Shown: piece after piece, positions 1-59,731 of the stretch | How positions within the stretch are numbered: position 1 is the stretch's first letter | How the letters are laid out: every line of letters starts with the position of its first letter | IMG/VR virus record: IMGVR_UViG_3300025121_000443 | Coordinates: 1 to 59,731 of that record | Length of the DNA: 59,731 nt | Direction: 5' to 3' (one strand) | From: a virus | Lineage: Duplodnaviria; Caudoviricetes | Position numbers and translations under genes: made by a program | Notes under the pieces: generated by a model | Seen by the model: only the letters and a program-made list of their open reading frames with translations | Database searches by the model: none | Told to the model about the DNA's origin: nothing

Positions 1-13
1 CTGGTCTACCAAT

Positions 14-1240
14 ATGGGATCTGTTGTAGAATTGGGAACTGAGGGAAAGAATGGACCTGTTCGTGCTTTATATCATGTAGATCCTACGAGATGCTATTTG
101 ACAGGAAATTATAAAACTCCCTTAAGATATTCTCCTTCGAAAGGCAAGGTTCAGAACTGGAAAGATACTGACTTCTTCCGGGTGGCTTCTTTACCCTCTA
201 TTAGAGAAGATTATCGAGGTCTTGGGAATTGTGCCATTGATCGTGCTTTGCAACTTGGACAGCTCATGCGAGCAGTTTATAGGCATGATGAGGAACGATT
301 AGGTGCAAGAGCTCCTAGAGGATTGATGCTTTTATCTGGGATCAATCGTAAACAATGGGATGACGCTATGGAAGCTAGAGATGCAGAGCTTGATCAAAAC
401 ATGATGCAATATTTTGGATCTGTTGCTGTGTTAGCTTCTGCTTCAGCAAGTGTTGATGCAAAAATGATAGCTTTATCTGAACTTCCAACTTCGTTCAATC
501 TCAAAGAGTGGACGGATATGATTTTATATGGATATGCCTTGTGTTTTGGATATGATGCAAGCGAATTTTATCCTGTTCAATATGGTGCTTTAGGTCGTGG
601 TAATGAAGTTGCGTTACAGCATGAGAAAGCTACTGGAAAAGGTAGGCTTGACTTTGTGCTCGGCTTCCAAGAACAATTACAGAATTTTCTACCGGATTCT
701 GTAACCTTTACCTTTGACCAAAGAGATGAAGAAGGTGATTTGCTTCATGCAAAAGTTGAGCAAGCATGGGTAGATGTTGCGAAGACAATGTATACAGCAA
801 CAGTGAATGGACAACCCATGATTACGGTAGAGGAAGCTAGAGTTTTGTTGGCTGATTATGGAATCATACCCTCGTCCTGGTCAGAAGCTGAATATGTTCA
901 TGGTACTGACCTTGAAGATGTTGATGAACAACCAGAAGTTGAAAGTCCAGACTCAAGCTCAGAGGGACAGAGTCCAGAGCCTTCGGAAGAGCCAAGTGAG
1001 GATAATCCTGTAGCTGCTTCTCCTACAGCTAATGCTAAGATTCAATATATGAAGTATAAAACTCTTAAGAATAAAGTGATGCGTGAGAAATTATTGGAAG
1101 ATCCAGCTATGTGGAAGGCTGCTGAAAAATATCCACGAGAGCCTATTGTTCAGTATTCTTTTCCTGCTAATACGATAACCATTCTATGGGAAAGCGGAGA
1201 AGATCTATTAAAACCTAGAGTTTGGGGAGGGATGAAATGA
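14..1240 (+). CDS. Portal protein (5' end probably outside window)
   Basis: First gene of head module; size, G-x-L-x-L segment followed by A(L)CFGYDASEF resembling portal 'a..fGv.p.e' region; acidic C-terminal linker. Confidence 0.6.
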   Translation: MGSVVELGTEGKNGPVRALYHVDPTRCYLTGNYKTPLRYSPSKGKVQNWKDTDFFRVASLPSIREDYRGLGNCAIDRALQLGQLMRAVYRHDEERLGARAPRGLMLLSGINRKQWDDAMEARDAELDQNMMQYFGSVAVLASASASVDAKMIALSELPTSFNLKEWTDMILYGYALCFGYDASEFYPVQYGALGRGNEVALQHEKATGKGRLDFVLGFQEQLQNFLPDSVTFTFDQRDEEGDLLHAKVEQAWVDVAKTMYTATVNGQPMITVEEARVLLADYGIIPSSWSEAEYVHGTDLEDVDEQPEVESPDSSSEGQSPEPSEEPSEDNPVAASPTANAKIQYMKYKTLKNKVMREKLLEDPAMWKAAEKYPREPIVQYSFPANTITILWESGEDLLKPRVWGGMK

Positions 1241-1764
1241 GTGCAAGTTTGCCAGTAGAAGTTATAAAGAAATACAAAGGAAAGACAGAACTATTTTTTG
1301 AAACGGGTACTTCTAAAGGAGATTCTACTCAGACGGCTTTGGAAGCTGGTTATGATAATATTATGACGATTGAACTTGATCCAAAGACACATTTTGAAGC
1401 CTATAGAAGATTTCAGGGAAATGATTTTGTAGTGTGCGTTCTTGGAGATTCTGTGGATATTCTTTCAAAAACCGTACCGCTGCTTGAGATTCCAACACTA
1501 TTCTTTTTAGATGCTCATCTTGACTGTGGAGCTGAGTGTACTCCTATGGTAAAAGAGCTTGAGATCATTTCAAAAGCAAGTGTTGAAGTTACCATATTGA
1601 TAGACGATATGCGCTTGTTGGGTCTTTTGAGATGGTCTCCGATTACTTTAGAAACATTGGTATCTAAAGTTAAAGAATTATTTCCAGATCATCAAATATT
1701 TTTTGAAGCAAATGCTCATAAAAATAATGATTTGATGGCTATTTATAAGGAATCTAATCTATGA
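1237..1764 (+). CDS. Class I SAM-dependent methyltransferase-like protein (sugar/small-molecule type)
   Basis: FFETGTSKGDS motif I, TIELD, GDS, FFLDAH and ILIDD motifs; ATGA overlap with portal stop. Confidence 0.7.
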   Translation: MSASLPVEVIKKYKGKTELFFETGTSKGDSTQTALEAGYDNIMTIELDPKTHFEAYRRFQGNDFVVCVLGDSVDILSKTVPLLEIPTLFFLDAHLDCGAECTPMVKELEIISKASVEVTILIDDMRLLGLLRWSPITLETLVSKVKELFPDHQIFFEANAHKNNDLMAIYKESNL

Positions 1765-3461
1765 TCGAGTCTCCGTACGTTTCCATTGTTACAGGAACAT
1801 ACAATAGAATTGATTCGTTGAAAAGAATGGTGAAAAGTGTACGAAGTTCTGTTGGATTGGGCATTCCATATGAGCTTGTTATCGTTGAGGGTGGATCTAC
1901 CGATGGAAGTTTGGAGTGGCTTAGAAAACAACCAGACGTAGTTTTGATTGAGCAGGGTGAATTACTGGGAATTGTAAAAGCCTTTGACGCTGGCTTCAAA
2001 GCTGCTAAGGGAAAATATGTAATTATTGCCAATGACGATATAGAATTTAGGTATGAATCTATTCAGAATTCTGTTGCATTTATGAATGATAATCTTGATT
2101 GTGGCATAGGTTGTTTTCCACAGAATAGATATTCTCCAGAATACAAGGTAGCAGAGATTCCTGCTGTAAAGAACGGTAAAGCAACAAGAGCCTATTATGG
2201 ACAAGTTTGTATCATTCCAAAATGGTTAGGTGATAAAGTTGGTTGGTGGGGTGATTACAAACACTATGCTGGAGATAATGAGATATCGTGTAATGTTCAT
2301 GAGCTTGGATTCAAAGTTTTACCTATGGAATCATGTTGCATAAATGATTATGTGGTAAAGGATGAATTGCGTAGAAAAAATAGTGATACTAACGGTAACA
2401 GATCTCATGAGGATTCTGAAAAATGGGTAAAGAAGTGGACGCGAAATGGGCTTCTAGGACCGAATCTTCATCCAGCTCCTAGAATGGCAAATCCTTTGAA
2501 ACGAGATAGAAGAGTTGTATATGCTCCTATCTATGAAGAGAATGAATTTCCTCATCAGCTACAAACAAAGCATGGATTGAGAGATGCTCTTGCAGAAAAG
2601 TTTCTTACTTCTGAAATAAATTATCGTCAAAACACAGATAATCTATATTATGCGATTTCTATGTTTATGCCTGACGTTGTACTGATTCAATATCATAATC
2701 CTAAATATCTTACGTATGATTTTATGATGAGAGTAAAAGAGGAATTTCCAAAGACAACATTTGTATCTTGGAATGGAGATTATTCTCTTGCCATGTTAAG
2801 ATCTCCTGCATATATTCAGGTTCTAAAATTGTTTGATTTGGCGACCTTTGTTACCGCTGATGTTGCAGTAGAATATGAATTACAGGGAATAAATTTTAAG
2901 TATTGGCAGATAGGATATGAGGACTATACTCCTTTACCGCAGTCTCAAATTCAAAAAGATAAGTATGATGTAATGTTTTTAGGAAATTGCTACAATCCTA
3001 TAAGAGTTCAAATGGGTCAAATGCTACGATACCATAAAGATTGGAAAGTAGGTTTATTCGGGAAATGGCCGACTCATATAAAGGCTGATGGAATTAATCA
3101 ATACAATTTTATAGATGGAGATGCTTTATATCGTTCCTCTAAGATTGCTATTGGAGATAATTTGTATCCGCAATCCATTGGATATGTTTCCAATAGATTG
3201 TTTCAAGCTCTTCATGCTGGAGCATTTATGTTGCAGCAAAATATTCCGGGAATGGAGGAATTTCTAGGTTTGAAGGATGGAGTTCATCTTATCATATGGA
3301 ATACGTTGGAAGAACTTGAATATTTAATTGGTGAATGGAGAGATAGAGAAGCAGATAGGAGGAATATTGCAAATGCTGGAAAACGATTTGTAGATAAAAA
3401 TCATTCATTCCAGAATAGAGTTGAGGAATTGGAGCGATTTTTGAGCGAGATTAAAAAGTAA
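1761..3461 (+). CDS. Two-domain glycosyltransferase: N-terminal GT2 (GT-A) plus C-terminal GT-B/CgeB-like domain
   Basis: VSIVTGTYNR, EGGSTDGS, NDD (DxD) in N-terminus; DVMFLGN, SNRLFQAL..GAF, IANAGKRFV..NHSF..RV in C-terminus. Confidence 0.85.
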   Translation: MIESPYVSIVTGTYNRIDSLKRMVKSVRSSVGLGIPYELVIVEGGSTDGSLEWLRKQPDVVLIEQGELLGIVKAFDAGFKAAKGKYVIIANDDIEFRYESIQNSVAFMNDNLDCGIGCFPQNRYSPEYKVAEIPAVKNGKATRAYYGQVCIIPKWLGDKVGWWGDYKHYAGDNEISCNVHELGFKVLPMESCCINDYVVKDELRRKNSDTNGNRSHEDSEKWVKKWTRNGLLGPNLHPAPRMANPLKRDRRVVYAPIYEENEFPHQLQTKHGLRDALAEKFLTSEINYRQNTDNLYYAISMFMPDVVLIQYHNPKYLTYDFMMRVKEEFPKTTFVSWNGDYSLAMLRSPAYIQVLKLFDLATFVTADVAVEYELQGINFKYWQIGYEDYTPLPQSQIQKDKYDVMFLGNCYNPIRVQMGQMLRYHKDWKVGLFGKWPTHIKADGINQYNFIDGDALYRSSKIAIGDNLYPQSIGYVSNRLFQALHAGAFMLQQNIPGMEEFLGLKDGVHLIIWNTLEELEYLIGEWRDREADRRNIANAGKRFVDKNHSFQNRVEELERFLSEIKK

Positions 3462-3464
3462 TAC

Positions 3465-3493
3465 TAGTCAAGGTAGATTGTAAATGCTATAAT
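3465..3493 (+). promoter_or_regulatory. Sigma70-type promoter upstream of scaffold/capsid genes
   Basis: TAGTCA-17 bp-TATAAT with extended -10 TG. Confidence 0.55.
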
Positions 3494-3502
3494 GTAGTAT
3501 AG

Positions 3503-4915
3503 ATGGTGAGGAAAGATATGATCAAAGAAACTCTGAGTGAAGTTTATAATCTTCTAAGGCAAGCAGCGGAAAAGATTTTTCCAGAAGTAGTTACTGCTCC
3601 TGTCGAGGATTCTACAAGCATATCAAGTCTTTATGAACAAGTTTTTTATAAGTCAATGGAATCAGAAGAGTGGGTTTGGCTCATTGATCTATATGTTGAT
3701 GAATCCAAGGATATGTTTGCTATCTTTTCAAAAGATGGACTATTGTATAAAGCTCTTATTGAGGTTGAAAACTCGAAAGTTTCGATAGGGGAGCTCATTC
3801 GTGTAGAAGAGGTATTTGAACCTGTCAAAGAAAGTCGTATGATAATCCAACGGCAGAAGGATAATTCTGTTAGATGGTTTTTAGTGGCTTCTTCAAATGT
3901 TTTGAATAGAAATGGTGCAATTGATTCCTCTAAATTGTTTGACAATCTTGTAAAAGATGCATATAAAAATGATAGATTTCCATATTTGACCTTTTGGCAT
4001 CAAGGTGAAAATCTCAAAATGGGAATGACTGATTGGGTTGCAAGAGAAGAAAATCTTCTTTTGGCTTCCGGTACGTTTGATGATGGTATTGTTGCGAAGG
4101 CAATGATAAGAGCTTATGAGGAAGATCCGAATTATTGGGGTTCTTCAATCTCTTTCTGGCCGACGGAAGGACATATGGAACAGGTAGCTGAGGATATTAA
4201 AGTTCCTATGTATACAGATGGTTATTTCGAGGAGATTTCTATTCTCCCCGAGGAACAAGCGTGTTGTCTATTCACTGCATTAAAATCTAAAGGAAAGGTG
4301 AACCGTATGAAACCTGAATTAATTGAAGGCATTAAGAAATTAGCTGGAGATGATGAGGTTGCAGAGGAATTAATTGGTATGGTTGACGAGGTAAACCGAG
4401 AAATTAACGATAAGGGTCTTATTCGTCGCGAATCTGAGGAAAGTAATTCTGAGCAACCAAAAGACGAACAGACTGAGATTCCTGAAATTGAAGTTCCAGA
4501 GGAAGAAGAAACACCCTCTACAGAGCCAGTTCAGGAAAGTTCAGAACCTGCGTCATTGGAGATTGACGATGATTTGGTAAATGAGATCGTTAATCGTTTA
4601 GCCGAGCATCCAAAAATGGCAGACTCTATCGATGAATTGAGAAATTTGGTTGCTCAACAAAAAGTTTCTCTTGAAAATATGGCTTTAGAAGTTGCAGGAC
4701 TTCGAAGTTCATTGATCAAAGAGAATAAAGTATTAGTGGAAAGAGTCGTAAAACTTGAAGCTGATGATGAGCAAAAAAGGGATGAATGGGTAAAAGATCT
4801 TCCCAGAAAGAAACAAACGATTGCAATTCATAGAGCTAGAGTTCAAACCGAGGGAGAAACCGAAGAGGAATCTTTTGAGGATTTAGCAAGCAGAACTATA
4901 GAAGTTCTAAAGTAA
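3503..4915 (+). CDS. Prohead protease/scaffold protein
   Basis: Directly upstream of capsid gene; LTFWH, GSSISF and EEISIL resemble the HK97-type protease core; acidic coiled-coil C-terminal half. Confidence 0.6.
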   Translation: MVRKDMIKETLSEVYNLLRQAAEKIFPEVVTAPVEDSTSISSLYEQVFYKSMESEEWVWLIDLYVDESKDMFAIFSKDGLLYKALIEVENSKVSIGELIRVEEVFEPVKESRMIIQRQKDNSVRWFLVASSNVLNRNGAIDSSKLFDNLVKDAYKNDRFPYLTFWHQGENLKMGMTDWVAREENLLLASGTFDDGIVAKAMIRAYEEDPNYWGSSISFWPTEGHMEQVAEDIKVPMYTDGYFEEISILPEEQACCLFTALKSKGKVNRMKPELIEGIKKLAGDDEVAEELIGMVDEVNREINDKGLIRRESEESNSEQPKDEQTEIPEIEVPEEEETPSTEPVQESSEPASLEIDDDLVNEIVNRLAEHPKMADSIDELRNLVAQQKVSLENMALEVAGLRSSLIKENKVLVERVVKLEADDEQKRDEWVKDLPRKKQTIAIHRARVQTEGETEEESFEDLASRTIEVLK

Positions 4916-4939
4916 TTCGTATTTGATGAGGAGATAAAT

Positions 4940-6238
4940 ATGACTATTAGTGCATTATCTGATTTAGCAACTATCTATGGTTGCTGTGGTTTGTTTGATC
5001 TTTGCGGAGATCGGGACTTAATGTCCTTATCGTTCGAAGGTCAAAGCAAATTTCTTGATTGGATCGGATGGGAGAAATCTGACGTCTGTATAATCAAGAA
5101 AAACTTTATTACCTATGTCCGTCCAGAAGATTCTAACCGAACAAGAACTGCTGGATACATCTCAGATCCCTGCGGTGATTCTAACGGAGTCGAGTTTGGA
5201 ACTTGTGATTTTACTCTGGAAGATTATGCTTTGTTACGTCGTCACGGTCCTGCCCGAAATGCGACAAACATAGGTATGAAGTATTGTGAAATTCAACCTC
5301 GTTACCGTTTGGATGGTTCTCCAATTCGTGATGACCAGGAATTTGACATGCGTTTAGCAACTGAAGCAATGCTTCAGGATCTAAAACGAATGCTGATTGA
5401 TGGAAATAAAACATCAACTGGTCAATTTGATGGATTGCAGAGACTGATCAAAACTGGTTATACCAGTAGCGCAGGAAGATTCTGTCGTGCTATGGATTCC
5501 GTTGTTGTTGATTGGAACGGAAATACCCTTGATGGTGGTAGCGGTATTACTTGGAATGGTGCAGCTGTTGGCTCATCTTACGATTTCATTGACGTTCTCA
5601 TGGCTGTCTATCGCAGAATCCGAGATCGAATCAAGATGGCTCCAGCATTGGATGCACAACCACTGACTCCTGGCGATATGATTATCATGGCTCCGACACA
5701 TATTCTTCGCTGCATTCTTGATCAATTTACTTGTTGGAGTGTTTGTCCTGGAGCGACCAATATTCAGGTTGCTATCCAATCATACGAAGCAAGAAAATTC
5801 AGAGATTCTTTGAATGGTGGTATGTTTGGTGATGGAAAGATCTACATTGACGGATTTGAGATTCCATTGGTGAGTTACAGTTGGTCAATGATTGATGAGG
5901 ACACTGGTGCTTCAGATGTTTATTTATTGACAGGAAAAGTTGGAAATGTAAAGACTATTTCTGGTCAATACAAAAACATGATTGCTGTTCCAGCAGCTTA
6001 CTCAGACGGACCTTTCCGCTACACTGATGGTGGTAGAATTCTTACCTGGATGAATAATACTCAAACATGTATTCAGAGAGAAATTCAAATGGAACCTCGT
6101 TTACTTCTTTGGGCTCCTTGGGCGCAGGCAAGATTCCAAGATGTGCTTTGCACAACTCCTGGTGGAATTATTTCACCTGATCCTTGGGAATCTAGTTTCT
6201 TCCCTGAAACCAGCTTCAGTGCTGCTGTTTGTCCATAA
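4940..6238 (+). CDS. Major capsid protein
   Basis: 432 aa after scaffold, strong RBS GAGGAG, LIDGN..GQFDGL motif typical of HK97-fold capsids, followed by a hairpin. Confidence 0.8.
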   Translation: MTISALSDLATIYGCCGLFDLCGDRDLMSLSFEGQSKFLDWIGWEKSDVCIIKKNFITYVRPEDSNRTRTAGYISDPCGDSNGVEFGTCDFTLEDYALLRRHGPARNATNIGMKYCEIQPRYRLDGSPIRDDQEFDMRLATEAMLQDLKRMLIDGNKTSTGQFDGLQRLIKTGYTSSAGRFCRAMDSVVVDWNGNTLDGGSGITWNGAAVGSSYDFIDVLMAVYRRIRDRIKMAPALDAQPLTPGDMIIMAPTHILRCILDQFTCWSVCPGATNIQVAIQSYEARKFRDSLNGGMFGDGKIYIDGFEIPLVSYSWSMIDEDTGASDVYLLTGKVGNVKTISGQYKNMIAVPAAYSDGPFRYTDGGRILTWMNNTQTCIQREIQMEPRLLLWAPWAQARFQDVLCTTPGGIISPDPWESSFFPETSFSAAVCP

Positions 6239-6250
6239 TATTTATCTAGC

Positions 6251-6280
6251 GGAAGTGGGAATCTACGCATTCCCACTTCC
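6251..6280 (+). terminator. Hairpin after capsid gene (partial terminator or mRNA stabiliser)
   Basis: GGAAGTGGGAAT-ctacgc-ATTCCCACTTCC, 12-bp perfect stem, no U-tract. Confidence 0.55.
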
Positions 6281-6308
6281 AATGTTGTCTCAAGACTGAA
6301 TACATTGG

Positions 6309-7682
6309 TTGTGGAGAACAGGTTTGCTCGGTAAAATTCCTTCGCTGTCTTTAATTGTTCCTTCATATAATCATGGCAAATATTTGTCAGATTTAATACA
6401 TAGCATATACGGAGGAGAGACCTCATTAGGGTTCTTTACTGAGCAAACCTTACTCCCGTACGAAGTAATTATCGCAGACGACTGTTCTACCGATGATACC
6501 GAAGCTGTTGTAAATGAGTTGGCTAATAAGTTTTCAGGAATAAAATATGTAAGAACTAAGAAAAATTCAGGAACTCCTGTGGCATGCAATACAGCTATTT
6601 ACGAAGCTAAAGGAGAAATAATAACAAGAATAGATGCTGACGATATGAGAGAATCTTTTTCTCTAGAAGGAATGATGAGCTTCCAGATAAAAAATATGCA
6701 CTCTCTTATTTATGATAATGGAATACTATTTTTAGATGGAAGAAGAATGTCACATGTTTTTAGAACAGCACCTTACGATTTCAACAAATTAATCCATAAA
6801 AACACTATTCATGCAGGAATTATGTTTCCAAAGAAAGCATGGGAAGAATGTGGTGGATATCCGGAAAGATTTAGGTACGGTAGAGACGATTGGTCTTTCA
6901 ACGTGGCTCTCGGAGTAAAAGGATATTGCGGTATCCACGTTGAACGAGCAGGGTATCTATATAGAAGAGAAAGACAAAATAGATCTTTGCGAAATTCATC
7001 TTCGGAGCAACAAAAATTTTATTACGATCAAATGAAGTTAGAATTTAGAGATATTTATTCGGGGAGGTTTCCAATGGGTTGTTGTGGTAATAGAGGAAGG
7101 GAGAGTACATCTCCTACAAGTGTAGAAAGGACATCAGTGAATACTTTAGTTGGATCTGTCGGAATGTCGTTACTTGAATATCAAGGCTCTAATTATGGAG
7201 CAGAAGTTTATTATGGACCGACAACTGGAATTGCTTATCAATTCAGTGTAAAAAAGAACAGAAGATATGTAGATGATCGTGATCTCCACGCTACAAAGGG
7301 AGTCGGTTTACTGGACATCGTAGAGCATGGAAAGTACATGTTCAAGGCAATAGCTGTTGAGCCAGAACCTGAACCTGAACCAGTTGTTCAAGTTCAGTCT
7401 CAAATAGTTGAACCTGTAGAGGATACCATCGAGGAAATGAAACTAGAAGAGCCTATGGAGGAAGTTGTGGTAATGGAAGTTTCTTCATTGGAGCCTTCTG
7501 AAGACATGACAAAAATTGAATCTGGAGTTATCAAGGGAATAGGCTTGAAGAGTGTTAGTAAACTGGAAGATGCTGGAATTATATACTGGGAACAGTATAT
7601 AGATACAGATTCAGATGTTCTTTCCAAATTGCTAGGAATAAGTGTTGATGTGATTGACAAACAAAAAGAACAATTTGTATGA
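6309..7682 (+). CDS. GT2 glycosyltransferase fused to an uncharacterised domain, acidic linker and C-terminal helix-hairpin-helix
   Basis: SLIVPSYN, DDCSTD, RIDADD, DDW motifs; IKGIGLKSVSKLEDAGI HhH motif; TTG start uncertain (6309 or 6324). Confidence 0.8.
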   Translation: MWRTGLLGKIPSLSLIVPSYNHGKYLSDLIHSIYGGETSLGFFTEQTLLPYEVIIADDCSTDDTEAVVNELANKFSGIKYVRTKKNSGTPVACNTAIYEAKGEIITRIDADDMRESFSLEGMMSFQIKNMHSLIYDNGILFLDGRRMSHVFRTAPYDFNKLIHKNTIHAGIMFPKKAWEECGGYPERFRYGRDDWSFNVALGVKGYCGIHVERAGYLYRRERQNRSLRNSSSEQQKFYYDQMKLEFRDIYSGRFPMGCCGNRGRESTSPTSVERTSVNTLVGSVGMSLLEYQGSNYGAEVYYGPTTGIAYQFSVKKNRRYVDDRDLHATKGVGLLDIVEHGKYMFKAIAVEPEPEPEPVVQVQSQIVEPVEDTIEEMKLEEPMEEVVVMEVSSLEPSEDMTKIESGVIKGIGLKSVSKLEDAGIIYWEQYIDTDSDVLSKLLGISVDVIDKQKEQFV

Positions 7683-8014
7683 CAGAATTTTCTTTGATCT
7701 TCAAGTTTGTTCTTGCATTTCTCACTTCATATAGATTGTCTGAGCTAATTGCTCTAGATGATGGACCGATGTATATTTTTAAGTCATTGCGAGAATTTCT
7801 AGGAAAGAAAGCTTCAGATGATAGAGAAAATAAACTGAAAAGATCTGCTGCTGATTTAGTTCATTGCCCATTTTGTGTCGGTGTTTGGTTTTCTGCGTTT
7901 ACCGTAATCTTGGTTCTTACAGAAACAGTTGTTGGAAATATCTTTCTTTTGATCTTTGGAATAGCAGGTGCTCAGGCTTTTCTTTCAACCATGTCTAAAA
8001 GGTTCCTGGATTAA
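7679..8014 (+). CDS. DUF1360-like membrane protein
   Basis: YRLS.LI..D and L..CPFC.GVW signature with hydrophobic helices. Confidence 0.7.
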   Translation: MTEFSLIFKFVLAFLTSYRLSELIALDDGPMYIFKSLREFLGKKASDDRENKLKRSAADLVHCPFCVGVWFSAFTVILVLTETVVGNIFLLIFGIAGAQAFLSTMSKRFLD

Positions 8015-8121
8015 AAGAGTGGTTTTTGTATAGGTATTAAATAACCTTAACCTAAAATAAATTAGTAATCGAACGTATTTTTAGCCCTAATTTAAGGCTA
8101 AAATACACCTAAAGGGTAAAA

Positions 8122-9177
8122 ATGCAAATTTCCAGCGAAGTCATTTCAAGATCTGTGGTATCTCTCCCAAGATATGCAAAATTGATTGGATACAGAGAGT
8201 GTGCTTTCTTTGGGGTCTCTCATGAGGAAAATCCAAGTTTTGCATGCAGAGAAATCTGGACGAAATCCCAAAGAGACGACATATCTGCATATCTTCAGGA
8301 AGCTCAAGAAACTATTGAAAGGGTTCTTGAATATCCATTAGAACCTACTTGGATAGCAGATGAACGACATGACATCAATACCATTCTAATTACAGATTGG
8401 GGCAGAATAATAGAAGCTGGAATACGAGCAGAGGAAGAATTATCTGGAGACATACCAGTAGATGTTGAGTCTTTTGGCGTTGGACTGGATACTTTTACCG
8501 TTTCCTTTATTTCTCCTTCTGTAATAGATGATTTATCTGAAGTTCATGTGTTCTATCCAGATTCAGAACTAGAAATTTATCCTTCTGGAATTACGTATGA
8601 CGAAACTTCTCAATTACTTACAATTTCCATTCCTAGATGTAGAATGGTAGATTATGATCTTTTGGATAATCCTCCTGAAGGATTATTATATACAGAAAAT
8701 AGTAACTTTCAGACTACTGTAGATGTGAAACGAATTTATACTGACGATTCAGTTCAAGCAAAATTAATGTATAGAACAGAATCATGTCCTCCAGGATGTG
8801 TGGAAACTTACGATAATGTGTGTATATTTCTAGATAATCCATACGTAGGAAAAGTTAGAATAAATTATGGATATCCTACTACATGCAAATCATATGATCA
8901 TGTTCAATTGAATTACAAAGCAGGAATGACTGAAATTACTAGAACGGTAGAATCAATGGTTATACGGCTTGCTCATTCCATGATGCCTACCGAGCCTTGT
9001 GGTTGTGATGTAACTCAAAGACTTTGGTTACGAGATAGAGAAATTCCAAAGATTCTAACCAAAGAAAGAATTGAATGTCCATTTGGTATGTCTGATGGTG
9101 CATGGATTGCCTGGAAATGGGCTTGTGGTATTCAATTGAATAGATTATCAGCATTGGTAGGAAAAAGAAAATTATGA
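8122..9177 (+). CDS. Putative head-tail adaptor, Cys-rich
   Basis: Position after capsid; AQETIERVL..PL and VQLNYKAG segments typical of adaptors. Confidence 0.5.
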   Translation: MQISSEVISRSVVSLPRYAKLIGYRECAFFGVSHEENPSFACREIWTKSQRDDISAYLQEAQETIERVLEYPLEPTWIADERHDINTILITDWGRIIEAGIRAEEELSGDIPVDVESFGVGLDTFTVSFISPSVIDDLSEVHVFYPDSELEIYPSGITYDETSQLLTISIPRCRMVDYDLLDNPPEGLLYTENSNFQTTVDVKRIYTDDSVQAKLMYRTESCPPGCVETYDNVCIFLDNPYVGKVRINYGYPTTCKSYDHVQLNYKAGMTEITRTVESMVIRLAHSMMPTEPCGCDVTQRLWLRDREIPKILTKERIECPFGMSDGAWIAWKWACGIQLNRLSALVGKRKL

Positions 9178-9695
9178 TACAGATGGAAGCTATTCGCCCT
9201 AAACAGTTTGATGATTCTAGATTAAGACAACATGTATTTTTTGAGATGTCTGCTTATGGAGAAGAAATAGCTAAGGAATTCAGAAAAACTACAGTAGGAT
9301 GGAGGAAAGATAAACCAAAATTCAAACCCAAACTTAATACTAGAACTGATCGTAATACGATTGAAGTAACTGTAGGAACAGATAATCCAGTTTGGAATTA
9401 TATTGATAAAGGCGTTTCTGGACATATGATTTATCCAACGAAACCTAGAATATCGGGAACAGCTGGAACATATGATGCAAGAACCATGCCTGGAACATTG
9501 AGATCGGATCCTGCGGGTGGTGTAAAAGTTTTAGATGGAAATTACTTCAATCTCAATCATGCGTTCTTCTGGACTGGTATAGAGCCCAGAAATTTTAGTC
9601 AACAAATAACGGAAGAATTCAGTACTGGAAGAAGAAGTATGCAAGCAAGATTTCAAGCAATAATAGACAAACACGCTCCAACTGTATGGAAGTAA
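9174..9695 (+). CDS. Putative tail-completion (HK97 gp10-like) protein
   Basis: Basic; WNYIDKGV..H.I.P and GIEPRNF motifs; synteny. Confidence 0.5.
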   Translation: MIQMEAIRPKQFDDSRLRQHVFFEMSAYGEEIAKEFRKTTVGWRKDKPKFKPKLNTRTDRNTIEVTVGTDNPVWNYIDKGVSGHMIYPTKPRISGTAGTYDARTMPGTLRSDPAGGVKVLDGNYFNLNHAFFWTGIEPRNFSQQITEEFSTGRRSMQARFQAIIDKHAPTVWK

Positions 9696-9709
9696 ATGAA
9701 AGGAGTTAT

Positions 9710-10081
9710 ATGAAGGAATTAGTAAAAATAAAACCGATCTTTAGAAAAAAGATGGCTACATTGATAGAATATGTAGAGGATGGAGTTCCTTATCGCGTAA
9801 GTGTTCAGTCCTCTAGTATTGTAACTAAAGAGAAGGATTCATACGTTCCAAGACATTTATTGGATCAAGGTTTACCGTATGGAGTTCCTTGGAGTTTGAA
9901 ATTGAATATTAATATGATAACTCCTGAATCTTTAGAGATAGAGTTGCACAAAGCTGGAATATGGACTGCAGAGGACGCCCTAAAGAATCCTTCTACTGTT
10001 CAGTCAGCACTATTGTCTGCACTTAGAATTAATCTAGGTGATCTTTTGAGAATTGCCAAAGAAAGTCAACATAAGGAGTAA
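9710..10081 (+). CDS. Hypothetical virion-region protein
   Basis: RBS AAGGAG before ATG 9710; located before tail tube gene. Confidence 0.45.
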   Translation: MKELVKIKPIFRKKMATLIEYVEDGVPYRVSVQSSSIVTKEKDSYVPRHLLDQGLPYGVPWSLKLNINMITPESLEIELHKAGIWTAEDALKNPSTVQSALLSALRINLGDLLRIAKESQHKE

Positions 10082-10085
10082 TAAT

Positions 10086-11546
10086 ATGGCAGGAACAAAT
10101 TTTTTAGCTGGTCAATCCTCTGTATGGGTTCAGCCTGACGGACCAAACACTGAACCAAAATATTTAGGATGCCACAGTGTCGGGGACATTCCGGAACCCA
10201 AAGGAGATTCAACAGTCCTATGGTGTCCAGATCCAGCTCAGGTTGGTAAGTTTGTCGTTAAGAATAGTTTCAAAGGTGAACCTGGAACTATCACAACTTC
10301 AATCGAAACTGATTTGAGAAAAACAGCAGATTACTTGGAAGATCTTGCTGCTAAGGGTTGTCCTTTTCCCTTGTATGTTCACAAGGTTTCTTGTGGACGT
10401 AGGGATGTATTTTCCAATTTTGATCGCTCATTTGTTCTTTCTGGTGTTGAAGTAACTTCGCAAAGTCTTGGAAGTTTAGCTTCAAGAAATCCAGCAGATG
10501 AAGGAGAATCAACTCAGTCATTCGATCTCTCTGTTAGAGAAGTTTTGCGTGTTTTCAATATGGAAACAGCTAGAATTTCTGTTGCAGAAACAGAAGATAT
10601 CATGGGAATTGCCGTTGCTGGAGAGAATGTTTGCGAAGGTGATTGTGGTGCAGCTCAAGACCCAGATGACTTCATGTTAGCCGTCACTAAAGCTCTTTCT
10701 GGTAGTGCAGCGAATACAGCAGATGTTCTCATGGCTCTAAATGGTGGAACATGGGCTGCTACTGCGGCTGATCCATTTGATGGTGGAGAGGATATTGCAG
10801 GTGCAATCGCATTCAAAATGTCCAGAACGGTAACAAGAATAATCGTTGCCAGAGGAACAACTGATGGAGCAAATCCGGCAGAAATTGCTTATTCAGACGA
10901 TCATGGTGCTACATGGACTACCGTCAATGTTGGTTCTGTAAATGGAGAATATGTTGCTTCTTCTCTGGCTTTATTCGGAGAGGATCGATATAATATCTGG
11001 CTTGGAACTGACGGTGGAAGAATTTACTTCTCTTCAGATGCTGGAGAAACTTGGACACTTCGTGAGAGTGCAGTTATTTCTGCGACTGACATTATGGCTA
11101 TCTCTATGGTAGATACTGAAGTTGGTTTTGCAGTCTATACTGGTGGTCAGGTTGCCAAAACAACTGACGGAGAAAACTGGTCAGCAACGACAGTTTCTGG
11201 TTCATCTGATGCTAATGACATTCATGGTATTTCCGAATACTTTGCGTGGGTTGCTGGAGCAGACGGATTGTATTACACCATGGACGGTGGAACAACTTGG
11301 TCAGTTAGAACAACCTACAATGCAGGAGCAATTGATTTCTACAATGAATTATTTGGAATCGCTGTCGGTGGTGCTGCGAATGGTAGTATCTGGATGACTC
11401 TAAATGGTGGATATGATTGGTTAGCTTTGCCAGCATTCACACATGGTGGTTTGACTGACGTAAGAATTGTATCTCCAAAATTAGCTTATTTCACTGGTTT
11501 GGCTTCTGGCGGAACAGGATATATTGGTAAGATTACGCCAGCTTAA
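10086..11546 (+). CDS. Major tail tube protein with C-terminal BNR/Asp-box beta-propeller
   Basis: RBS AAGGAG; precedes chaperone and tape measure; repeated SDDHGATW, SSDAGETW, TTDGENW, TMDGGTTW, TLNGGYDW Asp-boxes. Confidence 0.7.
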   Translation: MAGTNFLAGQSSVWVQPDGPNTEPKYLGCHSVGDIPEPKGDSTVLWCPDPAQVGKFVVKNSFKGEPGTITTSIETDLRKTADYLEDLAAKGCPFPLYVHKVSCGRRDVFSNFDRSFVLSGVEVTSQSLGSLASRNPADEGESTQSFDLSVREVLRVFNMETARISVAETEDIMGIAVAGENVCEGDCGAAQDPDDFMLAVTKALSGSAANTADVLMALNGGTWAATAADPFDGGEDIAGAIAFKMSRTVTRIIVARGTTDGANPAEIAYSDDHGATWTTVNVGSVNGEYVASSLALFGEDRYNIWLGTDGGRIYFSSDAGETWTLRESAVISATDIMAISMVDTEVGFAVYTGGQVAKTTDGENWSATTVSGSSDANDIHGISEYFAWVAGADGLYYTMDGGTTWSVRTTYNAGAIDFYNELFGIAVGGAANGSIWMTLNGGYDWLALPAFTHGGLTDVRIVSPKLAYFTGLASGGTGYIGKITPA

Positions 11547-11548
11547 TC

Positions 11549-11641
11549 GGGGAGCAATTTAGTTTCTGCTAAAATTAATTCGAATCCAAGGTTGAGAAAT
11601 AGGTAGCTCCCCACCTATTCTCAGCCTTGGATTTGGGGAGC
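11549..11641 (+). promoter_or_regulatory. Long hairpin with anti-Shine-Dalgarno loop upstream of tail chaperone
   Basis: Stem 11583-11604/11613-11633; loop GCTCCCC is complementary to GGGGAGC at 11549 and at 11635 (the RBS). Confidence 0.55.
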
Positions 11642-11645
11642 AAAA

Positions 11646-12224
11646 ATGACTAAGAATTTTAAAGATAAAAATGTTACGAAAGTGGTGAACATAAATGAAT
11701 CTGTATCTGAGATTTCATTTGTAAATTCCAGAGGAATAAGTGTAAAACTTAGACCTCTTCCACCATATCTAATTCAGATGGCTTCTACGGCTATCGATAA
11801 ACCAGAACCTCCAACCTACGTTGTGAAACTTGAGGGCGGAGGAGAGGAAATTCATACCCATGATCAAGAATCCATTCTTCAATCTTCTCAAGAAGAACAA
11901 ACGGAATGGAGTAAATATTTAGAGAAGGTCAGAGAAGCTGATCAGAAAGCTACTGAGGTTCTCATAAATGTAGTTCTTGTCGAGGGCGTAGAGGTTGAAA
12001 TTCCTGAACGAGAAAAATGGATAAAGAAACAAAAATTGATGGGTCTTCCTGTTCCAGAGGATGAAGACGAATTATTGCTTATGTTTAAGAAAACTCAGGT
12101 AATTGGAAATGATAAAGATATAGAGTTTATTATTCAAAGCGTAATGAAAATCGGAGGAATAACTGAGGAGGATCTGAAGTCAGTGAAGAACTCCTTTCAG
12201 GATAAGTTGGAATCCGACTCATAA
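11646..12224 (+). CDS. Tail assembly chaperone (gpG-like)
   Basis: Between tail tube and tape measure; ends next to slippery TCC TTT C. Confidence 0.75.
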   Translation: MTKNFKDKNVTKVVNINESVSEISFVNSRGISVKLRPLPPYLIQMASTAIDKPEPPTYVVKLEGGGEEIHTHDQESILQSSQEEQTEWSKYLEKVREADQKATEVLINVVLVEGVEVEIPEREKWIKKQKLMGLPVPEDEDELLLMFKKTQVIGNDKDIEFIIQSVMKIGGITEEDLKSVKNSFQDKLESDS

Positions 12225-12432
12225 TGAAACTGGTGGAACATCTCTAAGCAATCTTAAAATCGAAAAGAGCTCATGGGAATATTCTGAGCTCTACAGAGAT
12301 GTTCTTGTTGCAAAATATTGGAATCTAACTCCAGAGGAATTCTGGTCTAAATCTAAAATAGATAAAACTTTGATGATTGCGTTTGTTGAAACAGATAATC
12401 ATATGCAATCATTTGAACAGAATAAAGGATAG
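12196..12432 (+). CDS. Frameshift extension of tail chaperone (gpGT-like), +1 frame
   Basis: Frame open 12187-12432 with no early start codon; encodes ...AKYWNLTPEEFWSKS..., typical of gpT segments; ends 3 nt before tape measure ATG. Confidence 0.7.
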   Translation, partial: FRISWNPTHNETGGTSLSNLKIEKSSWEYSELYRDVLVAKYWNLTPEEFWSKSKIDKTLMIAFVETDNHMQSFEQNKG

Positions 12433-12435
12433 CTC

Positions 12436-15400
12436 ATGCCGATAGGATTATCTGCTCTTACCGCAGCTTCTTTCACAGAAATTGGCGTAAAAGCCGTCAT
12501 GGATTTATCGAATTATACAAAGAATACTACTACGTTCAAATCTGAACTAAAGAGTATGACAGACTTTGTGGATAAATTTGCTAAATCTATTTCTGGAAAA
12601 TTCGAGGAATCTACTGAAGAAGTAAATAAACTCGGTGATATGTTTCACCGAGTTGTCTCTATTGTTGGTGGTATTGTTATTGCTGACATGTTCAGAGGAT
12701 TCAATAGAGCTATTGGTGATGTGGTAGGACAAACTTTAGAAGCTGTAGATACCTTTCAGAAGTTAGAAATTCAATTAGAAACGATTGTTGCTAGAGATTT
12801 TGCCGTTCAAAATCAAATACCAGTTCAAGAAGCATTTGCAAAAACTTCTGGTTTGGCAGAAGATCTTTTGAACTGGGTTACTCAAGTTGCTGTTCAAACT
12901 CCATTCAGTGCTCAAAGTGTTGGTAAAGTTCTTGCTATGGGTCAAGCCTATGGATTCTCCACAGACATGGCTCAAAGAATGGTTATGACCGTAGGAGATT
13001 TCACGGCTTCAATGGGTGCTGGAAATGAAGTGTTGGAAAGAATTATTTATAACTTGGGTCAGATGTCTGCTGCTGGAAGACCAACTGGTCGTGAGTTAAG
13101 AGACCTTGCGAATAACTTTGTTCCAATCAATCAAATTGCTGATAGATTTGCAGAAAAGATGCAAATATCCAGAGCAGAAGTTTTGGATTTATTCAGAGAA
13201 GGAAAAATAGCTGCTTCTGAGTTTATTGAAGAATTCTTACTTTTGGTAGAAGAAACTGTTCCTGGAGCTATGATGAGATTGTCCAGAACATTTCAAACGG
13301 TAAGAACAAATCTTCAAGACTTAATTCAGATTATGCTTGGATTTAGACTTCTTGGACCGATCGCTAATCAAGTAGCAGAAGATCTTCAAGAAATGCTAGA
13401 ATCTTTGATGACAGATAGAACAGCTGATTTGATGGATAGTTTAGGACAGGCTCTATTATTCTCGTATACAAAAATGGGAGATATAGTTTCAAAGCAAGTT
13501 CAGCCAGCTTTTTCTAAATTATTCAGCACTCTTGGCGGTGCATTACCGACTATTGATAATATGCACGTTGGAATTTTACGATTTGCTGCTGGATTCACTG
13601 TACTTAATAAGCAAATGGCAGAAGGTGCTTCAGGAGTTGCCGATTTTATCCAGAGAGTTTTGAATTATTTTGGAACTTCTTTTGAACAGATAAAAGTGAA
13701 TATGCAAACATGGGGCAAAAATATAGTTTTATCATTTGCTCAGGGTATGGCGTCTGCAATTTCAGCAGTAATACAAGTTATCAATTTTATTGGTCAAGCC
13801 ATATCTAGACTATTGAAATCTAACAGTCCTCCGTTATTGCTTCCAGATCTAGAGGTCTGGGGTGCTAATGCTATGCTTGCATATATGGAAGGTTGGAGAA
13901 ATGCAGATTTTTCTGTCTTTGACGATATTGGAAATATATTAGAGAGCGCAATAGAATCTTGGGAAGGAAAAATTGGAGCAGAAGCTGTTATATTCAGAAT
14001 TCTTGGTTCAAAGAAAGCATTAGCAGATATCATAGAAGAGTATAGAAATTTTGGAACTATTTCTAGCTCTGCTATGGCTAATCTTACAAATGTTATTGGA
14101 ATAGCTTCTGAGCATATTGATCAGTTCATTCGCAAATCATTAGAATTGACTGATGTGGTATCTATACGAGAAGCTGTCCAAGATTTATGGGATTTCGAAG
14201 ATTTAGTCCCTGTAAATATATTTGGAGAAGTAGTTGATTCCTTCCAGGATATCGTAGATCTTGCGGGTAGATTTGGAGATGAGCTTTCTCAGTCTATTAT
14301 AAATTACGCAAGATCTTCTGAAAGACTGGTTTATATAAATGAAGAAATAGCCAGAACTCAAGAAGAAATAAATCAATCTACAGAAAAGTATGATGACTTG
14401 ATCGCTAGTCTTACCGCACAATTAAATCGTGTAAAAGATAGAAGTGAGGATATTTCTAGAATTGCTCAAATAGATCGTACTCTTAAGAAAGTTATTCTTA
14501 CAGCTACAGAACGAGAACGGTTAGAGCTTGAAAAGGAACAGATATTACTTGAGCGTCAAATTAGAATAGCTAAAGAACAAAGAGATGCAGAAGAAAAAGT
14601 AGGAGACGCTAAATTAGATGCTCTGAAAGATGAAAAAGATGAAGTAGAAGCTAAGTTAAAGCAGGAAAAGAAGTATATAAATGAAGTTTCTGAAGCAAAT
14701 GTACAGGCTTTAGAGAATGAACTAAAAGCTCTTGAAGATATCATAAATGCTCAGATAGAGCTTAATGAGCTTATTAATAGACAGGTGAATATAAAATTAA
14801 GTGGAGGAGGGGGAAGTGATATCTCTGGTCTAACGGATGATCTAGAAGATTTGATAGATCAGGCTCTGTTAGATGCTACGGAAGCATTAGACATAGAAGC
14901 AGAACTTCAAGCTATGTGGGATGAAATTTTAAAACAAGCAGAGGATTTTTGGAAAGAAATAGAGGAACCTTTCTTACCCCTAGGAGATTTATTCGAAAAT
15001 GCTTTACAAACTTGGAAAGATGTAATTGAGGATCCAACATTTCAAGCTGCGTGGACGAATTTTACAACCCAAATAGATGAAGGATTAAAGATTCTTACAG
15101 ATTTCTGGGATAGAGATGGAGAAAGTATTCTAAAAGCTATCGGAGATCTTTTGGGTGGAATATTCACCAATTTGTTTATTACTACAGAAGCTACAGGAAA
15201 AAGCGTCTTAGAATTATTAGGAGATTTATTCATATCTTTTGCAAATACCATTGATGAGCATGGAGAAGATATAACCTCATTTCTAAATGATTTCTCTACA
15301 TTTATAAATGAAACCACATTCGATAAGATCAAAGAATTTCTAGCAAATTTAGCTGAAACCTGGATTCCAGCTATCGGAGATTTTGCTTCTACAGCTGCTC

Positions 15401-17001
15401 CTATCATTCTGAAATTGCTAACTTTCATTGTTGATAATGCAGATACCCTTATAAAAGTATTTATAGCCAGTAGGCTTCTGAATGCTGCTTCTGGAGAGGT
15501 TTCCAATCAATTCAAGAAATCACTAACACTTGAAAGATATACTGAGGGATTTAAATCTCTATCAATTCTTGTTCCATTAGTTGCTATAGGAATTGGAGAA
15601 ATTGCAAAGAAGGGTAAAGAATTTTTAGAAGGAAAAGGGGTTGGAACATTTTTCGATGGAGTAAAAGAATCATTCAAAGGTATATTTACTGGAGACATGA
15701 TCGAAGAAAAGCAAATTCTAGGTCCAATAGACTGGAAAGCTACCGGAGAAGCTATATCTACTTGGTGGAATGAAGACGTCAAATCTATATTTACTGGAGA
15801 TATGATCGAGGAAAAACAGATAATAGAACCAATAGATTGGGAAGCCACAGGAGAAGCAATTTCTACTTGGTGGGATAAGTTATTTGGAGAAAATGGTACA
15901 CTTGTTACGGGACAAAATCAGTCTCAACAACAAATGGCTACATGGGCTCAGGATACCTATGGAACAAATAGTGAATTAAATACTCAACTTCAATTGGCTG
16001 GAACAAATCTAGAAACATGGTGGAATACTAATTTTGGAGAAGGTGGAATTGTTCCTACATGGTATCTCACATCTTCTGGACAAGCAACTGAGTGGATAAT
16101 GGGAATTTTTGGTGATGAAGGCTCAGTAAATACCTGGATGAAACAAGCTGGATTAGATATTGAATCTTGGTGGTCTACAAATTTTGGAGAAGGTGGAACA
16201 GTTCCTACGTGGTATATGACCTCTACCGGAAATGCTACCGATTGGATTATGGGAATTTTCGGTGAGGAAGGTGTTGTAAATACATGGATGGCTAATCAAG
16301 CTCTAAAAATTGGAGAATGGTGGGAAGGATTATTTGGAGAGGGAGGATCTGTTACTTTGTGGTTCAGCACTTCATTTACTGACTTTGAAACATGGATCAA
16401 AAGCATATTTGGAGAAGAAGGCGTTATAATGACGTGGCTAAAAACAGCTGAAACAGACATAGAGAATTGGTGGAATGGATTGTTTGGAGAAGATGGAACT
16501 ATATCTGGATGGTTTGATACCGTTATAACGAATTTCTCTACGTTTGGAGAGAATCTTATTCAGGGAATAATAGATGGAATTGCAGCGAAAGCCAGCAACT
16601 TATTCACTACGGTAAAGGATGTAGTCAAAGATGCTTTAGGTATTGCAGAAGCAGAATCTAAAACTGAATCTCCGTCAAAGAAATATATGGAATTAGGAAA
16701 GAACTGGATGAAAGGATTAGAGCAGGGCGTAAGAATAAACGCTATTCTTATAGACGATGTAATGAAAGATATTGTGGGCTCTTCTCTAGAAGCTATAAAA
16801 ATCATGCAAACAATGCAGAAAATGTTTATAATGAATCCATCTACGATAAATCCGTTATCAGGTTCTACCGTAGTTCCTGCAAAGACTACATACAATCATT
16901 ATACTACAGCAATAACTGTGAATCCTACATATGAAAATTATGCTTCTCCAGCTTCAATTTACTATGATGTGTCTGCTGCATTAGCTTCCTCAAGGAGATA
17001 G
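12436..17001 (+). CDS. Tape measure protein
   Basis: 1521 aa; N-terminal A..TPF...LGQM..AG...ELR.L domain; helical; Trp-periodic repeats; SPSK near C-terminus. Confidence 0.92.
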   Translation: MPIGLSALTAASFTEIGVKAVMDLSNYTKNTTTFKSELKSMTDFVDKFAKSISGKFEESTEEVNKLGDMFHRVVSIVGGIVIADMFRGFNRAIGDVVGQTLEAVDTFQKLEIQLETIVARDFAVQNQIPVQEAFAKTSGLAEDLLNWVTQVAVQTPFSAQSVGKVLAMGQAYGFSTDMAQRMVMTVGDFTASMGAGNEVLERIIYNLGQMSAAGRPTGRELRDLANNFVPINQIADRFAEKMQISRAEVLDLFREGKIAASEFIEEFLLLVEETVPGAMMRLSRTFQTVRTNLQDLIQIMLGFRLLGPIANQVAEDLQEMLESLMTDRTADLMDSLGQALLFSYTKMGDIVSKQVQPAFSKLFSTLGGALPTIDNMHVGILRFAAGFTVLNKQMAEGASGVADFIQRVLNYFGTSFEQIKVNMQTWGKNIVLSFAQGMASAISAVIQVINFIGQAISRLLKSNSPPLLLPDLEVWGANAMLAYMEGWRNADFSVFDDIGNILESAIESWEGKIGAEAVIFRILGSKKALADIIEEYRNFGTISSSAMANLTNVIGIASEHIDQFIRKSLELTDVVSIREAVQDLWDFEDLVPVNIFGEVVDSFQDIVDLAGRFGDELSQSIINYARSSERLVYINEEIARTQEEINQSTEKYDDLIASLTAQLNRVKDRSEDISRIAQIDRTLKKVILTATERERLELEKEQILLERQIRIAKEQRDAEEKVGDAKLDALKDEKDEVEAKLKQEKKYINEVSEANVQALENELKALEDIINAQIELNELINRQVNIKLSGGGGSDISGLTDDLEDLIDQALLDATEALDIEAELQAMWDEILKQAEDFWKEIEEPFLPLGDLFENALQTWKDVIEDPTFQAAWTNFTTQIDEGLKILTDFWDRDGESILKAIGDLLGGIFTNLFITTEATGKSVLELLGDLFISFANTIDEHGEDITSFLNDFSTFINETTFDKIKEFLANLAETWIPAIGDFASTAAPIILKLLTFIVDNADTLIKVFIASRLLNAASGEVSNQFKKSLTLERYTEGFKSLSILVPLVAIGIGEIAKKGKEFLEGKGVGTFFDGVKESFKGIFTGDMIEEKQILGPIDWKATGEAISTWWNEDVKSIFTGDMIEEKQIIEPIDWEATGEAISTWWDKLFGENGTLVTGQNQSQQQMATWAQDTYGTNSELNTQLQLAGTNLETWWNTNFGEGGIVPTWYLTSSGQATEWIMGIFGDEGSVNTWMKQAGLDIESWWSTNFGEGGTVPTWYMTSTGNATDWIMGIFGEEGVVNTWMANQALKIGEWWEGLFGEGGSVTLWFSTSFTDFETWIKSIFGEEGVIMTWLKTAETDIENWWNGLFGEDGTISGWFDTVITNFSTFGENLIQGIIDGIAAKASNLFTTVKDVVKDALGIAEAESKTESPSKKYMELGKNWMKGLEQGVRINAILIDDVMKDIVGSSLEAIKIMQTMQKMFIMNPSTINPLSGSTVVPAKTTYNHYTTAITVNPTYENYASPASIYYDVSAALASSRR
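15681..15873 (+). repeat. 105-bp (35 aa) tandem duplication inside tape measure gene
   Basis: IFTGDMIEEKQI..PIDW.ATGEAISTWW occurs twice, in frame. Confidence 0.85.
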
Positions 17002-17002
17002 A

Positions 17003-17923
17003 ATGATAGAGTTTAATTCCTATATAGCACCTAATGGCGACGAGTATCCTTTCGACACCGCTACTAGAGCTTTTCTTTCTGAGGAAGGTCTTGGGATGCC
17101 CCCTATAACTTATCTAACTCAGAAAAGTCCATCTCAGCATGGAGAAACAATAATTGGATATAGACTAAATCCTAGAACAATCCAATTGACAATGAGACAG
17201 AATGCTTGCTCAAGAGAAGATTATTGGACTAAAAGATCTTTGTTGTTAGGATTCTTGAAACCAAATAATCAACCCATAGGTTCTGGATCTTATGGAGCAT
17301 TAAGAAAGAAATTTCCTGATGGTTCTATGAGAGATATTGATGTAGTAATTGAACAAGGACCAATATTTCAAGCCAGAGATCTCACAAAATGGGATGAGTG
17401 GGGATTCACGGAAGCCTTACGATTTATTGCCCATGACCCTACTTTTTATGATCCAGTAGAGAAATCTTTATTGTTTGACAATTTAGACGAATTATCGGAA
17501 TCTTCGTTTTTAATATTTTCATTCTCATTTTCGTTTATTCTTGGGTCATATACGTCAGCAGCAATTGAAAATCTTACATATACTGGAACATGGATGGCTT
17601 ATCCTAGAATAGTTATCACAGGACCTGCTACGAATATGGTTATAACCAATATGACCACTTCTGAGATTATTGAAATCAATTATAATATAGCTGCTGGAGA
17701 AATAGTAACTGTTGACCTTGCATTTGGAAATAAAACTGTGGTAAATAATTCTGGAAGAGATTTATCGGGAATAGTTAGTTTACCTAGTAATCTTGATACA
17801 TTTCATCTGGCTCCAGATCCAGAAGCTACCGGAGGAGTAAATGAAATTTATATCAATTCTACAGGAATAGACATAAATTCTAGCGTAGAAATATTCTATA
17901 AAGAAAGATTTATAGGAATATAA
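17003..17923 (+). CDS. Distal tail protein (Dit-like)
   Basis: Follows tape measure; GLGMPP, PRTIQL, FIAHDPTFYD, YPRIVITGP motifs. Confidence 0.75.
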   Translation: MIEFNSYIAPNGDEYPFDTATRAFLSEEGLGMPPITYLTQKSPSQHGETIIGYRLNPRTIQLTMRQNACSREDYWTKRSLLLGFLKPNNQPIGSGSYGALRKKFPDGSMRDIDVVIEQGPIFQARDLTKWDEWGFTEALRFIAHDPTFYDPVEKSLLFDNLDELSESSFLIFSFSFSFILGSYTSAAIENLTYTGTWMAYPRIVITGPATNMVITNMTTSEIIEINYNIAAGEIVTVDLAFGNKTVVNNSGRDLSGIVSLPSNLDTFHLAPDPEATGGVNEIYINSTGIDINSSVEIFYKERFIGI

Positions 17924-17924
17924 C

Positions 17925-19064
17925 ATGCAAACATTGGATATTTCCTATACTGTAGTTCTTAGAAACGCTACATTCGGTATAGAAAAAGTATTTGACTCTA
18001 TATTTGGATTAGCTTACTCTAGAGAAATAAATGGAGTTGGATCATTCAATTTTTCTATAAATGGTCAAGATTCTAGAATTCCATTGTTTAAGCTAGACAA
18101 TATAATTGAGATAAGAAGAGGATTATTAGTTGCTGGACTTCAGAAATATACAGAATGTGTTGGTTTGGTACGAAAGACCAATTTATCTGTATCTAATCAA
18201 GGAGAGTATAATTTTGAAATTTCGGGCGTTGGATTAAATCATTTTCTCGAGAGAACGATTATAAATTATCCAGCTGCTACTATAAAATCTTATAAATTAG
18301 ATGCTTCAGAAACAGCAATGAAAGAATATGCAGAAGAAAATTGTGGAGTTTCTGCGATAACTGATGTAGGTTTTGAAAGAGATTCCTATGGTGTTCTTCC
18401 TAATTTTGTTGTTGATCCTTCTACCGGAGCTGGAATAGAGTGGGAAGGTGATCGGGCGTATGCGAATTTATTGGAAGTTCTAAAAGATATTGCCAATTAT
18501 TCAAGTATAGACTTCGAAGTTGTTTGGGATAGACAAGCTAAGTTATTCAGATTCAAAACATATCCAAATGGATATGGATCTGATAGAACGGTAATAGGAT
18601 TGAATAGAGAAACTGGTTTAAATGCTTCTGGAAATATTCCGGTTATATTTTCTCTTGATCGAGGAAATATTCAAGAAATAGAACATGTAGTTGATAGATT
18701 ATCGGAAACGAATGTGGTAACGGTATTGGGAGAAGGTGATGGTGCTACAAGAAACATAAAAGTTAGATCCAAAATAACTCAATATGATTCTTTGTGGAAT
18801 AGATGTGAATCTTCAAGATCCAAATCTGGATTTGAAAGTGAAATGGAAGTTGCCGGAGATGAATATCTTGAGGAATTAAAATATGTAGATAATATTACAT
18901 TCAAACCTCTATCTCAATTATCCACATTATATGGCAAACATTTTTTCCTTGGAGATAAGATCTCAATTTATTTCAATGGCTCAATTTATAATAGAAGAAT
19001 AGTAAAGGTAGATGCTTCCTATCAAGAAAAAGAAGATCTATCTTTTGAAATACAGGAATTTTAG
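17925..19064 (+). CDS. Tail hub/minor tail protein (ReqiPepy6 Gp37-like)
   Basis: NGVGSF, VIFS..RGNI, VLGEGDGA.R and YGKHFFLGDKI motifs; synteny. Confidence 0.7.
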   Translation: MQTLDISYTVVLRNATFGIEKVFDSIFGLAYSREINGVGSFNFSINGQDSRIPLFKLDNIIEIRRGLLVAGLQKYTECVGLVRKTNLSVSNQGEYNFEISGVGLNHFLERTIINYPAATIKSYKLDASETAMKEYAEENCGVSAITDVGFERDSYGVLPNFVVDPSTGAGIEWEGDRAYANLLEVLKDIANYSSIDFEVVWDRQAKLFRFKTYPNGYGSDRTVIGLNRETGLNASGNIPVIFSLDRGNIQEIEHVVDRLSETNVVTVLGEGDGATRNIKVRSKITQYDSLWNRCESSRSKSGFESEMEVAGDEYLEELKYVDNITFKPLSQLSTLYGKHFFLGDKISIYFNGSIYNRRIVKVDASYQEKEDLSFEIQEF

Positions 19065-19073
19065 GAGCGTATT

Positions 19074-20117
19074 ATGGCAGAAAAATCATGGTTTTGGGGA
19101 GGAACTACAGTAGGAGATGCTGGACCCTATAATGACGAGGAATTTTGCGATCTATTCAAATTTCTCATTCAAGGAGATCCTTCTACTCAAGGTCCAATTA
19201 AGAATGTATATAATGAATTAGCTGTTACCGCTGTGGATACGGACACTATTCAAATGGATACTGGAGCAGCTATGGTAGATGGACGATTGTATATAAATTC
19301 ATCTGCTCTGCAGAAAGATTTGGTGGATAGAGGAGTTGGTCTTCCGAATTATTATGTGTTAATTTTAAGAAAAGATTTTGACGCTCAAACTGTAACTGCA
19401 GAACTTCTTCTTGATGCAGCAGCTTATCCAGCAGTTACTCAGAATGATTCCAGTGAATGGGAAATTGCATTGTACAGAATTTTGGTTCCTGGCGGAGGAG
19501 AAGCTCTTGTAATAACAGATGTGAGAGATTTTTGTGCTTTCAATACTGTACTACGAGATAGTATTATAGATAGTGGAGATTCAATAGTAGATGGAGCTAT
19601 TCCAAGAGATAAATTAGAAGCAAAATTAGTGAAGGTATTAGTTCCTATAAATGCTAGTAATTTTGAAGGTCAAAATGCTATGTATCCAATTGCTTCTCCA
19701 GGATGGGGTTATGCTACATCAACTTCTGGATGGACGTGGTTTAAGGGATTTTATATTCTTCCAGATGACGTTGTTCCTAGCGGATTTTCTGCAGGAGTTG
19801 GCGTAAAATCTTATTCTTTATTTAGTTGTCATTTAGAAGAAGCATGGGATAGAACCATAGTTGCTTATTCTAATATACGAGCAGATAATATCGGAGCTGT
19901 TGGAAAAGAAGATGATACAGATGATTACGCAGCTATAGAATTGGATCCTTTGGAATTCAATTATATACATGAATTGGAAATAGAAGCTGCTGCTGGAGAT
20001 ATAATAACGTTGCATACTGCCAGAGCAGGTGCATATCTTGATGATACTCAATCATCTGCTGGACTTCTTGGCGTTGGTTTCTGGGGTTGGCTAATAGAAT
20101 ACTATGTGAGTGAATAA
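19074..20117 (+). CDS. Minor tail/baseplate protein
   Basis: GAAMVDGRLY.N, VTQND..WEIALYRI, ITDVRDF segments typical of baseplate upper proteins. Confidence 0.6.
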   Translation: MAEKSWFWGGTTVGDAGPYNDEEFCDLFKFLIQGDPSTQGPIKNVYNELAVTAVDTDTIQMDTGAAMVDGRLYINSSALQKDLVDRGVGLPNYYVLILRKDFDAQTVTAELLLDAAAYPAVTQNDSSEWEIALYRILVPGGGEALVITDVRDFCAFNTVLRDSIIDSGDSIVDGAIPRDKLEAKLVKVLVPINASNFEGQNAMYPIASPGWGYATSTSGWTWFKGFYILPDDVVPSGFSAGVGVKSYSLFSCHLEEAWDRTIVAYSNIRADNIGAVGKEDDTDDYAAIELDPLEFNYIHELEIEAAAGDIITLHTARAGAYLDDTQSSAGLLGVGFWGWLIEYYVSE

Positions 20118-22987
20118 TGGATAATAATTTCTCAAAAGAATTTTCTAAATCTATTCTTGCTCTTTCTAAAAGAGTACGTACTCTTGAGATTCGTCCTTTT
20201 GGGTCTGGCTCAAGCGGAGGTGAAAGTAGTGCTCCACCCGAGAAATTCCAAGTAGGTGTTCAGACAACTGCGGTAGGAGATAGAAATATAAGAATAGTAA
20301 CTGGAAAACTTTGGGAAGAAATGACCGGAACTATAATGATATCTCCTTTTGATAGTTCGGACTCATCTACATTTACTATATGGTATTTTGATGGTGCTGG
20401 TGATTGGTCGTATATATCTGGAGAACAACAAATTTTAGGTGAATATTATGACGATAGTAGTGGTACATTAGCAGAGTTATCATACGGATATTATGGTGTT
20501 TATTGGGTTATTCTTGGTTATGATGGTACTCCTTATATTTTACTCAATAAAGAGCAATACGTAACATTTGCTGATGCTCAAAAAAGTTCAATTCCATACG
20601 AAGTTCCAACAGATTTACAGACAGATGCTTTTTTCGTTGCTCGTATAATAATCCAAAAAGATGCAGAGTATTTTTCAGAATTGCTTAATTTATATTCACA
20701 AACTCTTGGAGCATTATCTGCAAGCGGTACTTCGGATAATCCGTACGCAATAATTTTATATGATAAAAGTCTACAAGAAATACGATATTATGCTGTATCC
20801 AATAGTGGATTATTCCTAGCTTTAGAAGCTTCTGCCAGTGGAGATATAATACTTATTCCTCCTGGAACTGTATCCTCAATAGAAGGTGATGGAACTCTTT
20901 TTGTTTCAACGATTGGAGCTGAAAAATGTATTAGTATAGAACCAGGTGGAGTTCTTCCTACTGGCTGGAATGAATTATCATTTGACGATTCCAGTTGGGA
21001 TGATTCTATTGCTGGAGATGGATATCAAACAATTATTGCCGGAACAGAGAGAGTTTCTCACCAAGCTGGTGATAATCCAGATCAAGGAATAATGTTATTT
21101 CGTAGAGTTATCAATATAACAGGTCCTATAACAGAAGTTAATGTCAAAGGAGATGATTATATTGATGCTGTGTATATAAATGGATCTTTAGTTTATGAAA
21201 ATGGTCCAGCAAATACACTTGGAACTGCAAATCCAAGTGTATCTGTGTCAGGATTCGGAAATAATATTATTGCATTTAAAACAAGAAATTCAACTCAACC
21301 AGCTCAGGTCATCAATTATATGGATCTTTCGTATGAAATTTCAGCAGAGGAAACATTTTTGATCATTCCAGTTGGAGTAGAAATAATTGGATTGGGAAAA
21401 AATAGTATAATTACTGGTTCCATCGAAAATAATGGTATTTTAACAAATATTCAAATTACAGGAACTATTTCAGGAACTGGCATAATGAGAATGGTTCCTA
21501 ATCCAAGCGTAGAATTATTTTCAAATCAAATCAAGAGTTTGATTGAAACAGGAACTTCTCCATTTTCCATTGAGAGCACAACTTTAAATACGAATTTAAA
21601 TGCTGATTTATTGGATGGAGAACATGCCAACGCTTTTGCAGACTCAACTCACACCCATACCGTATCTGATATTACCGATTTTCCTGCCATTGAAGATGAT
21701 CCCGTCTTATCGATAATTGAAGAGGTTGGCGATATGATTTATCGAAAACAAGATATTCCTGTATATACCAATTATGCTACGGTAGGACATGGAGCATCGG
21801 CAACAGCAAATTCTACTTATGAATCTTATGTTGCTGGGAATGCTATTGATGAGAATGACGCAACATTTTGGGCTGGTGCTTCTAATCCCGTAGCTGATGA
21901 CTGGATATATGTTAATCTAGGTCAGTCAAGAATAATTCATAGATTTAGACTTTTTCAACATATAACTGCTTGGGCAGCAACTTCGTATAAAGTACAGGGT
22001 AGTGATAATGGCATAGATTGGACAGATATTGTAACTATAACAGTGACGGCACAAGATGAAACTATTGATTTTGCTTCACCACAAACTTATCAATATTTTC
22101 GATTCTATGCTTTAGCTGGAGGGGGCAACTCTTGGGATATATTTACCATAGAACTCTTCGGAGTTCATTTGGAACCTGATAATGACATCGCACGATTGCC
22201 CATCGGCACTGAAGGTGATGTACTTACCGTTTCAGGTGGTATTCCTGCATGGGGATCAATTCCAGCTCATACCCATGAAGAAGCGGATATTACCGATCTT
22301 GACCATGATGCTGTAAAAATTGATGGTATAACGGTTGATCTTACGGGAATAACAGATGGTCAGGTGATCAAATATGATGTAGGAACAACCAGTTTGATTG
22401 CTGGAGATGATGAAGGTGGTGGGTCATTAGACGACCTTACCGATGTAGATTTAACTGATTTAGCTGATGATGATATTTTAGTTTATGATTTAGCAACAGG
22501 GACATGGTTACCAGAAACCCCTGCAACTCCTTCTTCTGCTCTTGCTGATTTGACTGACGTTGATTTAACTGGCTTAGCCGATGATGATATTTTAGTTTAT
22601 GATTTAGCAACTGGAACGTGGTTACCGGAAACTCCGGCGAGTGGAACTTCACTAACTGTAGAGGAACAAGATGGTACTCCTACTGTTGCTGACGTGATAA
22701 AAATCAAGGTAACAAATGGAACTCTTACAGATGACGGTAGTGGTGTAGTAAGTATTGATTTTGGTAGTGCTGCAACAGATGGTGCTGCCATTCATGACAA
22801 TGAAGCCAATGAAATCAGTGCAATTACAGAAAAAACCACACCTGCTGACGATGATTTATTGATTATTGAGGATAGTGCTGCAAGTTATGCGAAAAAGAGT
22901 GTAAAAATTAGCAATTTACCCTCTGGTGGTGGAACAGGAGAAGTTCCTCCAGCTTTGAAAGTAATTATGAATCAAAATTTTGTTTAG
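20117..22987 (+). CDS. Tail fibre/receptor-binding protein with jelly-roll and F5/8-type C (discoidin) domains
   Basis: W....FDDSSW, DD...VYING; LNADLLDG.H; NAIDEND.TFW, WIYVNLG, YKVQGSDNG.DW; L.DLTDV repeats. Confidence 0.75.
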   Translation: MDNNFSKEFSKSILALSKRVRTLEIRPFGSGSSGGESSAPPEKFQVGVQTTAVGDRNIRIVTGKLWEEMTGTIMISPFDSSDSSTFTIWYFDGAGDWSYISGEQQILGEYYDDSSGTLAELSYGYYGVYWVILGYDGTPYILLNKEQYVTFADAQKSSIPYEVPTDLQTDAFFVARIIIQKDAEYFSELLNLYSQTLGALSASGTSDNPYAIILYDKSLQEIRYYAVSNSGLFLALEASASGDIILIPPGTVSSIEGDGTLFVSTIGAEKCISIEPGGVLPTGWNELSFDDSSWDDSIAGDGYQTIIAGTERVSHQAGDNPDQGIMLFRRVINITGPITEVNVKGDDYIDAVYINGSLVYENGPANTLGTANPSVSVSGFGNNIIAFKTRNSTQPAQVINYMDLSYEISAEETFLIIPVGVEIIGLGKNSIITGSIENNGILTNIQITGTISGTGIMRMVPNPSVELFSNQIKSLIETGTSPFSIESTTLNTNLNADLLDGEHANAFADSTHTHTVSDITDFPAIEDDPVLSIIEEVGDMIYRKQDIPVYTNYATVGHGASATANSTYESYVAGNAIDENDATFWAGASNPVADDWIYVNLGQSRIIHRFRLFQHITAWAATSYKVQGSDNGIDWTDIVTITVTAQDETIDFASPQTYQYFRFYALAGGGNSWDIFTIELFGVHLEPDNDIARLPIGTEGDVLTVSGGIPAWGSIPAHTHEEADITDLDHDAVKIDGITVDLTGITDGQVIKYDVGTTSLIAGDDEGGGSLDDLTDVDLTDLADDDILVYDLATGTWLPETPATPSSALADLTDVDLTGLADDDILVYDLATGTWLPETPASGTSLTVEEQDGTPTVADVIKIKVTNGTLTDDGSGVVSIDFGSAATDGAAIHDNEANEISAITEKTTPADDDLLIIEDSAASYAKKSVKISNLPSGGGTGEVPPALKVIMNQNFV
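22427..22640 (+). repeat. 114-bp (38 aa) tandem repeat in tail fibre
   Basis: L.DLTDVDLT.LADDDILVYDLATGTWLPETPA twice. Confidence 0.85.
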
Positions 22988-22996
22988 GAGATTATT

Positions 22997-23392
22997 ATGG
23001 CTGCAAATACAAGTCCAATTTTTACACTAACTCCAGTTATAGGGATGGTTGCAATTTCAACTGCCAACACAAATCTTGATGGAACAGGAACGATAGGAAC
23101 TATAATTACTGGTGGAACAAATGGAACAAGAATACACAGAATTACGATCAAAGCGATCGTTACTACTACTGCTGGAATAGTTCGTTTGTTTATTGATGAT
23201 GGCTCAAATATCAGACTTTGGAAAGAAATTCTTGTCACTGCAATTACTAAATCAGCAACTGTAGCAGCATTTATTGACATAATAGAGCTTTTTGAAGAAG
23301 AAGCTCTAATCCTTCCTGCTACCTATGAATTACAGGCTGCAACTGAGAAAGCAGAAGCATTTAATATTATCGCGGAAGGTGGAGATTTTTAA
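22997..23392 (+). CDS. Small tail-fibre-associated protein
   Basis: RBS AGGAG; beta-rich; between fibre and Gly-rich gene. Confidence 0.5.
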   Translation: MAANTSPIFTLTPVIGMVAISTANTNLDGTGTIGTIITGGTNGTRIHRITIKAIVTTTAGIVRLFIDDGSNIRLWKEILVTAITKSATVAAFIDIIELFEEEALILPATYELQAATEKAEAFNIIAEGGDF

Positions 23393-24219
23393 TGGCAGGA
23401 AATAGAGGTTTTCACGGGTTTTCATTCAAAACAAGATCGCAAAAATACCCTATGGCTCATGGTGGAAATATAACTGAAGTAGATGACGATAGAATTCATA
23501 TATTTACTACTAATGGAACTTTTGAAGTTATACGAAGTGGTCATATTAAGGTTTTAATGATCGGGGGTGGTGGCGGTGGCGGAGCAGGTCGTGCTGGAGG
23601 TGGCGGGGGAGGTGGATATATTATCAAAGAAGAAATTTATATTTCGAGAGGTGTTTACAATGTAGTTGTTGGAGCTGGCGGAGCTGGTTCTACCAATCTA
23701 TCCGCAAAAGGATCAAATGGCTCAGAAACAACATTTTATGGAATGTCTGCATTAGGCGGTGGTGGAGGTGGTAGTGAGAATACCGGAGCAGGGACTGATG
23801 GAGGAAGCGGCGGTGGGGGTACTGCTGTCGCTAATGCGGGTGGTAATTCCCTTCAATCTCAAGGTAATAATGGTGGAGCTGGTGGTACAACTACAGGATA
23901 TAGAGCCGGTGGGGGTGGGGGTGGAATGGCTGTTGGAACGACTGGAACTGACACAGTTGGTGGTGATGGTGGAATGGGTTATTTAAGTGACATTATCGGA
24001 GTATCAACGTATTATTGCGGCGGGGGAGGTGGTGGTGCTAATGATAGCCCTGCTGGAGCTGGTGGATTAGGCGGTGGGGGTGCTGGAAAATTTACAGCTG
24101 GAGAAGCTGGCGGTAATGGTACTGTAAATACTGGAGGAGGAGGCGGCGGTGGAGCCGGTACAGCATCACGAGGAAATGGTGGTAATGGTGGATCTGGAAT
24201 TGTGATAATAAGGTATTAG
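23392..24219 (+). CDS. Glycine-rich adhesin-like tail tip protein
   Basis: IHIFTT.GTF, poly-Gly runs, terminal GGSGIVIIRY. Confidence 0.75.
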   Translation: MAGNRGFHGFSFKTRSQKYPMAHGGNITEVDDDRIHIFTTNGTFEVIRSGHIKVLMIGGGGGGGAGRAGGGGGGGYIIKEEIYISRGVYNVVVGAGGAGSTNLSAKGSNGSETTFYGMSALGGGGGGSENTGAGTDGGSGGGGTAVANAGGNSLQSQGNNGGAGGTTTGYRAGGGGGGMAVGTTGTDTVGGDGGMGYLSDIIGVSTYYCGGGGGGANDSPAGAGGLGGGGAGKFTAGEAGGNGTVNTGGGGGGGAGTASRGNGGNGGSGIVIIRY

Positions 24220-24483
24220 ATGAAACCAATAACCAGAATCTTTCTGCTCACTCAAATCCTCGATCTTACATTTACGTATTATGCACTCAGTAATATGATT
24301 GCGTTTGAGATCAATCCATTAGGGCTTACAGTTCAACTGATTCTAATGAAGGCTCTGGTGATTGGGTTAGTGGCTTATTTGTTGGAGAAAACAAACTTGC
24401 CGAAACTGGTATGGGTTATTCCTATCATTACAATTCTTGTAGTTGTGTGGAATGGTATAGTAATAATGTCGGAGTTACTGTGA
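24220..24483 (+). CDS. Small membrane protein (DUF5658-like)
   Basis: LD..FTY, E.NP, K, WN pattern with three hydrophobic helices. Confidence 0.55.
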   Translation: MKPITRIFLLTQILDLTFTYYALSNMIAFEINPLGLTVQLILMKALVIGLVAYLLEKTNLPKLVWVIPIITILVVVWNGIVIMSELL

Positions 24484-24526
24484 CCTATCCAATTTATTTA
24501 CCCTTAGTTCAAAAGAAAGGACTACT

Positions 24527-25381
24527 ATGACACGAAATAGATTACCGAAAGGGAAAGGTTGGTTCATCTGGGTTATTACTCAGACGATGAAAGGTGATCC
24601 GCAAGCACTTGCTCAGGCTGCTAGAAATGCTGGAATAGAACATTTATTCTTTCATATCCATGATGGATATCTGAATGAGAGACAGGTTCCGGGTGGTGCT
24701 GATTTAACACCATTCATTGATGCTTGTACAGCTCTTGGGATTGAATGTTGGGGTTGGGGAGCTGTATATAAATCCACATGGTCACAAGGTTGTGATCGAG
24801 TCATTGAAGCCTTCAATAAGTATCCAAAGTTAATAGGGTATATTCTGGATGCAGAAGCTCCGATCAAAGGCGCTTATTCAGAAGCAATGGCTATCATGAA
24901 TAAGTTGAGATACCATCTGCCAAATATTCCTATTGGACTTTCATCTTATCGATTTCCTCATTACCACATGACCCTACCGTGGAAGGAATTCAGAGCAAAA
25001 TGCGATTTCGATATTCCACAGGTCTATTGGGAACAAAGTACAGGAGATACCGCTGGAAGTGTTCAGTTAAAAATGTCATATGACGAATTCAAAGCGATGG
25101 ATATCAAACTTCCCTTCGTTGCTACTGGCTGTGCGTACATTGTAGGAACATGGAAGCCAACAATTAATCAGATAAAAGGGTTCTTTGCAAAGGCAAAGGA
25201 ATTAAATCTGAATGGAGTTGATTTCTGGGTGTGGTATCAATCTCAACGAGATCTTCCTGCCTTATTCACATATATTCAGGAATACAAATATTCCGAGATA
25301 GTTATACCGCCGAATATTCCTGTTTATACACTCGAAGAAAAAGTCAATAAACTTTGGGAAATTCACCCAGAGTTACATTAG
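24527..25381 (+). CDS. Putative endolysin (TIM-barrel glycoside hydrolase, GH25-like)
   Basis: GKGWFIW, WGW, YILDAE (D-x-E), PQVYW motifs; directly upstream of membrane-protein cluster. Confidence 0.65.
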   Translation: MTRNRLPKGKGWFIWVITQTMKGDPQALAQAARNAGIEHLFFHIHDGYLNERQVPGGADLTPFIDACTALGIECWGWGAVYKSTWSQGCDRVIEAFNKYPKLIGYILDAEAPIKGAYSEAMAIMNKLRYHLPNIPIGLSSYRFPHYHMTLPWKEFRAKCDFDIPQVYWEQSTGDTAGSVQLKMSYDEFKAMDIKLPFVATGCAYIVGTWKPTINQIKGFFAKAKELNLNGVDFWVWYQSQRDLPALFTYIQEYKYSEIVIPPNIPVYTLEEKVNKLWEIHPELH

Positions 25382-25389
25382 GAGAAACC

Positions 25390-25560
25390 ATGTTAGTAGA
25401 ATTGTTATTAATCTGTATCGTCCTTGCCATAGTTTTCTATTTGCTGTGGAAATTTGTACTTCCCATAATTCCAGCACCTTGGGGAAACATCATATTGGCA
25501 ATAATCGCCCTCATTGTGGTGATATTTTTATTAAATAAATATTTAGGATTAGGATTGTAG
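25390..25560 (+). CDS. Small two-helix membrane protein
   Basis: RBS AGGAG; two hydrophobic helices separated by PIIPAP. Confidence 0.6.
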   Translation: MLVELLLICIVLAIVFYLLWKFVLPIIPAPWGNIILAIIALIVVIFLLNKYLGLGL

Positions 25561-25569
25561 GAGGAGAAA

Positions 25570-25938
25570 ATGATTCCATCAGTAACTTTTAGTTCAGACC
25601 TGTTGATTATGATTGCAGGCGTTGTCGTATCAGCCGCTTTCACGTATATTCCCAAATTTAATACGTGGTTTGCCCTAAAATCCGATGAAGTGAAGCAACT
25701 CACAATGTTGGGATTGCTGTTTGTGATCACGACAGTGATTTTCGCTCTTGGATGCTTCGAGTTGATACCAATTGAAAATTTCGTCTGTGATAAAAATACT
25801 ACAGTGTATTTTATCTATACATTCATATTAGCTGCTATATCAAACCAATCTGCCGACAGAATATTACCTAAACCAATCGCTGTTCGACAGGCTCGTGAAG
25901 TCGTAGTAGAGGATGAACTGTATAAGAAACCAGAGTAG
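25570..25938 (+). CDS. Putative holin
   Basis: Three hydrophobic segments, charged C-terminus, after lysin. Confidence 0.55.
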   Translation: MIPSVTFSSDLLIMIAGVVVSAAFTYIPKFNTWFALKSDEVKQLTMLGLLFVITTVIFALGCFELIPIENFVCDKNTTVYFIYTFILAAISNQSADRILPKPIAVRQAREVVVEDELYKKPE

Positions 25939-25947
25939 GAGGAACCA

Positions 25948-26217
25948 GTGTATGATTTATTAGTCTACTTCAATTTCGTCCTGTCCTTCATTGCTGGAAC
26001 AATATATTTGCGAAATTTCATACGATGTAAAGAATTTTGGAAATGGCTAAAATTCATGCACATGTTTACTCTATATGTTGTCGCTGCAATCTACACGATG
26101 TATGCACTGAAGATTCCAGTTGATCCAATTTTCGTAAGACTCAATACTACTATCCTAGTTATTTTATTCGGGGTAGACGGTTTTCTAGGAAGGAGTAAGT
26201 ATGGAAAACGGTCTTAG
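25948..26217 (+). CDS. Membrane protein
   Basis: GTG start with AGGAGG RBS; three hydrophobic segments. Confidence 0.55.
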   Translation: MYDLLVYFNFVLSFIAGTIYLRNFIRCKEFWKWLKFMHMFTLYVVAAIYTMYALKIPVDPIFVRLNTTILVILFGVDGFLGRSKYGKRS

Positions 26218-26749
26218 CGTCGCAGAAAAAATAGTAGCCATGCTGATGATACTGGGAAGTATAGTCGGTACACTCGTTACCGCTATTGGTACAGCAAGAC
26301 GGGCTAAAGAAGAATCAAGAGCAAAGATAGAGAAAGAAAAACAGGAACTAAAATCTCACCTAGAAGCCAAAGAAATCGAAAAGGAAGTAAAGAAAGTTGA
26401 ATTAGCCAACCAATTAAGAGCTTTTTACGATAAATTATTGGAGGAAATGGATGAGAAATATCGTAGCTCAGAAGATGAAATAGCAAAATTAAGAATCTCA
26501 CTCAAGACGGTACAGGAAGGTATAAATAAAAACTCGGAAGAGTTAGAAGGAGTTAAAAAGGAGTTATCTAAGGTAAAGAAAGAAAAGGAAACGTTGAGAG
26601 ATGCAGGACTTCTTCTTATTAGAGCAATCGAGGAAAGTATAATTAGTAGAGATCCTGACTGTTTAGATCCTGTTCATGTTAATACAAATGTATTAAAAAC
26701 ATTGAACGAAGTGAAAACTTTATTTGAAAACGGAGTAACAAAAGGGTAA
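26201..26749 (+). CDS. Membrane-anchored coiled-coil protein
   Basis: N-terminal hydrophobic helix then long E/K heptad region. Confidence 0.6.
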   Translation: MENGLSVAEKIVAMLMILGSIVGTLVTAIGTARRAKEESRAKIEKEKQELKSHLEAKEIEKEVKKVELANQLRAFYDKLLEEMDEKYRSSEDEIAKLRISLKTVQEGINKNSEELEGVKKELSKVKKEKETLRDAGLLLIRAIEESIISRDPDCLDPVHVNTNVLKTLNEVKTLFENGVTKG

Positions 26750-26782
26750 TGTTCACTTACTGGAGGTGATCCAAATCTACAA

Positions 26783-26818
26783 AGGGCTGTAATCATTTTT
26801 TACAGCCCTATTGTTTTT
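26783..26818 (+). terminator. Rho-independent terminator ending late operon
   Basis: AGGGCTGTAA-loop-TTACAGCCCT followed by ATTGTTTTT. Confidence 0.7.
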
Positions 26819-26896
26819 GGATAAAAAAGAAGGTATAATTTAACAAATCTTAAAATTTTGTAAATAAAAAGATGAATTTTTTGATGCCTTTTTGTA

Positions 26897-26925
26897 TTGT
26901 AAATGAACCTTAAATAGTGTATAAT
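26897..26925 (+). promoter_or_regulatory. Sigma70-type promoter for replication operon
   Basis: TTGTAA-17 bp-TATAAT. Confidence 0.75.
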
Positions 26926-26959
26926 TTTAGTATGCCAAACCTAAAAGAGGAATTTCAAA

Positions 26960-28855
26960 ATGGAATATAATTGGGAAAACCCCGAAGATGTAGTTGAAGC
27001 TTTATTGGTATTATATGAATATCAAACACAAGATGAAAAACAATTAGCCGTAACAGCTTATAGAAATGGAGTTGGGTTTAATGCTTTAGATGCTCCAATT
27101 CTATCTTCATTTGCAGAGCAGATAAAAAGAACAGGTTATTTGTCAGAAAAGCAATATAACCTTACAAAGAGCCTTATTATAAAATATAAGACACAATTAG
27201 GACAAAAAAGCGGCTCAATAAGCGGTTTAAATTACTTTAAGGGTATATACGCCCCCGCACAAAAACAGCAAAAAAATAATGGAACGCTAAAAGTTCAAGA
27301 TGGGTATGTATTTTTCATACCCAATATTTATCCTTCCAATCAAATAAAGCAATATGGATTTACATGGCAAGGTACTCAAATTGGATGGAGAGCAAAATTA
27401 TCTAGAAGGTCAGTCGAGGGTGTATTGCAGCTATTTTCGAATATAGCAATAGATCCAAGCGTAGACGCTTATCTAGAGCTTGAAGGTAGCTCCATTACTG
27501 TTTCTTCTACCGTTACTGAGAGTGCTTTATTTCCTTTTCAAAAGGAAGCTGTAAAGTTTCTTCTCCAGAGTAAGAAGTCTATGCTTGCTCTTGCTCCTGG
27601 ACTTGGAAAAAGTGCTTCCGCTATATTTGCCGGAAATGAGTTACCAGTTTCTAGCATTCTTATTATATGTCCTCTAACACTTACAAGAAATTGGAAAGCA
27701 GAAATCAAAAAGTGGATAAATGAGGAAGCAGTTATATGGAAAGGTAAAATAAATAATTGGGAAAACTACGATAAATGGGTTATAACCAATTATGATACCG
27801 TAGTAAGAAATTTAGACGATATTTTGAAGCAAGAATTCAAAGCTGTAATAGTAGACGAATCCATTCTTGTAAAGAATAGAAAAGCAAAAAGATCAGAGCT
27901 GATAAAAAGACTTGGGAGAAAAATAGATTATTTGTGGTTACTATCTGGAAGCCCAACATCAAGATTTCTTGACGATGTTTGGATGCAATTTAGCATACTT
28001 GATCCCAAAAGATTTTCTTCTTATTGGAGATTTGTGAATACTTATTGTGATATTGAGACAACTCAATGGGGTACTAAGGTATCTGGAAATCAACCAGACG
28101 CTATTGAAAGACTCCAGAAAGATACTAAAGATATATACTTCTGCCGTACTCAAGAAGAAGTTTTGGATATACCAGATTGGATTTTTGATACAATAGAAGT
28201 TGAGATGGGAAAATCCCAATATAAAGTATATGCTCAGATGGAAGCAGAATTTCTAGCTGAATTACATGAAGGAGATTATATACTAGCTCCTAATGTTTTG
28301 AGCCAGATGATTAGATTATTACAATTTGCCAGTAATCCAATCTTACTTGACGGCGTTGATGATGGTGCTAAGTGGAATGCGGTAGAAGAAATACTTGAAT
28401 ATGAGGAATTACCTGCTATTGTTTGGACGCAATTTATAAAGACGGCAGAACTTATGTATGACAAATTATCGAAGAAGTATAGAGTAGCTGTATTGACAGG
28501 TCAAACGAAAGCTGATCAGAGACAAACTATAGTAGACAATTTTCAAGCAGGAAAGCTGGATATAATAATTGCTCATCCCGCTGTTGGAAAGTTTGGACTT
28601 ACTCTTACCGCTGCTCGGACTGCAGTCTACATGGAACGTTCATATAATGGAGATGACTATTATCAGAGTTTGTACCGTGTGAAAAGAATTGGTACTACGA
28701 AATCTCCGCATATAATTCATTTATTAGCGGTTAGACCACAGGGGTCTGAGGGATATACTATAGATCATGTCATAGATAATGTATTGAAATATCGTAAGGA
28801 TAACAGTATAGCAATCACCTCTGGAATGATACGAGAATATTTAGGAAAATCCTAA
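26960..28855 (+). CDS. SNF2-family helicase with extra N-terminal domain
   Basis: LFPFQ, PGLGKS, IVDES, LSGSP, GLTLTAA, Q...RVKRIG motifs. Confidence 0.85.
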   Translation: MEYNWENPEDVVEALLVLYEYQTQDEKQLAVTAYRNGVGFNALDAPILSSFAEQIKRTGYLSEKQYNLTKSLIIKYKTQLGQKSGSISGLNYFKGIYAPAQKQQKNNGTLKVQDGYVFFIPNIYPSNQIKQYGFTWQGTQIGWRAKLSRRSVEGVLQLFSNIAIDPSVDAYLELEGSSITVSSTVTESALFPFQKEAVKFLLQSKKSMLALAPGLGKSASAIFAGNELPVSSILIICPLTLTRNWKAEIKKWINEEAVIWKGKINNWENYDKWVITNYDTVVRNLDDILKQEFKAVIVDESILVKNRKAKRSELIKRLGRKIDYLWLLSGSPTSRFLDDVWMQFSILDPKRFSSYWRFVNTYCDIETTQWGTKVSGNQPDAIERLQKDTKDIYFCRTQEEVLDIPDWIFDTIEVEMGKSQYKVYAQMEAEFLAELHEGDYILAPNVLSQMIRLLQFASNPILLDGVDDGAKWNAVEEILEYEELPAIVWTQFIKTAELMYDKLSKKYRVAVLTGQTKADQRQTIVDNFQAGKLDIIIAHPAVGKFGLTLTAARTAVYMERSYNGDDYYQSLYRVKRIGTTKSPHIIHLLAVRPQGSEGYTIDHVIDNVLKYRKDNSIAITSGMIREYLGKS

Positions 28856-28885
28856 TTATTACTTCAAAAGAAAGGAGGACTTCAA

Positions 28886-29197
28886 ATGGAAGAAGCCAAT
28901 AAATTTAGAACGTTATTTGTTGTTGAACCGTCACATGATTTGTCTATTACAAAGAAATATACAGATAATGTAAAGTTCATAACCACAGGTACAGAACTTG
29001 TGGAAGAATTGCCAGAAAGGGTGTCAGCTTCCTTGGAAGAATTTGATCCAAAATTAGATGCAATTATTCCTATGGGAAGAACGTCTGCTTGCCTTATTGC
29101 TGGATTATTTATACGTTCAAAAATTCCTAAGGGGGAAAAGGTGAAAATAGGAATCTATAGAAGTGACGCCTATATTTTTATAGACGTGGAGGTATAA
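28886..29197 (+). CDS. Hypothetical protein
   Basis: Strong RBS AAAGGAGG; tight operon packing. Confidence 0.55.
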   Translation: MEEANKFRTLFVVEPSHDLSITKKYTDNVKFITTGTELVEELPERVSASLEEFDPKLDAIIPMGRTSACLIAGLFIRSKIPKGEKVKIGIYRSDAYIFIDVEV

Positions 29198-30051
29198 TGC
29201 GAAAGTTTTCTCATTCGTCTATGTCGACTTTTCGTCGATGCAGAGCACGATATAAATGGAGTTATATAGACAATTATCGCACGGATTCTGGATTAGGTCA
29301 GAGTAGAGGATCCATAGGTCATGCCGTTTTACAAAATTGGTATGAACATTTGGATATGGAAGATCAAAATGAACGAGATGAACTTGCTATGAAAGTAGCT
29401 GCTAACATGTATAATGATCTAGAAGCTACTATGGAGCAAGACTTTACTGCTGATTGGGATCTTATGTGCGTAATATTGCCTAGATACTTCGATTGGGCTA
29501 GAGAGAATGATAACTTTACTCGTATTGTCTCTCTTGAACAAAAGTTTGAAATTCCTATTGGAAAGCATACCGTAATAGGATATATTGACGGTGTTGTGGA
29601 AGTCAATGGTGGGTTATGGCTCTTAGAACATAAATTCAATAAGCGTGTAAGTACAGGACATATAGATCTCGATCCTCAGATGAGCTTGTATATGTTAGCT
29701 GCTCATACGTTAGGAATAGATGTTAGAGGAGTATTCTTTAATGTTATCCGTGCTGCAGAAGGTGGAATAGCTGCAAAAGAGCCTGTGGTAAGAGCAAGGG
29801 TCTACAGAAATCAGGAAGGTCTTAGTGCTATTGCCTATGAAACAGAAACCCAATTGGATGAAATGGAAGAGTTTCATCGACTTGGAGGTAGAGTCTACAG
29901 AAATCCAACCAAGGATTGTAGTTGGGATTGTGGATTCTATGGTGCTTGTTTAGCAATAAATGATTGCGGAAGCCCTCATGAAGTACTCAGTAAACTTCCT
30001 ATAGTACCGCATGAGAGTTCTCAAGATGAGAAAGGAGAAAGCAGTGAGTAA
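29197..30051 (+). CDS. PD-(D/E)XK exonuclease, Cas4/RecB-like with Fe-S cysteines
   Basis: SHSS...F.RC, G...H, GYID...LEHK, C..DC.F...C. Confidence 0.85.
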   Translation: MRKFSHSSMSTFRRCRARYKWSYIDNYRTDSGLGQSRGSIGHAVLQNWYEHLDMEDQNERDELAMKVAANMYNDLEATMEQDFTADWDLMCVILPRYFDWARENDNFTRIVSLEQKFEIPIGKHTVIGYIDGVVEVNGGLWLLEHKFNKRVSTGHIDLDPQMSLYMLAAHTLGIDVRGVFFNVIRAAEGGIAAKEPVVRARVYRNQEGLSAIAYETETQLDEMEEFHRLGGRVYRNPTKDCSWDCGFYGACLAINDCGSPHEVLSKLPIVPHESSQDEKGESSE

Positions 30052-30775
30052 TCCATTTGATAATACTCAATATACAAGACTTGCAGCTAATTTTGGAACA
30101 CATGAAGGAAAGTTTGATCCAAGGCAAGTAAAATTTCTTGTGTATGGAGAAAGTGGTGTAGGGAAAACGGTATTTTCATCTACATGGCCGAAGCCAATAT
30201 TTTTGGATATTGACAAAGGTATGGCTTCGGTAAAACGAGAGGTACACAGAATTGAGATTAATTCTTGGGAAGATCTTATGGAATCTATTGATTTCCTGTC
30301 CCATGAAACACATCCGTTTGAAACTGTGGTATTGGATTCTCTAAACGAACTTCAATATCTAACCATGCGAAATGTATTATCATCATTCCCAACCATACGA
30401 CGTTCCTACGATTCTTTACCGTCTGTATCTGACTATGGCAAAATGCTTGATGATTTTGATGCACGAGTTAGAGATCTAAAGGCATTACCGTTGAACATTG
30501 TGTTGATTGCTCAGGTAGCTCCAAGAGCTTATGAAACAGATCCTGTGCAACCACAATTTACTGGAAAGTCTACGGCAAGAAACTTATCTCGTATGATGGA
30601 CGTTATTGGATATCTTGATAAAAGAGAATCCTCTGAAGGTCCTAAGATGAGAATAATGACTTTTGATGCCGTAAACTATGTTACGAAAGATAGGTCAGAT
30701 GCTTTACCACAAATGGTAGAAAATCCAACCTATGATAAATTGTTGTCATTCTGGATGCGAGCGCAATCAGAATAG
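30044..30775 (+). CDS. Sak4-like AAA ATPase/recombinase
   Basis: LVYGESGVGKT, LDIDKG, TVVLDSL, KDRS; between exonuclease and SSB. Confidence 0.8.
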   Translation: MSNPFDNTQYTRLAANFGTHEGKFDPRQVKFLVYGESGVGKTVFSSTWPKPIFLDIDKGMASVKREVHRIEINSWEDLMESIDFLSHETHPFETVVLDSLNELQYLTMRNVLSSFPTIRRSYDSLPSVSDYGKMLDDFDARVRDLKALPLNIVLIAQVAPRAYETDPVQPQFTGKSTARNLSRMMDVIGYLDKRESSEGPKMRIMTFDAVNYVTKDRSDALPQMVENPTYDKLLSFWMRAQSE

Positions 30776-30809
30776 AAATCAAATCAAATCAAAATAAAGG
30801 AGAAATAAA

Positions 30810-31265
30810 ATGACTGAGCTAGATCTTTCAAGAAATTCTGGAAACCCAACTGAGGGACTGCATTTATTCAAGATTACAAAAGTTGAGGAAAAAGCTTCAA
30901 TGAGTTCTGGAAATCCTCAATTAGTTCTTACCTGTGTTTGTCAAGATCAGGGTGAGGATCTCGGTAAGAACGTTGGAATGTTCCTGTCGTTAAGTCCAGC
31001 TGCTCGTTTCAAGATTGACGAGCTTTTGGATGCTGTAAATGCGCCCAAAAAGGGTTCCTGGAAAATTGAACAATTTGTTGGAAAATCGTTCAAGGCTATG
31101 GTAAAGTATGGAGAGTACGAAGGGCGGACTACCGTTAATCTTACCAAACTCATTCCATCAGATTCCAAAGTTACTCCACAAATGCCTTCAACTCCACAGA
31201 ATATCGGAACTGGAATACCAGACGATTCTGTAGACGAACCTGCACCACAGAAACCATTATTCTAA
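30810..31265 (+). CDS. Single-stranded DNA-binding protein (DUF669-like)
   Basis: EG.H.FKITKVE, SGNPQL, FVGK; acidic/Pro tail ending in LF. Confidence 0.7.
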   Translation: MTELDLSRNSGNPTEGLHLFKITKVEEKASMSSGNPQLVLTCVCQDQGEDLGKNVGMFLSLSPAARFKIDELLDAVNAPKKGSWKIEQFVGKSFKAMVKYGEYEGRTTVNLTKLIPSDSKVTPQMPSTPQNIGTGIPDDSVDEPAPQKPLF

Positions 31266-31271
31266 TCAATA

Positions 31272-31293
31272 GGGGTAGGAGAAATCCTACCCC
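31272..31293 (+). terminator. GAAA-tetraloop hairpin after SSB
   Basis: GGGGTAGGA-GAAA-TCCTACCCC; lacks U-tract. Confidence 0.5.
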
Positions 31294-31304
31294 AAAGGAC
31301 CTTC

Positions 31305-31712
31305 ATGAAAATATCTTCATTTGATACAGGTATAACTACTGGAATAGTTTTGGTAGATATAGACGAAAACAAATTTGAGTCTACGGTTTTGGAGACTTTG
31401 GAAGCTAAGGAAAATGATCTATCATATTTATCAGATAGAATAGTGTATGTTAGTGATTTAATTCTGATAGAACAAACTCCATATTTTGTAGATCCTATCC
31501 TAAAAATGATCCAGGGAATGGTTACTCATCATTGCAAAATGTACGAAAGGTCAGTAAAGTTTATTTATCCTGGATTGTGGAAACCATTCGCTAAGGCTAG
31601 AAGGTGGAATAAAACTGTATCGTCTCAGCATATACAAGATGCGTATAATATGTTGAGATATGAAGTATTCTTTAGGTTCTTTACAGAGCTAAAAGATTTG
31701 GAGATAAGATGA
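31305..31712 (+). CDS. RuvC-like Holliday junction resolvase
   Basis: SFDTGITTG, ILIE, P..WK, H..DA motifs. Confidence 0.7.
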   Translation: MKISSFDTGITTGIVLVDIDENKFESTVLETLEAKENDLSYLSDRIVYVSDLILIEQTPYFVDPILKMIQGMVTHHCKMYERSVKFIYPGLWKPFAKARRWNKTVSSQHIQDAYNMLRYEVFFRFFTELKDLEIR

Positions 31713-32560
31713 ATAATGAATCCTCTGTGGCTATTGTAGGATTTGGTCCTTCAGCTATGTATGCTGTCTTAGCATGTAATTCTGTAGGAATAATTCCTAA
31801 GGTGTATGCAAATAGATTATCTATTCCTAGAGGAGCTTTTTGGTTATACAAACTTCCAGATCTAGATCATAGATTTATGAAACATTCAATTGTTATGAAA
31901 CCTCAAGGATCAGAAGAATGTTACATAGAAAAACAATGGGATGAAGTTCCAATCGAGTATAAATCTTCTTTTCCTCCAGACGATCAATTAATGTATGGTT
32001 TTGATCCGGAAATTGTTTTACCCTCAATTCTATTCAATACATCTAAATGTGAAGTAACAAGTTTAGAATCAAATATTACCGATAATGATCTTTACAATAT
32101 GTCAAATCAATTCAATTATGTATTTCATTCTTTTCCAACAGAGCGAGCTAGAAAGAAGTATAGAGATAAAATAGTAGAAAAAAGACTAATCTATATAGAC
32201 GCTGAAAGAGCTGGAAAAGATTCTTTGGTCGGTAAATTCAAACCGGATAATGTAGTTGTTTATGATGGATCATATGGAAGCATATTTGTTAGAAAGTCTT
32301 TTCTATTTGGAAATATTTATCTGGAAATTGGAAAAGATGAATATCCGGGAGTAGAAAATAGAATCTTTCACAAATTTAGCTCTGCTAGAATTGTTAAGTT
32401 CAAAGATCTTATGCCAACAGATTTTTCTGACGGATACCTTCCAATAAAGGAAAACATCATTCCAATTGGAAGAAATGCTACATTCAATCGTAAAGAATTA
32501 TCTCACGATACTTACGAAAGAGTGTTGTCATTATTGAAAAGAGATTCTAATGTCTCTTGA
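31709..32560 (+). CDS. FAD-binding oxidoreductase/mutase-like protein
   Basis: N-terminal AIVGFGPSA dinucleotide-binding motif and C-terminal IGRNATF motif. Confidence 0.6.
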   Translation: MNNESSVAIVGFGPSAMYAVLACNSVGIIPKVYANRLSIPRGAFWLYKLPDLDHRFMKHSIVMKPQGSEECYIEKQWDEVPIEYKSSFPPDDQLMYGFDPEIVLPSILFNTSKCEVTSLESNITDNDLYNMSNQFNYVFHSFPTERARKKYRDKIVEKRLIYIDAERAGKDSLVGKFKPDNVVVYDGSYGSIFVRKSFLFGNIYLEIGKDEYPGVENRIFHKFSSARIVKFKDLMPTDFSDGYLPIKENIIPIGRNATFNRKELSHDTYERVLSLLKRDSNVS

Positions 32561-33482
32561 AAAATTACTAGCTCATCAAAAAATGTATAATGATATTATA
32601 CGAAGAGAAGCTGGAAATGAAGATCCAGAATATTGGACACAAATTTATCTTTTAGGATTGGTTAGCGAAGTTGATGAAGTTTTAAGAGAAATATCTTGGA
32701 AAAGACATCGCAAATCTCATACTAATTATGCAAACAATAAAAATATCGGCTATGAGCTTGCAGATCTATTCAAATATATTTTATCTCTATTTGAAGTTTG
32801 GGGATTTTCTGCTGAAGAAATTGAAGAGTTTGTGTCATTGAAGTCTATGAGTCTAGAGCTTCGGTATGAGCAGGAATTTAAAGAAATACCTAGAGATGTT
32901 CCTATTATAATTACAGATATTGACGGAACATTGGGTGATTGGAGACAAACTTTTGAAGACTGGATCAATAGAAAAGGTATAAAACCTGAATATAAAGATC
33001 CGGTAAAAACGTTACGTATTGATGAGGATTTATCAATGCGTTATCCAGATTATTATGAGTTAAAGGAGGAATTTGAAGCATCAGGTGAATACAGAAATAT
33101 AAAGGCTTATGACGAAGTTGCAAATGTTTTGAAAAATCTAAAGGAAGAGTATAATGTCTTCATAATAGCAATAACCGCTAGACCTGCGGATAAATATAAA
33201 CGAATTTGGTTAGATACATGGCTATGGTTGAAGGAAAATGATATTCCTGTAGATAAATTGCTCATTGGATCAGATCCAAGAATATTATTGGCTCATTCTC
33301 TAAATAAGAATCAAAGAGTTATTATGCTAGAGGATGATCCAGGATTAATCATGAGAGGAGCTAATAGTGGGATTAAAGTCTTTGTTAGAACGCATCCCTA
33401 TAATTCTGGGATTATCCACAGAAACGTCAGGAGAGTCGATAGATTTACGGATATCTCCATTGACGACTACTTTAAAGAATAA
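32550..33482 (+). CDS. All-alpha dNTP pyrophosphatase (MazG/dimeric dUTPase-like) fused to HAD nucleotidase
   Basis: SEVDEVL...WK and ELADLF in N-terminus; DIDGTL, ITAR, LEDD in C-terminus. Confidence 0.8.
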   Translation: MSLEKLLAHQKMYNDIIRREAGNEDPEYWTQIYLLGLVSEVDEVLREISWKRHRKSHTNYANNKNIGYELADLFKYILSLFEVWGFSAEEIEEFVSLKSMSLELRYEQEFKEIPRDVPIIITDIDGTLGDWRQTFEDWINRKGIKPEYKDPVKTLRIDEDLSMRYPDYYELKEEFEASGEYRNIKAYDEVANVLKNLKEEYNVFIIAITARPADKYKRIWLDTWLWLKENDIPVDKLLIGSDPRILLAHSLNKNQRVIMLEDDPGLIMRGANSGIKVFVRTHPYNSGIIHRNVRRVDRFTDISIDDYFKE

Positions 33483-33540
33483 AGACATAGAAGTAGCTTT
33501 ATCAAATATAAAATATATAGAAAACGAAAGGGAAAATGAA

Positions 33541-33870
33541 ATGGAAAATCCACAAGTAAAATCAGAAATTAGCGTAAATGCAAAACCAAAAGACAAACGT
33601 GTTGAAACTTTTGGAAGAGTTTGTAGCTCTTGCGAGAAATTGTTTGAACAAAAGAACGATGAATATGGCGACACTATTGTTGCTACCGGAGTTCTTGGTG
33701 CTTCAGTTGAATTAATTGGCGTAGTTGCAAGGCTTAAGAAATTAGTTTTGCAAGCTCCAGATGGTGGAAAAGCAAACATGACGGCACTTGCTGATGTGTT
33801 CAAAGATATCCACAATTATGCCAATATTGGTCTCATGATGATGAACGAAGATAACTGGAAAGGAAAATAA
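33541..33870 (+). CDS. Nucleotide-modification-associated domain (Nmad1/DUF1599-like) protein
   Basis: LF.QKN.EYGD and D...DIHNYA motifs. Confidence 0.65.
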   Translation: MENPQVKSEISVNAKPKDKRVETFGRVCSSCEKLFEQKNDEYGDTIVATGVLGASVELIGVVARLKKLVLQAPDGGKANMTALADVFKDIHNYANIGLMMMNEDNWKGK

Positions 33871-33871
33871 A

Positions 33872-34669
33872 ATGAAAGTGCTTGCTGGGATTCCTACAAG
33901 GCTTAGAGACACAAGCGGAAAAATAGCTGATGTATTGGCTAAAGTTTGTGATGAAGTATATGTGGTATCTCAGGGAGCAACGGTAAATTCTATTTCCTCA
34001 AACGTAACGGTAGTAGAGAAGGATCTCAATTATGGGTTGGTAGCAGCTCGTAATGAGATCCTTCGTTACGCTAATGAAAAAGAATATGACATCGTTGTTC
34101 AATCTGATGACGATCTAAAATATAATCCAGATGTAATTGAAGCTCTAGTTCAAGAAGTAGTAGAAAATCCTTTGCTAGGTGCTATTGCTTCCAGTTCTAG
34201 AGCTTACTTCAGATGGAATGAAGGAAACATAACGAACCAAAATTGGGTTCTAAATCCTTGTGCTGCTCAATTGTGGGCTGCTAGAAGATCAATTCTAAAT
34301 GAGGTCGGAGAATGGGAGCTGGAATTTTTGGAAGATAGATATCACGGAGCTAAAATGTGGAGCATGGGTTATCCTATCGGATTACTCCATACTACATTAA
34401 CTCAAACACATAATCCATTTATCGCCAGAACCCAAAAGGGTGAAAGTTCAGGTGGTCAAGAACAGGGTGTGGTACGACAACAGCGTCTTCAAAAAGCAAT
34501 AGAGATACTTAATCGTGATTTCGGTAACATTGTTACCGCAACCATTCAACCTATTGGCTCAAGCAGAACATTTTCCACAAGATACAGATGGGATAAACTT
34601 ATTCAATATGTTATTGATAGATGGCAATATGGCGTAGGATATGAAGACAATAGAGGAAGGAGAATGTAA
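33872..34669 (+). CDS. GT-A fold glycosyltransferase (candidate DNA-base glycosyltransferase)
   Basis: IPT..R, GL..ARN.I, QSDDD, LED, terminal SSGG motif. Confidence 0.7.
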   Translation: MKVLAGIPTRLRDTSGKIADVLAKVCDEVYVVSQGATVNSISSNVTVVEKDLNYGLVAARNEILRYANEKEYDIVVQSDDDLKYNPDVIEALVQEVVENPLLGAIASSSRAYFRWNEGNITNQNWVLNPCAAQLWAARRSILNEVGEWELEFLEDRYHGAKMWSMGYPIGLLHTTLTQTHNPFIARTQKGESSGGQEQGVVRQQRLQKAIEILNRDFGNIVTATIQPIGSSRTFSTRYRWDKLIQYVIDRWQYGVGYEDNRGRRM

Positions 34670-35457
34670 TGAAAGTTTGTCAAGGAGAAAACGGTACTGA
34701 AGTAACTCACTCCTTTAATGATCGCGAAAGAGAAAAGATGAATTATTCTACAGGTGTTAGCGTAGAAATGTGTCCTCTTTTTGATTTCAGTAAAGAACCA
34801 TGGATGTTGATTTCCTCAATGGAAAGACAAATGATTCTTGCCTATCAAGTAGTACGATATCTTGATCTTGATCGTATTGAGGGAGAATATTCAGTCTTAG
34901 ATGTAGGCTGTGGATATTGCGAACTTTATACATTACTTCATAGATATCGCAAAGCTAAAGGCGTATCAGTAAAATACATTGGAATTGATGTGGATGTAGA
35001 TAAACAAATCATAGCAAAACAACTTCGTCCAAAAGTAGATTATCGCGTAGAAGATTTTCTTACTTCCGACCCGCTAGCGGAAGCTCCTTTTGATTGCGTT
35101 GTAAGTGGAGATGTTTTAGAACACTTTGACGCAGAAGAATCTAATGTATATCTAAAGAAAATGATTTCTATGCTCAAGGTAGGTGGTATTCTTGTTCTGA
35201 GTTATGCAACTCCATTAAGCACAAAGCATAGAGAAAATCCTTTCCACAAACTTTGTTGGAGTACAGATGATGTAGAAGTAAAATTGACAGAGCTTGGAAT
35301 GAGCATATCTGATAGCTTCTATCTTGGTATATACAAAAAGGAACTTCCATTTTGGTCAGACAGGCTTCCAACAGATTTAGCTAGAAATATTATCAGTGTA
35401 TTTGTTGACGGAGTTGAAGGTAATGAGGGTATAACAATAGCTAGAAGGATAGGATAA
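34669..35457 (+). CDS. Class I SAM-dependent methyltransferase
   Basis: VLDVGCG, YIGID, FDCVV..DVLEH, LK.GG motifs. Confidence 0.85.
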   Translation: MKVCQGENGTEVTHSFNDREREKMNYSTGVSVEMCPLFDFSKEPWMLISSMERQMILAYQVVRYLDLDRIEGEYSVLDVGCGYCELYTLLHRYRKAKGVSVKYIGIDVDVDKQIIAKQLRPKVDYRVEDFLTSDPLAEAPFDCVVSGDVLEHFDAEESNVYLKKMISMLKVGGILVLSYATPLSTKHRENPFHKLCWSTDDVEVKLTELGMSISDSFYLGIYKKELPFWSDRLPTDLARNIISVFVDGVEGNEGITIARRIG

Positions 35458-36209
35458 TGGCAGAAAATAACATCATTCAGACAATGAACTATTTTGGAAA
35501 ATTTGACATAAATTTCTTAACCTCGAAGTCAGCTACAGTTGAATTTGTAGACGGTACATTATATCCTTCAATGACTATTGCGAAAATAGCCAGAGGATAC
35601 AAAGGAATTTATTCAAATGAAATTCCTGAAAATCCTCAAGAATTATTAGATGATGTAAAATCTACTAAACTTCAAACACCAATGGAAATGATAACATTTG
35701 TATTCTTACTCAAAAGGGTTTCAAGAGCATTTACTCATCAATTAGTTAGAACAAGACATGCTTCATATGTACAGGAAAGTATGAGATTCTTGGGTCATAA
35801 AAATACCTATGAAGTTCTTGTTACTAACAAAGTAAAGAACAATCCAGAAGCTTTTAGAGCATACATGGAAACTTGTGGAACAGCTATCTATGAGTATGAG
35901 CATTTATTGGATTCAGGAATGCCCTCAGAAGATGCTCGCGGTGTATTGCCAACAAATATTATGACCTCTATATTTGTTCACTTACCGCTTAGCAGTCTTC
36001 AACGAATATATACTCAAAGACTATGTTGTCAAGCCCAAGAAGAATGGTATCATGTAGTAAAACAATTCAAAGTATCTTTGAGAGCTGAATATGGCGATGA
36101 TGTAGACGAATGGTTATCCGCTCCGGTAGAACGGGGAGAACCCTGCGGATACAATGCAAGTTTTGACAGACCATGTGTCTGGAAAAATGGGAAGGAAGAG
36201 GAGAGCTAA
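35457..36209 (+). CDS. thyX: Flavin-dependent thymidylate synthase-like protein (variant motif)
   Basis: VSRAFTHQLVRTRHASYVQESMRF, EDARGVLP, R.C.QAQ.E. Confidence 0.8.
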   Translation: MAENNIIQTMNYFGKFDINFLTSKSATVEFVDGTLYPSMTIAKIARGYKGIYSNEIPENPQELLDDVKSTKLQTPMEMITFVFLLKRVSRAFTHQLVRTRHASYVQESMRFLGHKNTYEVLVTNKVKNNPEAFRAYMETCGTAIYEYEHLLDSGMPSEDARGVLPTNIMTSIFVHLPLSSLQRIYTQRLCCQAQEEWYHVVKQFKVSLRAEYGDDVDEWLSAPVERGEPCGYNASFDRPCVWKNGKEEES

Positions 36210-36210
36210 C

Positions 36211-36417
36211 ATGTTAATTGGAAGATGTAAATCATGTGGAAGTACTGATCTTCAATTGGATCATTCTCTATTAGTATGCTCTACTTGTGGCAAAGAATTA
36301 AAGTTCTATCAAATAGAATTTATAGTTGTAGATGGTATTGTTCACGGAGAACCCTTTAGACATGATAATCCAGAAACTACTATTCAGCATAGATTACCTT
36401 TGATGGAGAGTGTATGA
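36211..36417 (+). CDS. Zinc-ribbon protein
   Basis: CKSCG...CSTCG; RBS GAGGAG. Confidence 0.55.
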   Translation: MLIGRCKSCGSTDLQLDHSLLVCSTCGKELKFYQIEFIVVDGIVHGEPFRHDNPETTIQHRLPLMESV

Positions 36418-37058
36418 TGTATCCTATGCCCTCTTCATGCCAAATCAAAAACTTAGCTGAAATATATGAATTTATCTTTAAAGAAAAGACGAATGGTTTC
36501 TTTGTAGATGTGGGTGCATACGATGGATTTGAGTGGTCAAATACGTGGGCTTTGTCAGAAGCTGGATGGGAAGGATTATGTATTGAACCTTATCCCATGT
36601 ACGCTGAAAAATGTATGAATAAACATAATCAAGCTGGTCATAAAGTTACTACTCTTCAATGTGCAGTTGGTGAAGCTAATTGTAGATGTAACATGTTCCT
36701 TGATCCTACCGGATGTTCTCATACAATTGATGCAGAAACCACCATAAGATCTCCATGGGGTTTTGAATATGATGGCTCAAAACTAGAAGTAGATTGTTTT
36801 ACTCTTGATTTTATTCTCGACAATATGATGAAAACTTCTAAACATATTGATGTATTGAATATAGACGTAGAGGGTGCTGAGCTAAAGGTAATGGATGGAT
36901 TTTCATTTGTGAAAAGAAAACCAACCCTAGTGATCATAGAAACTCATAAGGGTCAGTATGGAAAAGATTTCCATGCTGAAGAAATTTTTAATCTAATGAG
37001 TTATTTTGGATATGAAGAAATACAATCTGATGGATTAAATTCTATTTTTAAAATCTAA
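36414..37058 (+). CDS. FkbM-family methyltransferase
   Basis: FVDVGAYDG..SN, W.GLCIEP, IDVLNIDVEGAE motifs. Confidence 0.88.
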   Translation: MMYPMPSSCQIKNLAEIYEFIFKEKTNGFFVDVGAYDGFEWSNTWALSEAGWEGLCIEPYPMYAEKCMNKHNQAGHKVTTLQCAVGEANCRCNMFLDPTGCSHTIDAETTIRSPWGFEYDGSKLEVDCFTLDFILDNMMKTSKHIDVLNIDVEGAELKVMDGFSFVKRKPTLVIIETHKGQYGKDFHAEEIFNLMSYFGYEEIQSDGLNSIFKI

Positions 37059-37076
37059 TACTTTTGGAGGACGAAA

Positions 37077-39051
37077 GTGTCTCAATATATAATAACTCTT
37101 GATGAATTAATGAGAGGTAGCGGTAGCACGATATCTCTAGACACTGAAACCACTGGTCTGTCGTGGTCAAATGATAAGCTAATTGGAGTAGGAACATACT
37201 GTAAAAATTTGAATGTCATGGGATATGTTCCCACACTTGACGATGTGGAAAGAAATAGAGTAAAATCTGCTCTAAAAGAACTTTCTAAAGATACAACAAT
37301 CATAATGCACAATGCAAAATTCGATCTCCACTTTATGGGATTAAACCCAACAAAGGGAGGTTGGAAAATTTTAGATACGACTGTTATGGTTCATCTTCTA
37401 GATTCCAGAAATAAAAAGTCTTTGAAAGAATCTGAGAATACTTTTCTTGGAACAGATAGCAAAAGACATCACGTAGCAGCAGCTCCAGCAAGAACCAAAA
37501 TTTGGGATTGGAGCCTGGATTTGGTTAGTGCATATTGTGCGAATGACTGCTTAGTAACCTATCAACTTGCGGAGGTTTTATATCCAAGACTGGAAGCTGA
37601 GGGTCTTCTGAAAGTATTTTGGAAAGAAATGAAATATCTGCGAGTTGTAAACGACATAGAAGAATATGGCGTGGTATTAGACGAAGATTTTGTTTACTCT
37701 GCTTCTGCAAAACTAGGAAGAAGTCTTGAGAAAATGGAAGAGGAACTCTATGATGCGTGTGGTAACACCTTCAACTGGAGAAGTCCTCAACAATTATCCA
37801 AAGCAATTTATGATGGACTTGGGATTCCAAGGCCAAAGAATCCATTTGCAGATGCTGACGGTATAGACCGTAGTAGATTTGCAGATTCCGGTAAATACAA
37901 ATCTACTTGCACGAGCACATTTCTTCTTACCGAGAAGGTTCATCATCCTCTTGGAGAATCCTCTTGGAGAACTTATAAGCTCTATGAGAGAATGTGCCAA
38001 ACTGCGAAAAAGTTTGCTGAAATATCTAGAGCTAAAAGACGAAAACAGAATACTTCATACAACATTCAACATGACTGGTACTCGTACAGGTAGATTGAGT
38101 TCATCTAAACCTAATTTGCAGAATGTAGCTTCTGCTACACGTGGTAGATTTACTCAATCTGTTTATACTGGTAGTGTTGAAAGAACAGACGAGTTCAATA
38201 TGCGCAGGGCAATCAAACCTCGTCCAGGACATGTCTTTGTAGCTGTAGACTATAAGCAAATGGAAATGAGAATGTTTGGTATACTTTCTCAAGATCCGTT
38301 TATGTTGAATGCGTTGCTTGCAGGTAAGGATGTTCACTTAGAAATAGCTTTGAAAGTTTGGGGTGATTGTGGCTATGATATGAATATGGTACATCGTGAG
38401 TGGTCTAAAACAATTACATTCGGATTAATTTATGGAATGACTCTTGGTAGTTTGCAGTATAAATTGAATATGACAAGAATGCAAGCTGCGAAAGTAACTG
38501 ATCAATATTGGGGAGAATTTCCTCGCATCAAACCCTGGATGAATGAAATCATAGAATCCTGTAAAATGATGGGATTCGTAAGATATTGGAGTGGAAGAAT
38601 ATGGAGAGAAGACAATCCTCTGGATATGTATAGAGGTTGTAATGCTCTAATTCAAGGTGGTTGTGCTGACTTTCTCTCTATAGCTGCGATAAAAGTTTAT
38701 GAATGGACGCTAAAACAACCTAGTCATCATATAATAAATTTAGTGCATGATGAAATTATAACGGAAGTTCCAGAAAATGATATCTTGAGATCTGCAAGAG
38801 TAATTTCAGAGCTTATGCAGGTTCCAGAAATATTTAACATTCCATTTGCTACAGATGCTAAAGTAGGAATATCTTATGGAGAAATGGTAAAGATAGACAA
38901 AGAATTATTATTAGATAATTCAATTGAAAGCATATCAATGGAAGAATTGTATGCTAGAGATAAAATATCTCATGATGCTAAAATAGCTGTTACTGAAGAA
39001 AAGGAAAATCCATTTGAAGAAGAACTAGAAGAAGAACTCTCAGAGGAGTAA
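37077..39051 (+). CDS. polA: Family A DNA polymerase with 3'-5' exonuclease, frameshifted by a 13-bp tandem duplication
   Basis: LDTET, HNAKFD, Y..ND exonuclease motifs; TGRLSS..PNLQN, DYKQMEMR, K...FGLIYG, VHDE; removing one ATCCTCTTGGAGA copy gives one 653-aa ORF. Confidence 0.9.
37945..37970 (+). repeat. 13-bp perfect tandem duplication in polA
   Basis: ATCCTCTTGGAGA ATCCTCTTGGAGA. Confidence 0.95.
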
Positions 39052-39054
39052 ATT

Positions 39055-39234
39055 ATGACAGCATTCATTACAGTTTGTCCATTTTGCCTTACTCTGTACA
39101 TGATCGACTTCTATGAGGGAGAATTATGTCCAACTTGTGGGGTAGAAGAGCTTATATCTTATTACGAATATTCTTTGAGATTGAATACATCCTTTATGGA
39201 TGCGTTGGAAGAGGAGCGTGGAAATGACTCCTGA
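39055..39234 (+). CDS. Small zinc-ribbon protein (59 aa, below ORF-track cut-off)
   Basis: MTAFITVCPFC...LCPTCG; RBS GAGGAG; fills polA-primase gap. Confidence 0.55.
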   Translation: MTAFITVCPFCLTLYMIDFYEGELCPTCGVEELISYYEYSLRLNTSFMDALEEERGNDS

Positions 39235-41710
39235 AGCATCAATAGAACCGCTTTTGCTGGAAATATTTGGAGGAAATCCCTACCACGCAAGAGCAAATGA
39301 AAAGAATGGAGATATTTATTATGCTCCTGTAGAAGTTCCACTTACTCTTGAGCATTTAAAAGAACACGTTGAAGGAATAAGTTGTTTAGGATCTTATCAA
39401 TTAGCTCAGGGTTCAGATACTGTAAAATGGCTAGGGTGGGACATTGACGATAAAGACAATGAAAATGCCAGAAAAACGGTAAAGAAGATTGTAAAGCACT
39501 TAGGATCAATACCACATTGTGTAGAGTTTTCAGGAGGAAAAGGATATCATGTTTTAGTATTCCTGGAATCCCCGTTACCAGCTGTAAAGGCTAAGAAGAT
39601 CGTTGATTGGGTACGAGAAAAAGAAGGCTTTGCTGTTACCGGAGATTCTCATGTAGAATGCTTTCCTAAACAAGACCAATTAACTAAGATAAGATCTAAA
39701 GGAAATCTACTCAAAATACCGTGTGGACTGCATCCTAGAACACATAATCGTTCAGTATTTGTAGACCCCAATAATGGTTGGGAACATGGTGCATTAGAAG
39801 ATCCTTCCATAGTTTTAGCTCAAAGGGCAGATGTAAATGATGTTCTTGACATTGCTTCAGAGGGACCTTCAGTAGATGTACAGCTTGTAAATTTACTATC
39901 TCAATATTGGGAAAGCGGAAAAAGACATGATCTATCCCTCTATCTTAGTGGATTTCTGGCACACGAATCTTGGGGAATTGATCAGACTAAGAAATTGATC
40001 GAGGATATATGTCATGCTGTTGGAGATGAAGAAGTATACAATAGACTTCAAACTGTAGAAACCACATTTATAAAGCATAAAGAAGGAAAGAGTATTCGCG
40101 GTAGACAGGGATTAGGAGAAATACTACCGATTTCTACTCTTCAGAAGCTAACTGAACTTGTGGCTACAATCAGAGCTCCAGATACAGTTGCACAAATAGA
40201 TGATATTAGATACTCTAAAGGAAGAGCAAAATTAGATAGCGTTCGTCTAGCAAGTAATACTATTTGGAGTATTATGAATGACGAAGGATGCAAAATATTC
40301 CAGACAGATCAGGCTGTTGCATATTGGTATAACGCTGAAGATCATTCTGTAACTGAGGAAGCTTCTGAACCTTGGAAGGCTTTGCTAAATAAATTGTTTG
40401 GACTTAATCCACAAGATTCCTTTAGTAAACTAATTTTTCAAGAACTAAGATTGCGTATAGTAAGAGATGCACCTATTGTTCCCATACAAAACAGAACATA
40501 TTGGAGTGAAAGTCCACCTAGACTATATGTAAATCTTGGAGGTCCTGAAGTATATATTTTGGATGGAAAGACGATAGAAAAAGGATACAATGGTGAATGT
40601 GGTCACATGTTCATTACAAATCAGAATGCTGTATATTCTATTCCTGATTTTGATGCACCGCCTGTAGATGCTTGGGATTATCTGGTAAATGACCTATCGT
40701 TTACCGTTTCTGCTGATGCACCTGCAAAACCAGAGGAACAAAGAGAGTTATTGAAGGCTTGGCTACTTGCATTTTTCTTCCAAGAGCTTATGCCAACGAA
40801 ACCAATTCTTGCCATGTTAGGGCAACCTGGAAGCGGTAAGACCACAGCCATTCGTAGGATTTTACGAATATTTGAAAATCCAGACTCGGATGTATTAGGT
40901 GTACCTACCGATAAACAGGATGCTTTTAGAGCCAGTATTGCTTCTCATAGACTTCTGGTACTGGATAACTTAGAGAAGTCTGGTGCTTACTGGATGGTTG
41001 ATATGCTCAACAAATTAGCAACAGGAAATAATATTGAATTACGAGAACTTTACAAAACGAATTCTAAATTTACTATTGTTCCCAAATGTTTTATAGCGTG
41101 TACAGCCGTCAACATGCCATTCAGCGATGAAACATTATTTTCTAGATTGCTTGTGTTAGAAATGGATCAATTAGCAGAACCTATTGCAGAGCATATTCTG
41201 CAAAGAAAAATAAAGGAATTCGGTCCAGCTATCTGGGCAGATTTACTTACGAAACTAAATCACATAATTCAATCATTGCTTCTAAACAAAAATGTAAAAG
41301 CTCCGACAAAGAGTAGGCTCGTAGACTTTACCGTTTTCTGTGCAAGGATAAGATATTGCTCGGTAGTAGACGGAGATAAACTAAATCTTGGATTGCTATC
41401 TATGGTAGACGCTCAGTTGAGACAACTAAAAGAGAGTTCTCAAGCTATAGTTCTTATAGAGGAGTGGTTATCTATAAAACCGCAAGAAGCAGCAGAGTGG
41501 AAAACATTCCAAGAACTCTATATTGTGTTGCAAACAATGGCTCAAAGCAGGAGAATGGACTTTAAGTGGAAGAATGTTACAGGGTTGTCTAGACATTTGA
41601 GTACATTACAGGATAGACTTCAAAAAGACTTTGGGGCAGAATTTGAGGATTACTACTCTGCTCAGCAAGGAAAGGATGTTACACGTATAAGATTCCGAAC
41701 AATTATGTAG
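39224..41710 (+). CDS. AEP primase-polymerase fused to P-loop helicase
   Basis: WDID, FSGGKGYHV, NLLKIPCGLH; GKRH (PriCT-like); GQPGSGKTT, LVLDN. Confidence 0.85.
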   Translation: MTPEASIEPLLLEIFGGNPYHARANEKNGDIYYAPVEVPLTLEHLKEHVEGISCLGSYQLAQGSDTVKWLGWDIDDKDNENARKTVKKIVKHLGSIPHCVEFSGGKGYHVLVFLESPLPAVKAKKIVDWVREKEGFAVTGDSHVECFPKQDQLTKIRSKGNLLKIPCGLHPRTHNRSVFVDPNNGWEHGALEDPSIVLAQRADVNDVLDIASEGPSVDVQLVNLLSQYWESGKRHDLSLYLSGFLAHESWGIDQTKKLIEDICHAVGDEEVYNRLQTVETTFIKHKEGKSIRGRQGLGEILPISTLQKLTELVATIRAPDTVAQIDDIRYSKGRAKLDSVRLASNTIWSIMNDEGCKIFQTDQAVAYWYNAEDHSVTEEASEPWKALLNKLFGLNPQDSFSKLIFQELRLRIVRDAPIVPIQNRTYWSESPPRLYVNLGGPEVYILDGKTIEKGYNGECGHMFITNQNAVYSIPDFDAPPVDAWDYLVNDLSFTVSADAPAKPEEQRELLKAWLLAFFFQELMPTKPILAMLGQPGSGKTTAIRRILRIFENPDSDVLGVPTDKQDAFRASIASHRLLVLDNLEKSGAYWMVDMLNKLATGNNIELRELYKTNSKFTIVPKCFIACTAVNMPFSDETLFSRLLVLEMDQLAEPIAEHILQRKIKEFGPAIWADLLTKLNHIIQSLLLNKNVKAPTKSRLVDFTVFCARIRYCSVVDGDKLNLGLLSMVDAQLRQLKESSQAIVLIEEWLSIKPQEAAEWKTFQELYIVLQTMAQSRRMDFKWKNVTGLSRHLSTLQDRLQKDFGAEFEDYYSAQQGKDVTRIRFRTIM

Positions 41711-41716
41711 AATAGG

Positions 41717-41797
41717 TTCTAGGTTTATTTTTGCTAAAATTGCAAGGTATAAAATAACCTATATTAGTTTAAACCGCTTTAAAATGCTTTATTTTAG
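41717..41797 (+). repeat. About 81-bp intergenic direct repeat, copy 1
   Basis: Near-identical to 46859-46940 (TTATTTTTGCTAAAAT(T)TGCAAGGTATAAAATAACCTATATT...CGCTTTAAAATGCTTTATTTTAG). Confidence 0.9.
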
Positions 41798-41874
41798 CCC
41801 CATAAATTCATAAAAAGGTATAAACTAAGCGTAAACGTGCAAAATATATTCAAAGTTCATTTTTTATCTGGCAC

Positions 41875-41946
41875 TTGTAATATGAATAAAAAGAACCTAT
41901 AATTAATGTAGTAATGGGGTAAAATGTAGAAATTTTCGATATACAC
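41875..41946 (+). promoter_or_regulatory. Promoter plus leader motif AATTTTCGATATACAC
   Basis: TTGTAA-17 bp-TATAAT (41875-41903); motif 41931-41946 just before RBS. Confidence 0.7.
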
Positions 41947-41956
41947 AGGGAGATAG

Positions 41957-42268
41957 ATGGTAAGATACGAAGATTACGAAGATTACGAAGATATATACAG
42001 AAGACTTAGTCAATGGGCAGATGAAGTAACCTCTTCTATGGAATATGTTATATCCTCAGCTTCCTCTGGAATGCAAAGATGGATACAGGAAGCTCTTCCT
42101 TCTCCCTATAATCTGAAAGAGCACAGAAAGTATTATCAAGAGTATCTCAAGTGGTTGCTAAATCACTTTGGTACATATCCTATTATAAAGGTAAAGAGGA
42201 TAGAGAAGAGGATCTTTCTCAGTATAAATACACCTCTATGCAGATCTCCTCCGGTAACTTTATTCTAG
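41957..42268 (+). CDS. Hypothetical protein
   Basis: RBS AGGGAG after promoter; in-frame YED x3 repeat. Confidence 0.5.
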   Translation: MVRYEDYEDYEDIYRRLSQWADEVTSSMEYVISSASSGMQRWIQEALPSPYNLKEHRKYYQEYLKWLLNHFGTYPIIKVKRIEKRIFLSINTPLCRSPPVTLF

Positions 42269-42413
42269 GGATAATCAAATTCCTTAGTTATAGGCTTACA
42301 TCTATAAAGTAGAAAATTTAAATGATAATCGGCTATTGAGAGTTTATCTACTACCCCTTCTAAACTCAACAGATAGCTCCGGAAACCGTAACCGGAATTT
42401 TTGGGAGATTATT

Positions 42414-42590
42414 ATGCCATACAAAATTAGAAAGAATGGAGAGGAGTGGGAAGTATACAATCCAGATACTGGAAAAGTATATGGAAAGCATAAAACAAAG
42501 AAGAGTGCTGAAGATCAAGTTGCTGCTCTTTATGTAAATGCCAACCCCGAAAATGAAAATCGTAAATTAAGAATTAGAAGGAAGCTATGA
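42414..42590 (+). CDS. Small basic phage protein
   Basis: MPYKIRK...GKH.TKKSA..Q..AL pattern recurrent in phages; RBS GGGAG. Confidence 0.55.
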   Translation: MPYKIRKNGEEWEVYNPDTGKVYGKHKTKKSAEDQVAALYVNANPENENRKLRIRRKL

Positions 42591-42865
42591 GCTCAGACGA
42601 AGAAATACTATCTCAAAGAGACGAAATTGTCAAAAGATTAAAAACTAATGATGGTTATGGTATAGGGATCTCAGCTTTCCTAGCTGCAGAAATTCTAGTC
42701 AAAGCAGAAAAGATAGAATCTATTTTAGACGAAAACAAAGAAATAAAATTGGATAGACGGAAATCATCTGCTAGTCATTTTGACGATATTAGTATGAGAG
42801 AATTTGCTAATGAGCATCCTGAAACATGTACTGCTAAGACTTGCCCTTATAGCTCAAATGGATAG
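42587..42865 (+). CDS. Hypothetical protein
   Basis: ATGA coupling with upstream gene; 3' end overlaps tRNA. Confidence 0.45.
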   Translation: MSSDEEILSQRDEIVKRLKTNDGYGIGISAFLAAEILVKAEKIESILDENKEIKLDRRKSSASHFDDISMREFANEHPETCTAKTCPYSSNG

Positions 42866-42916
42866 AGCAACAGCCTTCTAAGTTGTAGGTTCAGAGTTCG
42901 AATCTCTGTAAGGGTG
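42843..42916 (+). tRNA. tRNA-Arg (anticodon TCT), no encoded CCA
   Basis: Acceptor GCCCTTA/TAAGGGT, D arm GCTC/GAGC, anticodon stem ACAGC/GTTGT with CT-TCT-AA loop, T arm CAGAG-TTCGAAT-CTCTG. Confidence 0.93.
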
Positions 42917-43003
42917 CTACGGTAGAACAGAGTGTTGATCTGTGCATGGGTGAGTACCAGTCCTGCAACCCACTACCGAATTTACTTGCATCAAAAGGAG
43001 CAT

Positions 43004-43438
43004 ATGAAAATAAATCAAAAAGTAAAAGAAAAGATAGAGGAAATTCTAACAGACAGAAATGTTCGAAAGCAAGCTAAGAGCTTTGCCCTGGAAAGCAATT
43101 TGGAAGACAAAGAAAAATTTGTTCAAGAATTCATGCATATGTACAAATGTAAAAAGATTATCGGAAGATATGTTGTAAAGTTCACAGCATCAGATATGGA
43201 CGAAAATGAAAATATAGCCGTAAATTTGTTGGGATCTATTCTTAATTCTGTGTTAGTTATAACGACCAATGATAATCCTGACTATTCCTTTAGAGCAGTT
43301 GAAACATTGGGAAAAATTTGTTTTGACATTACTAAAGAATGTGGTACAGCTTCTGATCAATTTGAGCTGATGGCTCTAATGACTAAGTATAACCTGAATG
43401 AGGAAACAGAAGAATATGGAGAAGACGAAGATGGATAG
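43004..43438 (+). CDS. Hypothetical protein
   Basis: RBS AAGGAG before ATG 43004. Confidence 0.5.
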   Translation: MKINQKVKEKIEEILTDRNVRKQAKSFALESNLEDKEKFVQEFMHMYKCKKIIGRYVVKFTASDMDENENIAVNLLGSILNSVLVITTNDNPDYSFRAVETLGKICFDITKECGTASDQFELMALMTKYNLNEETEEYGEDEDG

Positions 43439-44069
43439 ATTAATTCAAGAAACAATTATGCACATAAAATCTAGCATAGAAGGAAGAATGTGCGACGAAG
43501 CTAACGATAATTTGTATCTTGGAAGAGCTATCCTCGAAGCAACAGATGGAAATCATTTGGAAATTGGAAGTTTGTTTGGTGGTTCTGCCATATTTGCAGC
43601 TCTGCTAAAGAAAGCTCTAGGATTTAAATGTCATGTGTATGCTATCGATCCGTTCTCTGGATATTATCTAGATACCGTAAATGATCAGGGTCAGAAGATT
43701 GGAGGACTTGCTGATCCCTTTTCTACCGTTCCTGTTTCTTTGGAAACGGCTATGCGTAATGCTGAAAAATTTGGAGTAAGTGATAGAATAACATTTATTC
43801 AAGCATTATCCTATCCCTTTCCAGAGCAATTAAAATACGAAACTTTTGCTACAGCTTACATAGACGGAGATCATTGGAATCTAGCCCCTACATTGGATTG
43901 GTTATCTGTAAAAGATATTACTACTAAGTTGGTTATATTTGACAATAATGATGGAAGAATTGGGGTAGATACTGCGTGTAAAGTAGCAGCAAGCTCTAAG
44001 GGGTGGAGAGAATACTGGAATCATGGTATTACATATATAGTTAGAAAGGATAGTTGGTATGATGTCTAA
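43431..44069 (+). CDS. Class I SAM methyltransferase (Methyltransf_24-like)
   Basis: LEIGSLFGGS, AIDPF, YIDGDH, IFDN motifs. Confidence 0.8.
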   Translation: MDRLIQETIMHIKSSIEGRMCDEANDNLYLGRAILEATDGNHLEIGSLFGGSAIFAALLKKALGFKCHVYAIDPFSGYYLDTVNDQGQKIGGLADPFSTVPVSLETAMRNAEKFGVSDRITFIQALSYPFPEQLKYETFATAYIDGDHWNLAPTLDWLSVKDITTKLVIFDNNDGRIGVDTACKVAASSKGWREYWNHGITYIVRKDSWYDV

Positions 44070-44610
44070 AGTAATTGATTTCGGATTAGATCCAAATAAT
44101 ATTGTTTGTTTCGACACAGAAACGACAGGTCTTGACGGCTCAGCAGAAATTTGCCAGCTGGCAATCGTTAATTTTGATGAAACAGTTGTCTTCAGTAAAT
44201 TAATAAAACCGCAGGAAAAGATATCTAAAGAAGTATCTCTAATTCATGGAGTAACCAATGAAATGGTAGCTTACGAAAAAGACATAAAATACTGGTGGAG
44301 TTTCCTGAATAAACAATTCTTCACCAGTAAACTTGTTCTCGGATATAATGTTATGTATGATATCAGAATGTTATTTCAATCCATAACAAGATTTGAGAAA
44401 AATATTTATTTTTCTCCATTTATGGTAATTGACGTTATGACCCTCGTATCTAATCTTAGTGCAGATGGTAAATGGATGTCTCTAGGATCTGCCTGTAAGA
44501 AATATGAAATAGAAGAACCAGATAATCTTAAATATCATAATGCAGAATTTGATGCAATAATGACAATGAGACTTTTCAAGAAAATTTCACAAGCACAAAT
44601 AGATTTTTAG
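44059..44610 (+). CDS. DEDDh 3'-5' exonuclease (DnaQ-like)
   Basis: FDTETTG, IHG, GYNV.YD, HNAEFDA. Confidence 0.88.
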   Translation: MMSKVIDFGLDPNNIVCFDTETTGLDGSAEICQLAIVNFDETVVFSKLIKPQEKISKEVSLIHGVTNEMVAYEKDIKYWWSFLNKQFFTSKLVLGYNVMYDIRMLFQSITRFEKNIYFSPFMVIDVMTLVSNLSADGKWMSLGSACKKYEIEEPDNLKYHNAEFDAIMTMRLFKKISQAQIDF

Positions 44611-44627
44611 TCCTAAAGGAGGATAAA

Positions 44628-45455
44628 ATGAGCAAAGAGTTAATTCAACAAACTAAGCAAGCAATGAAAGATCTCAAGTATGGAGATCCAATTCCAAACA
44701 ATAACATAGATACAATGTTCCAAGTAAAATATGACGGATGGTTTAGTCATATCACAATTAAAGACGGCTTTGCTACCGTAGTCACTTCCGGTGGAGAAGT
44801 TCGTAAGAGATTCGATATAGATGTTCCTGATGCCATTGTTCTTGCAGAATGGATGTATGGTACGAACAGTAGTCAAACTCATCCGTTGAAAGACAAATTT
44901 ATAATTCATGATGTACTTAGTCTAAATGGATATAATCTTAAGAATGACATGTATATAGCAAGAATATCATCTGCAGTACAACTAACATCTAATCCCCACG
45001 ATTATCCCAATTTTCCATTCGTTTTAATCCCCTCCCATTTTCCAGAGCAATTTGAGGATATCTGGAAAACAGAAGTTTTAGGTGCTGGTGAAGAAGGTGT
45101 GGTATTCAAACATGCTTATGCAAAATTCGGTGAAGACACCATGTATCGCATGAAAAGAGAATTCACTATGGACTATATTGTGGTAGGATTCAAAGAAGGT
45201 ACTAAGCGATTAGAAGGAACTTTGGGAGCTCTTGAAGGTGGTTTATATTACAAAGGAAATCTTATGAGAATTCTGTCAGTAGGTGGTGGATTTACCGATT
45301 CTGAACGAGAAGAAATATGGGAAAATAAACCAAAATATCTTGGTATGGTATTTGAAGCATCTGGTAAAGCTCTTTTCGAATCTGGTGCTTTGAGACATCC
45401 AGCTTTTCAGAGATTCCGCACAGACAAAATTCCACAAGAGTGTATTCTGTCATGA
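44628..45455 (+). CDS. Minimal ATP-dependent DNA ligase
   Basis: KYDG, EGVVFK, RMK, VGGGFTD.ER, LRHP.F.RFR.DK. Confidence 0.88.
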   Translation: MSKELIQQTKQAMKDLKYGDPIPNNNIDTMFQVKYDGWFSHITIKDGFATVVTSGGEVRKRFDIDVPDAIVLAEWMYGTNSSQTHPLKDKFIIHDVLSLNGYNLKNDMYIARISSAVQLTSNPHDYPNFPFVLIPSHFPEQFEDIWKTEVLGAGEEGVVFKHAYAKFGEDTMYRMKREFTMDYIVVGFKEGTKRLEGTLGALEGGLYYKGNLMRILSVGGGFTDSEREEIWENKPKYLGMVFEASGKALFESGALRHPAFQRFRTDKIPQECILS

Positions 45456-46282
45456 CGAAGTGGATAGGAAGAACTACTGGAGATCATAGGGTAGTGTGTT
45501 ATGATATCAAGAAAGTTTATAGTTGTCCTGGAGCAGCTGCATTAGACAATGGAGTAAGAGAGAATGAAGTTATTGCTTGCTGCAATAGATATATAAAATC
45601 TACTTTCAATAATATTCAATTTGATTGGTATGCACAATACAAAATTGAAAATATAGATAATCTAAGTATTCATCCGCATAAACCCAAACCAATCGTTGAA
45701 GTTGAATATGTAAAATCTCATAGAGAAAGACTTCATGGAAATGGTATGACACTTCAAGAGCATAGAGGTAAGATTCCTAGAATTCATAGACTCGCTACCG
45801 AAGTTCTAAAAGACGAAAGATATAATAATGAAGAAATGTTCGTTTCTGATTTTCTAAATTTACTCGAAGCAGAAGCTCAAAGACAGGGATTTTCTCTTAA
45901 TTCAAAACCCCATGCTTTTGTAAAACATTTGAAAACCCATGAAAAAGTTTATAAAACTATTCTTAACATGGAGTTAGGAACTAAATACCATGCTAAGAAC
46001 AGAAGACATTCTCATACAATAAAAGTAACGTTTATTCCTGGAATAACCAAAGAGCAGATCTATGTATATGATGATGAAGAATCCTATCTAAGAAGAGCAT
46101 CTGGAAAAGCAAAATTAATTGTGAGATTAAATGATATGAGAGTATACGGAAGTCTCTTATCTGCTGCTAGAATTGCTAAAATATCCAGAGAAAGAATTCT
46201 ATGGTGCTGTCTTGATGACGTTACTTCTATATTCAGTAGAGGAAGAGAGGTTCAATTTGCATTTGGAAGATACAAGAAATGA
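45452..46282 (+). CDS. Protein with N- and C-terminal NUMOD1-like DNA-binding domains
   Basis: V.C...KKVYS...AA......I.ACC and IV.L...RVYGS...AAR...I....I..CC. Confidence 0.5.
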   Translation: MTKWIGRTTGDHRVVCYDIKKVYSCPGAAALDNGVRENEVIACCNRYIKSTFNNIQFDWYAQYKIENIDNLSIHPHKPKPIVEVEYVKSHRERLHGNGMTLQEHRGKIPRIHRLATEVLKDERYNNEEMFVSDFLNLLEAEAQRQGFSLNSKPHAFVKHLKTHEKVYKTILNMELGTKYHAKNRRHSHTIKVTFIPGITKEQIYVYDDEESYLRRASGKAKLIVRLNDMRVYGSLLSAARIAKISRERILWCCLDDVTSIFSRGREVQFAFGRYKK

Positions 46283-46290
46283 GGTGTGGT

Positions 46291-46446
46291 ATGTCTAAAA
46301 GACTCAGGTGTGGTATGATACAAAGACCGGCTCATACGACAAGGTGGGTAAAATTATGCTTCAATTGCAGAAAGGAATTCTCAAATCCGATACATGGTTT
46401 GTGTCCTTTCTGCAACTCGTATTATTGGGGAAAAATTTATAAATGA
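46291..46446 (+). CDS. Small zinc-finger protein (51 aa, below cut-off)
   Basis: CFNC...CPFC; RBS GAGGTG. Confidence 0.4.
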   Translation: MSKRLRCGMIQRPAHTTRWVKLCFNCRKEFSNPIHGLCPFCNSYYWGKIYK

Positions 46447-46456
46447 GGAGTGTGGT

Positions 46457-46735
46457 ATGATTCAGTTACTTTCTCAAAATCTTGCTCTGGATCTAGACAA
46501 CGTCAATAGTATAGAGTTCAGTCCGGTGGGATTCGGTAAAATGGAAATAAACTTCAAAATCGGTAATCCTATTACCGTGTATCGTACAGATCCAGCTTTT
46601 GAGGATCTGGAAAACTTCCTGCAAGGAACTATGGAAGACATAGAAATCAAAGAAGTAGAAGGAGAAGAAAATGTACATCTGTACGAAGTGCGGAGAAAGA
46701 ACAGACTTTCCGGTAAAACGTATGCGAAGCTCTAG
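46457..46735 (+). CDS. Hypothetical protein
   Basis: RBS GAGGAG before ATG 46457. Confidence 0.5.
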   Translation: MIQLLSQNLALDLDNVNSIEFSPVGFGKMEINFKIGNPITVYRTDPAFEDLENFLQGTMEDIEIKEVEGEENVHLYEVRRKNRLSGKTYAKL

Positions 46736-46856
46736 AATTGAAAAGGATGAAAACGGTAACAGCATCATCGTATCTTATGAAATCATCATATGCAAAGAGT
46801 GTAATTCAAAGACAACGCACAATAAACCTAACATTAGAAAGTGGAAGCGTGACTAA
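46671..46856 (+). CDS. Zinc-ribbon protein
   Basis: CTKCG...CKEC; RBS AAGGAG. Confidence 0.45.
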   Translation: MYICTKCGERTDFPVKRMRSSRIEKDENGNSIIVSYEIIICKECNSKTTHNKPNIRKWKRD

Positions 46857-46858
46857 AA

Positions 46859-46940
46859 TTCTAGTATTATTTTTGCTAAAATTTGCAAGGTATAAAATAA
46901 CCTATATTGTTTTAAAACGCTTTAAAATGCTTTATTTTAG
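46859..46940 (+). repeat. About 81-bp intergenic direct repeat, copy 2
   Basis: Near-identical to 41717-41797. Confidence 0.9.
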
Positions 46941-47002
46941 GCGTAATTTTACGCCTGATAACGTGTTTTGGCATATATAACCAGTAAACGCTAAAGAAAA
47001 TT

Positions 47003-47596
47003 ATGGGAACATACAGTTCAGAAAAATTCAAACTATTGCGGGATAAAAGAGCAGCAAGGCTCAGAATATTGAGCTGCTTCTATGACTACTCGCCCATCTT
47101 CGTGAAGAGCAATGGAAATAATCGTCATTTTACGAAAGCTGAAGTAGCAGTTGTTCAGTCTTGGAATCACTTTCAAGATGTAATAGATTGGATGCATGAA
47201 GAGGAGATTATATCCTCAAAGTATGATTACCGAAATTTGCATTTGGATCTCTGGTATCTAAAAAAAGAACTCTCTCCCAAGTATGGTAAGAAAGTTCAGG
47301 AAACATGTAGCACAGGTGCTGAAAAATTACTGCTTCATGTGGTAATTCAAGCCTTGCTGGATGTTCATTCTAAAAGACCTTGCGACGTGGCGATATGGGG
47401 TACAGATCTATCTCCCGACTCGGTGTATTGTACCCCTACCGCTCATGTCTGTTCTCAAAATGCAGAGAGATTTTTGAAAAGTCTTGACGCTAATTTTGAG
47501 GAATTTATTGGTGTATCTCGTGGATGTATTTATGATATATTGCATAGAATAAAAAAAGATCCCAATTATTATTTGGGATCTTTATGCACAGACTAA
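47003..47596 (+). CDS. Hypothetical protein, last rightward gene before convergence
   Basis: 197-aa ORF; LLL.VVIQAL.D helix. Confidence 0.5.
   Translation: MGTYSSEKFKLLRDKRAARLRILSCFYDYSPIFVKSNGNNRHFTKAEVAVVQSWNHFQDVIDWMHEEEIISSKYDYRNLHLDLWYLKKELSPKYGKKVQETCSTGAEKLLLHVVIQALLDVHSKRPCDVAIWGTDLSPDSVYCTPTAHVCSQNAERFLKSLDANFEEFIGVSRGCIYDILHRIKKDPNYYLGSLCTD
47551..47584. terminator. Bidirectional terminator at convergent junction
   Basis: AAAGATCCCAA-ttattat-TTGGGATCTTT flanked by A and T tracts. Confidence 0.65.
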
Positions 47597-47919
47597 TCTT
47601 TTATATATTTTTCTAAAACATTATCTTCTTCCAATTTTACGCCTATTGCTAGTCTATGATAGATTAGTTTATCTTCACATGTTTTGGCTATTTCATACAT
47701 TTCCTCCGGCGAGTTTCTAAATTGCAAATATTTTTCGATTGCATTACTGAGCTCAGCATAGCAGGTTTCTGCTACTAATTCCACTTCAGTTGGCTGTACT
47801 GTTATTTCCGGTGTTGGCTCTGGTGTGTGCTCTATACGGACTGGTGTAGGGTTTCGATTTTCTGTTGCGCATCCTGTTACCATAATTGCAAAAATTATGA
47901 GTGACAGGATTTTTTTCAT
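47593..47919 (-). CDS. Lipoprotein
   Basis: MKK + hydrophobic stretch + VTGC lipobox, then Pro/Thr linker. Confidence 0.65.
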   Translation of the reverse strand: MKKILSLIIFAIMVTGCATENRNPTPVRIEHTPEPTPEITVQPTEVELVAETCYAELSNAIEKYLQFRNSPEEMYEIAKTCEDKLIYHRLAIGVKLEEDNVLEKYIKD

Positions 47920-48194
47920 CCCATAAACATCCTAATCCTGTCAGCCTGTTCCTGCAATTTGGGTGGAAGCACAACTTGGTATCTAACGTCATTTTGCAGA
48001 ACTTCTTTCCATTTATAGACGTATTCATCACCACGATCAAAAGTATTTGGCTGACCCAATACAGCAATTTTCACCATGCGACAAATACCTTTACGGTTAT
48101 CAATTACTTCAGCTGTCCTGCCGTCTTTGAAGAGTACGGTAGCACCTTTCTTCACCTCATTGGGTTCAATAGTTTTTACTTCTTTATTATCCAT
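47916..48194 (-). CDS. Hypothetical protein (SH3-like beta)
   Basis: RBS AGGAGG; coupled to neighbours. Confidence 0.5.
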   Translation of the reverse strand: MDNKEVKTIEPNEVKKGATVLFKDGRTAEVIDNRKGICRMVKIAVLGQPNTFDRGDEYVYKWKEVLQNDVRYQVVLPPKLQEQADRIRMFMG

Positions 48195-48444
48195 TTTCTT
48201 CCTCCTGAGATTGTCTGTAAGATTCGTCTATTGGATCTTCTGTTATTTGAATAACTACATCTTTGGTCATTGTAACCTTTGTTCCAAATAAATCTGCTAA
48301 TTGAGTAGCTATGTGTAGCAAAAAAGCATTCGTTTGACCAGTCAATGGAAGCATAACTTTCACGGTATCATTCGCTAAATAGATCAATTTCTGATTATCT
48401 AACCTCGTGTGGTAAATCACTTTGATAGGAAGTCTTTCACTCAT
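48187..48444 (-). CDS. Hypothetical protein
   Basis: RBS GGAGG; coupled. Confidence 0.5.
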   Translation of the reverse strand: MSERLPIKVIYHTRLDNQKLIYLANDTVKVMLPLTGQTNAFLLHIATQLADLFGTKVTMTKDVVIQITEDPIDESYRQSQEEENG

Positions 48445-48602
48445 GAATCCTCCAATTTCTTTAGCAAAGATTCTGCCTTTTCCAGATCAGATGTAACAGC
48501 TTGAATATCCTCTTCAGGACATACTTTCAAAACTCTTTTTGCAAATTTGATGAACTTTTGAAGTTCAGCTTTGTCTAGATCTTCCAGAGTTACTTTACTC
48601 AT
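48441..48602 (-). CDS. Small helical protein (53 aa, below cut-off)
   Basis: MSKVTLEDLDKAELQKF...; RBS AAGGAGG; ATGA overlaps on both sides. Confidence 0.5.
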   Translation of the reverse strand: MSKVTLEDLDKAELQKFIKFAKRVLKVCPEEDIQAVTSDLEKAESLLKKLEDS

Positions 48603-48889
48603 TCATCCTCCTTAGGATTATCCCATGGATTTTCACCCATGAAACGAGACATAGCCCAACCGTTGTTCAATAACATGAGAGCTAATCGGTGTTTGCACAC
48701 AAAAAAGTTTCTATGAACATGGTCAGGACATGTACAACTTTCAAGAGTTGTATAATATTTAGTTTCTTTATTTCTGCGCTGAGCTAATCCCAACGCTTTC
48801 CTTAGACGATTGATTTCGAATCTAGGATAAACTGTGGTATCGCCTTTGAGAATATTATATCTCTTGAAGATATTAGATTTATCACTCAT
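48599..48889 (-). CDS. SWIM zinc-finger protein
   Basis: CTCPD.......CKH motif. Confidence 0.75.
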   Translation of the reverse strand: MSDKSNIFKRYNILKGDTTVYPRFEINRLRKALGLAQRRNKETKYYTTLESCTCPDHVHRNFFVCKHRLALMLLNNGWAMSRFMGENPWDNPKEDE

Positions 48890-48909
48890 TTGTCCTCCTT
48901 TAGGACGGG

Positions 48910-48949
48910 AACAGGTTACACCGCAATAATCATATCGGTGTAACCTGTT
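48910..48949 (-). terminator. Hairpin downstream of 48980-49474 gene
   Basis: AACAGGTTACACCG / CGGTGTAACCTGTT 14-bp perfect stem. Confidence 0.5.
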
Positions 48950-48979
48950 TCAAAATGTGGCGTGACGTACTAAACGTGA

Positions 48980-49474
48980 CTACTGCACAACTTCTCCAGT
49001 ACGGGGATCACGTGATCCTTTGGCTATCCAAACTTTATCTTCGGTGACGGCTTTCTTTAATTTCACTTTCTTGCCGCCCTGCTCCCCTTCGATTTTTTCT
49101 TTCTTTGGACGCCCTTTGCGCTCAACTTTGTGGAATTCAGGATCATTCAAAAGCTCAACACCTTTGGTAAGGATTTCCGGAGATCCATATTTTCTTCCAC
49201 CAACATAAACTACCTGGAATACTGGAGCCCACGGATCGTTGGCAGCTCTATCTCCACCCATAGCGGTGCAGATACGTGATTTCTTCACGCCCAACTCCAC
49301 AGCTTTTTTCACAATTTCTGACATTACTAAGTAACCTTCAGGAACTGCATCAACTGAATGTTCGGCTAAATGTTTAGCCCATGATTCCGGTGTCCACTTG
49401 TTGGACAGTCTTGGTTCCTTAGGAACTTTGACTACTTTTTCCTTTTTTACTTCCTGTTTTACTTCTTGTTCCAT
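48980..49474 (-). CDS. Lys-rich protein, paralogue of 58198-58655
   Basis: Shared PEG...MS...A...G......A.GGD.A...F.VVYVG..KY..PE.LTKG..LL; AT-hook-like RKGRPKK. Confidence 0.65.
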   Translation of the reverse strand: MEQEVKQEVKKEKVVKVPKEPRLSNKWTPESWAKHLAEHSVDAVPEGYLVMSEIVKKAVELGVKKSRICTAMGGDRAANDPWAPVFQVVYVGGRKYGSPEILTKGVELLNDPEFHKVERKGRPKKEKIEGEQGGKKVKLKKAVTEDKVWIAKGSRDPRTGEVVQ

Positions 49475-49496
49475 TTTAGTGCTCCCTTTCTTTTAC

Positions 49497-49563
49497 TATA
49501 TCGAATTTTTCGGCATTGCGTGCCAGCTATAAATAGTATACCAAAGAATGCATTCATTTACAA
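49497..49563 (-). promoter_or_regulatory. Leftward promoter plus leader motif
   Basis: TTGTAA-17 bp-TATACT (49563-49535); AAATTCGATATA before RBS. Confidence 0.7.
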
Positions 49564-49753
49564 TAGGTAAACCAAAAATGATACATTCTACGACCAGTGC
49601 TTAAGCACTAACAATATATACCCCTAATGAGATTTATAAGGGCAAAAATAGCCACGTACGAATTCGTAACTTATATGTTGGGGCAAATATACCCTATAAG
49701 TTTCATAACACCGTAAAATGGCTATTTTTGTGCCTACAAAAATTGATACCAAA

Positions 49754-49960
49754 TTATCGATCCTGAACTACCTCAGCCATTAATCTTGAAGCCAGCATGA
49801 TGCTCTCAACGATTAAATTTACCTCATTGGTATTCTCCTGTGTATAGGGAATTCCAGCTTCTTGGAACAGAATTGAAAAATAATTGTTCAGCATACTCTT
49901 CGCTCTATTCACATTGGCATTTGCTGTTTTCACTTTGTCTAAAGCTTCATCATCAATCAT
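49754..49960 (-). CDS. Hypothetical protein
   Basis: RBS GAGGAG. Confidence 0.45.
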   Translation of the reverse strand: MIDDEALDKVKTANANVNRAKSMLNNYFSILFQEAGIPYTQENTNEVNLIVESIMLASRLMAEVVQDR

Positions 49961-49971
49961 TATTCATCTCC

Positions 49972-50175
49972 TCATTTTATTGTTACCCATTTCATACAGG
50001 TCAGTAGAACATTATCGTAATTTCCACTCATAGCTTCTTGCCTGAACTGATCCAATTCTTCTCTTTGAATCCCAGCTTCTCTAAGAGCAGCTACGACACG
50101 ACCGATTATAAAGAAGGCATTACCGTCTTCATTTATCAACTTCACAACTACGTCAGGATATTTTGGCTCATCCAT
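49972..50175 (-). CDS. Small conserved hypothetical protein
   Basis: L..EDGNAF.IIGRV..ALR.AG......F..EA.SG.YD pattern recurrent in phages and plasmids. Confidence 0.6.
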   Translation of the reverse strand: MDEPKYPDVVVKLINEDGNAFFIIGRVVAALREAGIQREELDQFRQEAMSGNYDNVLLTCMKWVTIK

Positions 50176-50506
50176 TGTACTCCTTCCAAATAAAATAAAC
50201 TCTATAAACAGCTTCTAAAAGATCTCTGCATTGAGCAGTAGCTTCCAAGGTAGCCAATCCATGGCTATGAAAACCAACACGTACAAACCATTCATTTCCG
50301 AAACAGCTTTCAATTATTACATAAACATCATGCTCTTTATTTTCATTAAATTCGTTGAGAATTTTCAAAATATCTTCTGCTGTAAAAATAGGGCTGATAC
50401 CTTTGGTTATACACTCATTAAGAAATTTTAGTCTATCCCACTCATTTACAGTTTCTGCGATGGCATTTAAATTAGCTCTTTCTCTAAATCCATATTCATC
50501 TTCCAT
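50168..50506 (-). CDS. Hypothetical protein
   Basis: RBS AGGAGG; coupled. Confidence 0.45.
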   Translation of the reverse strand: MEDEYGFRERANLNAIAETVNEWDRLKFLNECITKGISPIFTAEDILKILNEFNENKEHDVYVIIESCFGNEWFVRVGFHSHGLATLEATAQCRDLLEAVYRVYFIWKEYNG

Positions 50507-50514
50507 ATTTCCTC

Positions 50515-50970
50515 CTACGGAATTAATTTACGCCAACCAACGACAATTCCAGGTTGGAAACGATATACTCCAGAAAGATCATCCCAGAGCTCCAGTTCAG
50601 AGTCATAATATGCCAGATATCTTTCTTCTATATCGCACATATCCCCACGTCTTACTCTTATTTCCGCAATATTTCTATTGTCGTAGCTTCCTGACTCTGG
50701 CAAGCAAATTTTAGGATTTATCCAAGAAGTCAGCTCAGCAATTTTATCTGATTGTCTTTGCGTTCTTCGTAACAATCGTTTGGAAGACTGCAAGAACTTG
50801 GCAATTCTGATTTCTCTTTGTTTTGTTTCCTCTTGAATTGTTTCTGCTCTTTCCATAAGAGTCTCTGCAAAAGCTATTTGAGCTTTTGATTTCTTTCCAA
50901 GAAAGAGAGCATACCCGATTCCTAAAATATAAACAATGAATACCCCAACTGCTACCAATTCCAATATCAT
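50515..50970 (-). CDS. Membrane-anchored protein with coiled coil and DUF551-like tail
   Basis: N-terminal TM helix; WI.....LPE and VVGWRKL motifs. Confidence 0.5.
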   Translation of the reverse strand: MILELVAVGVFIVYILGIGYALFLGKKSKAQIAFAETLMERAETIQEETKQREIRIAKFLQSSKRLLRRTQRQSDKIAELTSWINPKICLPESGSYDNRNIAEIRVRRGDMCDIEERYLAYYDSELELWDDLSGVYRFQPGIVVGWRKLIP

Positions 50971-51028
50971 ATTAATTCCCTTCTCCCGCTCCCGTCAGGG
51001 GCTGGACTAAATGATGACGGCGATGACC

Positions 51029-51542
51029 CTAGAGTATTCCTAGATAAGAGTTGAAAGATCTGCAGCCAGAATTGTTTTTAGGGTAGAAATATTTGAAGAC
51101 CTTGATACCATCGTCTCCATATTCTGCTATCAATCTTTTGATGGACGAAACTTCTGCAATACCCTTCGTCCAATAATCTTTTGATAGACGAAAATTCTGC
51201 AACACCCTTCGTCCAATATCTGTGATCATCTGACATTTCGAATGTCCAGTCATGTGCTCTAAGCTCGTCACAAAGTCTTGCCAATCCAGCAGAATCTTTG
51301 AAATCGCAAATAACCACATATTCAGATTCTATTGCTTCTGGATTATCGGTAATTGTTAGAGCTGGAATTATTTGCAAAGGACACTCAGGATCTCGCTCTA
51401 AATCTGGGTCTACCGTTATTTTTCCTGGATACTTTACTGAACAAATGTTAGCCATTGACTGTAACATCTTATTACATTTACTGCAAGTTTCCGGAAATTT
51501 ATCTACATCCTTTACACTTTTTCTTACTACAAGTTCAATCAT
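51029..51542 (-). pseudogene. Hypothetical gene frameshifted by a 43-bp imperfect tandem duplication
   Basis: 51132-51174 and 51175-51217 differ at 3 sites; removing one copy gives a 156-aa ORF (C..C...C...CPL; HDWTFEMSDD). Confidence 0.75.
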
Positions 51543-51657
51543 TTTAATTTCCTTTCATTTAAGATATCAAATACTATTTGAAAGCAAATGAGCAATATTA
51601 CTAGAATTGCTCCGCCAGCCAATATTATATCAACATCAAACCATAAAGAATTATCCA

Positions 51658-51954
51658 TTATTCCCCCAAAGTATCTAGCATTTCATCAAGCTCTTGAATA
51701 AGCTCTTTAATCATATCTGGATTAAATTCAATAAAAGCCAGCAAAACACCCTTCATATCATCATATAATTCTTTTGTTTCTTTCTTTGCTTCTTTCAGCT
51801 CTTGAGGTAATTTCTCTACATTTATCTCAGCTGGAACGAAACCATAGTCCGGTACACCCATATCTGCTGACCATTTCGTTATGTGCATACCGAGAGCCAA
51901 TACTGGCTCACCCTCTTTTAGCTGTCCATATTGAACACATTTTAGCAATCTCAT
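51658..51954 (-). CDS. Hypothetical protein
   Basis: RBS AAAGGAGG after promoter. Confidence 0.55.
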   Translation of the reverse strand: MRLLKCVQYGQLKEGEPVLALGMHITKWSADMGVPDYGFVPAEINVEKLPQELKEAKKETKELYDDMKGVLLAFIEFNPDMIKELIQELDEMLDTLGE

Positions 51955-51973
51955 TCAGTCTCCTCCTTTAGAA

Positions 51974-52038
51974 GTGTATATCGAAAATTGGTACAATTTA
52001 CCTGCTTATATAATAGCTTCTTTACATTCAAAATGCAA
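51974..52038 (-). promoter_or_regulatory. Leftward promoter plus leader motif AATTTTCGATATACAC
   Basis: TTGCAT-17 bp-TATTAT; 16/16 match to motif at 41931. Confidence 0.65.
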
Positions 52039-52193
52039 CAATCACTTTTTATCTGATAGCTCATAAAATTTTAGCTTATTTCTAAGTTCATTTATTTCAT
52101 CTTTTAGCTTTACAATTTCTCCATATTTTGCTACCAATAATTCAACCAAATTAGCATGACTTAGACCGCGAAAGAATTCTCTAAGATTATCAC

Positions 52194-52598
52194 TCATTTT
52201 GAATATCCTGCCCAATCATATTCTATTTTTGGTTCCTCAGTCCAACCAAATTGTGAATAATATTCATAATTTTTAGCCAATAATGCAGCACGATGAGTGG
52301 TATGAATATTTCCACCAAACCAGTCAGGAACAACAACTTCACGAATAGACGGAAATCTTTCCATCATAGAATCATTGTAACCACGACTGATCCACTCTGC
52401 ACACATAATAAGAGCATATTGTATCAAGGCATTTTCCCACTTTTCCCACATTTTGAACGCTGGATGATTGCGCCAGCTACTATCTGTATGAAAGCAACGC
52501 CATAATTGATATGCTTCTACTCGCTGCTTACCGAGCCTACGGTAGTCCAACACCTCTGCGGATTTTGCGAAGCTAGGATAGGGTAGAAATGTCTGCAT
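52194..52598 (-). CDS. Pyrimidine-dimer DNA glycosylase family protein (DenV-like)
   Basis: MQTFLPY..F..SA..LD.RRLGKQRVE, HPA..MW, EW..RG, H...LL.K...Y. Confidence 0.85.
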   Translation of the reverse strand: MQTFLPYPSFAKSAEVLDYRRLGKQRVEAYQLWRCFHTDSSWRNHPAFKMWEKWENALIQYALIMCAEWISRGYNDSMMERFPSIREVVVPDWFGGNIHTTHRAALLAKNYEYYSQFGWTEEPKIEYDWAGYSK

Positions 52599-52600
52599 AA

Positions 52601-54260
52601 TTACTCCTGTTCGGGATAACTTAAATAATACTCATCCGTGGTATCTTTCACACGTTTGCAAATATACAAACGTGAATTCAATGGATTTCCTCTACTATTG
52701 TATAATTTCCATCTTTTTACCGTGAAGCCAAGCTCTTTTAGCTTAGCATCAAGCTCTTGACGACTGCTAAAATATTCTAAATGAAATTTGACTGCGTTAG
52801 CCATTACTCTTCCTCATCTTTCTCTATTCTTGGATTGCAGGTCAATCCGAAATAAATTAGAAAAGCAAATCCACCCAAAAGCACAAGAATGGTTGGAATA
52901 AAAACCAACCACCACGACACTTCGATCAATTTGACCAACCTTGCTGCGATCAAAGTTCCTTGCACGACAACATAAGCATAATATCCAGTCCAAAATGTTT
53001 CTCTACTCATTCATCCTCCTCATTTATCAGTTCAAAATCTGATTTAATTTTAATCAATTTCGCAAATACATCTAAGTTATTATCTATATATTCACAGTGT
53101 TTTGTATAAGATAGCTGTACTAGGTTATGTGATATCTTGCATAAAATGTCACCATATAATATATCTAAATGTTTTGTTGCTTCTTTCTTGGTTCTATGAA
53201 GCATTCTATCAAATGTTTCATACAAAATAACTGTCTTCATTCATCATCCTCATCTTCCGGCAAAATATCATCCTCTGGAATCCAGTCAGGTGGCGGTAAC
53301 GGTACGAGCAGGTCTCCTGACAAAAGATTACGCTTAAGGTCTTCTCCTTCTTCAAACCAGAAAAGAAATTGAATATCATCATTTGCCAAGTGTTCCACCC
53401 TACGAAAATACTCTACTGCTTCTTCTCTACTTTTGAATATCATTTCTTTGGATTTGTTTTTCTTGTCCATAAGAAATTCTATTTGCTTGAACGGAAGTAC
53501 CTGCAAGCATGGCGTTCTACCTACGTATCCACTCATATTTTATCTCCTTTCCACAAAATGGACAAAATTTATATGATGCTGTAGCTGATCTTGTTGCTGA
53601 ATACATAATTTGCTCGTTGCATTTAGTTATGATATCTTCATACGTTTCAGGATTCTTTTTCCATACGCACTTTTCTTTTGCACATTCTCTAGTACGCATA
53701 TCATGTGCAAATTGAAGCAATCTTCCTCTAGCTCTTAGCATTTTATCCTCCTACAGCAGGGCAAAAATGATAGCTATAATTACAGCTAAGATAATCCAAA
53801 TTACAATTCCAAGAGCTGTTATTGCTCCGTACGTTACCAACACTATTTTCAGCAATTTGCTGATTACCGATTCTGTTTTTCTTTCCATGTTATCCTCCTC
53901 TGAATAAATACATGAGCAAATAAATAATAAAGAAAGCATAAATACCGATGACTATAAAATCTATAGCTTTAAATCTTTTGTTGTTCATATTACCTCCTAT
54001 TCTAAATTTTCTGCCCTAATCCACAAACCAAGATACTCCGGTAGATGAAATGGCGGGTGATTATCACCCTCATAACTATAGAATTGTGGCGGCTGACCTT
54101 TTGAAGGCGACCCATCCAACTCACGTGATTGCCATACTCTACCATAATACCACAACGGAGTACATCCAAACTCTCCACATAAGAGCCAGCAGAAAACTCC
54201 ATCCTGTGGTATACCTCTCGTAGCTTCACCGCTAAAACCCATGTCTATTATAGCTCTCAT
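52601..54260 (-). other. Run of short, tightly coupled leftward hypothetical genes (52601-52804, 52804-53010 membrane, 53007-53240, 53237-53536, 53517-53741 Zn finger, 53751-53888 membrane, 53997-54260)
   Basis: AGGAG-type RBSs and stop/start overlaps; no function recognisable. Confidence 0.5.
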
Positions 54261-55744
54261 ACAAATACTTTTGCCAATTTCGAAATGGAAGCTACAGCTT
54301 GCTCTGAGGTCTCTTCCATTATGGTAGCCATTACCGCTAGAAATATCTCGTCGTGTGTACTGCGACTTAGATGTGCTGCTTCATGACATGCAGATATCCA
54401 CATTTTCATAATTCGTTGTACACCTGTCTCTACACTCAATACCATTTTGGGATTAATTGCAAAGAAATGAAGCCCATAATTGCGCTCATAAGAAGCTTCT
54501 TGATGCTCTCTACCCAACAAGCCCAGAGCGAATTCAAAGTCCTGTGGCAAGATAATAGCCAGCAACTTTTCCCAAACTGCTAGAACTTTAGCCGCTCCTT
54601 CGATTGCAACTTCATCCTCTTCTGTGTAATCATACAATTTGAGTAGAACATTATCTTTGGTATTATCCACATACTTGGTAGGATTTTCAGAAGTATTCTT
54701 AGCTGCTTTTATAGCTGAGTGGATACTATCCTCCCAATCCTTTACTTTTTCTTTTATGGTATCTCCACTTCCAAACGACCAGACCTGTTTCCGCTTGCCA
54801 GTACACAATCTACCGAATATTACAGATGTATCCATATCAGCAAGATCAATAGCATATTGTACCGTCATCGGATTTTCGGCTATTGAGCGAAACCAGTTAT
54901 GCACGTCTGTTCTAAGAGAACCCACAAGATCCTCCCGCGACATGGTAAATGGATAATCAGAACTGCTTGGATCGCAATTTACATTATCAACGTCGATGAG
55001 AAAGGTCTTTTCAGGAAGGTTGCTCGCATAAGGACGATACTGCACAAGATTATTCAAGCGAACATACACTCTACCCGAGAAATCTGTATTTTGAAATACG
55101 TTATTCTCTGAAGTAGCTAGATCAAAACCGTAACCCTGCCATCCATCACCGTCTACCAATATCTTTTTTGCAATATTCTGGGATAGAAACCCTGCATGCT
55201 CGTCGTCTATCTCTGTACTATAATACGCATAGTGAAAATGAATATCTACATCACTAAGATAAATCATTGCAAGCATATCTCGTTTATAATCCCACTCACC
55301 GCTGACATCAACGGTCACGGTAATGGAGGTACCGTCAAGTGGTTCTACTATATGGATTTCATTGCCTTCAACCAAATCATCAATACTGATAAAGTTATCC
55401 AAGGTATGAACTTCCCAGTAGTTACCACTCATAATCGCAGCTTTGGCAATACCGAATTTGCCTGTGCTATCTGTTCCACGCTTTGAGCTTCCACCCAAGC
55501 ACAAGAAGTCATTGAGCAGCTCTTGCTGAGACATCCCACAGCCATTGTCAGTGCAAGTGATTTTAGCTTCCGTTGCATCCCGAACTACACTTATGGAGAT
55601 CTGTGGTATGACACCTTTGCGTTTGCATGCGTCAACACTATTTTGCAAGAGTTCTCGCACAATAATCGGAATGCTGTGAGAACTGTACAGCTTACGACCC
55701 AACATCTTTATAAGAGTTGGATCTATAGACATTGTAGCTTTCAT
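54257..55744 (-). CDS. GHKL (Hsp90/MORC-like) ATPase fused to C-terminal HExxH zincin-like domain
   Basis: RELLQNSVDA, DNGCGM, GKFGI, GT motifs; CHEAAH....HD..F. Confidence 0.75.
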   Translation of the reverse strand: MKATMSIDPTLIKMLGRKLYSSHSIPIIVRELLQNSVDACKRKGVIPQISISVVRDATEAKITCTDNGCGMSQQELLNDFLCLGGSSKRGTDSTGKFGIAKAAIMSGNYWEVHTLDNFISIDDLVEGNEIHIVEPLDGTSITVTVDVSGEWDYKRDMLAMIYLSDVDIHFHYAYYSTEIDDEHAGFLSQNIAKKILVDGDGWQGYGFDLATSENNVFQNTDFSGRVYVRLNNLVQYRPYASNLPEKTFLIDVDNVNCDPSSSDYPFTMSREDLVGSLRTDVHNWFRSIAENPMTVQYAIDLADMDTSVIFGRLCTGKRKQVWSFGSGDTIKEKVKDWEDSIHSAIKAAKNTSENPTKYVDNTKDNVLLKLYDYTEEDEVAIEGAAKVLAVWEKLLAIILPQDFEFALGLLGREHQEASYERNYGLHFFAINPKMVLSVETGVQRIMKMWISACHEAAHLSRSTHDEIFLAVMATIMEETSEQAVASISKLAKVFV

Positions 55745-55756
55745 TTAATCTCCTTC

Positions 55757-56083
55757 TTAATCGAGGTCTTGTTGTAACCAATATCCGTCGCTTGCTAATT
55801 GGTAGTCTTCTAGTTTGGTATCTTTTCGTACATACTTTCGTGCATAGAAGTAAACGTTCAACCAATGTGTTTCACCAGACCAGCTGTAGCGTAATTTGTG
55901 AAACTGTAGTTCTTCTTTCGGAATACTTTCTCCAATGTTGTCTTTCTTGACCGCTACATGTAACTGTCGCACACCGTAATACGGAGTGCTATTGTTCCAA
56001 GCACGTTCTGGATCTACTCCAATACTTTGTAGAAACTCCCTTGCCTTTTCCAAGTTTTCTAGAATTACTTTTTCTTTTGCCAT
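55757..56083 (-). CDS. Hypothetical protein
   Basis: RBS AAAGGAGG before ATG 56083. Confidence 0.55.
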   Translation of the reverse strand: MAKEKVILENLEKAREFLQSIGVDPERAWNNSTPYYGVRQLHVAVKKDNIGESIPKEELQFHKLRYSWSGETHWLNVYFYARKYVRKDTKLEDYQLASDGYWLQQDLD

Positions 56084-56120
56084 TGTTCCTCCTTTGGAAA
56101 TTGGAAATTGAAATGGAAAC

Positions 56121-56183
56121 GTATATCGAAAATTAAGGGTTTTGTTGCACCTATAGTATAGCTTCTTTTGGTTCACATTACAA
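56121..56183 (-). promoter_or_regulatory. Leftward promoter plus leader motif
   Basis: TTGTAA-17 bp-TATACT; AATTTTCGATATAC at 56134-56121. Confidence 0.7.
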
Positions 56184-56343
56184 TATTCACTTTTGTTATT
56201 TTAATCTTCATTTTGTAAGAATTCTACTCTTGACAGACTCTTGTTGAATCAAGTTTTGTGCTACTCCTCCCGCGAAGCGGGGGTGTTGAGGGTGGCAGCG
56301 ACGATGGTGTTGGCATAAAACTTGCAACTAGAGAGAATTTTGA

Positions 56344-56750
56344 CATGTACTGTACCCTATTTTAATAGATTCGTAAACGTTGCGTGTAGTTTAATATTTT
56401 TTGGCTATACGCAGAACCATGTACTATACCCCACCATTATGATCTTAGAGTGTTACTATTTGGTTACTGACGTTCATTTTTGGAATAAAAAATGGTCAAA
56501 AATGAAGAAAAAAGTGTGGGAAAGGGTATCTGGAGTGAAGGGCTACCATGTACTATACCCTAATAAATCCATTAGTCTACCCAAATCGAAAAGTTTTTAT
56601 ATATAGTGTTTTTTTGTGGGTTTTTAAAATAAAAAGTTTTCGAAAAAAGTAGACATACGGATTTATTAGGGTATAGTACATGGTATTGCGCATAGCCATG
56701 CTCAAAGTCCGTCTACTTTTTGCTCAAAAAAAGTTAAGCTACACGCAGAA
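56344..56750. repeat. Origin-like region: 27-bp perfect inverted repeat around an 88-bp AT-rich spacer plus direct copies
   Basis: TACCATGTACTATACCCTAATAAATCC 56544-56570 and its reverse complement 56659-56685; related copies at 56344 and 56416. Confidence 0.8.
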
Positions 56751-56872
56751 ATCAGTCTTTTCGTACAACCTTCTGTATAATGTTGGAGTTTTCGTTCATT
56801 TTTCACCCAAAACTCCGTTCATTATCTCCATATTCGTCGTCTTTTTAGACATAAATACCATCAATTTTGCCC

Positions 56873-57046
56873 TCAATTTTCGATGTCAGGTGTGGTATGA
56901 CGCTCTCGTGAGTGTGGTATGACCATCTCTCTACCGTTCTCGTCAACCGTGAATCCACAGTTCGCACACACATTTTCGTCATCAACCAATGGTATCAAAT
57001 CTCCACAGTCCGGACATGTTACTGTCGGTACTCGTTTACACATCAT
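56873..57046 (-). CDS. Zinc-ribbon protein
   Basis: CPDCG...CANCG; RBS AAGGAG. Confidence 0.5.
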   Translation of the reverse strand: MMCKRVPTVTCPDCGDLIPLVDDENVCANCGFTVDENGREMVIPHSRERHTTPDIEN

Positions 57047-57413
57047 ACTCTCCTTGAAATGATTCGTTTGTCGTATTCTGGTAGTGCATTTCGCACAAAT
57101 TGCTGACACAGTTTCGTGTCAATCATGTCATGTATGGTATCCCTCAGTGTTTCCCAATTAATCTTTCCACACTGATGGTTACTTCCAAATTTCATCGCTT
57201 TTCTCAATGGCTCAGTCTCGTTCCAAGAGAAACTTGAAATAGTAAGAAGTGGTTTATCGTTATCAAGCAAAATGACTTTGGCACGATAGGTCTCTGGCAT
57301 GTCAAACATGATGGAAAATCTACGTGTAATCTACGTGTGGTATCGTACTCGTATTTGTCTGATAGAAAATCCAGTTCTTTATCCAATCGGCTTACGGATC
57401 GCACGTATCTCAT
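57043..57413 (-). pseudogene. Hypothetical gene frameshifted by an 11-bp tandem duplication
   Basis: AATCTACGTGT twice at 57317-57338; removal fuses ORFs 57204-57413 and 57043-57309 into 119 aa behind RBS AAAGGAGGTG. Confidence 0.75.
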
Positions 57414-57490
57414 ATTTTCACCTCCTTTCGGTGTGGTATATCGAAAGTATCAACATTTCACCCTTCGCAGGTGGCTGTTGGTTCTACCGT

Positions 57491-57751
57491 CTACTTCATA
57501 ACTTGAAACTTGCGCTCGCGTTGGCAATCTAAACAAACGTGTCCTGTGCGGAACATGCCTATTTTCACCAACTTGATATAGTACATGGCGAAACCGCAAC
57601 CACAGATCTCACAGGTTGCCCGTCCACCATCTTTACTATCCCTTGCCATCTGCCTTATTTTAGCAGGTGTCAAAAAGATACGACGCTTTGGCTCTACTGG
57701 CTCGTTATAGTCGTAACCAATTTCGCGCTTTATCACTTTTTTGGGTTCCAT
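57491..57751 (-). CDS. Zinc-finger protein
   Basis: CEICG...VCLDC; RBS GAGG after promoter. Confidence 0.55.
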   Translation of the reverse strand: MEPKKVIKREIGYDYNEPVEPKRRIFLTPAKIRQMARDSKDGGRATCEICGCGFAMYYIKLVKIGMFRTGHVCLDCQRERKFQVMK

Positions 57752-57799
57752 TTCAACCTCGCTTTTTCTAGGGCATAGATGCGCTGCCCTGCATATACT

Positions 57800-57828
57800 A
57801 TTATAGCTTCTGTAGAATCACTTTACAA
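57800..57828 (-). promoter_or_regulatory. Leftward promoter of a divergent pair
   Basis: TTGTAA-17 bp-TATAAT. Confidence 0.75.
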
Positions 57829-57859
57829 GTACCTGAGGGTAATTGAATAAAAATTGAGA

Positions 57860-58131
57860 GTGTGGTATGACCCTCTTGTTCAGGTGTGGTATCTCTCTAA
57901 GAGTGTCTCATTCTCGCCGAAGAATACAAGGCGGTTCTTTCCAATAGATTCATAGTGATTCGCTCTTTTGGGATTCAAGATGATTCGCAGCTCTAAATTG
58001 TTCAAATTCTCTGCTGTAGGCTTTGGCAATTCGCCCCTACCTTTAATTAAAATAAAATGCAACTCTGGATTCATCAATTGTTTCTCCATTTTGCAAAAGG
58101 GCTTGTAAAGCGATTCAAATGAAGGTATAGT
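57860..58131 (+). promoter_or_regulatory. Regulatory cassette 1
   Basis: GTGTGGTAT at 57860 and 57884; GATTCA-N3-TGATTCG at 57947 and 57972; TTGTAA-17 bp-TATAGT 58103-58131. Confidence 0.7.
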
Positions 58132-58197
58132 ATATGTAGCCAGCCGCACAGGGCGATTGGCAACCACAATCTTTTTGCTACCTAAAGGAGGTAAGCT

Positions 58198-58655
58198 ATG
58201 ACAGAAAACGGTAAGACCATCAACAAGTGCGCTATCTGCGGGAAACCCGTATTTGGTGCAGAAATTGGCAAGACGTGTGCAGCCCATCAGCCCATCAGGG
58301 CAAATTGCGCACTGAAGCCATTGCAGCCGAAAAAGCACCTGAAGGTTGGGTGCGTATGAGCAAAGTTTGTGACGCTGCTGAAAAAGCGGGGCTCAAACGT
58401 GGCGATATTGTGAACGCTGCTGGCGGTGATGCAGCTACCAAACCTGTTCTGGACGAGATCTTTCGCGTAGTGTACGTCGGCAAAGCCAAGTACATGAACC
58501 CCGAAGTTCTGACCAAAGGCATCGCCTTGCTGAAACAAAGCAAAGCACAGCGTGCTGAAGCCAAAGCCAAACCTGCTGAAACCAAAGCACCTGCGAAAGC
58601 AGAAGCCAAAGTGGAAGCTACAGCAAATGCGTTGAAGCAGGCAGTCAAGAAATAG
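58198..58655 (+). pseudogene. Zn-finger plus Lys/Ala-rich protein (paralogue of 48980-49474), frameshifted by an 8-bp tandem duplication
   Basis: RBS AAAGGAGGT then MTENGKTINKCAICGKP...IGKTCAAH; CAGCCCAT twice at 58280-58295; removal gives 149 aa. Confidence 0.8.
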
Positions 58656-58746
58656 CCTGTTAGTTGTCGGGAGGGCGGAAAGGCAGCAGGTGTTGAGCCA
58701 TTACTGACCTTACCGCCCTCAAAACTATTATATGGAGGACACGAAA

Positions 58747-58917
58747 ATGGACCAAAACGAATTTGATATCGCAGCAGAAAAAGCAGCGAAAGAACTTGAA
58801 GAACTTGTCAAGAAATTGGACGAAAAGACCATCCGCGAAATGGCTTCCTGGTGGAAGCGCAATTACATGAAAGCGGGACACAAACGTCTTGGACGGATAA
58901 TCGCAAAATTTGGTTAG
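58747..58917 (+). CDS. Small basic hypothetical protein
   Basis: RBS GGAGG; WW..NY..AGHKRLGR; followed by terminator. Confidence 0.6.
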   Translation: MDQNEFDIAAEKAAKELEELVKKLDEKTIREMASWWKRNYMKAGHKRLGRIIAKFG

Positions 58918-58931
58918 GAGGAGAGCACGGA

Positions 58932-58965
58932 AAGAGCCCTACCGGAAACGGTGGGGTTTCTTTTT
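58932..58965 (+). terminator. Rho-independent terminator
   Basis: GAGCCCTACCG-GAAA-CGGTGGGGTTTC-TTTTT. Confidence 0.8.
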
Positions 58966-58968
58966 GAA

Positions 58969-59145
58969 GTGTGGTATCGCGCGAAGAGAAGTGTGGTATT
59001 TCACAAAGATGCTCTCGGAGATTCCTGGAGAGAATCATAGTGATTCGTGTTTAGGGTAGAATCACAATGATTCGCTTATACATGATTCATGGTGATTCGC
59101 AGGTTTATGTGAAACCTTGCTTTTTGATTCGTTAGAACGTATACT
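58969..59145 (+). promoter_or_regulatory. Regulatory cassette 2
   Basis: GTGTGGTAT at 58969 and 58991; palindromes at 59032, 59059, 59084; TTGCTT-17 bp-TATACT 59117-59145. Confidence 0.75.
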
Positions 59146-59195
59146 GTATTTGCAGGTAATTATGCCTAGCACATTCAAAAATTAGGAGGTTCAAA

Positions 59196-59501
59196 ATGAA
59201 AGTACAACAAGTCGTAGTAAATGTAGGTGTAGTAATTCCATGGGAAGAGTTCGGGTTTGATGATTCTGATAATTCCTGCGAAGTTGTGGTTTTGGCTTCA
59301 GAGCTTGAGGGCAACATTGTTGAGGGTGGGAGTGTTACCATAAAAGATTTAAATAATGCTTATCCTGACTCCAACGGTTGTTCTCCTCGTGCTGACATAT
59401 ACACAGGTGTGCGTTCCGGGTGTGAAGTTGCATTAGAAACATGGCTCAGCGGTAAGTCAGGATATGTGGTAAGTATGTGGGAAGAGGAATTTCCTGACTA
59501 G
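59196..59501 (+). CDS. Acidic hypothetical protein
   Basis: RBS AGGAGGT directly after cassette 2 promoter. Confidence 0.6.
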   Translation: MKVQQVVVNVGVVIPWEEFGFDDSDNSCEVVVLASELEGNIVEGGSVTIKDLNNAYPDSNGCSPRADIYTGVRSGCEVALETWLSGKSGYVVSMWEEEFPD

Positions 59502-59513
59502 ATGATTGAGTAG

Positions 59514-59718
59514 GTGTGGTATCGTGCTCATACGTGGGCGTGGTATCACACCTTCATTCTCGTTCTTTCGTAATGAGTATATGATGTATTCTTCAAATAG
59601 ATTCATGGTGATTCGTAGACAAGGTTGGGTACAGATTCACTATGATTCGGGTTGAGGTTTTATGCCGTTCTCCAGTTTTAGGGAAAACTTGCTTTTTTGA
59701 ATCGTTAGAACGTATGCT
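59514..59718 (+). promoter_or_regulatory. Regulatory cassette 3 (downstream gene outside window)
   Basis: GTGTGGTAT 59514 and GCGTGGTAT 59538; palindromes at 59600 and 59634; TTGCTT-18 bp-TATGCT nearly identical to cassette 2 promoter. Confidence 0.75.
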
Positions 59719-59731
59719 GTAAGTGCAGGCA

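What the first reader, a model, noticed from the sequence alone, without database searches (positions are those of the whole stretch)
8018..49745. Islands devoid of GA/TC dinucleotides in a GA/TC-rich genome
Seen by reading: no GA or TC in 46861-46957 (97 nt), 41719-41808 (90 nt), 27216-27282 (67 nt, inside the helicase coding linker), 8018-8069 and 8072-8131 (split by one TCGA), and several 29-42 nt runs in 49593-49745. The rest of the genome is full of AGA/GGA/TCT. The islands share an RGGTATW-centred quasi-palindrome (AGGTATAAAATAACCT, AGGTATTAAATAACCT, GGGTATATACGCCCC, GGGTATATTTGCCCC) and phased A/T tracts. Inference: if the phage modifies a base in the TC/GA context, these are deliberately unmodified landing pads for a protein, which would reveal the specificity of the modification cluster.
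Basis: partly seen in the sequence, partly recalled or inferred. Interest (0 to 1): 0.72.

Follow-up and report, generated by a model that had tools for sequence, protein, structure and literature searches.

The report
Phage control DNA written without TC/GA
The stretches lacking the two-letter words GA and TC are real, and they are the small visible part of a rule kept by this group of groundwater phages, which write some control DNA, and in relatives whole small genes, without TC, so some still unknown enzyme must read that word.

Summary
All stated runs exist at the stated coordinates. The 97- and 90-nt runs were never reached in 1000 composition-matched simulations, whose longest run was 86 nt. 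They are two copies of one repeat.

The islands are non-coding control DNA: promoter/operator-like modules, one long inverted repeat, and a reversed module piece inside the helicase linker.

Within ±10 kb of the primase, relatives look no different from unrelated phages. Whole genomes do differ.
- A contig of this same phage (L080) carries 1422 nt with a single GA/TC, about 1-1.8 kb beyond the window's right end. About 150 were expected.
- Four relatives keep a 1.0-1.4 kb tract beside the same conserved gene. There a complete transcription unit has no TC on the sense strand, and its genes are recoded: Ser TCN 0 against AGY 21.

This is selection, not composition or genome-wide mutation bias.

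The cause is not shown. My best guess (0.4) is a TC/GA-specific DNA modification that leaves word-free DNA unmodified. No DpdA or TET/JBP gene is present in 6 of 6 records. The main rival is evasion of a TC-directed host weapon.

The parts
8018..8131 (.). Island A: two GA/TC-free runs (52 and 60 nt) split by one TCGA. It fills the whole space between ORF 7679-8014 and ORF 8122-9177. It is a promoter/leader-like module with AGGTATTAAATAACCT at 8032-8047.
   Evidence: Alignable with modules in relatives L004 and L005 (alignments: 35 matches and 16 mismatches against L004a). RNA fold not significant, z -0.13.
8069..8076 (+). Box TCGAACGT, the only GA/TC inside island A. The same box (T/C)GAACGT sits at the same place in four modules of L004 and L005, and at 59135 and 59708 in the tail cassettes.
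   Evidence: GAACGTW occurs 11 times in the window against 6.96 expected, and 6 of 100 shuffles reach 11, so it is not significant by count alone.
27216..27282 (.). Island E: a 67-nt run inside the linker of the SNF2 helicase ORF. It holds GGGTATATACGCCCC and AAGCGGTTTAAA, which is the reverse complement of TTTAAACCGCTT in island B.
   Evidence: Length is within chance on its own. Fold z +0.78.
41719..41850 (.). Island B: runs of 90 and 42 nt right after the primase-helicase stop codon (41710). It holds AGGTATAAAATAACCT at 41745-41760. GA is absent over 174 nt (41711-41884).
   Evidence: Paralogue of island C. Fold z -0.14.
41875..41903 (+). Sigma70-like promoter TTGTAA-17-TATAAT between island B and ORF 41957-42268. 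It has GA in its spacer.
   Evidence: 10 of 12 consensus matches. Consensus scan only.
46861..46996 (.). Island C: runs of 97 and 39 nt reaching to the ribosome site of ORF 47003-47596. Copy of island B, plus the palindrome AGGCGTAATTTTACGCCT.
   Evidence: (family D7). Fold z -1.80.
49590..49745 (.). Island D: four runs of 29-42 nt forming a long imperfect inverted repeat upstream of minus-strand ORF 48980-49474. It holds GGGTATAT elements.
   Evidence: Fold -48.2 kcal/mol, z -4.62 on the minus strand and -3.21 on the plus strand. A sigma70-like site lies at 49563-49535 on the minus strand.
56129..56702 (.). Divergent control region with GA/TC-free runs of 36, 43, 31, 52 and 42 nt, and about four copies of a CCATGTACTATACCC-like motif in either orientation.
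57939..59731 (.). Repeated tail cassettes, each with GATTC-rich iteron-like arrays, a GAACGT box and a small ORF. The contig ends inside this repeat region. The 1.42-kb GA/TC-free tract of this phage follows about 1-1.8 kb further on (locus L080 705-2126).
   Evidence: (families D8, D12, D16).
58227..58655 (+). ORF of 142 aa, a paralogue of the protein encoded in the relatives' TC-free tract. It is only partly TC-poor (TC 11, GA 26 in 429 nt).
   Evidence: (37.5% identity over 72 aa to the G002 protein, E 2.5e-5).
31709..37058 (+).
   Evidence: The core (flavin protein, MazG fusion, 167-aa protein, ThyX) is conserved in most relatives. The two methyltransferases are found only in the window.

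Best explanation
What is shown:
- The islands are control DNA: promoter/operator-like modules A, B and C, a long inverted repeat D, a reversed module piece E in a protein linker, and the repeat region at the right end.
- This phage lineage keeps such DNA free of the word TC (GA on the other strand), and it does so by selection.
- The same phage carries a 1422-nt tract with one GA/TC, full of repeat arrays that include an 11-nt unit repeated about 8 times. The tract lies between iteron-like arrays and a conserved gene, just outside the window.
- Four relatives keep a 1.0-1.4 kb tract at that position. There a complete small transcription unit, from a promoter-like site to a hairpin terminator, has no TC on the sense strand, and its genes are recoded to fit.

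What is inferred:
- An enzyme with two-letter specificity (5'-TC-3' or 5'-GA-3') acts on this phage's nucleic acid.
- The simplest single cause for both the two-strand ban in binding-site DNA and the GA/TC richness elsewhere is a phage-made, post-replicative base modification at TC/GA.
- Word-free DNA would then stay ordinary, so that regulators, RNA polymerase or replication initiators can bind it. In the relatives' cassette the template strand would carry no modified GA.
- The writer enzyme would be of a family not yet linked to this context.
For: - Runs are beyond a composition-matched null.
- In the same phage the tract L080 827-2126 is 1300 nt with 0 GA (84.5 expected) and 0 TC (65.5 expected), plus 122 nt more. 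L080 shares 86-100% of its 21-mers with the window over 4.5 kb.
- In relatives, G003 is TC-free for 1366 nt, G002 GA-free for 1009 nt, and G004 GA-free for 1014 nt and TC-free for 595 nt. The longest runs expected were 92-141 nt. L083 is GA-free for 1004 nt.
- In all, 5 of 9 loci holding the flank gene have such a tract next to it.
- Sense-strand TC is 0 against 46-58 expected; GA O/E is 0.62, 0.54 and 0.08.
- Recoding in 6 tract ORFs: Ser TCN 0 / AGY 21, Ile ATC 0/27, Phe TTC 0/18, T|C codon junctions 0/157. Long ORFs of the same genomes give Ser TCN 2566/954 and T|C 3530/14022. Paralogues elsewhere give Ser 12/7 and T|C 34/130.
- There is no genome-wide depletion: TC O/E is 1.35 and GA 1.08 at codon junctions.
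- GA/TC is enriched genome-wide: 1.17 in the window and 1.21-1.44 in G001-G003.
- Diverged homologous modules stay GA/TC-free through 15-20 mismatches, although about a third of possible substitutions would create the word.
- The G003 tract spans from a promoter-like site at 69832-69859 to a terminator at 70944-70965.
- In G001-G003, 6-mer palindromes containing GA/TC are less avoided than those without (0.86-1.00 against 0.71-0.82).
- Precedents for two-letter modification contexts: GA (PMC7544227, PMC10484667) and NTC (PMC13229309).
Against: - No modification data exist for this uncultured phage.
- TGT/DpdA and Tet_JBP are absent from 6 of 6 records, including one complete and one 95% complete genome.
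- The conserved enzyme block also occurs in a relative without a tract beside the flank gene.
- CAjan, which is modified at GA, shows no exceptional runs: 81, 79 and 69 nt with P 0.24, 0.047 and 0.12.
- Sigma70-like promoters in the window contain GA/TC.
- The strict one-strand ban across a transcription unit in G003 and G002 is more typical of an RNA- or single-strand-directed threat.
- Within ±10 kb of the primase, relatives do not differ from unrelated phage loci. The AG/CT-matched test gives 0 of 125 regions against 2 of 256. The long-run count is 5 (4.0 expected) against 4 (5.4 expected). Simulations give p<=0.05 in 3 of 19 loci against 3 of 27.
- The palindrome contrast is absent in G004 and G005 and small in the window (0.83 against 0.77).
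Confidence: 0.4

Rival explanations
1. Evasion of a host weapon that attacks TC in single-stranded DNA or UC in RNA. Candidates are a DarT-type ADP-ribosyltransferase, a TC-specific cytosine deaminase, or an endoribonuclease. The word-free cassette would be a gene set and control region that must keep working while the weapon is active.
For: - The ban is absolute and one-stranded (sense TC 0 of 46-58 expected) across a whole transcription unit, with recoded genes. One cut or adduct would kill a transcript or block a template, which fits zero tolerance.
- DarT modifies T in TNTC on single-stranded DNA (PMC5179494, passages read).
- DddA is a 5'-TC-specific DNA deaminase (PMC13346905, abstract start in the search listing only).
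Against: - The rest of each genome is rich in TC, so a local ban would not protect replication or most transcripts.
- In the window's own phage both strands are word-free over mostly repeat-array, probably non-coding DNA.
- The window islands are short leaders and promoters in front of ordinary TC-rich genes.
- The host and its defences are unknown.
Confidence: 0.25
2. A DNA-binding or structural reading. Arrays of binding sites for a phage protein (origin, partition or regulator sites) happen to use words without GA/TC. Alternatively, a coating protein needs GA/TC-free DNA, with no chemistry on the bases.
For: - Repeat arrays in the L080 tract, including an 11-nt unit repeated about 8.4 times.
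- Quasi-palindromes and paralogous modules in the window.
- Island D is an inverted repeat.
- The tract neighbours iteron-like arrays.
Against: - By my addition of the array spans, about 900 nt of the L080 tract are not repeats, yet they are word-free.
- Protein-coding sequence in relatives obeys the ban on one strand.
- Non-homologous parts of islands B and C also lack the word.
Confidence: 0.12
3. An ordinary by-product. GA/TC is enriched by codon usage, so AT-rich non-coding DNA built from duplicated promoter modules and palindromes gives long GA/TC-free runs by descent and chance.
For: - The two longest runs are one duplicated element.
- The runs of 52-67 nt are within chance.
- Unrelated phage loci also show GA/TC-free runs of 60-83 nt at p<=0.01 in 3 of 27 loci.
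- The region-level AG/CT-matched test is not significant, 0 of 125.
- Pooled intergenic GA/TC O/E is only 0.89.
Against: - It cannot give 1300 nt with 0 of about 150 expected at 39% G+C.
- It cannot give 1.0-1.4 kb one-strand bans with recoded genes in four relatives at one conserved position.
- 0 of 1000 simulations reach 90 nt.
- Modules stay word-free through 15-20 substitutions.
Confidence: 0.1
4. A local mutational scar. Repeated TC-to-TT deamination (GA to AA on the other strand) of a region often exposed as single strand has erased the word.
For: TT O/E is 1.21-2.33 and AA 1.16-1.38 inside the relatives' tracts. TT is 1.70 and AA 1.31 in L080.
Against: - Zero survivors even at sites that change amino acids.
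- ORFs are intact and still homologous, at 42.5% identity between G003 and G002.
- The same position is kept in five phages.
- There is no depletion at codon junctions elsewhere.
Confidence: 0.08

Closest known systems
Motif-specific 7-deazaguanine insertion by DpdA (Escherichia phage CAjan: GA and GGC; Pseudomonas phage iggy: GA only)
   Same: A phage enzyme marks nearly every copy of a two-letter word. At least 97% of GA sites are modified in iggy (PMC10484667, passages). GA and GGC are the contexts in CAjan (PMC7544227, passages). The word is the same as the one banned here.
   Different: No TGT/DpdA homologue is found in 6 of 6 records. None of the Pfam scans listed queuosine-pathway families. 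CAjan has no exceptional GA/TC-free runs. The passages I read in the two papers mention no word-free control regions; the word 'promoter' occurs 0 times in either text.
Phage thymine dioxygenases (5mYOX) and thymidine hypermodification pathways
   Same: These act after replication and are context-specific: 5mYOX97 prefers NTC (PMC13229309, section 8 passages). They are followed by kinases and glycosyltransferases. The window has a GT2 and a kinase/phosphatase-like fusion near a ThyX-like gene.
   Different: No Tet_JBP domain is found in 6 of 6 records. The P-loop-like half of ORF 32550-33482 matches proteins annotated as phosphatase or hydrolase in actinophages, not a proven 5-hmdU DNA kinase. 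A flavin-monooxygenase-like protein stands where a dioxygenase would be expected.
Restriction-site avoidance in phage genomes
   Same: Selection removes a short word from phage DNA. This lineage does it classically for GGCC: 4 observed against 31.8 expected in the window, and O/E 0.00-0.72 in relatives.
   Different: The GA/TC ban is local, concerns a non-palindromic two-letter word, is strand-specific in relatives, and coexists with genome-wide enrichment of the word.
Transcripts lacking a toxin's cleavage word (ACA-less mRNAs that resist MazF; recalled, no paper read here) and DarT's TNTC target on single-stranded DNA (PMC5179494)
   Same: A word is absent from one strand of a whole transcription unit, genes included.
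   Different: Here the word is only two letters. In the window's own phage both strands, and mostly non-coding repeat DNA, obey the ban. No cognate nuclease or transferase is known.
Word-free cassettes noted earlier in this scan: GG/CC-free regulator cassette, GGW-free island, GpC-free module (AI notes, unchecked)
   Same: Kilobase-scale bans of a two- or three-letter word on a small regulatory gene cassette of a phage or phage-plasmid.
   Different: The words and lineages differ. None of those notes was tested here.

Membership tests
DpdA / 7-deazaguanine DNA modification system | A DpdA (TGT-family transglycosylase) gene | tested here: not met
   PF01702 gives no match at E<=1 in the window. 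It gives no match at E<=0.1 in G001-G005. The same search found it in 14 of 14 control genomes.
DpdA / 7-deazaguanine DNA modification system | preQ0 synthesis genes (FolE, QueD, QueE, QueC) | tested here: not met
   Pfam scans of 40 window ORFs list none of these families. Smaller ORFs and the missing ~29% of the genome were not scanned.
DpdA / 7-deazaguanine DNA modification system | Modified G in a GA context in virion DNA | not testable with these tools
   The listed holders are older DNA runs kept as assembled contigs, and no RNA holder is listed.
5mYOX-based thymidine hypermodification | A Tet/JBP-type Fe(II)/2-oxoglutarate dioxygenase | tested here: not met
   PF12851 gives no match in the window or in G001-G005.
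5mYOX-based thymidine hypermodification | A 5-hmdU DNA kinase and downstream transferases | tested here: inconclusive
   ORF 32550-33482 matches PHROG 415 'polynucleotide kinase' (3.6e-11) and PHROG 420. Its tblastn matches are annotated as phosphatase or hydrolase. A GT2 is present at 33872-34669.
Classical restriction-site avoidance | The word is depleted genome-wide and is a plausible restriction site | tested here: not met
   GA O/E is 1.17 and TC 1.16 genome-wide. GATC is 0.92 and TCGA 0.69. The depletion is local only.
Sigma70-type promoter/operator regions | -35 and -10 hexamers at 16-18 nt spacing in front of genes | tested here: inconclusive
   Sites at 41875-41903 and 49563-49535 lie beside islands B and D, not inside them. 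The scan finds 63 sites against 62.7 in shuffles. The A-type module has a TAnAAT-like hexamer just before the GAACGT box (read by eye). There are no transcript data.
Nuclease-proof (word-less) transcription units | The word is absent from the sense strand of a complete unit, coding sequence included | tested here: met
   Met in relatives, not in the window: G003, G002, G004 and L083.
Nuclease-proof (word-less) transcription units | A cognate nuclease or transferase of that specificity in the host or phage | not testable with these tools
   The host is unknown. No such family was looked for beyond the Pfam and PHROG scans.

The most novel reading that the evidence does not exclude
This phage lineage chemically marks nearly every TC/GA in its genome with an enzyme of a family not yet linked to DNA modification. 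Candidates are the conserved flavin-monooxygenase-like, ThyX-like and MazG-phosphatase block. It writes its origin/regulatory cassette and key operators in a TC/GA-free alphabet so that they stay ordinary DNA. If so, the word-free tracts read out the writer's sequence specificity directly from metagenomic sequence.
Probability: 0.35. Interest if true: 0.9.

Novelty: new variant of a known kind. Interest (0 to 1): 0.8.

Why it matters
A two-letter word that is banned with zero tolerance from about 1-1.4 kb of control DNA, and from the coding strand of whole genes, while being common or enriched elsewhere, means that something in the infected cell reads that word. Sequence alone then gives a testable specificity (TC/GA) for an unknown writer or weapon in uncultured groundwater phages.

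It also suggests a general way to find context-specific DNA chemistry or defence specificities: look for local, conserved word-free tracts. Three literature searches listed no description of such dinucleotide-free cassettes in phages. Earlier notes of this scan suggest the phenomenon recurs with other words.

Tried and rejected
- **Close relatives by DNA or single protein.** Megablast against phages found nothing. tblastn of the primase found only two Brevundimonas phages at 21% identity. The single-protein scan of viral contigs found nothing. An exact 24-mer of the B/C core had 0 hits.
- **Bacteroidota-type promoter idea (-7 TAnnTTTG).** Dropped, because genes have Shine-Dalgarno sites, and sigma70-like promoters and hairpin terminators occur.
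- **Structured RNA.** Rfam found only one tRNA. Folds of islands A, B, C and E are not significant.
- **Expression.** No RNA holder is listed. Read laying was not used, because the holders are kept as contigs.
- **Test fixed by position, 150 nt after the primase stop in relatives.** This is mostly coding sequence. Pooled GA+TC was 269 against AG+CT 259, which is uninformative.
- **Region-level tests in ±10 kb loci gave mixed or negative results.**
  - With coding-derived odds: 11 of 144 regions against 5 of 235 in controls.
  - Without odds: 4 of 144 against 3 of 235.
  - Shuffle test: 10 of 144 against 5 of 235.
  - AG/CT-matched test: 0 of 125 against 2 of 256.
  - Long-run counts: 5 against 4.
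  - Simulations: 3 of 19 against 3 of 27 loci.
  - Rows dropped were duplicates and N-containing loci: L008, L012, L019, L021, L025, L041.
- **nhmmer with the A-type module.** It found only its own five seed sequences.
- **Motif counts.** GAACGTW and RGGTATW are not significant.
- **Function of the tract protein.** No Pfam or PHROG family. The model is of moderate confidence (pLDDT 68.4), with no PDB match at E<=0.001.
- **Other protein checks.** The ORF in the L080 tract (P0105) shows no similarity to the relatives' tract protein, and it may not be a gene. A PDB sequence search with the flavin-like protein found nothing.
- **Earlier findings.** Nothing by place, and nothing for the first word query.
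- **Not done.** Supplements are closed. The per-site modification tables of PMC7544227 and PMC10484667 might show whether unmodified stretches exist there.


Full report
**Observation.** The window is a 59,731-nt IMG/VR virus record, 37% G+C, judged 71% complete. It has no close cultured relative. GA+TC occupy 13.6% of positions, with GA O/E 1.17 and TC 1.16.

I tested chance with a Markov null that keeps local (±50 nt) base composition and the genome's dinucleotide odds. In 1000 simulations the longest GA/TC-free run averaged 56.5 nt and never exceeded 86, against 97 and 90 observed. Six runs of at least 52 nt were reached in 4 of 1000 simulations. Of the ten strand-symmetric dinucleotide classes GA/TC is the most extreme. 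CA/TG also exceeds the null, so the null is not perfect.

The number of independent events is smaller than it looks. The 97- and 90-nt runs are copies of one repeat, 93% identical over 82 nt. Island D is a long inverted repeat, z -4.6. The 52-67 nt runs are individually unremarkable.

**What the islands are.** Pooled intergenic DNA is only mildly GA/TC-poor, O/E 0.89 against 1.19 in coding sequence. The depletion sits in a few of the largest spacers: 8015-8121, 41711-41956, 46736-47002 and 49475-49753.
- Island A fills the spacer before ORF 8122. It aligns with paired modules in the two closest relatives (L004, L005), sharing a TTTTG-N4-AGGTATWAAAT block and a (T/C)GAACGT box that carries the only GA/TC.
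- Islands B and C share AGGTATAAAATAACCT.
- Islands B and D lie just upstream of sigma70-like sites that themselves contain GA/TC.
- Island E, inside the SNF2 helicase linker, carries a reversed piece of the B/C core.
- None of A, B, C or E folds significantly as RNA. Rfam finds only a tRNA-Arg.

I read the islands as promoter/operator-type DNA. This rests on position and motifs, not on transcript data, which do not exist for this phage.

**Results against a lineage-wide signal near the primase.** Primase homologues define a family of metagenomic phages, and I fetched 52 loci. In ±10 kb around the primase, relatives and unrelated phage loci look alike on most tests.
- AG/CT-matched test: 0 of 125 regions against 2 of 256.
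- Extreme-run counts: 5 (4.0 expected) against 4 (5.4 expected).
- Simulations: p<=0.05 in 3 of 19 loci against 3 of 27.
- With coding-derived odds the relatives score higher, 11 of 144 against 5 of 235.

Unrelated phages also have 60-83-nt GA/TC-free runs. CAjan, whose G is modified at GA and GGC (PMC7544227), shows no exceptional run.

**Whole genomes change the picture.** I fetched five relatives' records.
- G004 has GA/TC-free runs of 595, 213 and 123 nt. G003 has 107, 92 and 74. G002 has 87, 81 and 78. All were reached in at most 1 of 200 simulations, and the AG/CT, AC/GT and CA/TG control classes show nothing comparable (lowest P 0.015).
- Taken one dinucleotide at a time, G003 lacks TC for 1366 nt, G002 lacks GA for 1009 nt, and G004 lacks GA for 1014 nt and TC for 595 nt. 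The expected longest runs were 92-141 nt.
- Oriented by the genes inside, sense-strand TC is 0 where 46-58 are expected. GA is reduced to O/E 0.62, 0.54 and 0.08. C is not depleted.
- In G003 the tract runs from about 65 nt upstream of a promoter-like site to about 170 nt past a strong hairpin terminator.
- It encodes a CxxCGK-motif protein of 137-235 aa in G003, G002, G004 and L083, and further small ORFs in G003 and G002. None has a known family or fold match.
- The genes are recoded. In 6 ORFs Ser is AGY 21 and TCN 0. ATC, TTC, GTC and CTC are each 0. T|C codon junctions are 0 of 157. Long ORFs of the same genomes use TCN for 73% of Ser and have T|C at 25% of T-ending junctions. Paralogues of the same protein elsewhere use TC normally.

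**The window's own phage.** A 41-mer from the window's right end finds two metagenome contigs. L079 extends the window by 847 nt. L080 shares 86-100% of its 21-mers with the window over 4.5 kb. Further on, L080 holds 1300 nt with no GA and no TC on either strand, plus 122 nt more after a single occurrence; 84.5 GA and 65.5 TC were expected.

The tract starts at a GAACGT box after GTGGTATC/GATTCG iteron-like arrays. It contains several tandem arrays, including an 11-nt unit repeated about 8.4 times. It ends before a promoter-like site and a conserved gene. That same gene borders the tract in G002, G003, G004 and L083. So 5 of 9 loci that hold this gene have a tract of at least 1000 nt beside it. 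The four without one are the most distant, at 35-39% identity. The window, G001 and G005 lack the bordering gene altogether, and all three are incomplete records. The window ends inside the repeat cassettes that precede the tract.

**Selection or mutation.** TC and GA are not depleted at codon junctions genome-wide; O/E is 1.35 and 1.08. The word is enriched in most of these genomes, up to 1.44. The tract ORFs are intact and still homologous, at 42.5% identity between G003 and G002. Homologous modules stay word-free through 15-20 mismatches, although about one third of possible substitutions would create GA or TC (these pairs are not independent). I conclude that selection maintains the ban. 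TT and AA are enriched in the tracts, which is also what replacing TC and GA would leave behind.

**Mechanism.** A two-letter, partly strand-specific, zero-tolerance ban points to an enzyme with dinucleotide specificity.

A phage-made modification at TC/GA explains several things together: the two-strand ban in binding-site DNA, the enrichment elsewhere, and, weakly, the lesser avoidance of GA/TC-containing palindromes in G001-G003. It also has precedents: GA (PMC7544227, PMC10484667), NTC (PMC13229309) and SAS for Mom (PMC13219725). Against it, no TGT or Tet_JBP homologue exists in 6 of 6 records. The conserved flavin-monooxygenase-like, MazG-phosphatase and ThyX-like block has no shown action on DNA, and it also occurs in a relative without a tract beside the bordering gene. 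CAjan shows no such islands.

A host weapon aimed at TC in single strands or UC in RNA fits the one-strand ban over a transcription unit. DarT targets TNTC (PMC5179494). It does not explain why the rest of the genome is TC-rich, or why mostly non-coding DNA is word-free on both strands in this phage.

I put the modification reading at 0.4 and the weapon reading at 0.25. Smaller weights go to a purely protein-binding reading, an ordinary by-product, and a mutational scar.

**Verdict.** The strongest evidence lies outside the window.

Noticed in passing
whole window; also G001-G005: GGCC is strongly avoided: 4 observed against 31.8 expected in the window, and O/E 0.00-0.72 in the five relatives. 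This looks like classical avoidance of a HaeIII-type host enzyme. GGCC contains no GA/TC.
   Followed up: partly
window 42843-42917 (+): A tRNA-Arg gene with anticodon TCT, found by both Rfam and ARAGORN.
   Followed up: no
window 37077-38093 and 37879-39051 (+): The family A DNA polymerase is encoded as two overlapping ORFs in different frames: exonuclease plus the start of the polymerase domain, then the rest of the polymerase. Both parts are conserved in relatives. This may be a split gene or a programmed frameshift.
   Followed up: no
window 31709-32560 (+): A 283-aa protein with an N-terminal GxGxxA dinucleotide-binding motif and no Pfam family. The ESM Atlas places it among phage-only 'oxidoreductase' clusters with a flavin-monooxygenase-like predicted fold. 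It is conserved next to MazG and ThyX-like genes across the lineage.
   Followed up: partly
window 57939-57995, 59057-59107, 59592-59615: Three copies of an array with four GATTC words in about 50 nt, each followed by a GAACGT box and a small ORF. They look like iterons. L079 and L080 show further cassettes with GTGGTATC repeats.
   Followed up: partly
window 56340-56690: About four copies of a CCATGTACTATACCC-like motif in either orientation, in the divergent control region. A similar word lies next to the tract in G004.
   Followed up: no
window 12436-17001 (+): The 1521-aa ORF contains 75-, 105- and 150-nt periodic repeats (15674-16513) encoding W-rich units.
   Followed up: no
window 51132-51217: A 43-nt unit repeated twice in tandem at 93% identity, inside minus-strand ORFs.
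   Followed up: no
window, whole: CA/TG-free runs of 82, 79, 64, 61 and 60 nt also exceed the composition-matched null (second-longest reached in 0 of 300 simulations). Their positions were not studied.
   Followed up: no
L048 6774-6856; L042 56-134; L035 198-257: Phage loci unrelated to or only distantly related to the window also carry GA/TC-free runs of 83, 79 and 60 nt at p<=0.01, so shorter GA/TC-free control regions may be common in phages.
   Followed up: partly
L085, L086, L087 (distant relatives): On the strand of the bordering gene TC is half as frequent as GA (0.034-0.042 against 0.082) over the whole locus. This is a diffuse strand bias rather than a tract.
   Followed up: no
window 1761-3461 and 6309-7682 (+): Two large glycosyltransferase genes (GT2 plus a GT1-like domain; GT2) lie in the left part of the window, upstream of the minor-tail-protein-like ORF 17925-19064.
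   Followed up: no

Follow-up and report, generated by a model that had tools for sequence, protein, structure and literature searches.

Published precedents come from the Pbunaviruses and Bacillus phage SP-15. Pbunaviruses F8 and 14-1 contain thymidine derivatives of 362 and 390 U, which are interpreted in terms of a sugar alcohol and an aldopentose and are not assigned there to any genes, and the replacement affects only about one quarter of T and occurs in a TG context (PMC12191111); partial replacement of this kind is a poor fit to a route that acts at the level of the nucleotide pool. Pbunavirus phiKTN6 encodes a Rossmann protein (gp65), a ThyX (gp59) and an HAD protein (gp57) beside its polymerase, a set analogous to the one described here. 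SP-15 contains 5-(4',5'-dihydroxypentyl)uracil and carries two Thy1-family genes (PMC5977210).

Gene content and order

The window, by which we mean the whole 59,731 nt stretch that was analysed, is a record estimated to be 71 % complete, and the region considered here belongs to an uncultured groundwater siphovirus, in whose replication module it makes up the nucleotide-metabolism part. The nine genes listed in the first-pass annotation were all found, on the plus strand and at or near the positions that it gave, and its labels are mostly right. Neighbouring genes of the cassette either overlap by 1–11 nt or are separated by gaps of 1–58 nt, and the RuvC-like, flavoprotein, pyrophosphatase-HAD, Nmad1-like, ThyX and PolA genes follow one another in the same order in about 18 related viral loci, a recurrence that shows the order and content not to be due to chance. 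The run is not a single unit, as had been supposed; the core is conserved, with the glycosyltransferase and methyltransferase genes inserted at varying places. This core consists of a flavoprotein with the fold of UDP-galactopyranose mutase (UGM) and amine oxidases, an HAD phosphatase and a phage-type ThyX, a set of enzymes that is widespread among phages yet uncharacterised.

The best explanation, which we hold tentatively and would put at somewhat below an even chance, is that these genes form a pre-replicative pyrimidine-tailoring cassette. It would most likely act on the nucleotide pool ahead of replication: a canonical pyrimidine dNTP would be drained by the pyrophosphatase-nucleotidase, a carbon substituent other than or besides a plain methyl would be placed on C5 of dUMP by ThyX and the flavoprotein jointly, host kinases and the phage PolA would carry the product into DNA, and the TAGT/JGT-like glycosyltransferase would then probably add a sugar to a hydroxyl of the modified base in DNA. 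The phage DNA may thus hold a sugar-bearing thymine substitute. Gene content, folds, co-occurrence and motifs are observations, and from them we infer each chemical step, the substrates of the enzymes and DNA as the acceptor. No kinase for a modified dNMP had been recognized previously, and on renewed search none was found in the window (71 % of the genome).

It is also conceivable that the cassette is directed at RNA or tRNA uridines, at a flavin or folate cofactor, or at a secreted or cell-wall nucleotide-sugar, and lies in the replication module by linkage only. The functions of the core proteins are predicted ones, which leaves room for such a role, flavin-dependent uracil methylation exists on RNA too (PMC8989533), and in one related locus (L019) thyX is followed by an MptE-like domain that scores below the Pfam cut-off. 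We consider this improbable, however, since the cassette keeps a constant position, with the recombination genes on one side and the DNA polymerase on the other, in PolA phages and DnaE phages alike, and both the dUMP-binding residues of ThyX and the deoxyribonucleotidase type of the HAD domain point to the DNA precursor pool.

ThyX and its flavoprotein companion

ThyX (35457..36209) matches the Thy1 Pfam model with 106.9 bits and the NCBIfam equivalog TIGR02170 with 87.1 bits, 0.8 below the cut-off of 87.9. When its residues were mapped onto the numbering of Thermotoga maritima ThyX and tallied over 83 clade sequences, the dUMP-binding residues Q75, R78, R80, S88, R90 and R174 proved to be kept in all 83 and R147 in 81, and the enzyme is predicted still to bind dUMP. 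Other positions are substituted, H53 by L or I (82 sequences), E86 by Q (83), Y91 by F (81), H178 by Q (82) and D176 by C (81); H53, E86, Y91 and H178 we take to be flavin/folate-side residues. The substitutions implied by the earlier label 'variant ThyX' are real but not specific to this cluster, since the same ones are seen in four of five other phage ThyX proteins checked, and they are a mark of the broad phage type of ThyX rather than of this cassette alone. A ThyA-fold enzyme was found in none of five records (the window, two relatives that are 95 % and 100 % complete, Pbunavirus phiKTN6 and Gordonia phage Ranch), in a search whose positive control matched in 10 of 14 genomes; ThyX is thus the sole thymidylate-synthase-like enzyme, and the ThyX-fold rather than ThyA-fold route that had been proposed agrees with its absence from the window and the two near-complete relatives. 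A search for TET/JBP proteins, run without a positive control, found none.

The near-threshold TIGR02170 score and the intact dUMP site also suit an ordinary thymidylate supply accompanied by unrelated glycan genes, which we regard as a serious possibility, ranking close behind. The pyrophosphatase would then be a dUTPase or house-cleaning enzyme supplying dUMP to a ThyX that is normal if divergent, the flavoprotein a dedicated redox helper of ThyX and the HAD nucleotidase a means of balancing or cleaning the pool, while the glycosyltransferase and methyltransferases, together with the GT2 proteins of the structural arm and a TylF-like methyltransferase, would decorate proteins of the virion or a polymer on the host surface. 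The pairing of a dUTPase-type enzyme with a thymidylate synthase is that of the textbook route from dUTP through dUMP to dTMP, and MazG-like genes lie near ThyX in Ranch and in Microbacterium phage Chivey as well. What this account leaves unexplained is the fixed presence of the flavoprotein, which has no evident NAD(P)H domain, and of the phosphatase; neither should be needed by a plain thymidylate synthase, which counts against a plain dTMP role, and a nucleotidase beside an enzyme that uses dUMP or dTMP would be wasteful. The Pbunaviruses, moreover, with their analogous set, were long thought to be unmodified and proved to be modified (PMC12191111).

The flavoprotein (31709..32560) is small, at 283 aa, and combines an FAD-binding Rossmann domain, with a GxGxxA motif at its N-terminus, and a beta-sheet substrate domain. 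No Pfam family was matched, including the GLF and NAD_binding_8 models, although the AF2 model (pLDDT 94.3) has a two-domain FAD fold. The best VIA match of this model is the UGM 4dsg_A (Z 16.0, 267 aligned residues, rmsd 3.8), followed by FixC (Z 14.0) and the UGM 3hdq (Z 13.6), so that UGM-family entries supply the best match and two more within the top nine; Foldseek returned DAAO, indole monooxygenase and UGM with TM scores of 0.5–0.58. The family comprises 206 representatives, and its profile (A2) matches 48 of 50 ThyX-clade viral records, 46 of them over the full length, these 50 being our own choice from 80 loci; of the ThyX-clade records with a completeness of 90 % or more, 18 of 18 are matched. 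In 72 of 81 loci the gene is found no more than 10 kb from thyX, and the flavoprotein is an obligate companion of this ThyX clade. A2 had no match in five phages with other ThyX types or in SP-15, and the window protein shows marginal similarity to the Rossmann proteins of Pbunaviruses (hhalign probability 62 %, E-value 7.6e-5, 60 columns).

Among cultured actinophages, 126 records contain the family (46 from Gordonia, 36 from Microbacterium, 32 from Mycobacterium, nine from Streptomyces, two from Arthrobacter and one from Nocardia), and the corresponding counts for ThyX are 48, 36, 32 and nine for the first four hosts. The two genes overlap in Chivey, and Ranch gp69 is aligned to the flavoprotein by hhalign with a probability of 99.5 %. 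In the literature searched we found no report of base modification in the cultured actinophages that carry the cassette, and to our knowledge there is none, which favours an ordinary supply of thymidylate.

The first-pass annotation had suggested that the flavoenzyme possibly makes a furanose for the glycosyltransferase. ThyX would make a hydroxymethyl-type dUMP, a UGM would make the UDP-furanose that the glycosyltransferase puts on the base, and the methyltransferases would O-methylate the product, a scheme with which the UGM matches, the TAGT-like character of the glycosyltransferase and the common action of FkbM and class I methyltransferases on sugars or hydroxyls are all consistent. The distribution of the genes makes it very unlikely. 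The flavoprotein tracks ThyX and not the glycosyltransferase, which is present in only 10 of the 81 loci, and two complete genomes (L009 and L020) keep the flavoprotein with no GT2 match anywhere; it is also shorter than the structurally matched UGMs (365–473 aa) and lacks a GLF or NAD_binding_8 match, and the methyltransferases are all but confined to this phage (see below).

Pyrophosphatase, glycosyltransferase and accessory genes

The product of the second gene (32550..33482) was correctly described as a fusion of a dNTP pyrophosphatase and an HAD phosphatase, as judged by Pfam, phrog and profile matches. Its all-alpha pyrophosphatase domain spans residues 1–108, of which 3–99 match dUTPase_2 (24.8 bits, cut-off 22.9), with further matches to phrog_173 (NTP-PPase) and phrog_420/415, and the HAD domain spans residues 115–305 approximately and carries the sequence DIDGT, the DxDGT residues D123 and D125 being invariant among 18 relatives. 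A profile of the fusion matches cytosolic and mitochondrial deoxyribonucleotidases (E-values 1e-5 to 0.02) and DCTPP1/RS21-C6 and dimeric dUTPases (0.006–0.05), and by these matches the HAD half is 5'(3')-deoxyribonucleotidase-like, which fits the removal of a canonical nucleotide. Joined to such a phosphatase, the pyrophosphatase would drain dNTP down to the nucleoside in two steps. The HAD domain lies within 10 kb of thyX in 59 of the 81 loci.

The small helical protein that follows (33541..33870) probably starts at the ATG at 33541 and not at the GTG at 33367. It matches phrog_1485 (E-value 6.9e-9) and contains a conserved motif, KN..YGDAI..TGVLGA; the label Nmad1/DUF1599-like draws on DUF1599 being found in part in 18 of its 30 nearest Atlas clusters (score 0.94), but is weakly backed, since PF07659 is matched by only one of 18 relatives (E-value 0.0025).

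The glycosyltransferase (33872..34669) is a GT-A enzyme that matches Glycos_transf_2 (GT2; E-value 1.8e-9), phrog_842, a beta-glucosyl-HMC alpha-glucosyltransferase family (9e-4), and, below the cut-off of 27.5, the TAGT Pfam model (14.2 bits); PF20691 is matched weakly by 17 of 26 family members (best E-value 6.4e-6). The family shows the motif R...DDD...ED, with R10/R12 nearly invariant and D79–D81 and E154–D155 invariant, which a preprint describes for phage GT-A enzymes and JGT, and TAGT proteins occupy BFVD ranks 2, 6, 10, 12, 15 and 23 for the AF2 model (pLDDT 92.8). It is thus nearer to the DNA-acting GT-A enzymes (TAGT/JGT and beta-glucosyl-HMC alpha-glucosyltransferase) than the other glycosyltransferases of the window appear to be, in support of the earlier description of it as a DNA-decorating type. 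Phage-encoded glycosyltransferases and methyltransferases glycosylate virions in mycobacteriophages, and the best PDB matches here are protein O-GalNAc transferases, the median pI of the family is near neutral (6.4), and the gene is an accessory of the cassette, all of which favour a glycan role beside an ordinary thymidylate supply. About half of the close relatives of this phage have the gene. A glycan role is harder to reconcile with the DDD/ED motif and TAGT affinities and with gene position: the gene always adjoins Nmad1 or thyX and is never placed among the glycosyltransferases of the structural arm. Nor does it depend on other GT2 genes, since one complete genome (L015) has the cassette glycosyltransferase and no other GT2 gene and another (L007) has only those of the structural arm.

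The class I SAM methyltransferase (34669..35457), of a small-molecule type, matches Methyltransf_11 (E-value 5e-11) and related models, and the FkbM-family methyltransferase (36414..37058) matches Methyltransf_21 with 70.4 bits and TIGR01444 with 58.4 bits. Homologues of the former occur in two of 80 related loci and of the latter in none, the FkbM gene being confined, within the set of loci examined, to this phage; the two are lineage-specific additions, whose target may be a sugar, and not the pathway members that they had been taken for. Between ThyX and the FkbM gene lies a small CxxC...CxxC zinc-ribbon protein (36211..36417), with zinc-ribbon matches below cut-offs and homologues in three of the 80 loci; of the candidate starts at 36154, 36187 and 36211 the last, an ATG, is probably the one used. 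The window encodes three GT2 proteins in all, one of which has a GT1-like domain as well, and three methyltransferases of types common in sugar methylation, including the TylF-like one. The two large GT2 proteins other than that of the cassette sit in the structural arm, and with the TylF-like methyltransferase they make glycan work on proteins plausible, as an ordinary supply of thymidylate alongside glycan genes would have it. The earlier pathway reading is supported in part, namely in its fusion, its DNA-type glycosyltransferase and its ThyX, and finds no support in its furanose, its methyltransferases and its single unit.

PolA and a pyrimidine-dimer glycosylase

The family A DNA polymerase (37077..39051) was identified by Pfam and carries a 3'-5' exonuclease domain. 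In this record a perfect 13-nt tandem duplication (37945..37970, plus strand) splits its gene between two reading frames. The PolA proteins of relatives are encoded by one ORF of 606–712 aa and the duplication is absent from all four other assemblies; PolA is a whole single gene, and the duplication probably arose in assembly or else represents a rare variant. The window also encodes a T4 endo V-like pyrimidine-dimer glycosylase, which suggests that ordinary pyrimidines remain in the DNA.

Organization and conservation of the gene run

The record is linear, 59,731 bp long and estimated to be 71 % complete, with a siphovirus-type tail module (tape measure gene at 12436-17001, Dit and others) that is followed on the + strand by the replication module; the coding strand switches near 48 kb. 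Near-identical DNA is present in groundwater and soil metagenome contigs, and 15 of the 20 runs listed hold at least half of the window. A 956 aa tail protein with an F5/8 type C (galactose-binding-like) domain (20117-22987) and a glycine-rich-domain protein (PF21722; 23392-24219) are likely to be receptor-binding parts. Small early ORFs include one on the minus strand for a T4 endo V-like pyrimidine-dimer DNA glycosylase (52194-52598; PF03013, E-value 1.4e-21), and a 495 aa GHKL-ATPase protein with weak RIIA-like PHROG matches is also encoded on that strand (54257-55744).

The first-pass annotation named a run of nine genes ending in a DNA polymerase; the ORFs exist, and most of the family labels are borne out by family scans. 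Along the + strand the run encodes a 283 aa flavoprotein (31709-32560), which matches no Pfam family and is modelled by AF2 as a two-domain FAD enzyme (pLDDT 94.3), a fusion of a dUTPase_2 pyrophosphatase domain to a HAD domain (32550-33482), a small, weakly Nmad1-like protein (start most likely at 33541), a glycosyltransferase with a GT2 family match (33872-34669), a class I methyltransferase identified by family scan (34669-35457), ThyX (35457-36209), an FkbM methyltransferase (36414-37058; 70.4 bits against PF05050, cut-off 22.7, and 58.4 against the NCBIfam model, cut-off 37.7) and, also by family scan, a family A DNA polymerase, PolA (37077-39051). Neighbouring genes overlap by 1-11 nt or are separated by short gaps. 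PolA is split into two frames in this record by a perfect 13 nt tandem duplication (37945-37970), which is missing from the contigs of all four other runs aligned; since PolA is moreover a single ORF of 606-712 aa in relatives, the gene is intact in the population, and the duplication probably arose in assembly or is a rare variant. Beyond PolA lie a 59 aa cysteine-rich ORF (39055-39234), conserved in two relatives, and a gene for a fused AEP primase-polymerase (best Pfam match, the TOTE conflict-system AEP domain) and D5-like NTPase (39200-41710).

Neither ThyX nor the flavoprotein, used as a single-protein query, found relatives among viral contigs. For ThyX, 732 relatives were found at E ≤0.001 among 901 candidates, 32 of the 120 listed were aligned, and a search of IMG/VR with this alignment gave 532 confirmed loci, of which the best 80 were kept for counts; some of these are near-duplicates, and the counts are of loci, not lineages. 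In about 18-20 of the best 80 (tblastn, 1e-4) there is a shared order of helicase, exonuclease, Sak4, SSB-like, RuvC-like, flavoprotein, PPase-HAD, Nmad1-like, ThyX, PolA and primase-polymerase genes. By the same searches the glycosyltransferase is found in 8 of the best 80 of 532 loci, the Zn ribbon in 3, the class I methyltransferase in 2 and FkbM in none. When every ORF of the window and of the 80 loci was searched with profiles, ThyX was present in 80/81, the flavoprotein in 72/81 and the HAD domain, usually the next gene after the flavoprotein, in 59/81, with lower counts for the Nmad1-like protein (24/81), the pyrophosphatase domain (23/81) and the glycosyltransferase (10/81, one of them marginal). 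The flavoprotein profile also matches 48 of 50 whole records of the ThyX clade, which we picked from the 80 by dropping duplicates and short loci; 46 of the matches are full-length, and all 18 records that are at least 90 % complete have one. Fixed partners such as the flavoprotein and the phosphatase are not needed by a plain thymidylate synthase, and for this reason among others we rank first, tentatively and at somewhat under an even chance, the reading in which the cassette would carry out pre-replicative pyrimidine tailoring.

Several relatives have mobile elements within this module, including a GIY-YIG/NUMOD3 endonuclease gene after thyX (L018:10728-11429) and an HNH-AP2 endonuclease gene before the flavoprotein gene (L008:7257-7724), and the PolA match is split by insertions of 0.7-0.8 kb in loci L004 and L018. 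In L019 an MptE-like (DUF115) protein is encoded directly after thyX (10735-11361; 33.0 against a Pfam cut-off of 34.6).

Features of the core proteins

The window's ThyX scores 106.9-107.3 bits against Pfam Thy1 (PF02511, cut-off 24.8) and 87.1 bits against the NCBIfam equivalog TIGR02170, under the cut-off of 87.9. Residues were mapped on T. maritima ThyX by single-sequence and profile alignments to PDB chains and counted over 83 sequences (79 loci, the window and three actinophages, duplicates included). The dUMP-binding residues Q75, R78, R80, S88, R90 and R174 are kept in all 83 and R147 in 81, and the window has the full set. Changed in the clade are H53 (to L or I, 82/83), R74 (to H, 83/83), E86 (to Q, 83/83), Y91 (to F, 81/83), D176 (to C, 81/83) and H178 (to Q, 82/83); at H53, E86, Y91 and H178, which are usually assigned to the folate and flavin side of the pocket, the window has L, Q, F and Q. 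A C-terminal cysteine pair is present in 75 of the 83. The enzyme had been called a variant ThyX, and the substitutions are indeed present in the clade, but they are not specific to the cassette, since several are common to four of five other phage ThyX proteins (those of phiKTN6, FEC19, PVA7 and Gekk3-15; that of Clostridium phage CP26F keeps the canonical set). A ThyX that is almost an equivalog, with its dUMP site kept and with variant residues that are widespread, argues against nucleotide tailoring. The alternative, that the cassette supplies plain dTMP and that the glycan genes near it are unrelated, is a close contender that we consider quite possible, although it gives the flavoprotein and the phosphatase no reason to be fixed partners.

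The flavoprotein family comprises 206 cluster representatives. A Foldseek search of the PDB with its model returned D-amino-acid oxidase, indole monooxygenase and UDP-galactopyranose mutase (UGM, Glf) at TM 0.5-0.58, the first two ranked first, and a VIA search placed UGM 4dsg_A first (Z 16.0, 267 residues aligned, rmsd 3.8), followed by FixC (Z 14.0) and UGM 3hdq_A (13.6), with UGM 4mo2_A at 12.7 and many amine oxidases, desaturases and monooxygenases at Z 11.5-13.3. The protein is thus predicted to consist of an FAD Rossmann domain and a beta-sheet substrate domain, with no second dinucleotide domain, and its nearest fold appears from these models to be UGM, by a modest margin. An FAD Rossmann domain and a beta-sheet domain are common to both, but the flavoprotein is about 100-190 residues shorter. 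It has no match to the GLF and NAD_binding_8 Pfam models, and among 66 relatives searched against Pfam two match FMO-like and one AlaDh_PNT_C. A complex prediction for ThyX and the flavoprotein scored 0.00 against a mark of 0.32 and counts neither way.

The N-terminal domain of the PPase-HAD fusion matches dUTPase_2 at 24.8 bits (cut-off 22.9); D72 is invariant and E40 nearly so, the motifs SE.DEV and ELADL are present, and the profile touches DCTPP1/RS21-C6 and dimeric dUTPases at E-values of 0.006-0.05. In the HAD domain D123 and D125 (DxDGT motif I), T209 and D262 are invariant in 18 sequences. Pfam gives it HAD_2 at 15 bits, below the cut-off, and its profile matches the cytosolic (cdN) and mitochondrial (mdN) 5'(3')-deoxyribonucleotidases (E-values 1e-5 to 0.02), with the generic HAD phosphatase 3sd7 scoring better (7.9e-7). 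If these similarities reflect function, the fusion would couple a dNTP pyrophosphatase with a dNMP nucleotidase and so degrade a dNTP as far as the nucleoside, and the presence of a dNTP pyrophosphatase is a further reason for ranking nucleotide tailoring first. The Nmad1 label, which comes from Pfam's description line, holds weakly: one of 18 relatives matches PF07659 (DUF1599; E-value 0.0025), but the window's protein (33541-33870) does not. In a feature search DUF1599 was found on part of the members in 18 of the 30 nearest Atlas clusters. Searches of PDB sequences with the single PPase-HAD protein, or with the Nmad1-like protein or its profile, gave nothing useful.

Glycosyltransferases and comparison with known modification pathways

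The glycosyltransferase of the run belongs to a small family of 23 proteins (E ≤0.001), all judged to come from the window's phage group. In an alignment of 26 sequences D79-D80-D81 and E154-D155 never vary, and R10 and R12 hardly do; according to bioRxiv 10.1101/2023.12.21.572611, R...DDD...ED(Y/F) is the pattern of the phage GT-A enzymes (MT-5mYOX clusters) that act on 5hmC and of the base-J glucosyltransferase. The window's protein scores 14.2 bits against Pfam TAGT (PF20691), under the cut-off of 27.5, and weak TAGT matches are found in 17 of the 26 family members (E ≤0.1, best 6.4e-6) and Glycos_transf_2 matches in 21. The only PHROG matches of the window's protein are to a beta-glucosyl-HMC alpha-glucosyltransferase family and a generic glycosyltransferase family. 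The model has a GT-A fold (pLDDT 92.8). TAGT-annotated viral models match it at ranks 2, 6, 10, 12, 15 and 23 (TM about 0.6) and its PDB matches are polypeptide GalNAc-transferases and SpsA, but GT-A folds all score alike, so that the structural matches to TAGT are suggestive only. The protein resembles TAGT and JGT in its fold, its R...DDD...ED motif and the weak PF20691 matches of its family, and differs from them in falling below the PF20691 cut-off and in that no TET/JBP or C5-methyltransferase partner was found, in a search whose control matched nowhere. The median pI of the family, 6.4, is not decisive. The gene is placed either between the Nmad1-like gene and thyX or directly after thyX, and a DNA-type glycosyltransferase placed only here, in half of the close relatives, favours pyrimidine tailoring.

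Two large GT2 proteins are encoded in the structural arm, one of 566 aa with a GT1-like C-terminal domain (1761-3461) and one of 457 aa (6309-7682), with two ORFs of 430-470 aa between them and a gene for a DUF1360 membrane-type protein after them (7679-8014); they may glycosylate the virion or a surface. In relatives, their homologues and the glycosyltransferase beside thyX occur independently of each other. The complete genome behind locus L007 has both structural-arm types and no cluster glycosyltransferase, that behind L015 has the cluster glycosyltransferase alone, and the cluster enzyme is thus independent of the two structural-arm proteins. That the window is so rich in other glycan genes counts against tailoring of DNA and speaks for a plain dTMP supply with unrelated glycan genes.

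The first-pass annotation had proposed a chain in which the flavoenzyme possibly makes a furanose, the glycosyltransferase transfers it and O-methylation follows. The distribution of the flavoprotein argues against its being a sugar supplier for the glycosyltransferase, since it follows ThyX (72/81) and not any glycosyltransferase (10/81 for that of the cluster), and in the complete genomes behind L009 and L020 the flavoprotein is present with no GT2 match anywhere. The methyltransferases of the chain are poorly supported as members as well, on the counts of 0/80 for FkbM and 2/80 for the class I enzyme among the best 80 of the 532 loci. The genes themselves are adjacent in the window, and the chain as a whole is poorly supported and highly improbable. 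A third methyltransferase of the TylF/Methyltransf_24 type, a sugar O-methylase family, is encoded in the replication arm at 43398-44069, and a similar one follows thyX in locus L002.

The T-even hmC pathway consists of the gp56 dCTPase, the gp42 dCMP hydroxymethylase, the gp1 kinase and alpha- and beta-glucosyltransferases. Of such a set (dNTPase, ThyA-fold hydroxymethylase, dNMP kinase and DNA glycosyltransferase) the window has a dNTPase-like domain and a glycosyltransferase alone. The likeness to the T-even pathway and to the hmU pathways of the SPO1 and PhiW-14 type lies in an all-alpha dNTP pyrophosphatase, a thymidylate-synthase-like enzyme acting on a dNMP and, in its logic, a glycosyltransferase acting after replication. 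The differences are that the synthase is of the ThyX fold and is partnered by a flavoprotein, with no ThyA fold and no kinase found, that the glycosyltransferase is GT-A (TAGT-like) where those of T4 are GT-B, and that a nucleotidase is fused to the pyrophosphatase. Draining a canonical dNTP, making a C5-substituted dNMP and glycosylating the DNA is known logic; the enzymes proposed for it here, of ThyX fold with a UGM-fold flavoprotein and a nucleotidase, are not known to have been characterized.

No ThyA fold (PF00303) was found in five records (the window, two near-complete relatives, phiKTN6 and Ranch), the control being positive in 10 of 14 genomes, and this too favours pyrimidine tailoring. 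TET/JBP (PF12851) was found in none of five glycosyltransferase-bearing records, but the control also matched nowhere. It had been noted earlier that no kinase was recognized, and this stands, as neither a kinase nor a deaminase was found in any scanned ORF of the 71 % complete record; the lack of a kinase speaks against tailoring. To our knowledge, all enzymatically characterized phage routes to modified pyrimidines start either from a ThyA-fold enzyme acting on the nucleotide or from a methyltransferase and TET acting on DNA. The cassette has neither start, yet it has other hallmarks of such a route. A 2026 paper describes 5-hydroxy-dCMP made by ThyA homologues, a different fold from ThyX, and then arabinosylated; in the literature on phage ThyX and hypermodification we found no paper that assigns a function to the cassette.

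Related genes in cultured phages and a possible chemistry

The window's flavoprotein and glycosyltransferase have no match among cultured phages by tblastn, and cultured homologues were reached through HAD and ThyX matches followed by hhalign. The homologues include gp69, gp70, gp81 and gp84 of Ranch, gp58, gp59 and gp65 of PBI1 and gp52, gp53 and gp55 of Chivey, annotated as 'oxidoreductase', phosphatase/NTP pyrophosphohydrolase and ThyX-like. In Gordonia phage Ranch the 'oxidoreductase' gp69, a full-length homologue of the flavoprotein family (hhalign 99.5 %, E-value 2e-22, 256 columns), precedes the 'nucleotide pyrophosphohydrolase/phosphatase' gp70, with the MazG-like gp81 and ThyX-like gp84 further on; mycobacteriophage PBI1 and Microbacterium phage Chivey carry the same gene set, and in Chivey the flavoprotein and ThyX genes overlap. 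Helicase, Cas4-type exonuclease, Sak4/RecA-like, flavoprotein and phosphatase genes occur in this order in the actinophages and the window alike, and the ThyX signature residues are identical. The actinophages differ in having a DnaE-like polymerase in place of PolA and a phosphatase that is mostly unfused to the pyrophosphatase, and the profile of the window's glycosyltransferase family found no member in Ranch, phiKTN6, Gekk3-15, FEC19 or PVA7. A search with Ranch gp69 gives 126 phage records (Gordonia 46, Microbacterium 36, Mycobacterium 32, Streptomyces 9, Arthrobacter 2 and Nocardia 1), and one with the window's ThyX gives 562, of which 48 are from Gordonia, 36 from Microbacterium, 32 from Mycobacterium and 9 from Streptomyces phages; from these near-equal counts, the two genes go together almost 1:1 among actinophages. 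The cassette is very common, to judge by the 206 cluster representatives of the flavoprotein, the 532 loci of the ThyX clade in IMG/VR and these 126 cultured actinophage records.

Pbunaviruses F8 and 14-1, 'previously thought to be unmodified', contain thymidine derivatives of 362 and 390 U, which stand in for roughly one T in four, in a TG context, and are interpreted as a tetrose sugar-alcohol derivative and a cyclized aldopentose derivative (PMC12191111, a 2025 preprint); the text of that preprint assigns no genes and does not contain the words thymidylate and ThyX. In the related Pbunavirus phiKTN6, which is not among the phages analysed there, genes for a Rossmann (GxGxxG) protein (gp65), ThyX (gp59) and a HAD protein (gp57) adjoin those for an exonuclease and the polymerase. 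Like the window, phiKTN6 has a phage-type ThyX (H53 to I, R74 to H, E86 to Q and D176 to C) and no ThyA-fold enzyme; unlike the window, it lacks this glycosyltransferase family. Homologous Rossmann (GxGxxG) proteins of about 330 aa are encoded beside thyX in phiKTN6 (gp65, L091:10581-11582), coliphage FEC19 (L092:5491-6486), Gekk3-15 and PVA7; the one at L090:305-1279 is from an Aeromonas phage. These proteins are marginally homologous to the window's flavoprotein (hhalign 62 %, E-value 7.6e-5, over 60 C-terminal columns including GR.AT.W, with the N-terminal motif also shared), and the flavoprotein profile matches none of five phages with other ThyX types, in some of which Rossmann proteins adjoin thyX, so that these phages are no clean negative controls. 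By analogy, genes of the gp65/gp59/gp57 type may be linked to Pbunavirus modification, and the cassette offers candidate genes for the biosynthesis of the sugar-like thymidine derivatives in therapeutic Pbunaviruses. The Pbunavirus result favours nucleotide tailoring by the cassette; against this, the homology to the Pbunavirus proteins is weak and a partial replacement of T in a TG context fits a pool route poorly.

The cassette would also offer candidate genes for the base of Bacillus phage SP-15, 5-(4',5'-dihydroxypentyl)uracil, which is glycosylated and has a ribose-derived five-carbon chain; SP-15 has two Thy1-family genes, whose roles are put forward as hypotheses in the genome paper (PMC5977210), and by the titles of references 42 and 43 therein the base is made at the nucleotide level. 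The likeness would lie in a thymine substitute with a sugar-derived chain, two Thy1-family proteins and a base that is later glycosylated; the difference is that the flavoprotein profile finds nothing in SP-15 and the ThyX-clade profile finds only gp9, weakly (E-value 3.4e-5).

A more specific form of pyrimidine tailoring, which we think unlikely, is that flavoprotein, ThyX and HAD phosphatase might form a nucleotide C5-alkylating machine with a sugar, not folate, as carbon donor. The UGM-fold flavoprotein would open a sugar or sugar phosphate as a flavin-N5 iminium, the rewired ThyX would present dUMP at its C5 to this carbon atom and, depending on the lineage, might reduce the product, and the HAD phosphatase would trim the donor phosphate. 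A 5-(polyhydroxyalkyl)- or 5-C-glycosyl-dUMP would result, of the class seen in F8, 14-1 and SP-15, and in this phage the TAGT-like glycosyltransferase would attach another sugar to the chain within the DNA. The scheme draws on fold resemblance and on our own arithmetic on the published masses, by which 362 U would correspond to dU with a reduced pentose chain at C5 and 390 U to C-hexosyl-dU or pentosyl-O-hmdU. Were it true, a thymine substitute would have gone unnoticed in considerably more than a hundred cultured actinophages and in many uncultured ones of various phages. A new base of any kind would matter for how phages resist restriction and CRISPR, for the selection of therapeutic phages and for sequencing and cloning such DNA, and could give new flavin chemistry and new DNA-labelling enzymes. 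Even with dTMP as its sole product, the cassette would be a ThyX system of two or three components, a form not known to have been studied.

In the actinophages, genes for a methyltransferase and a FabG-like short-chain reductase are repeatedly found between those for the flavoprotein and phosphatase on one side and the polymerase gene on the other (PBI1 gp60-gp62, Ranch gp73-gp75). A 3-oxoacyl-ACP reductase gene follows the HAD gene in coliphage FEC19 (L092), and gene 129 of SP-15, which adjoins the ThyX-family gene 130, is annotated as an ACP reductase too.
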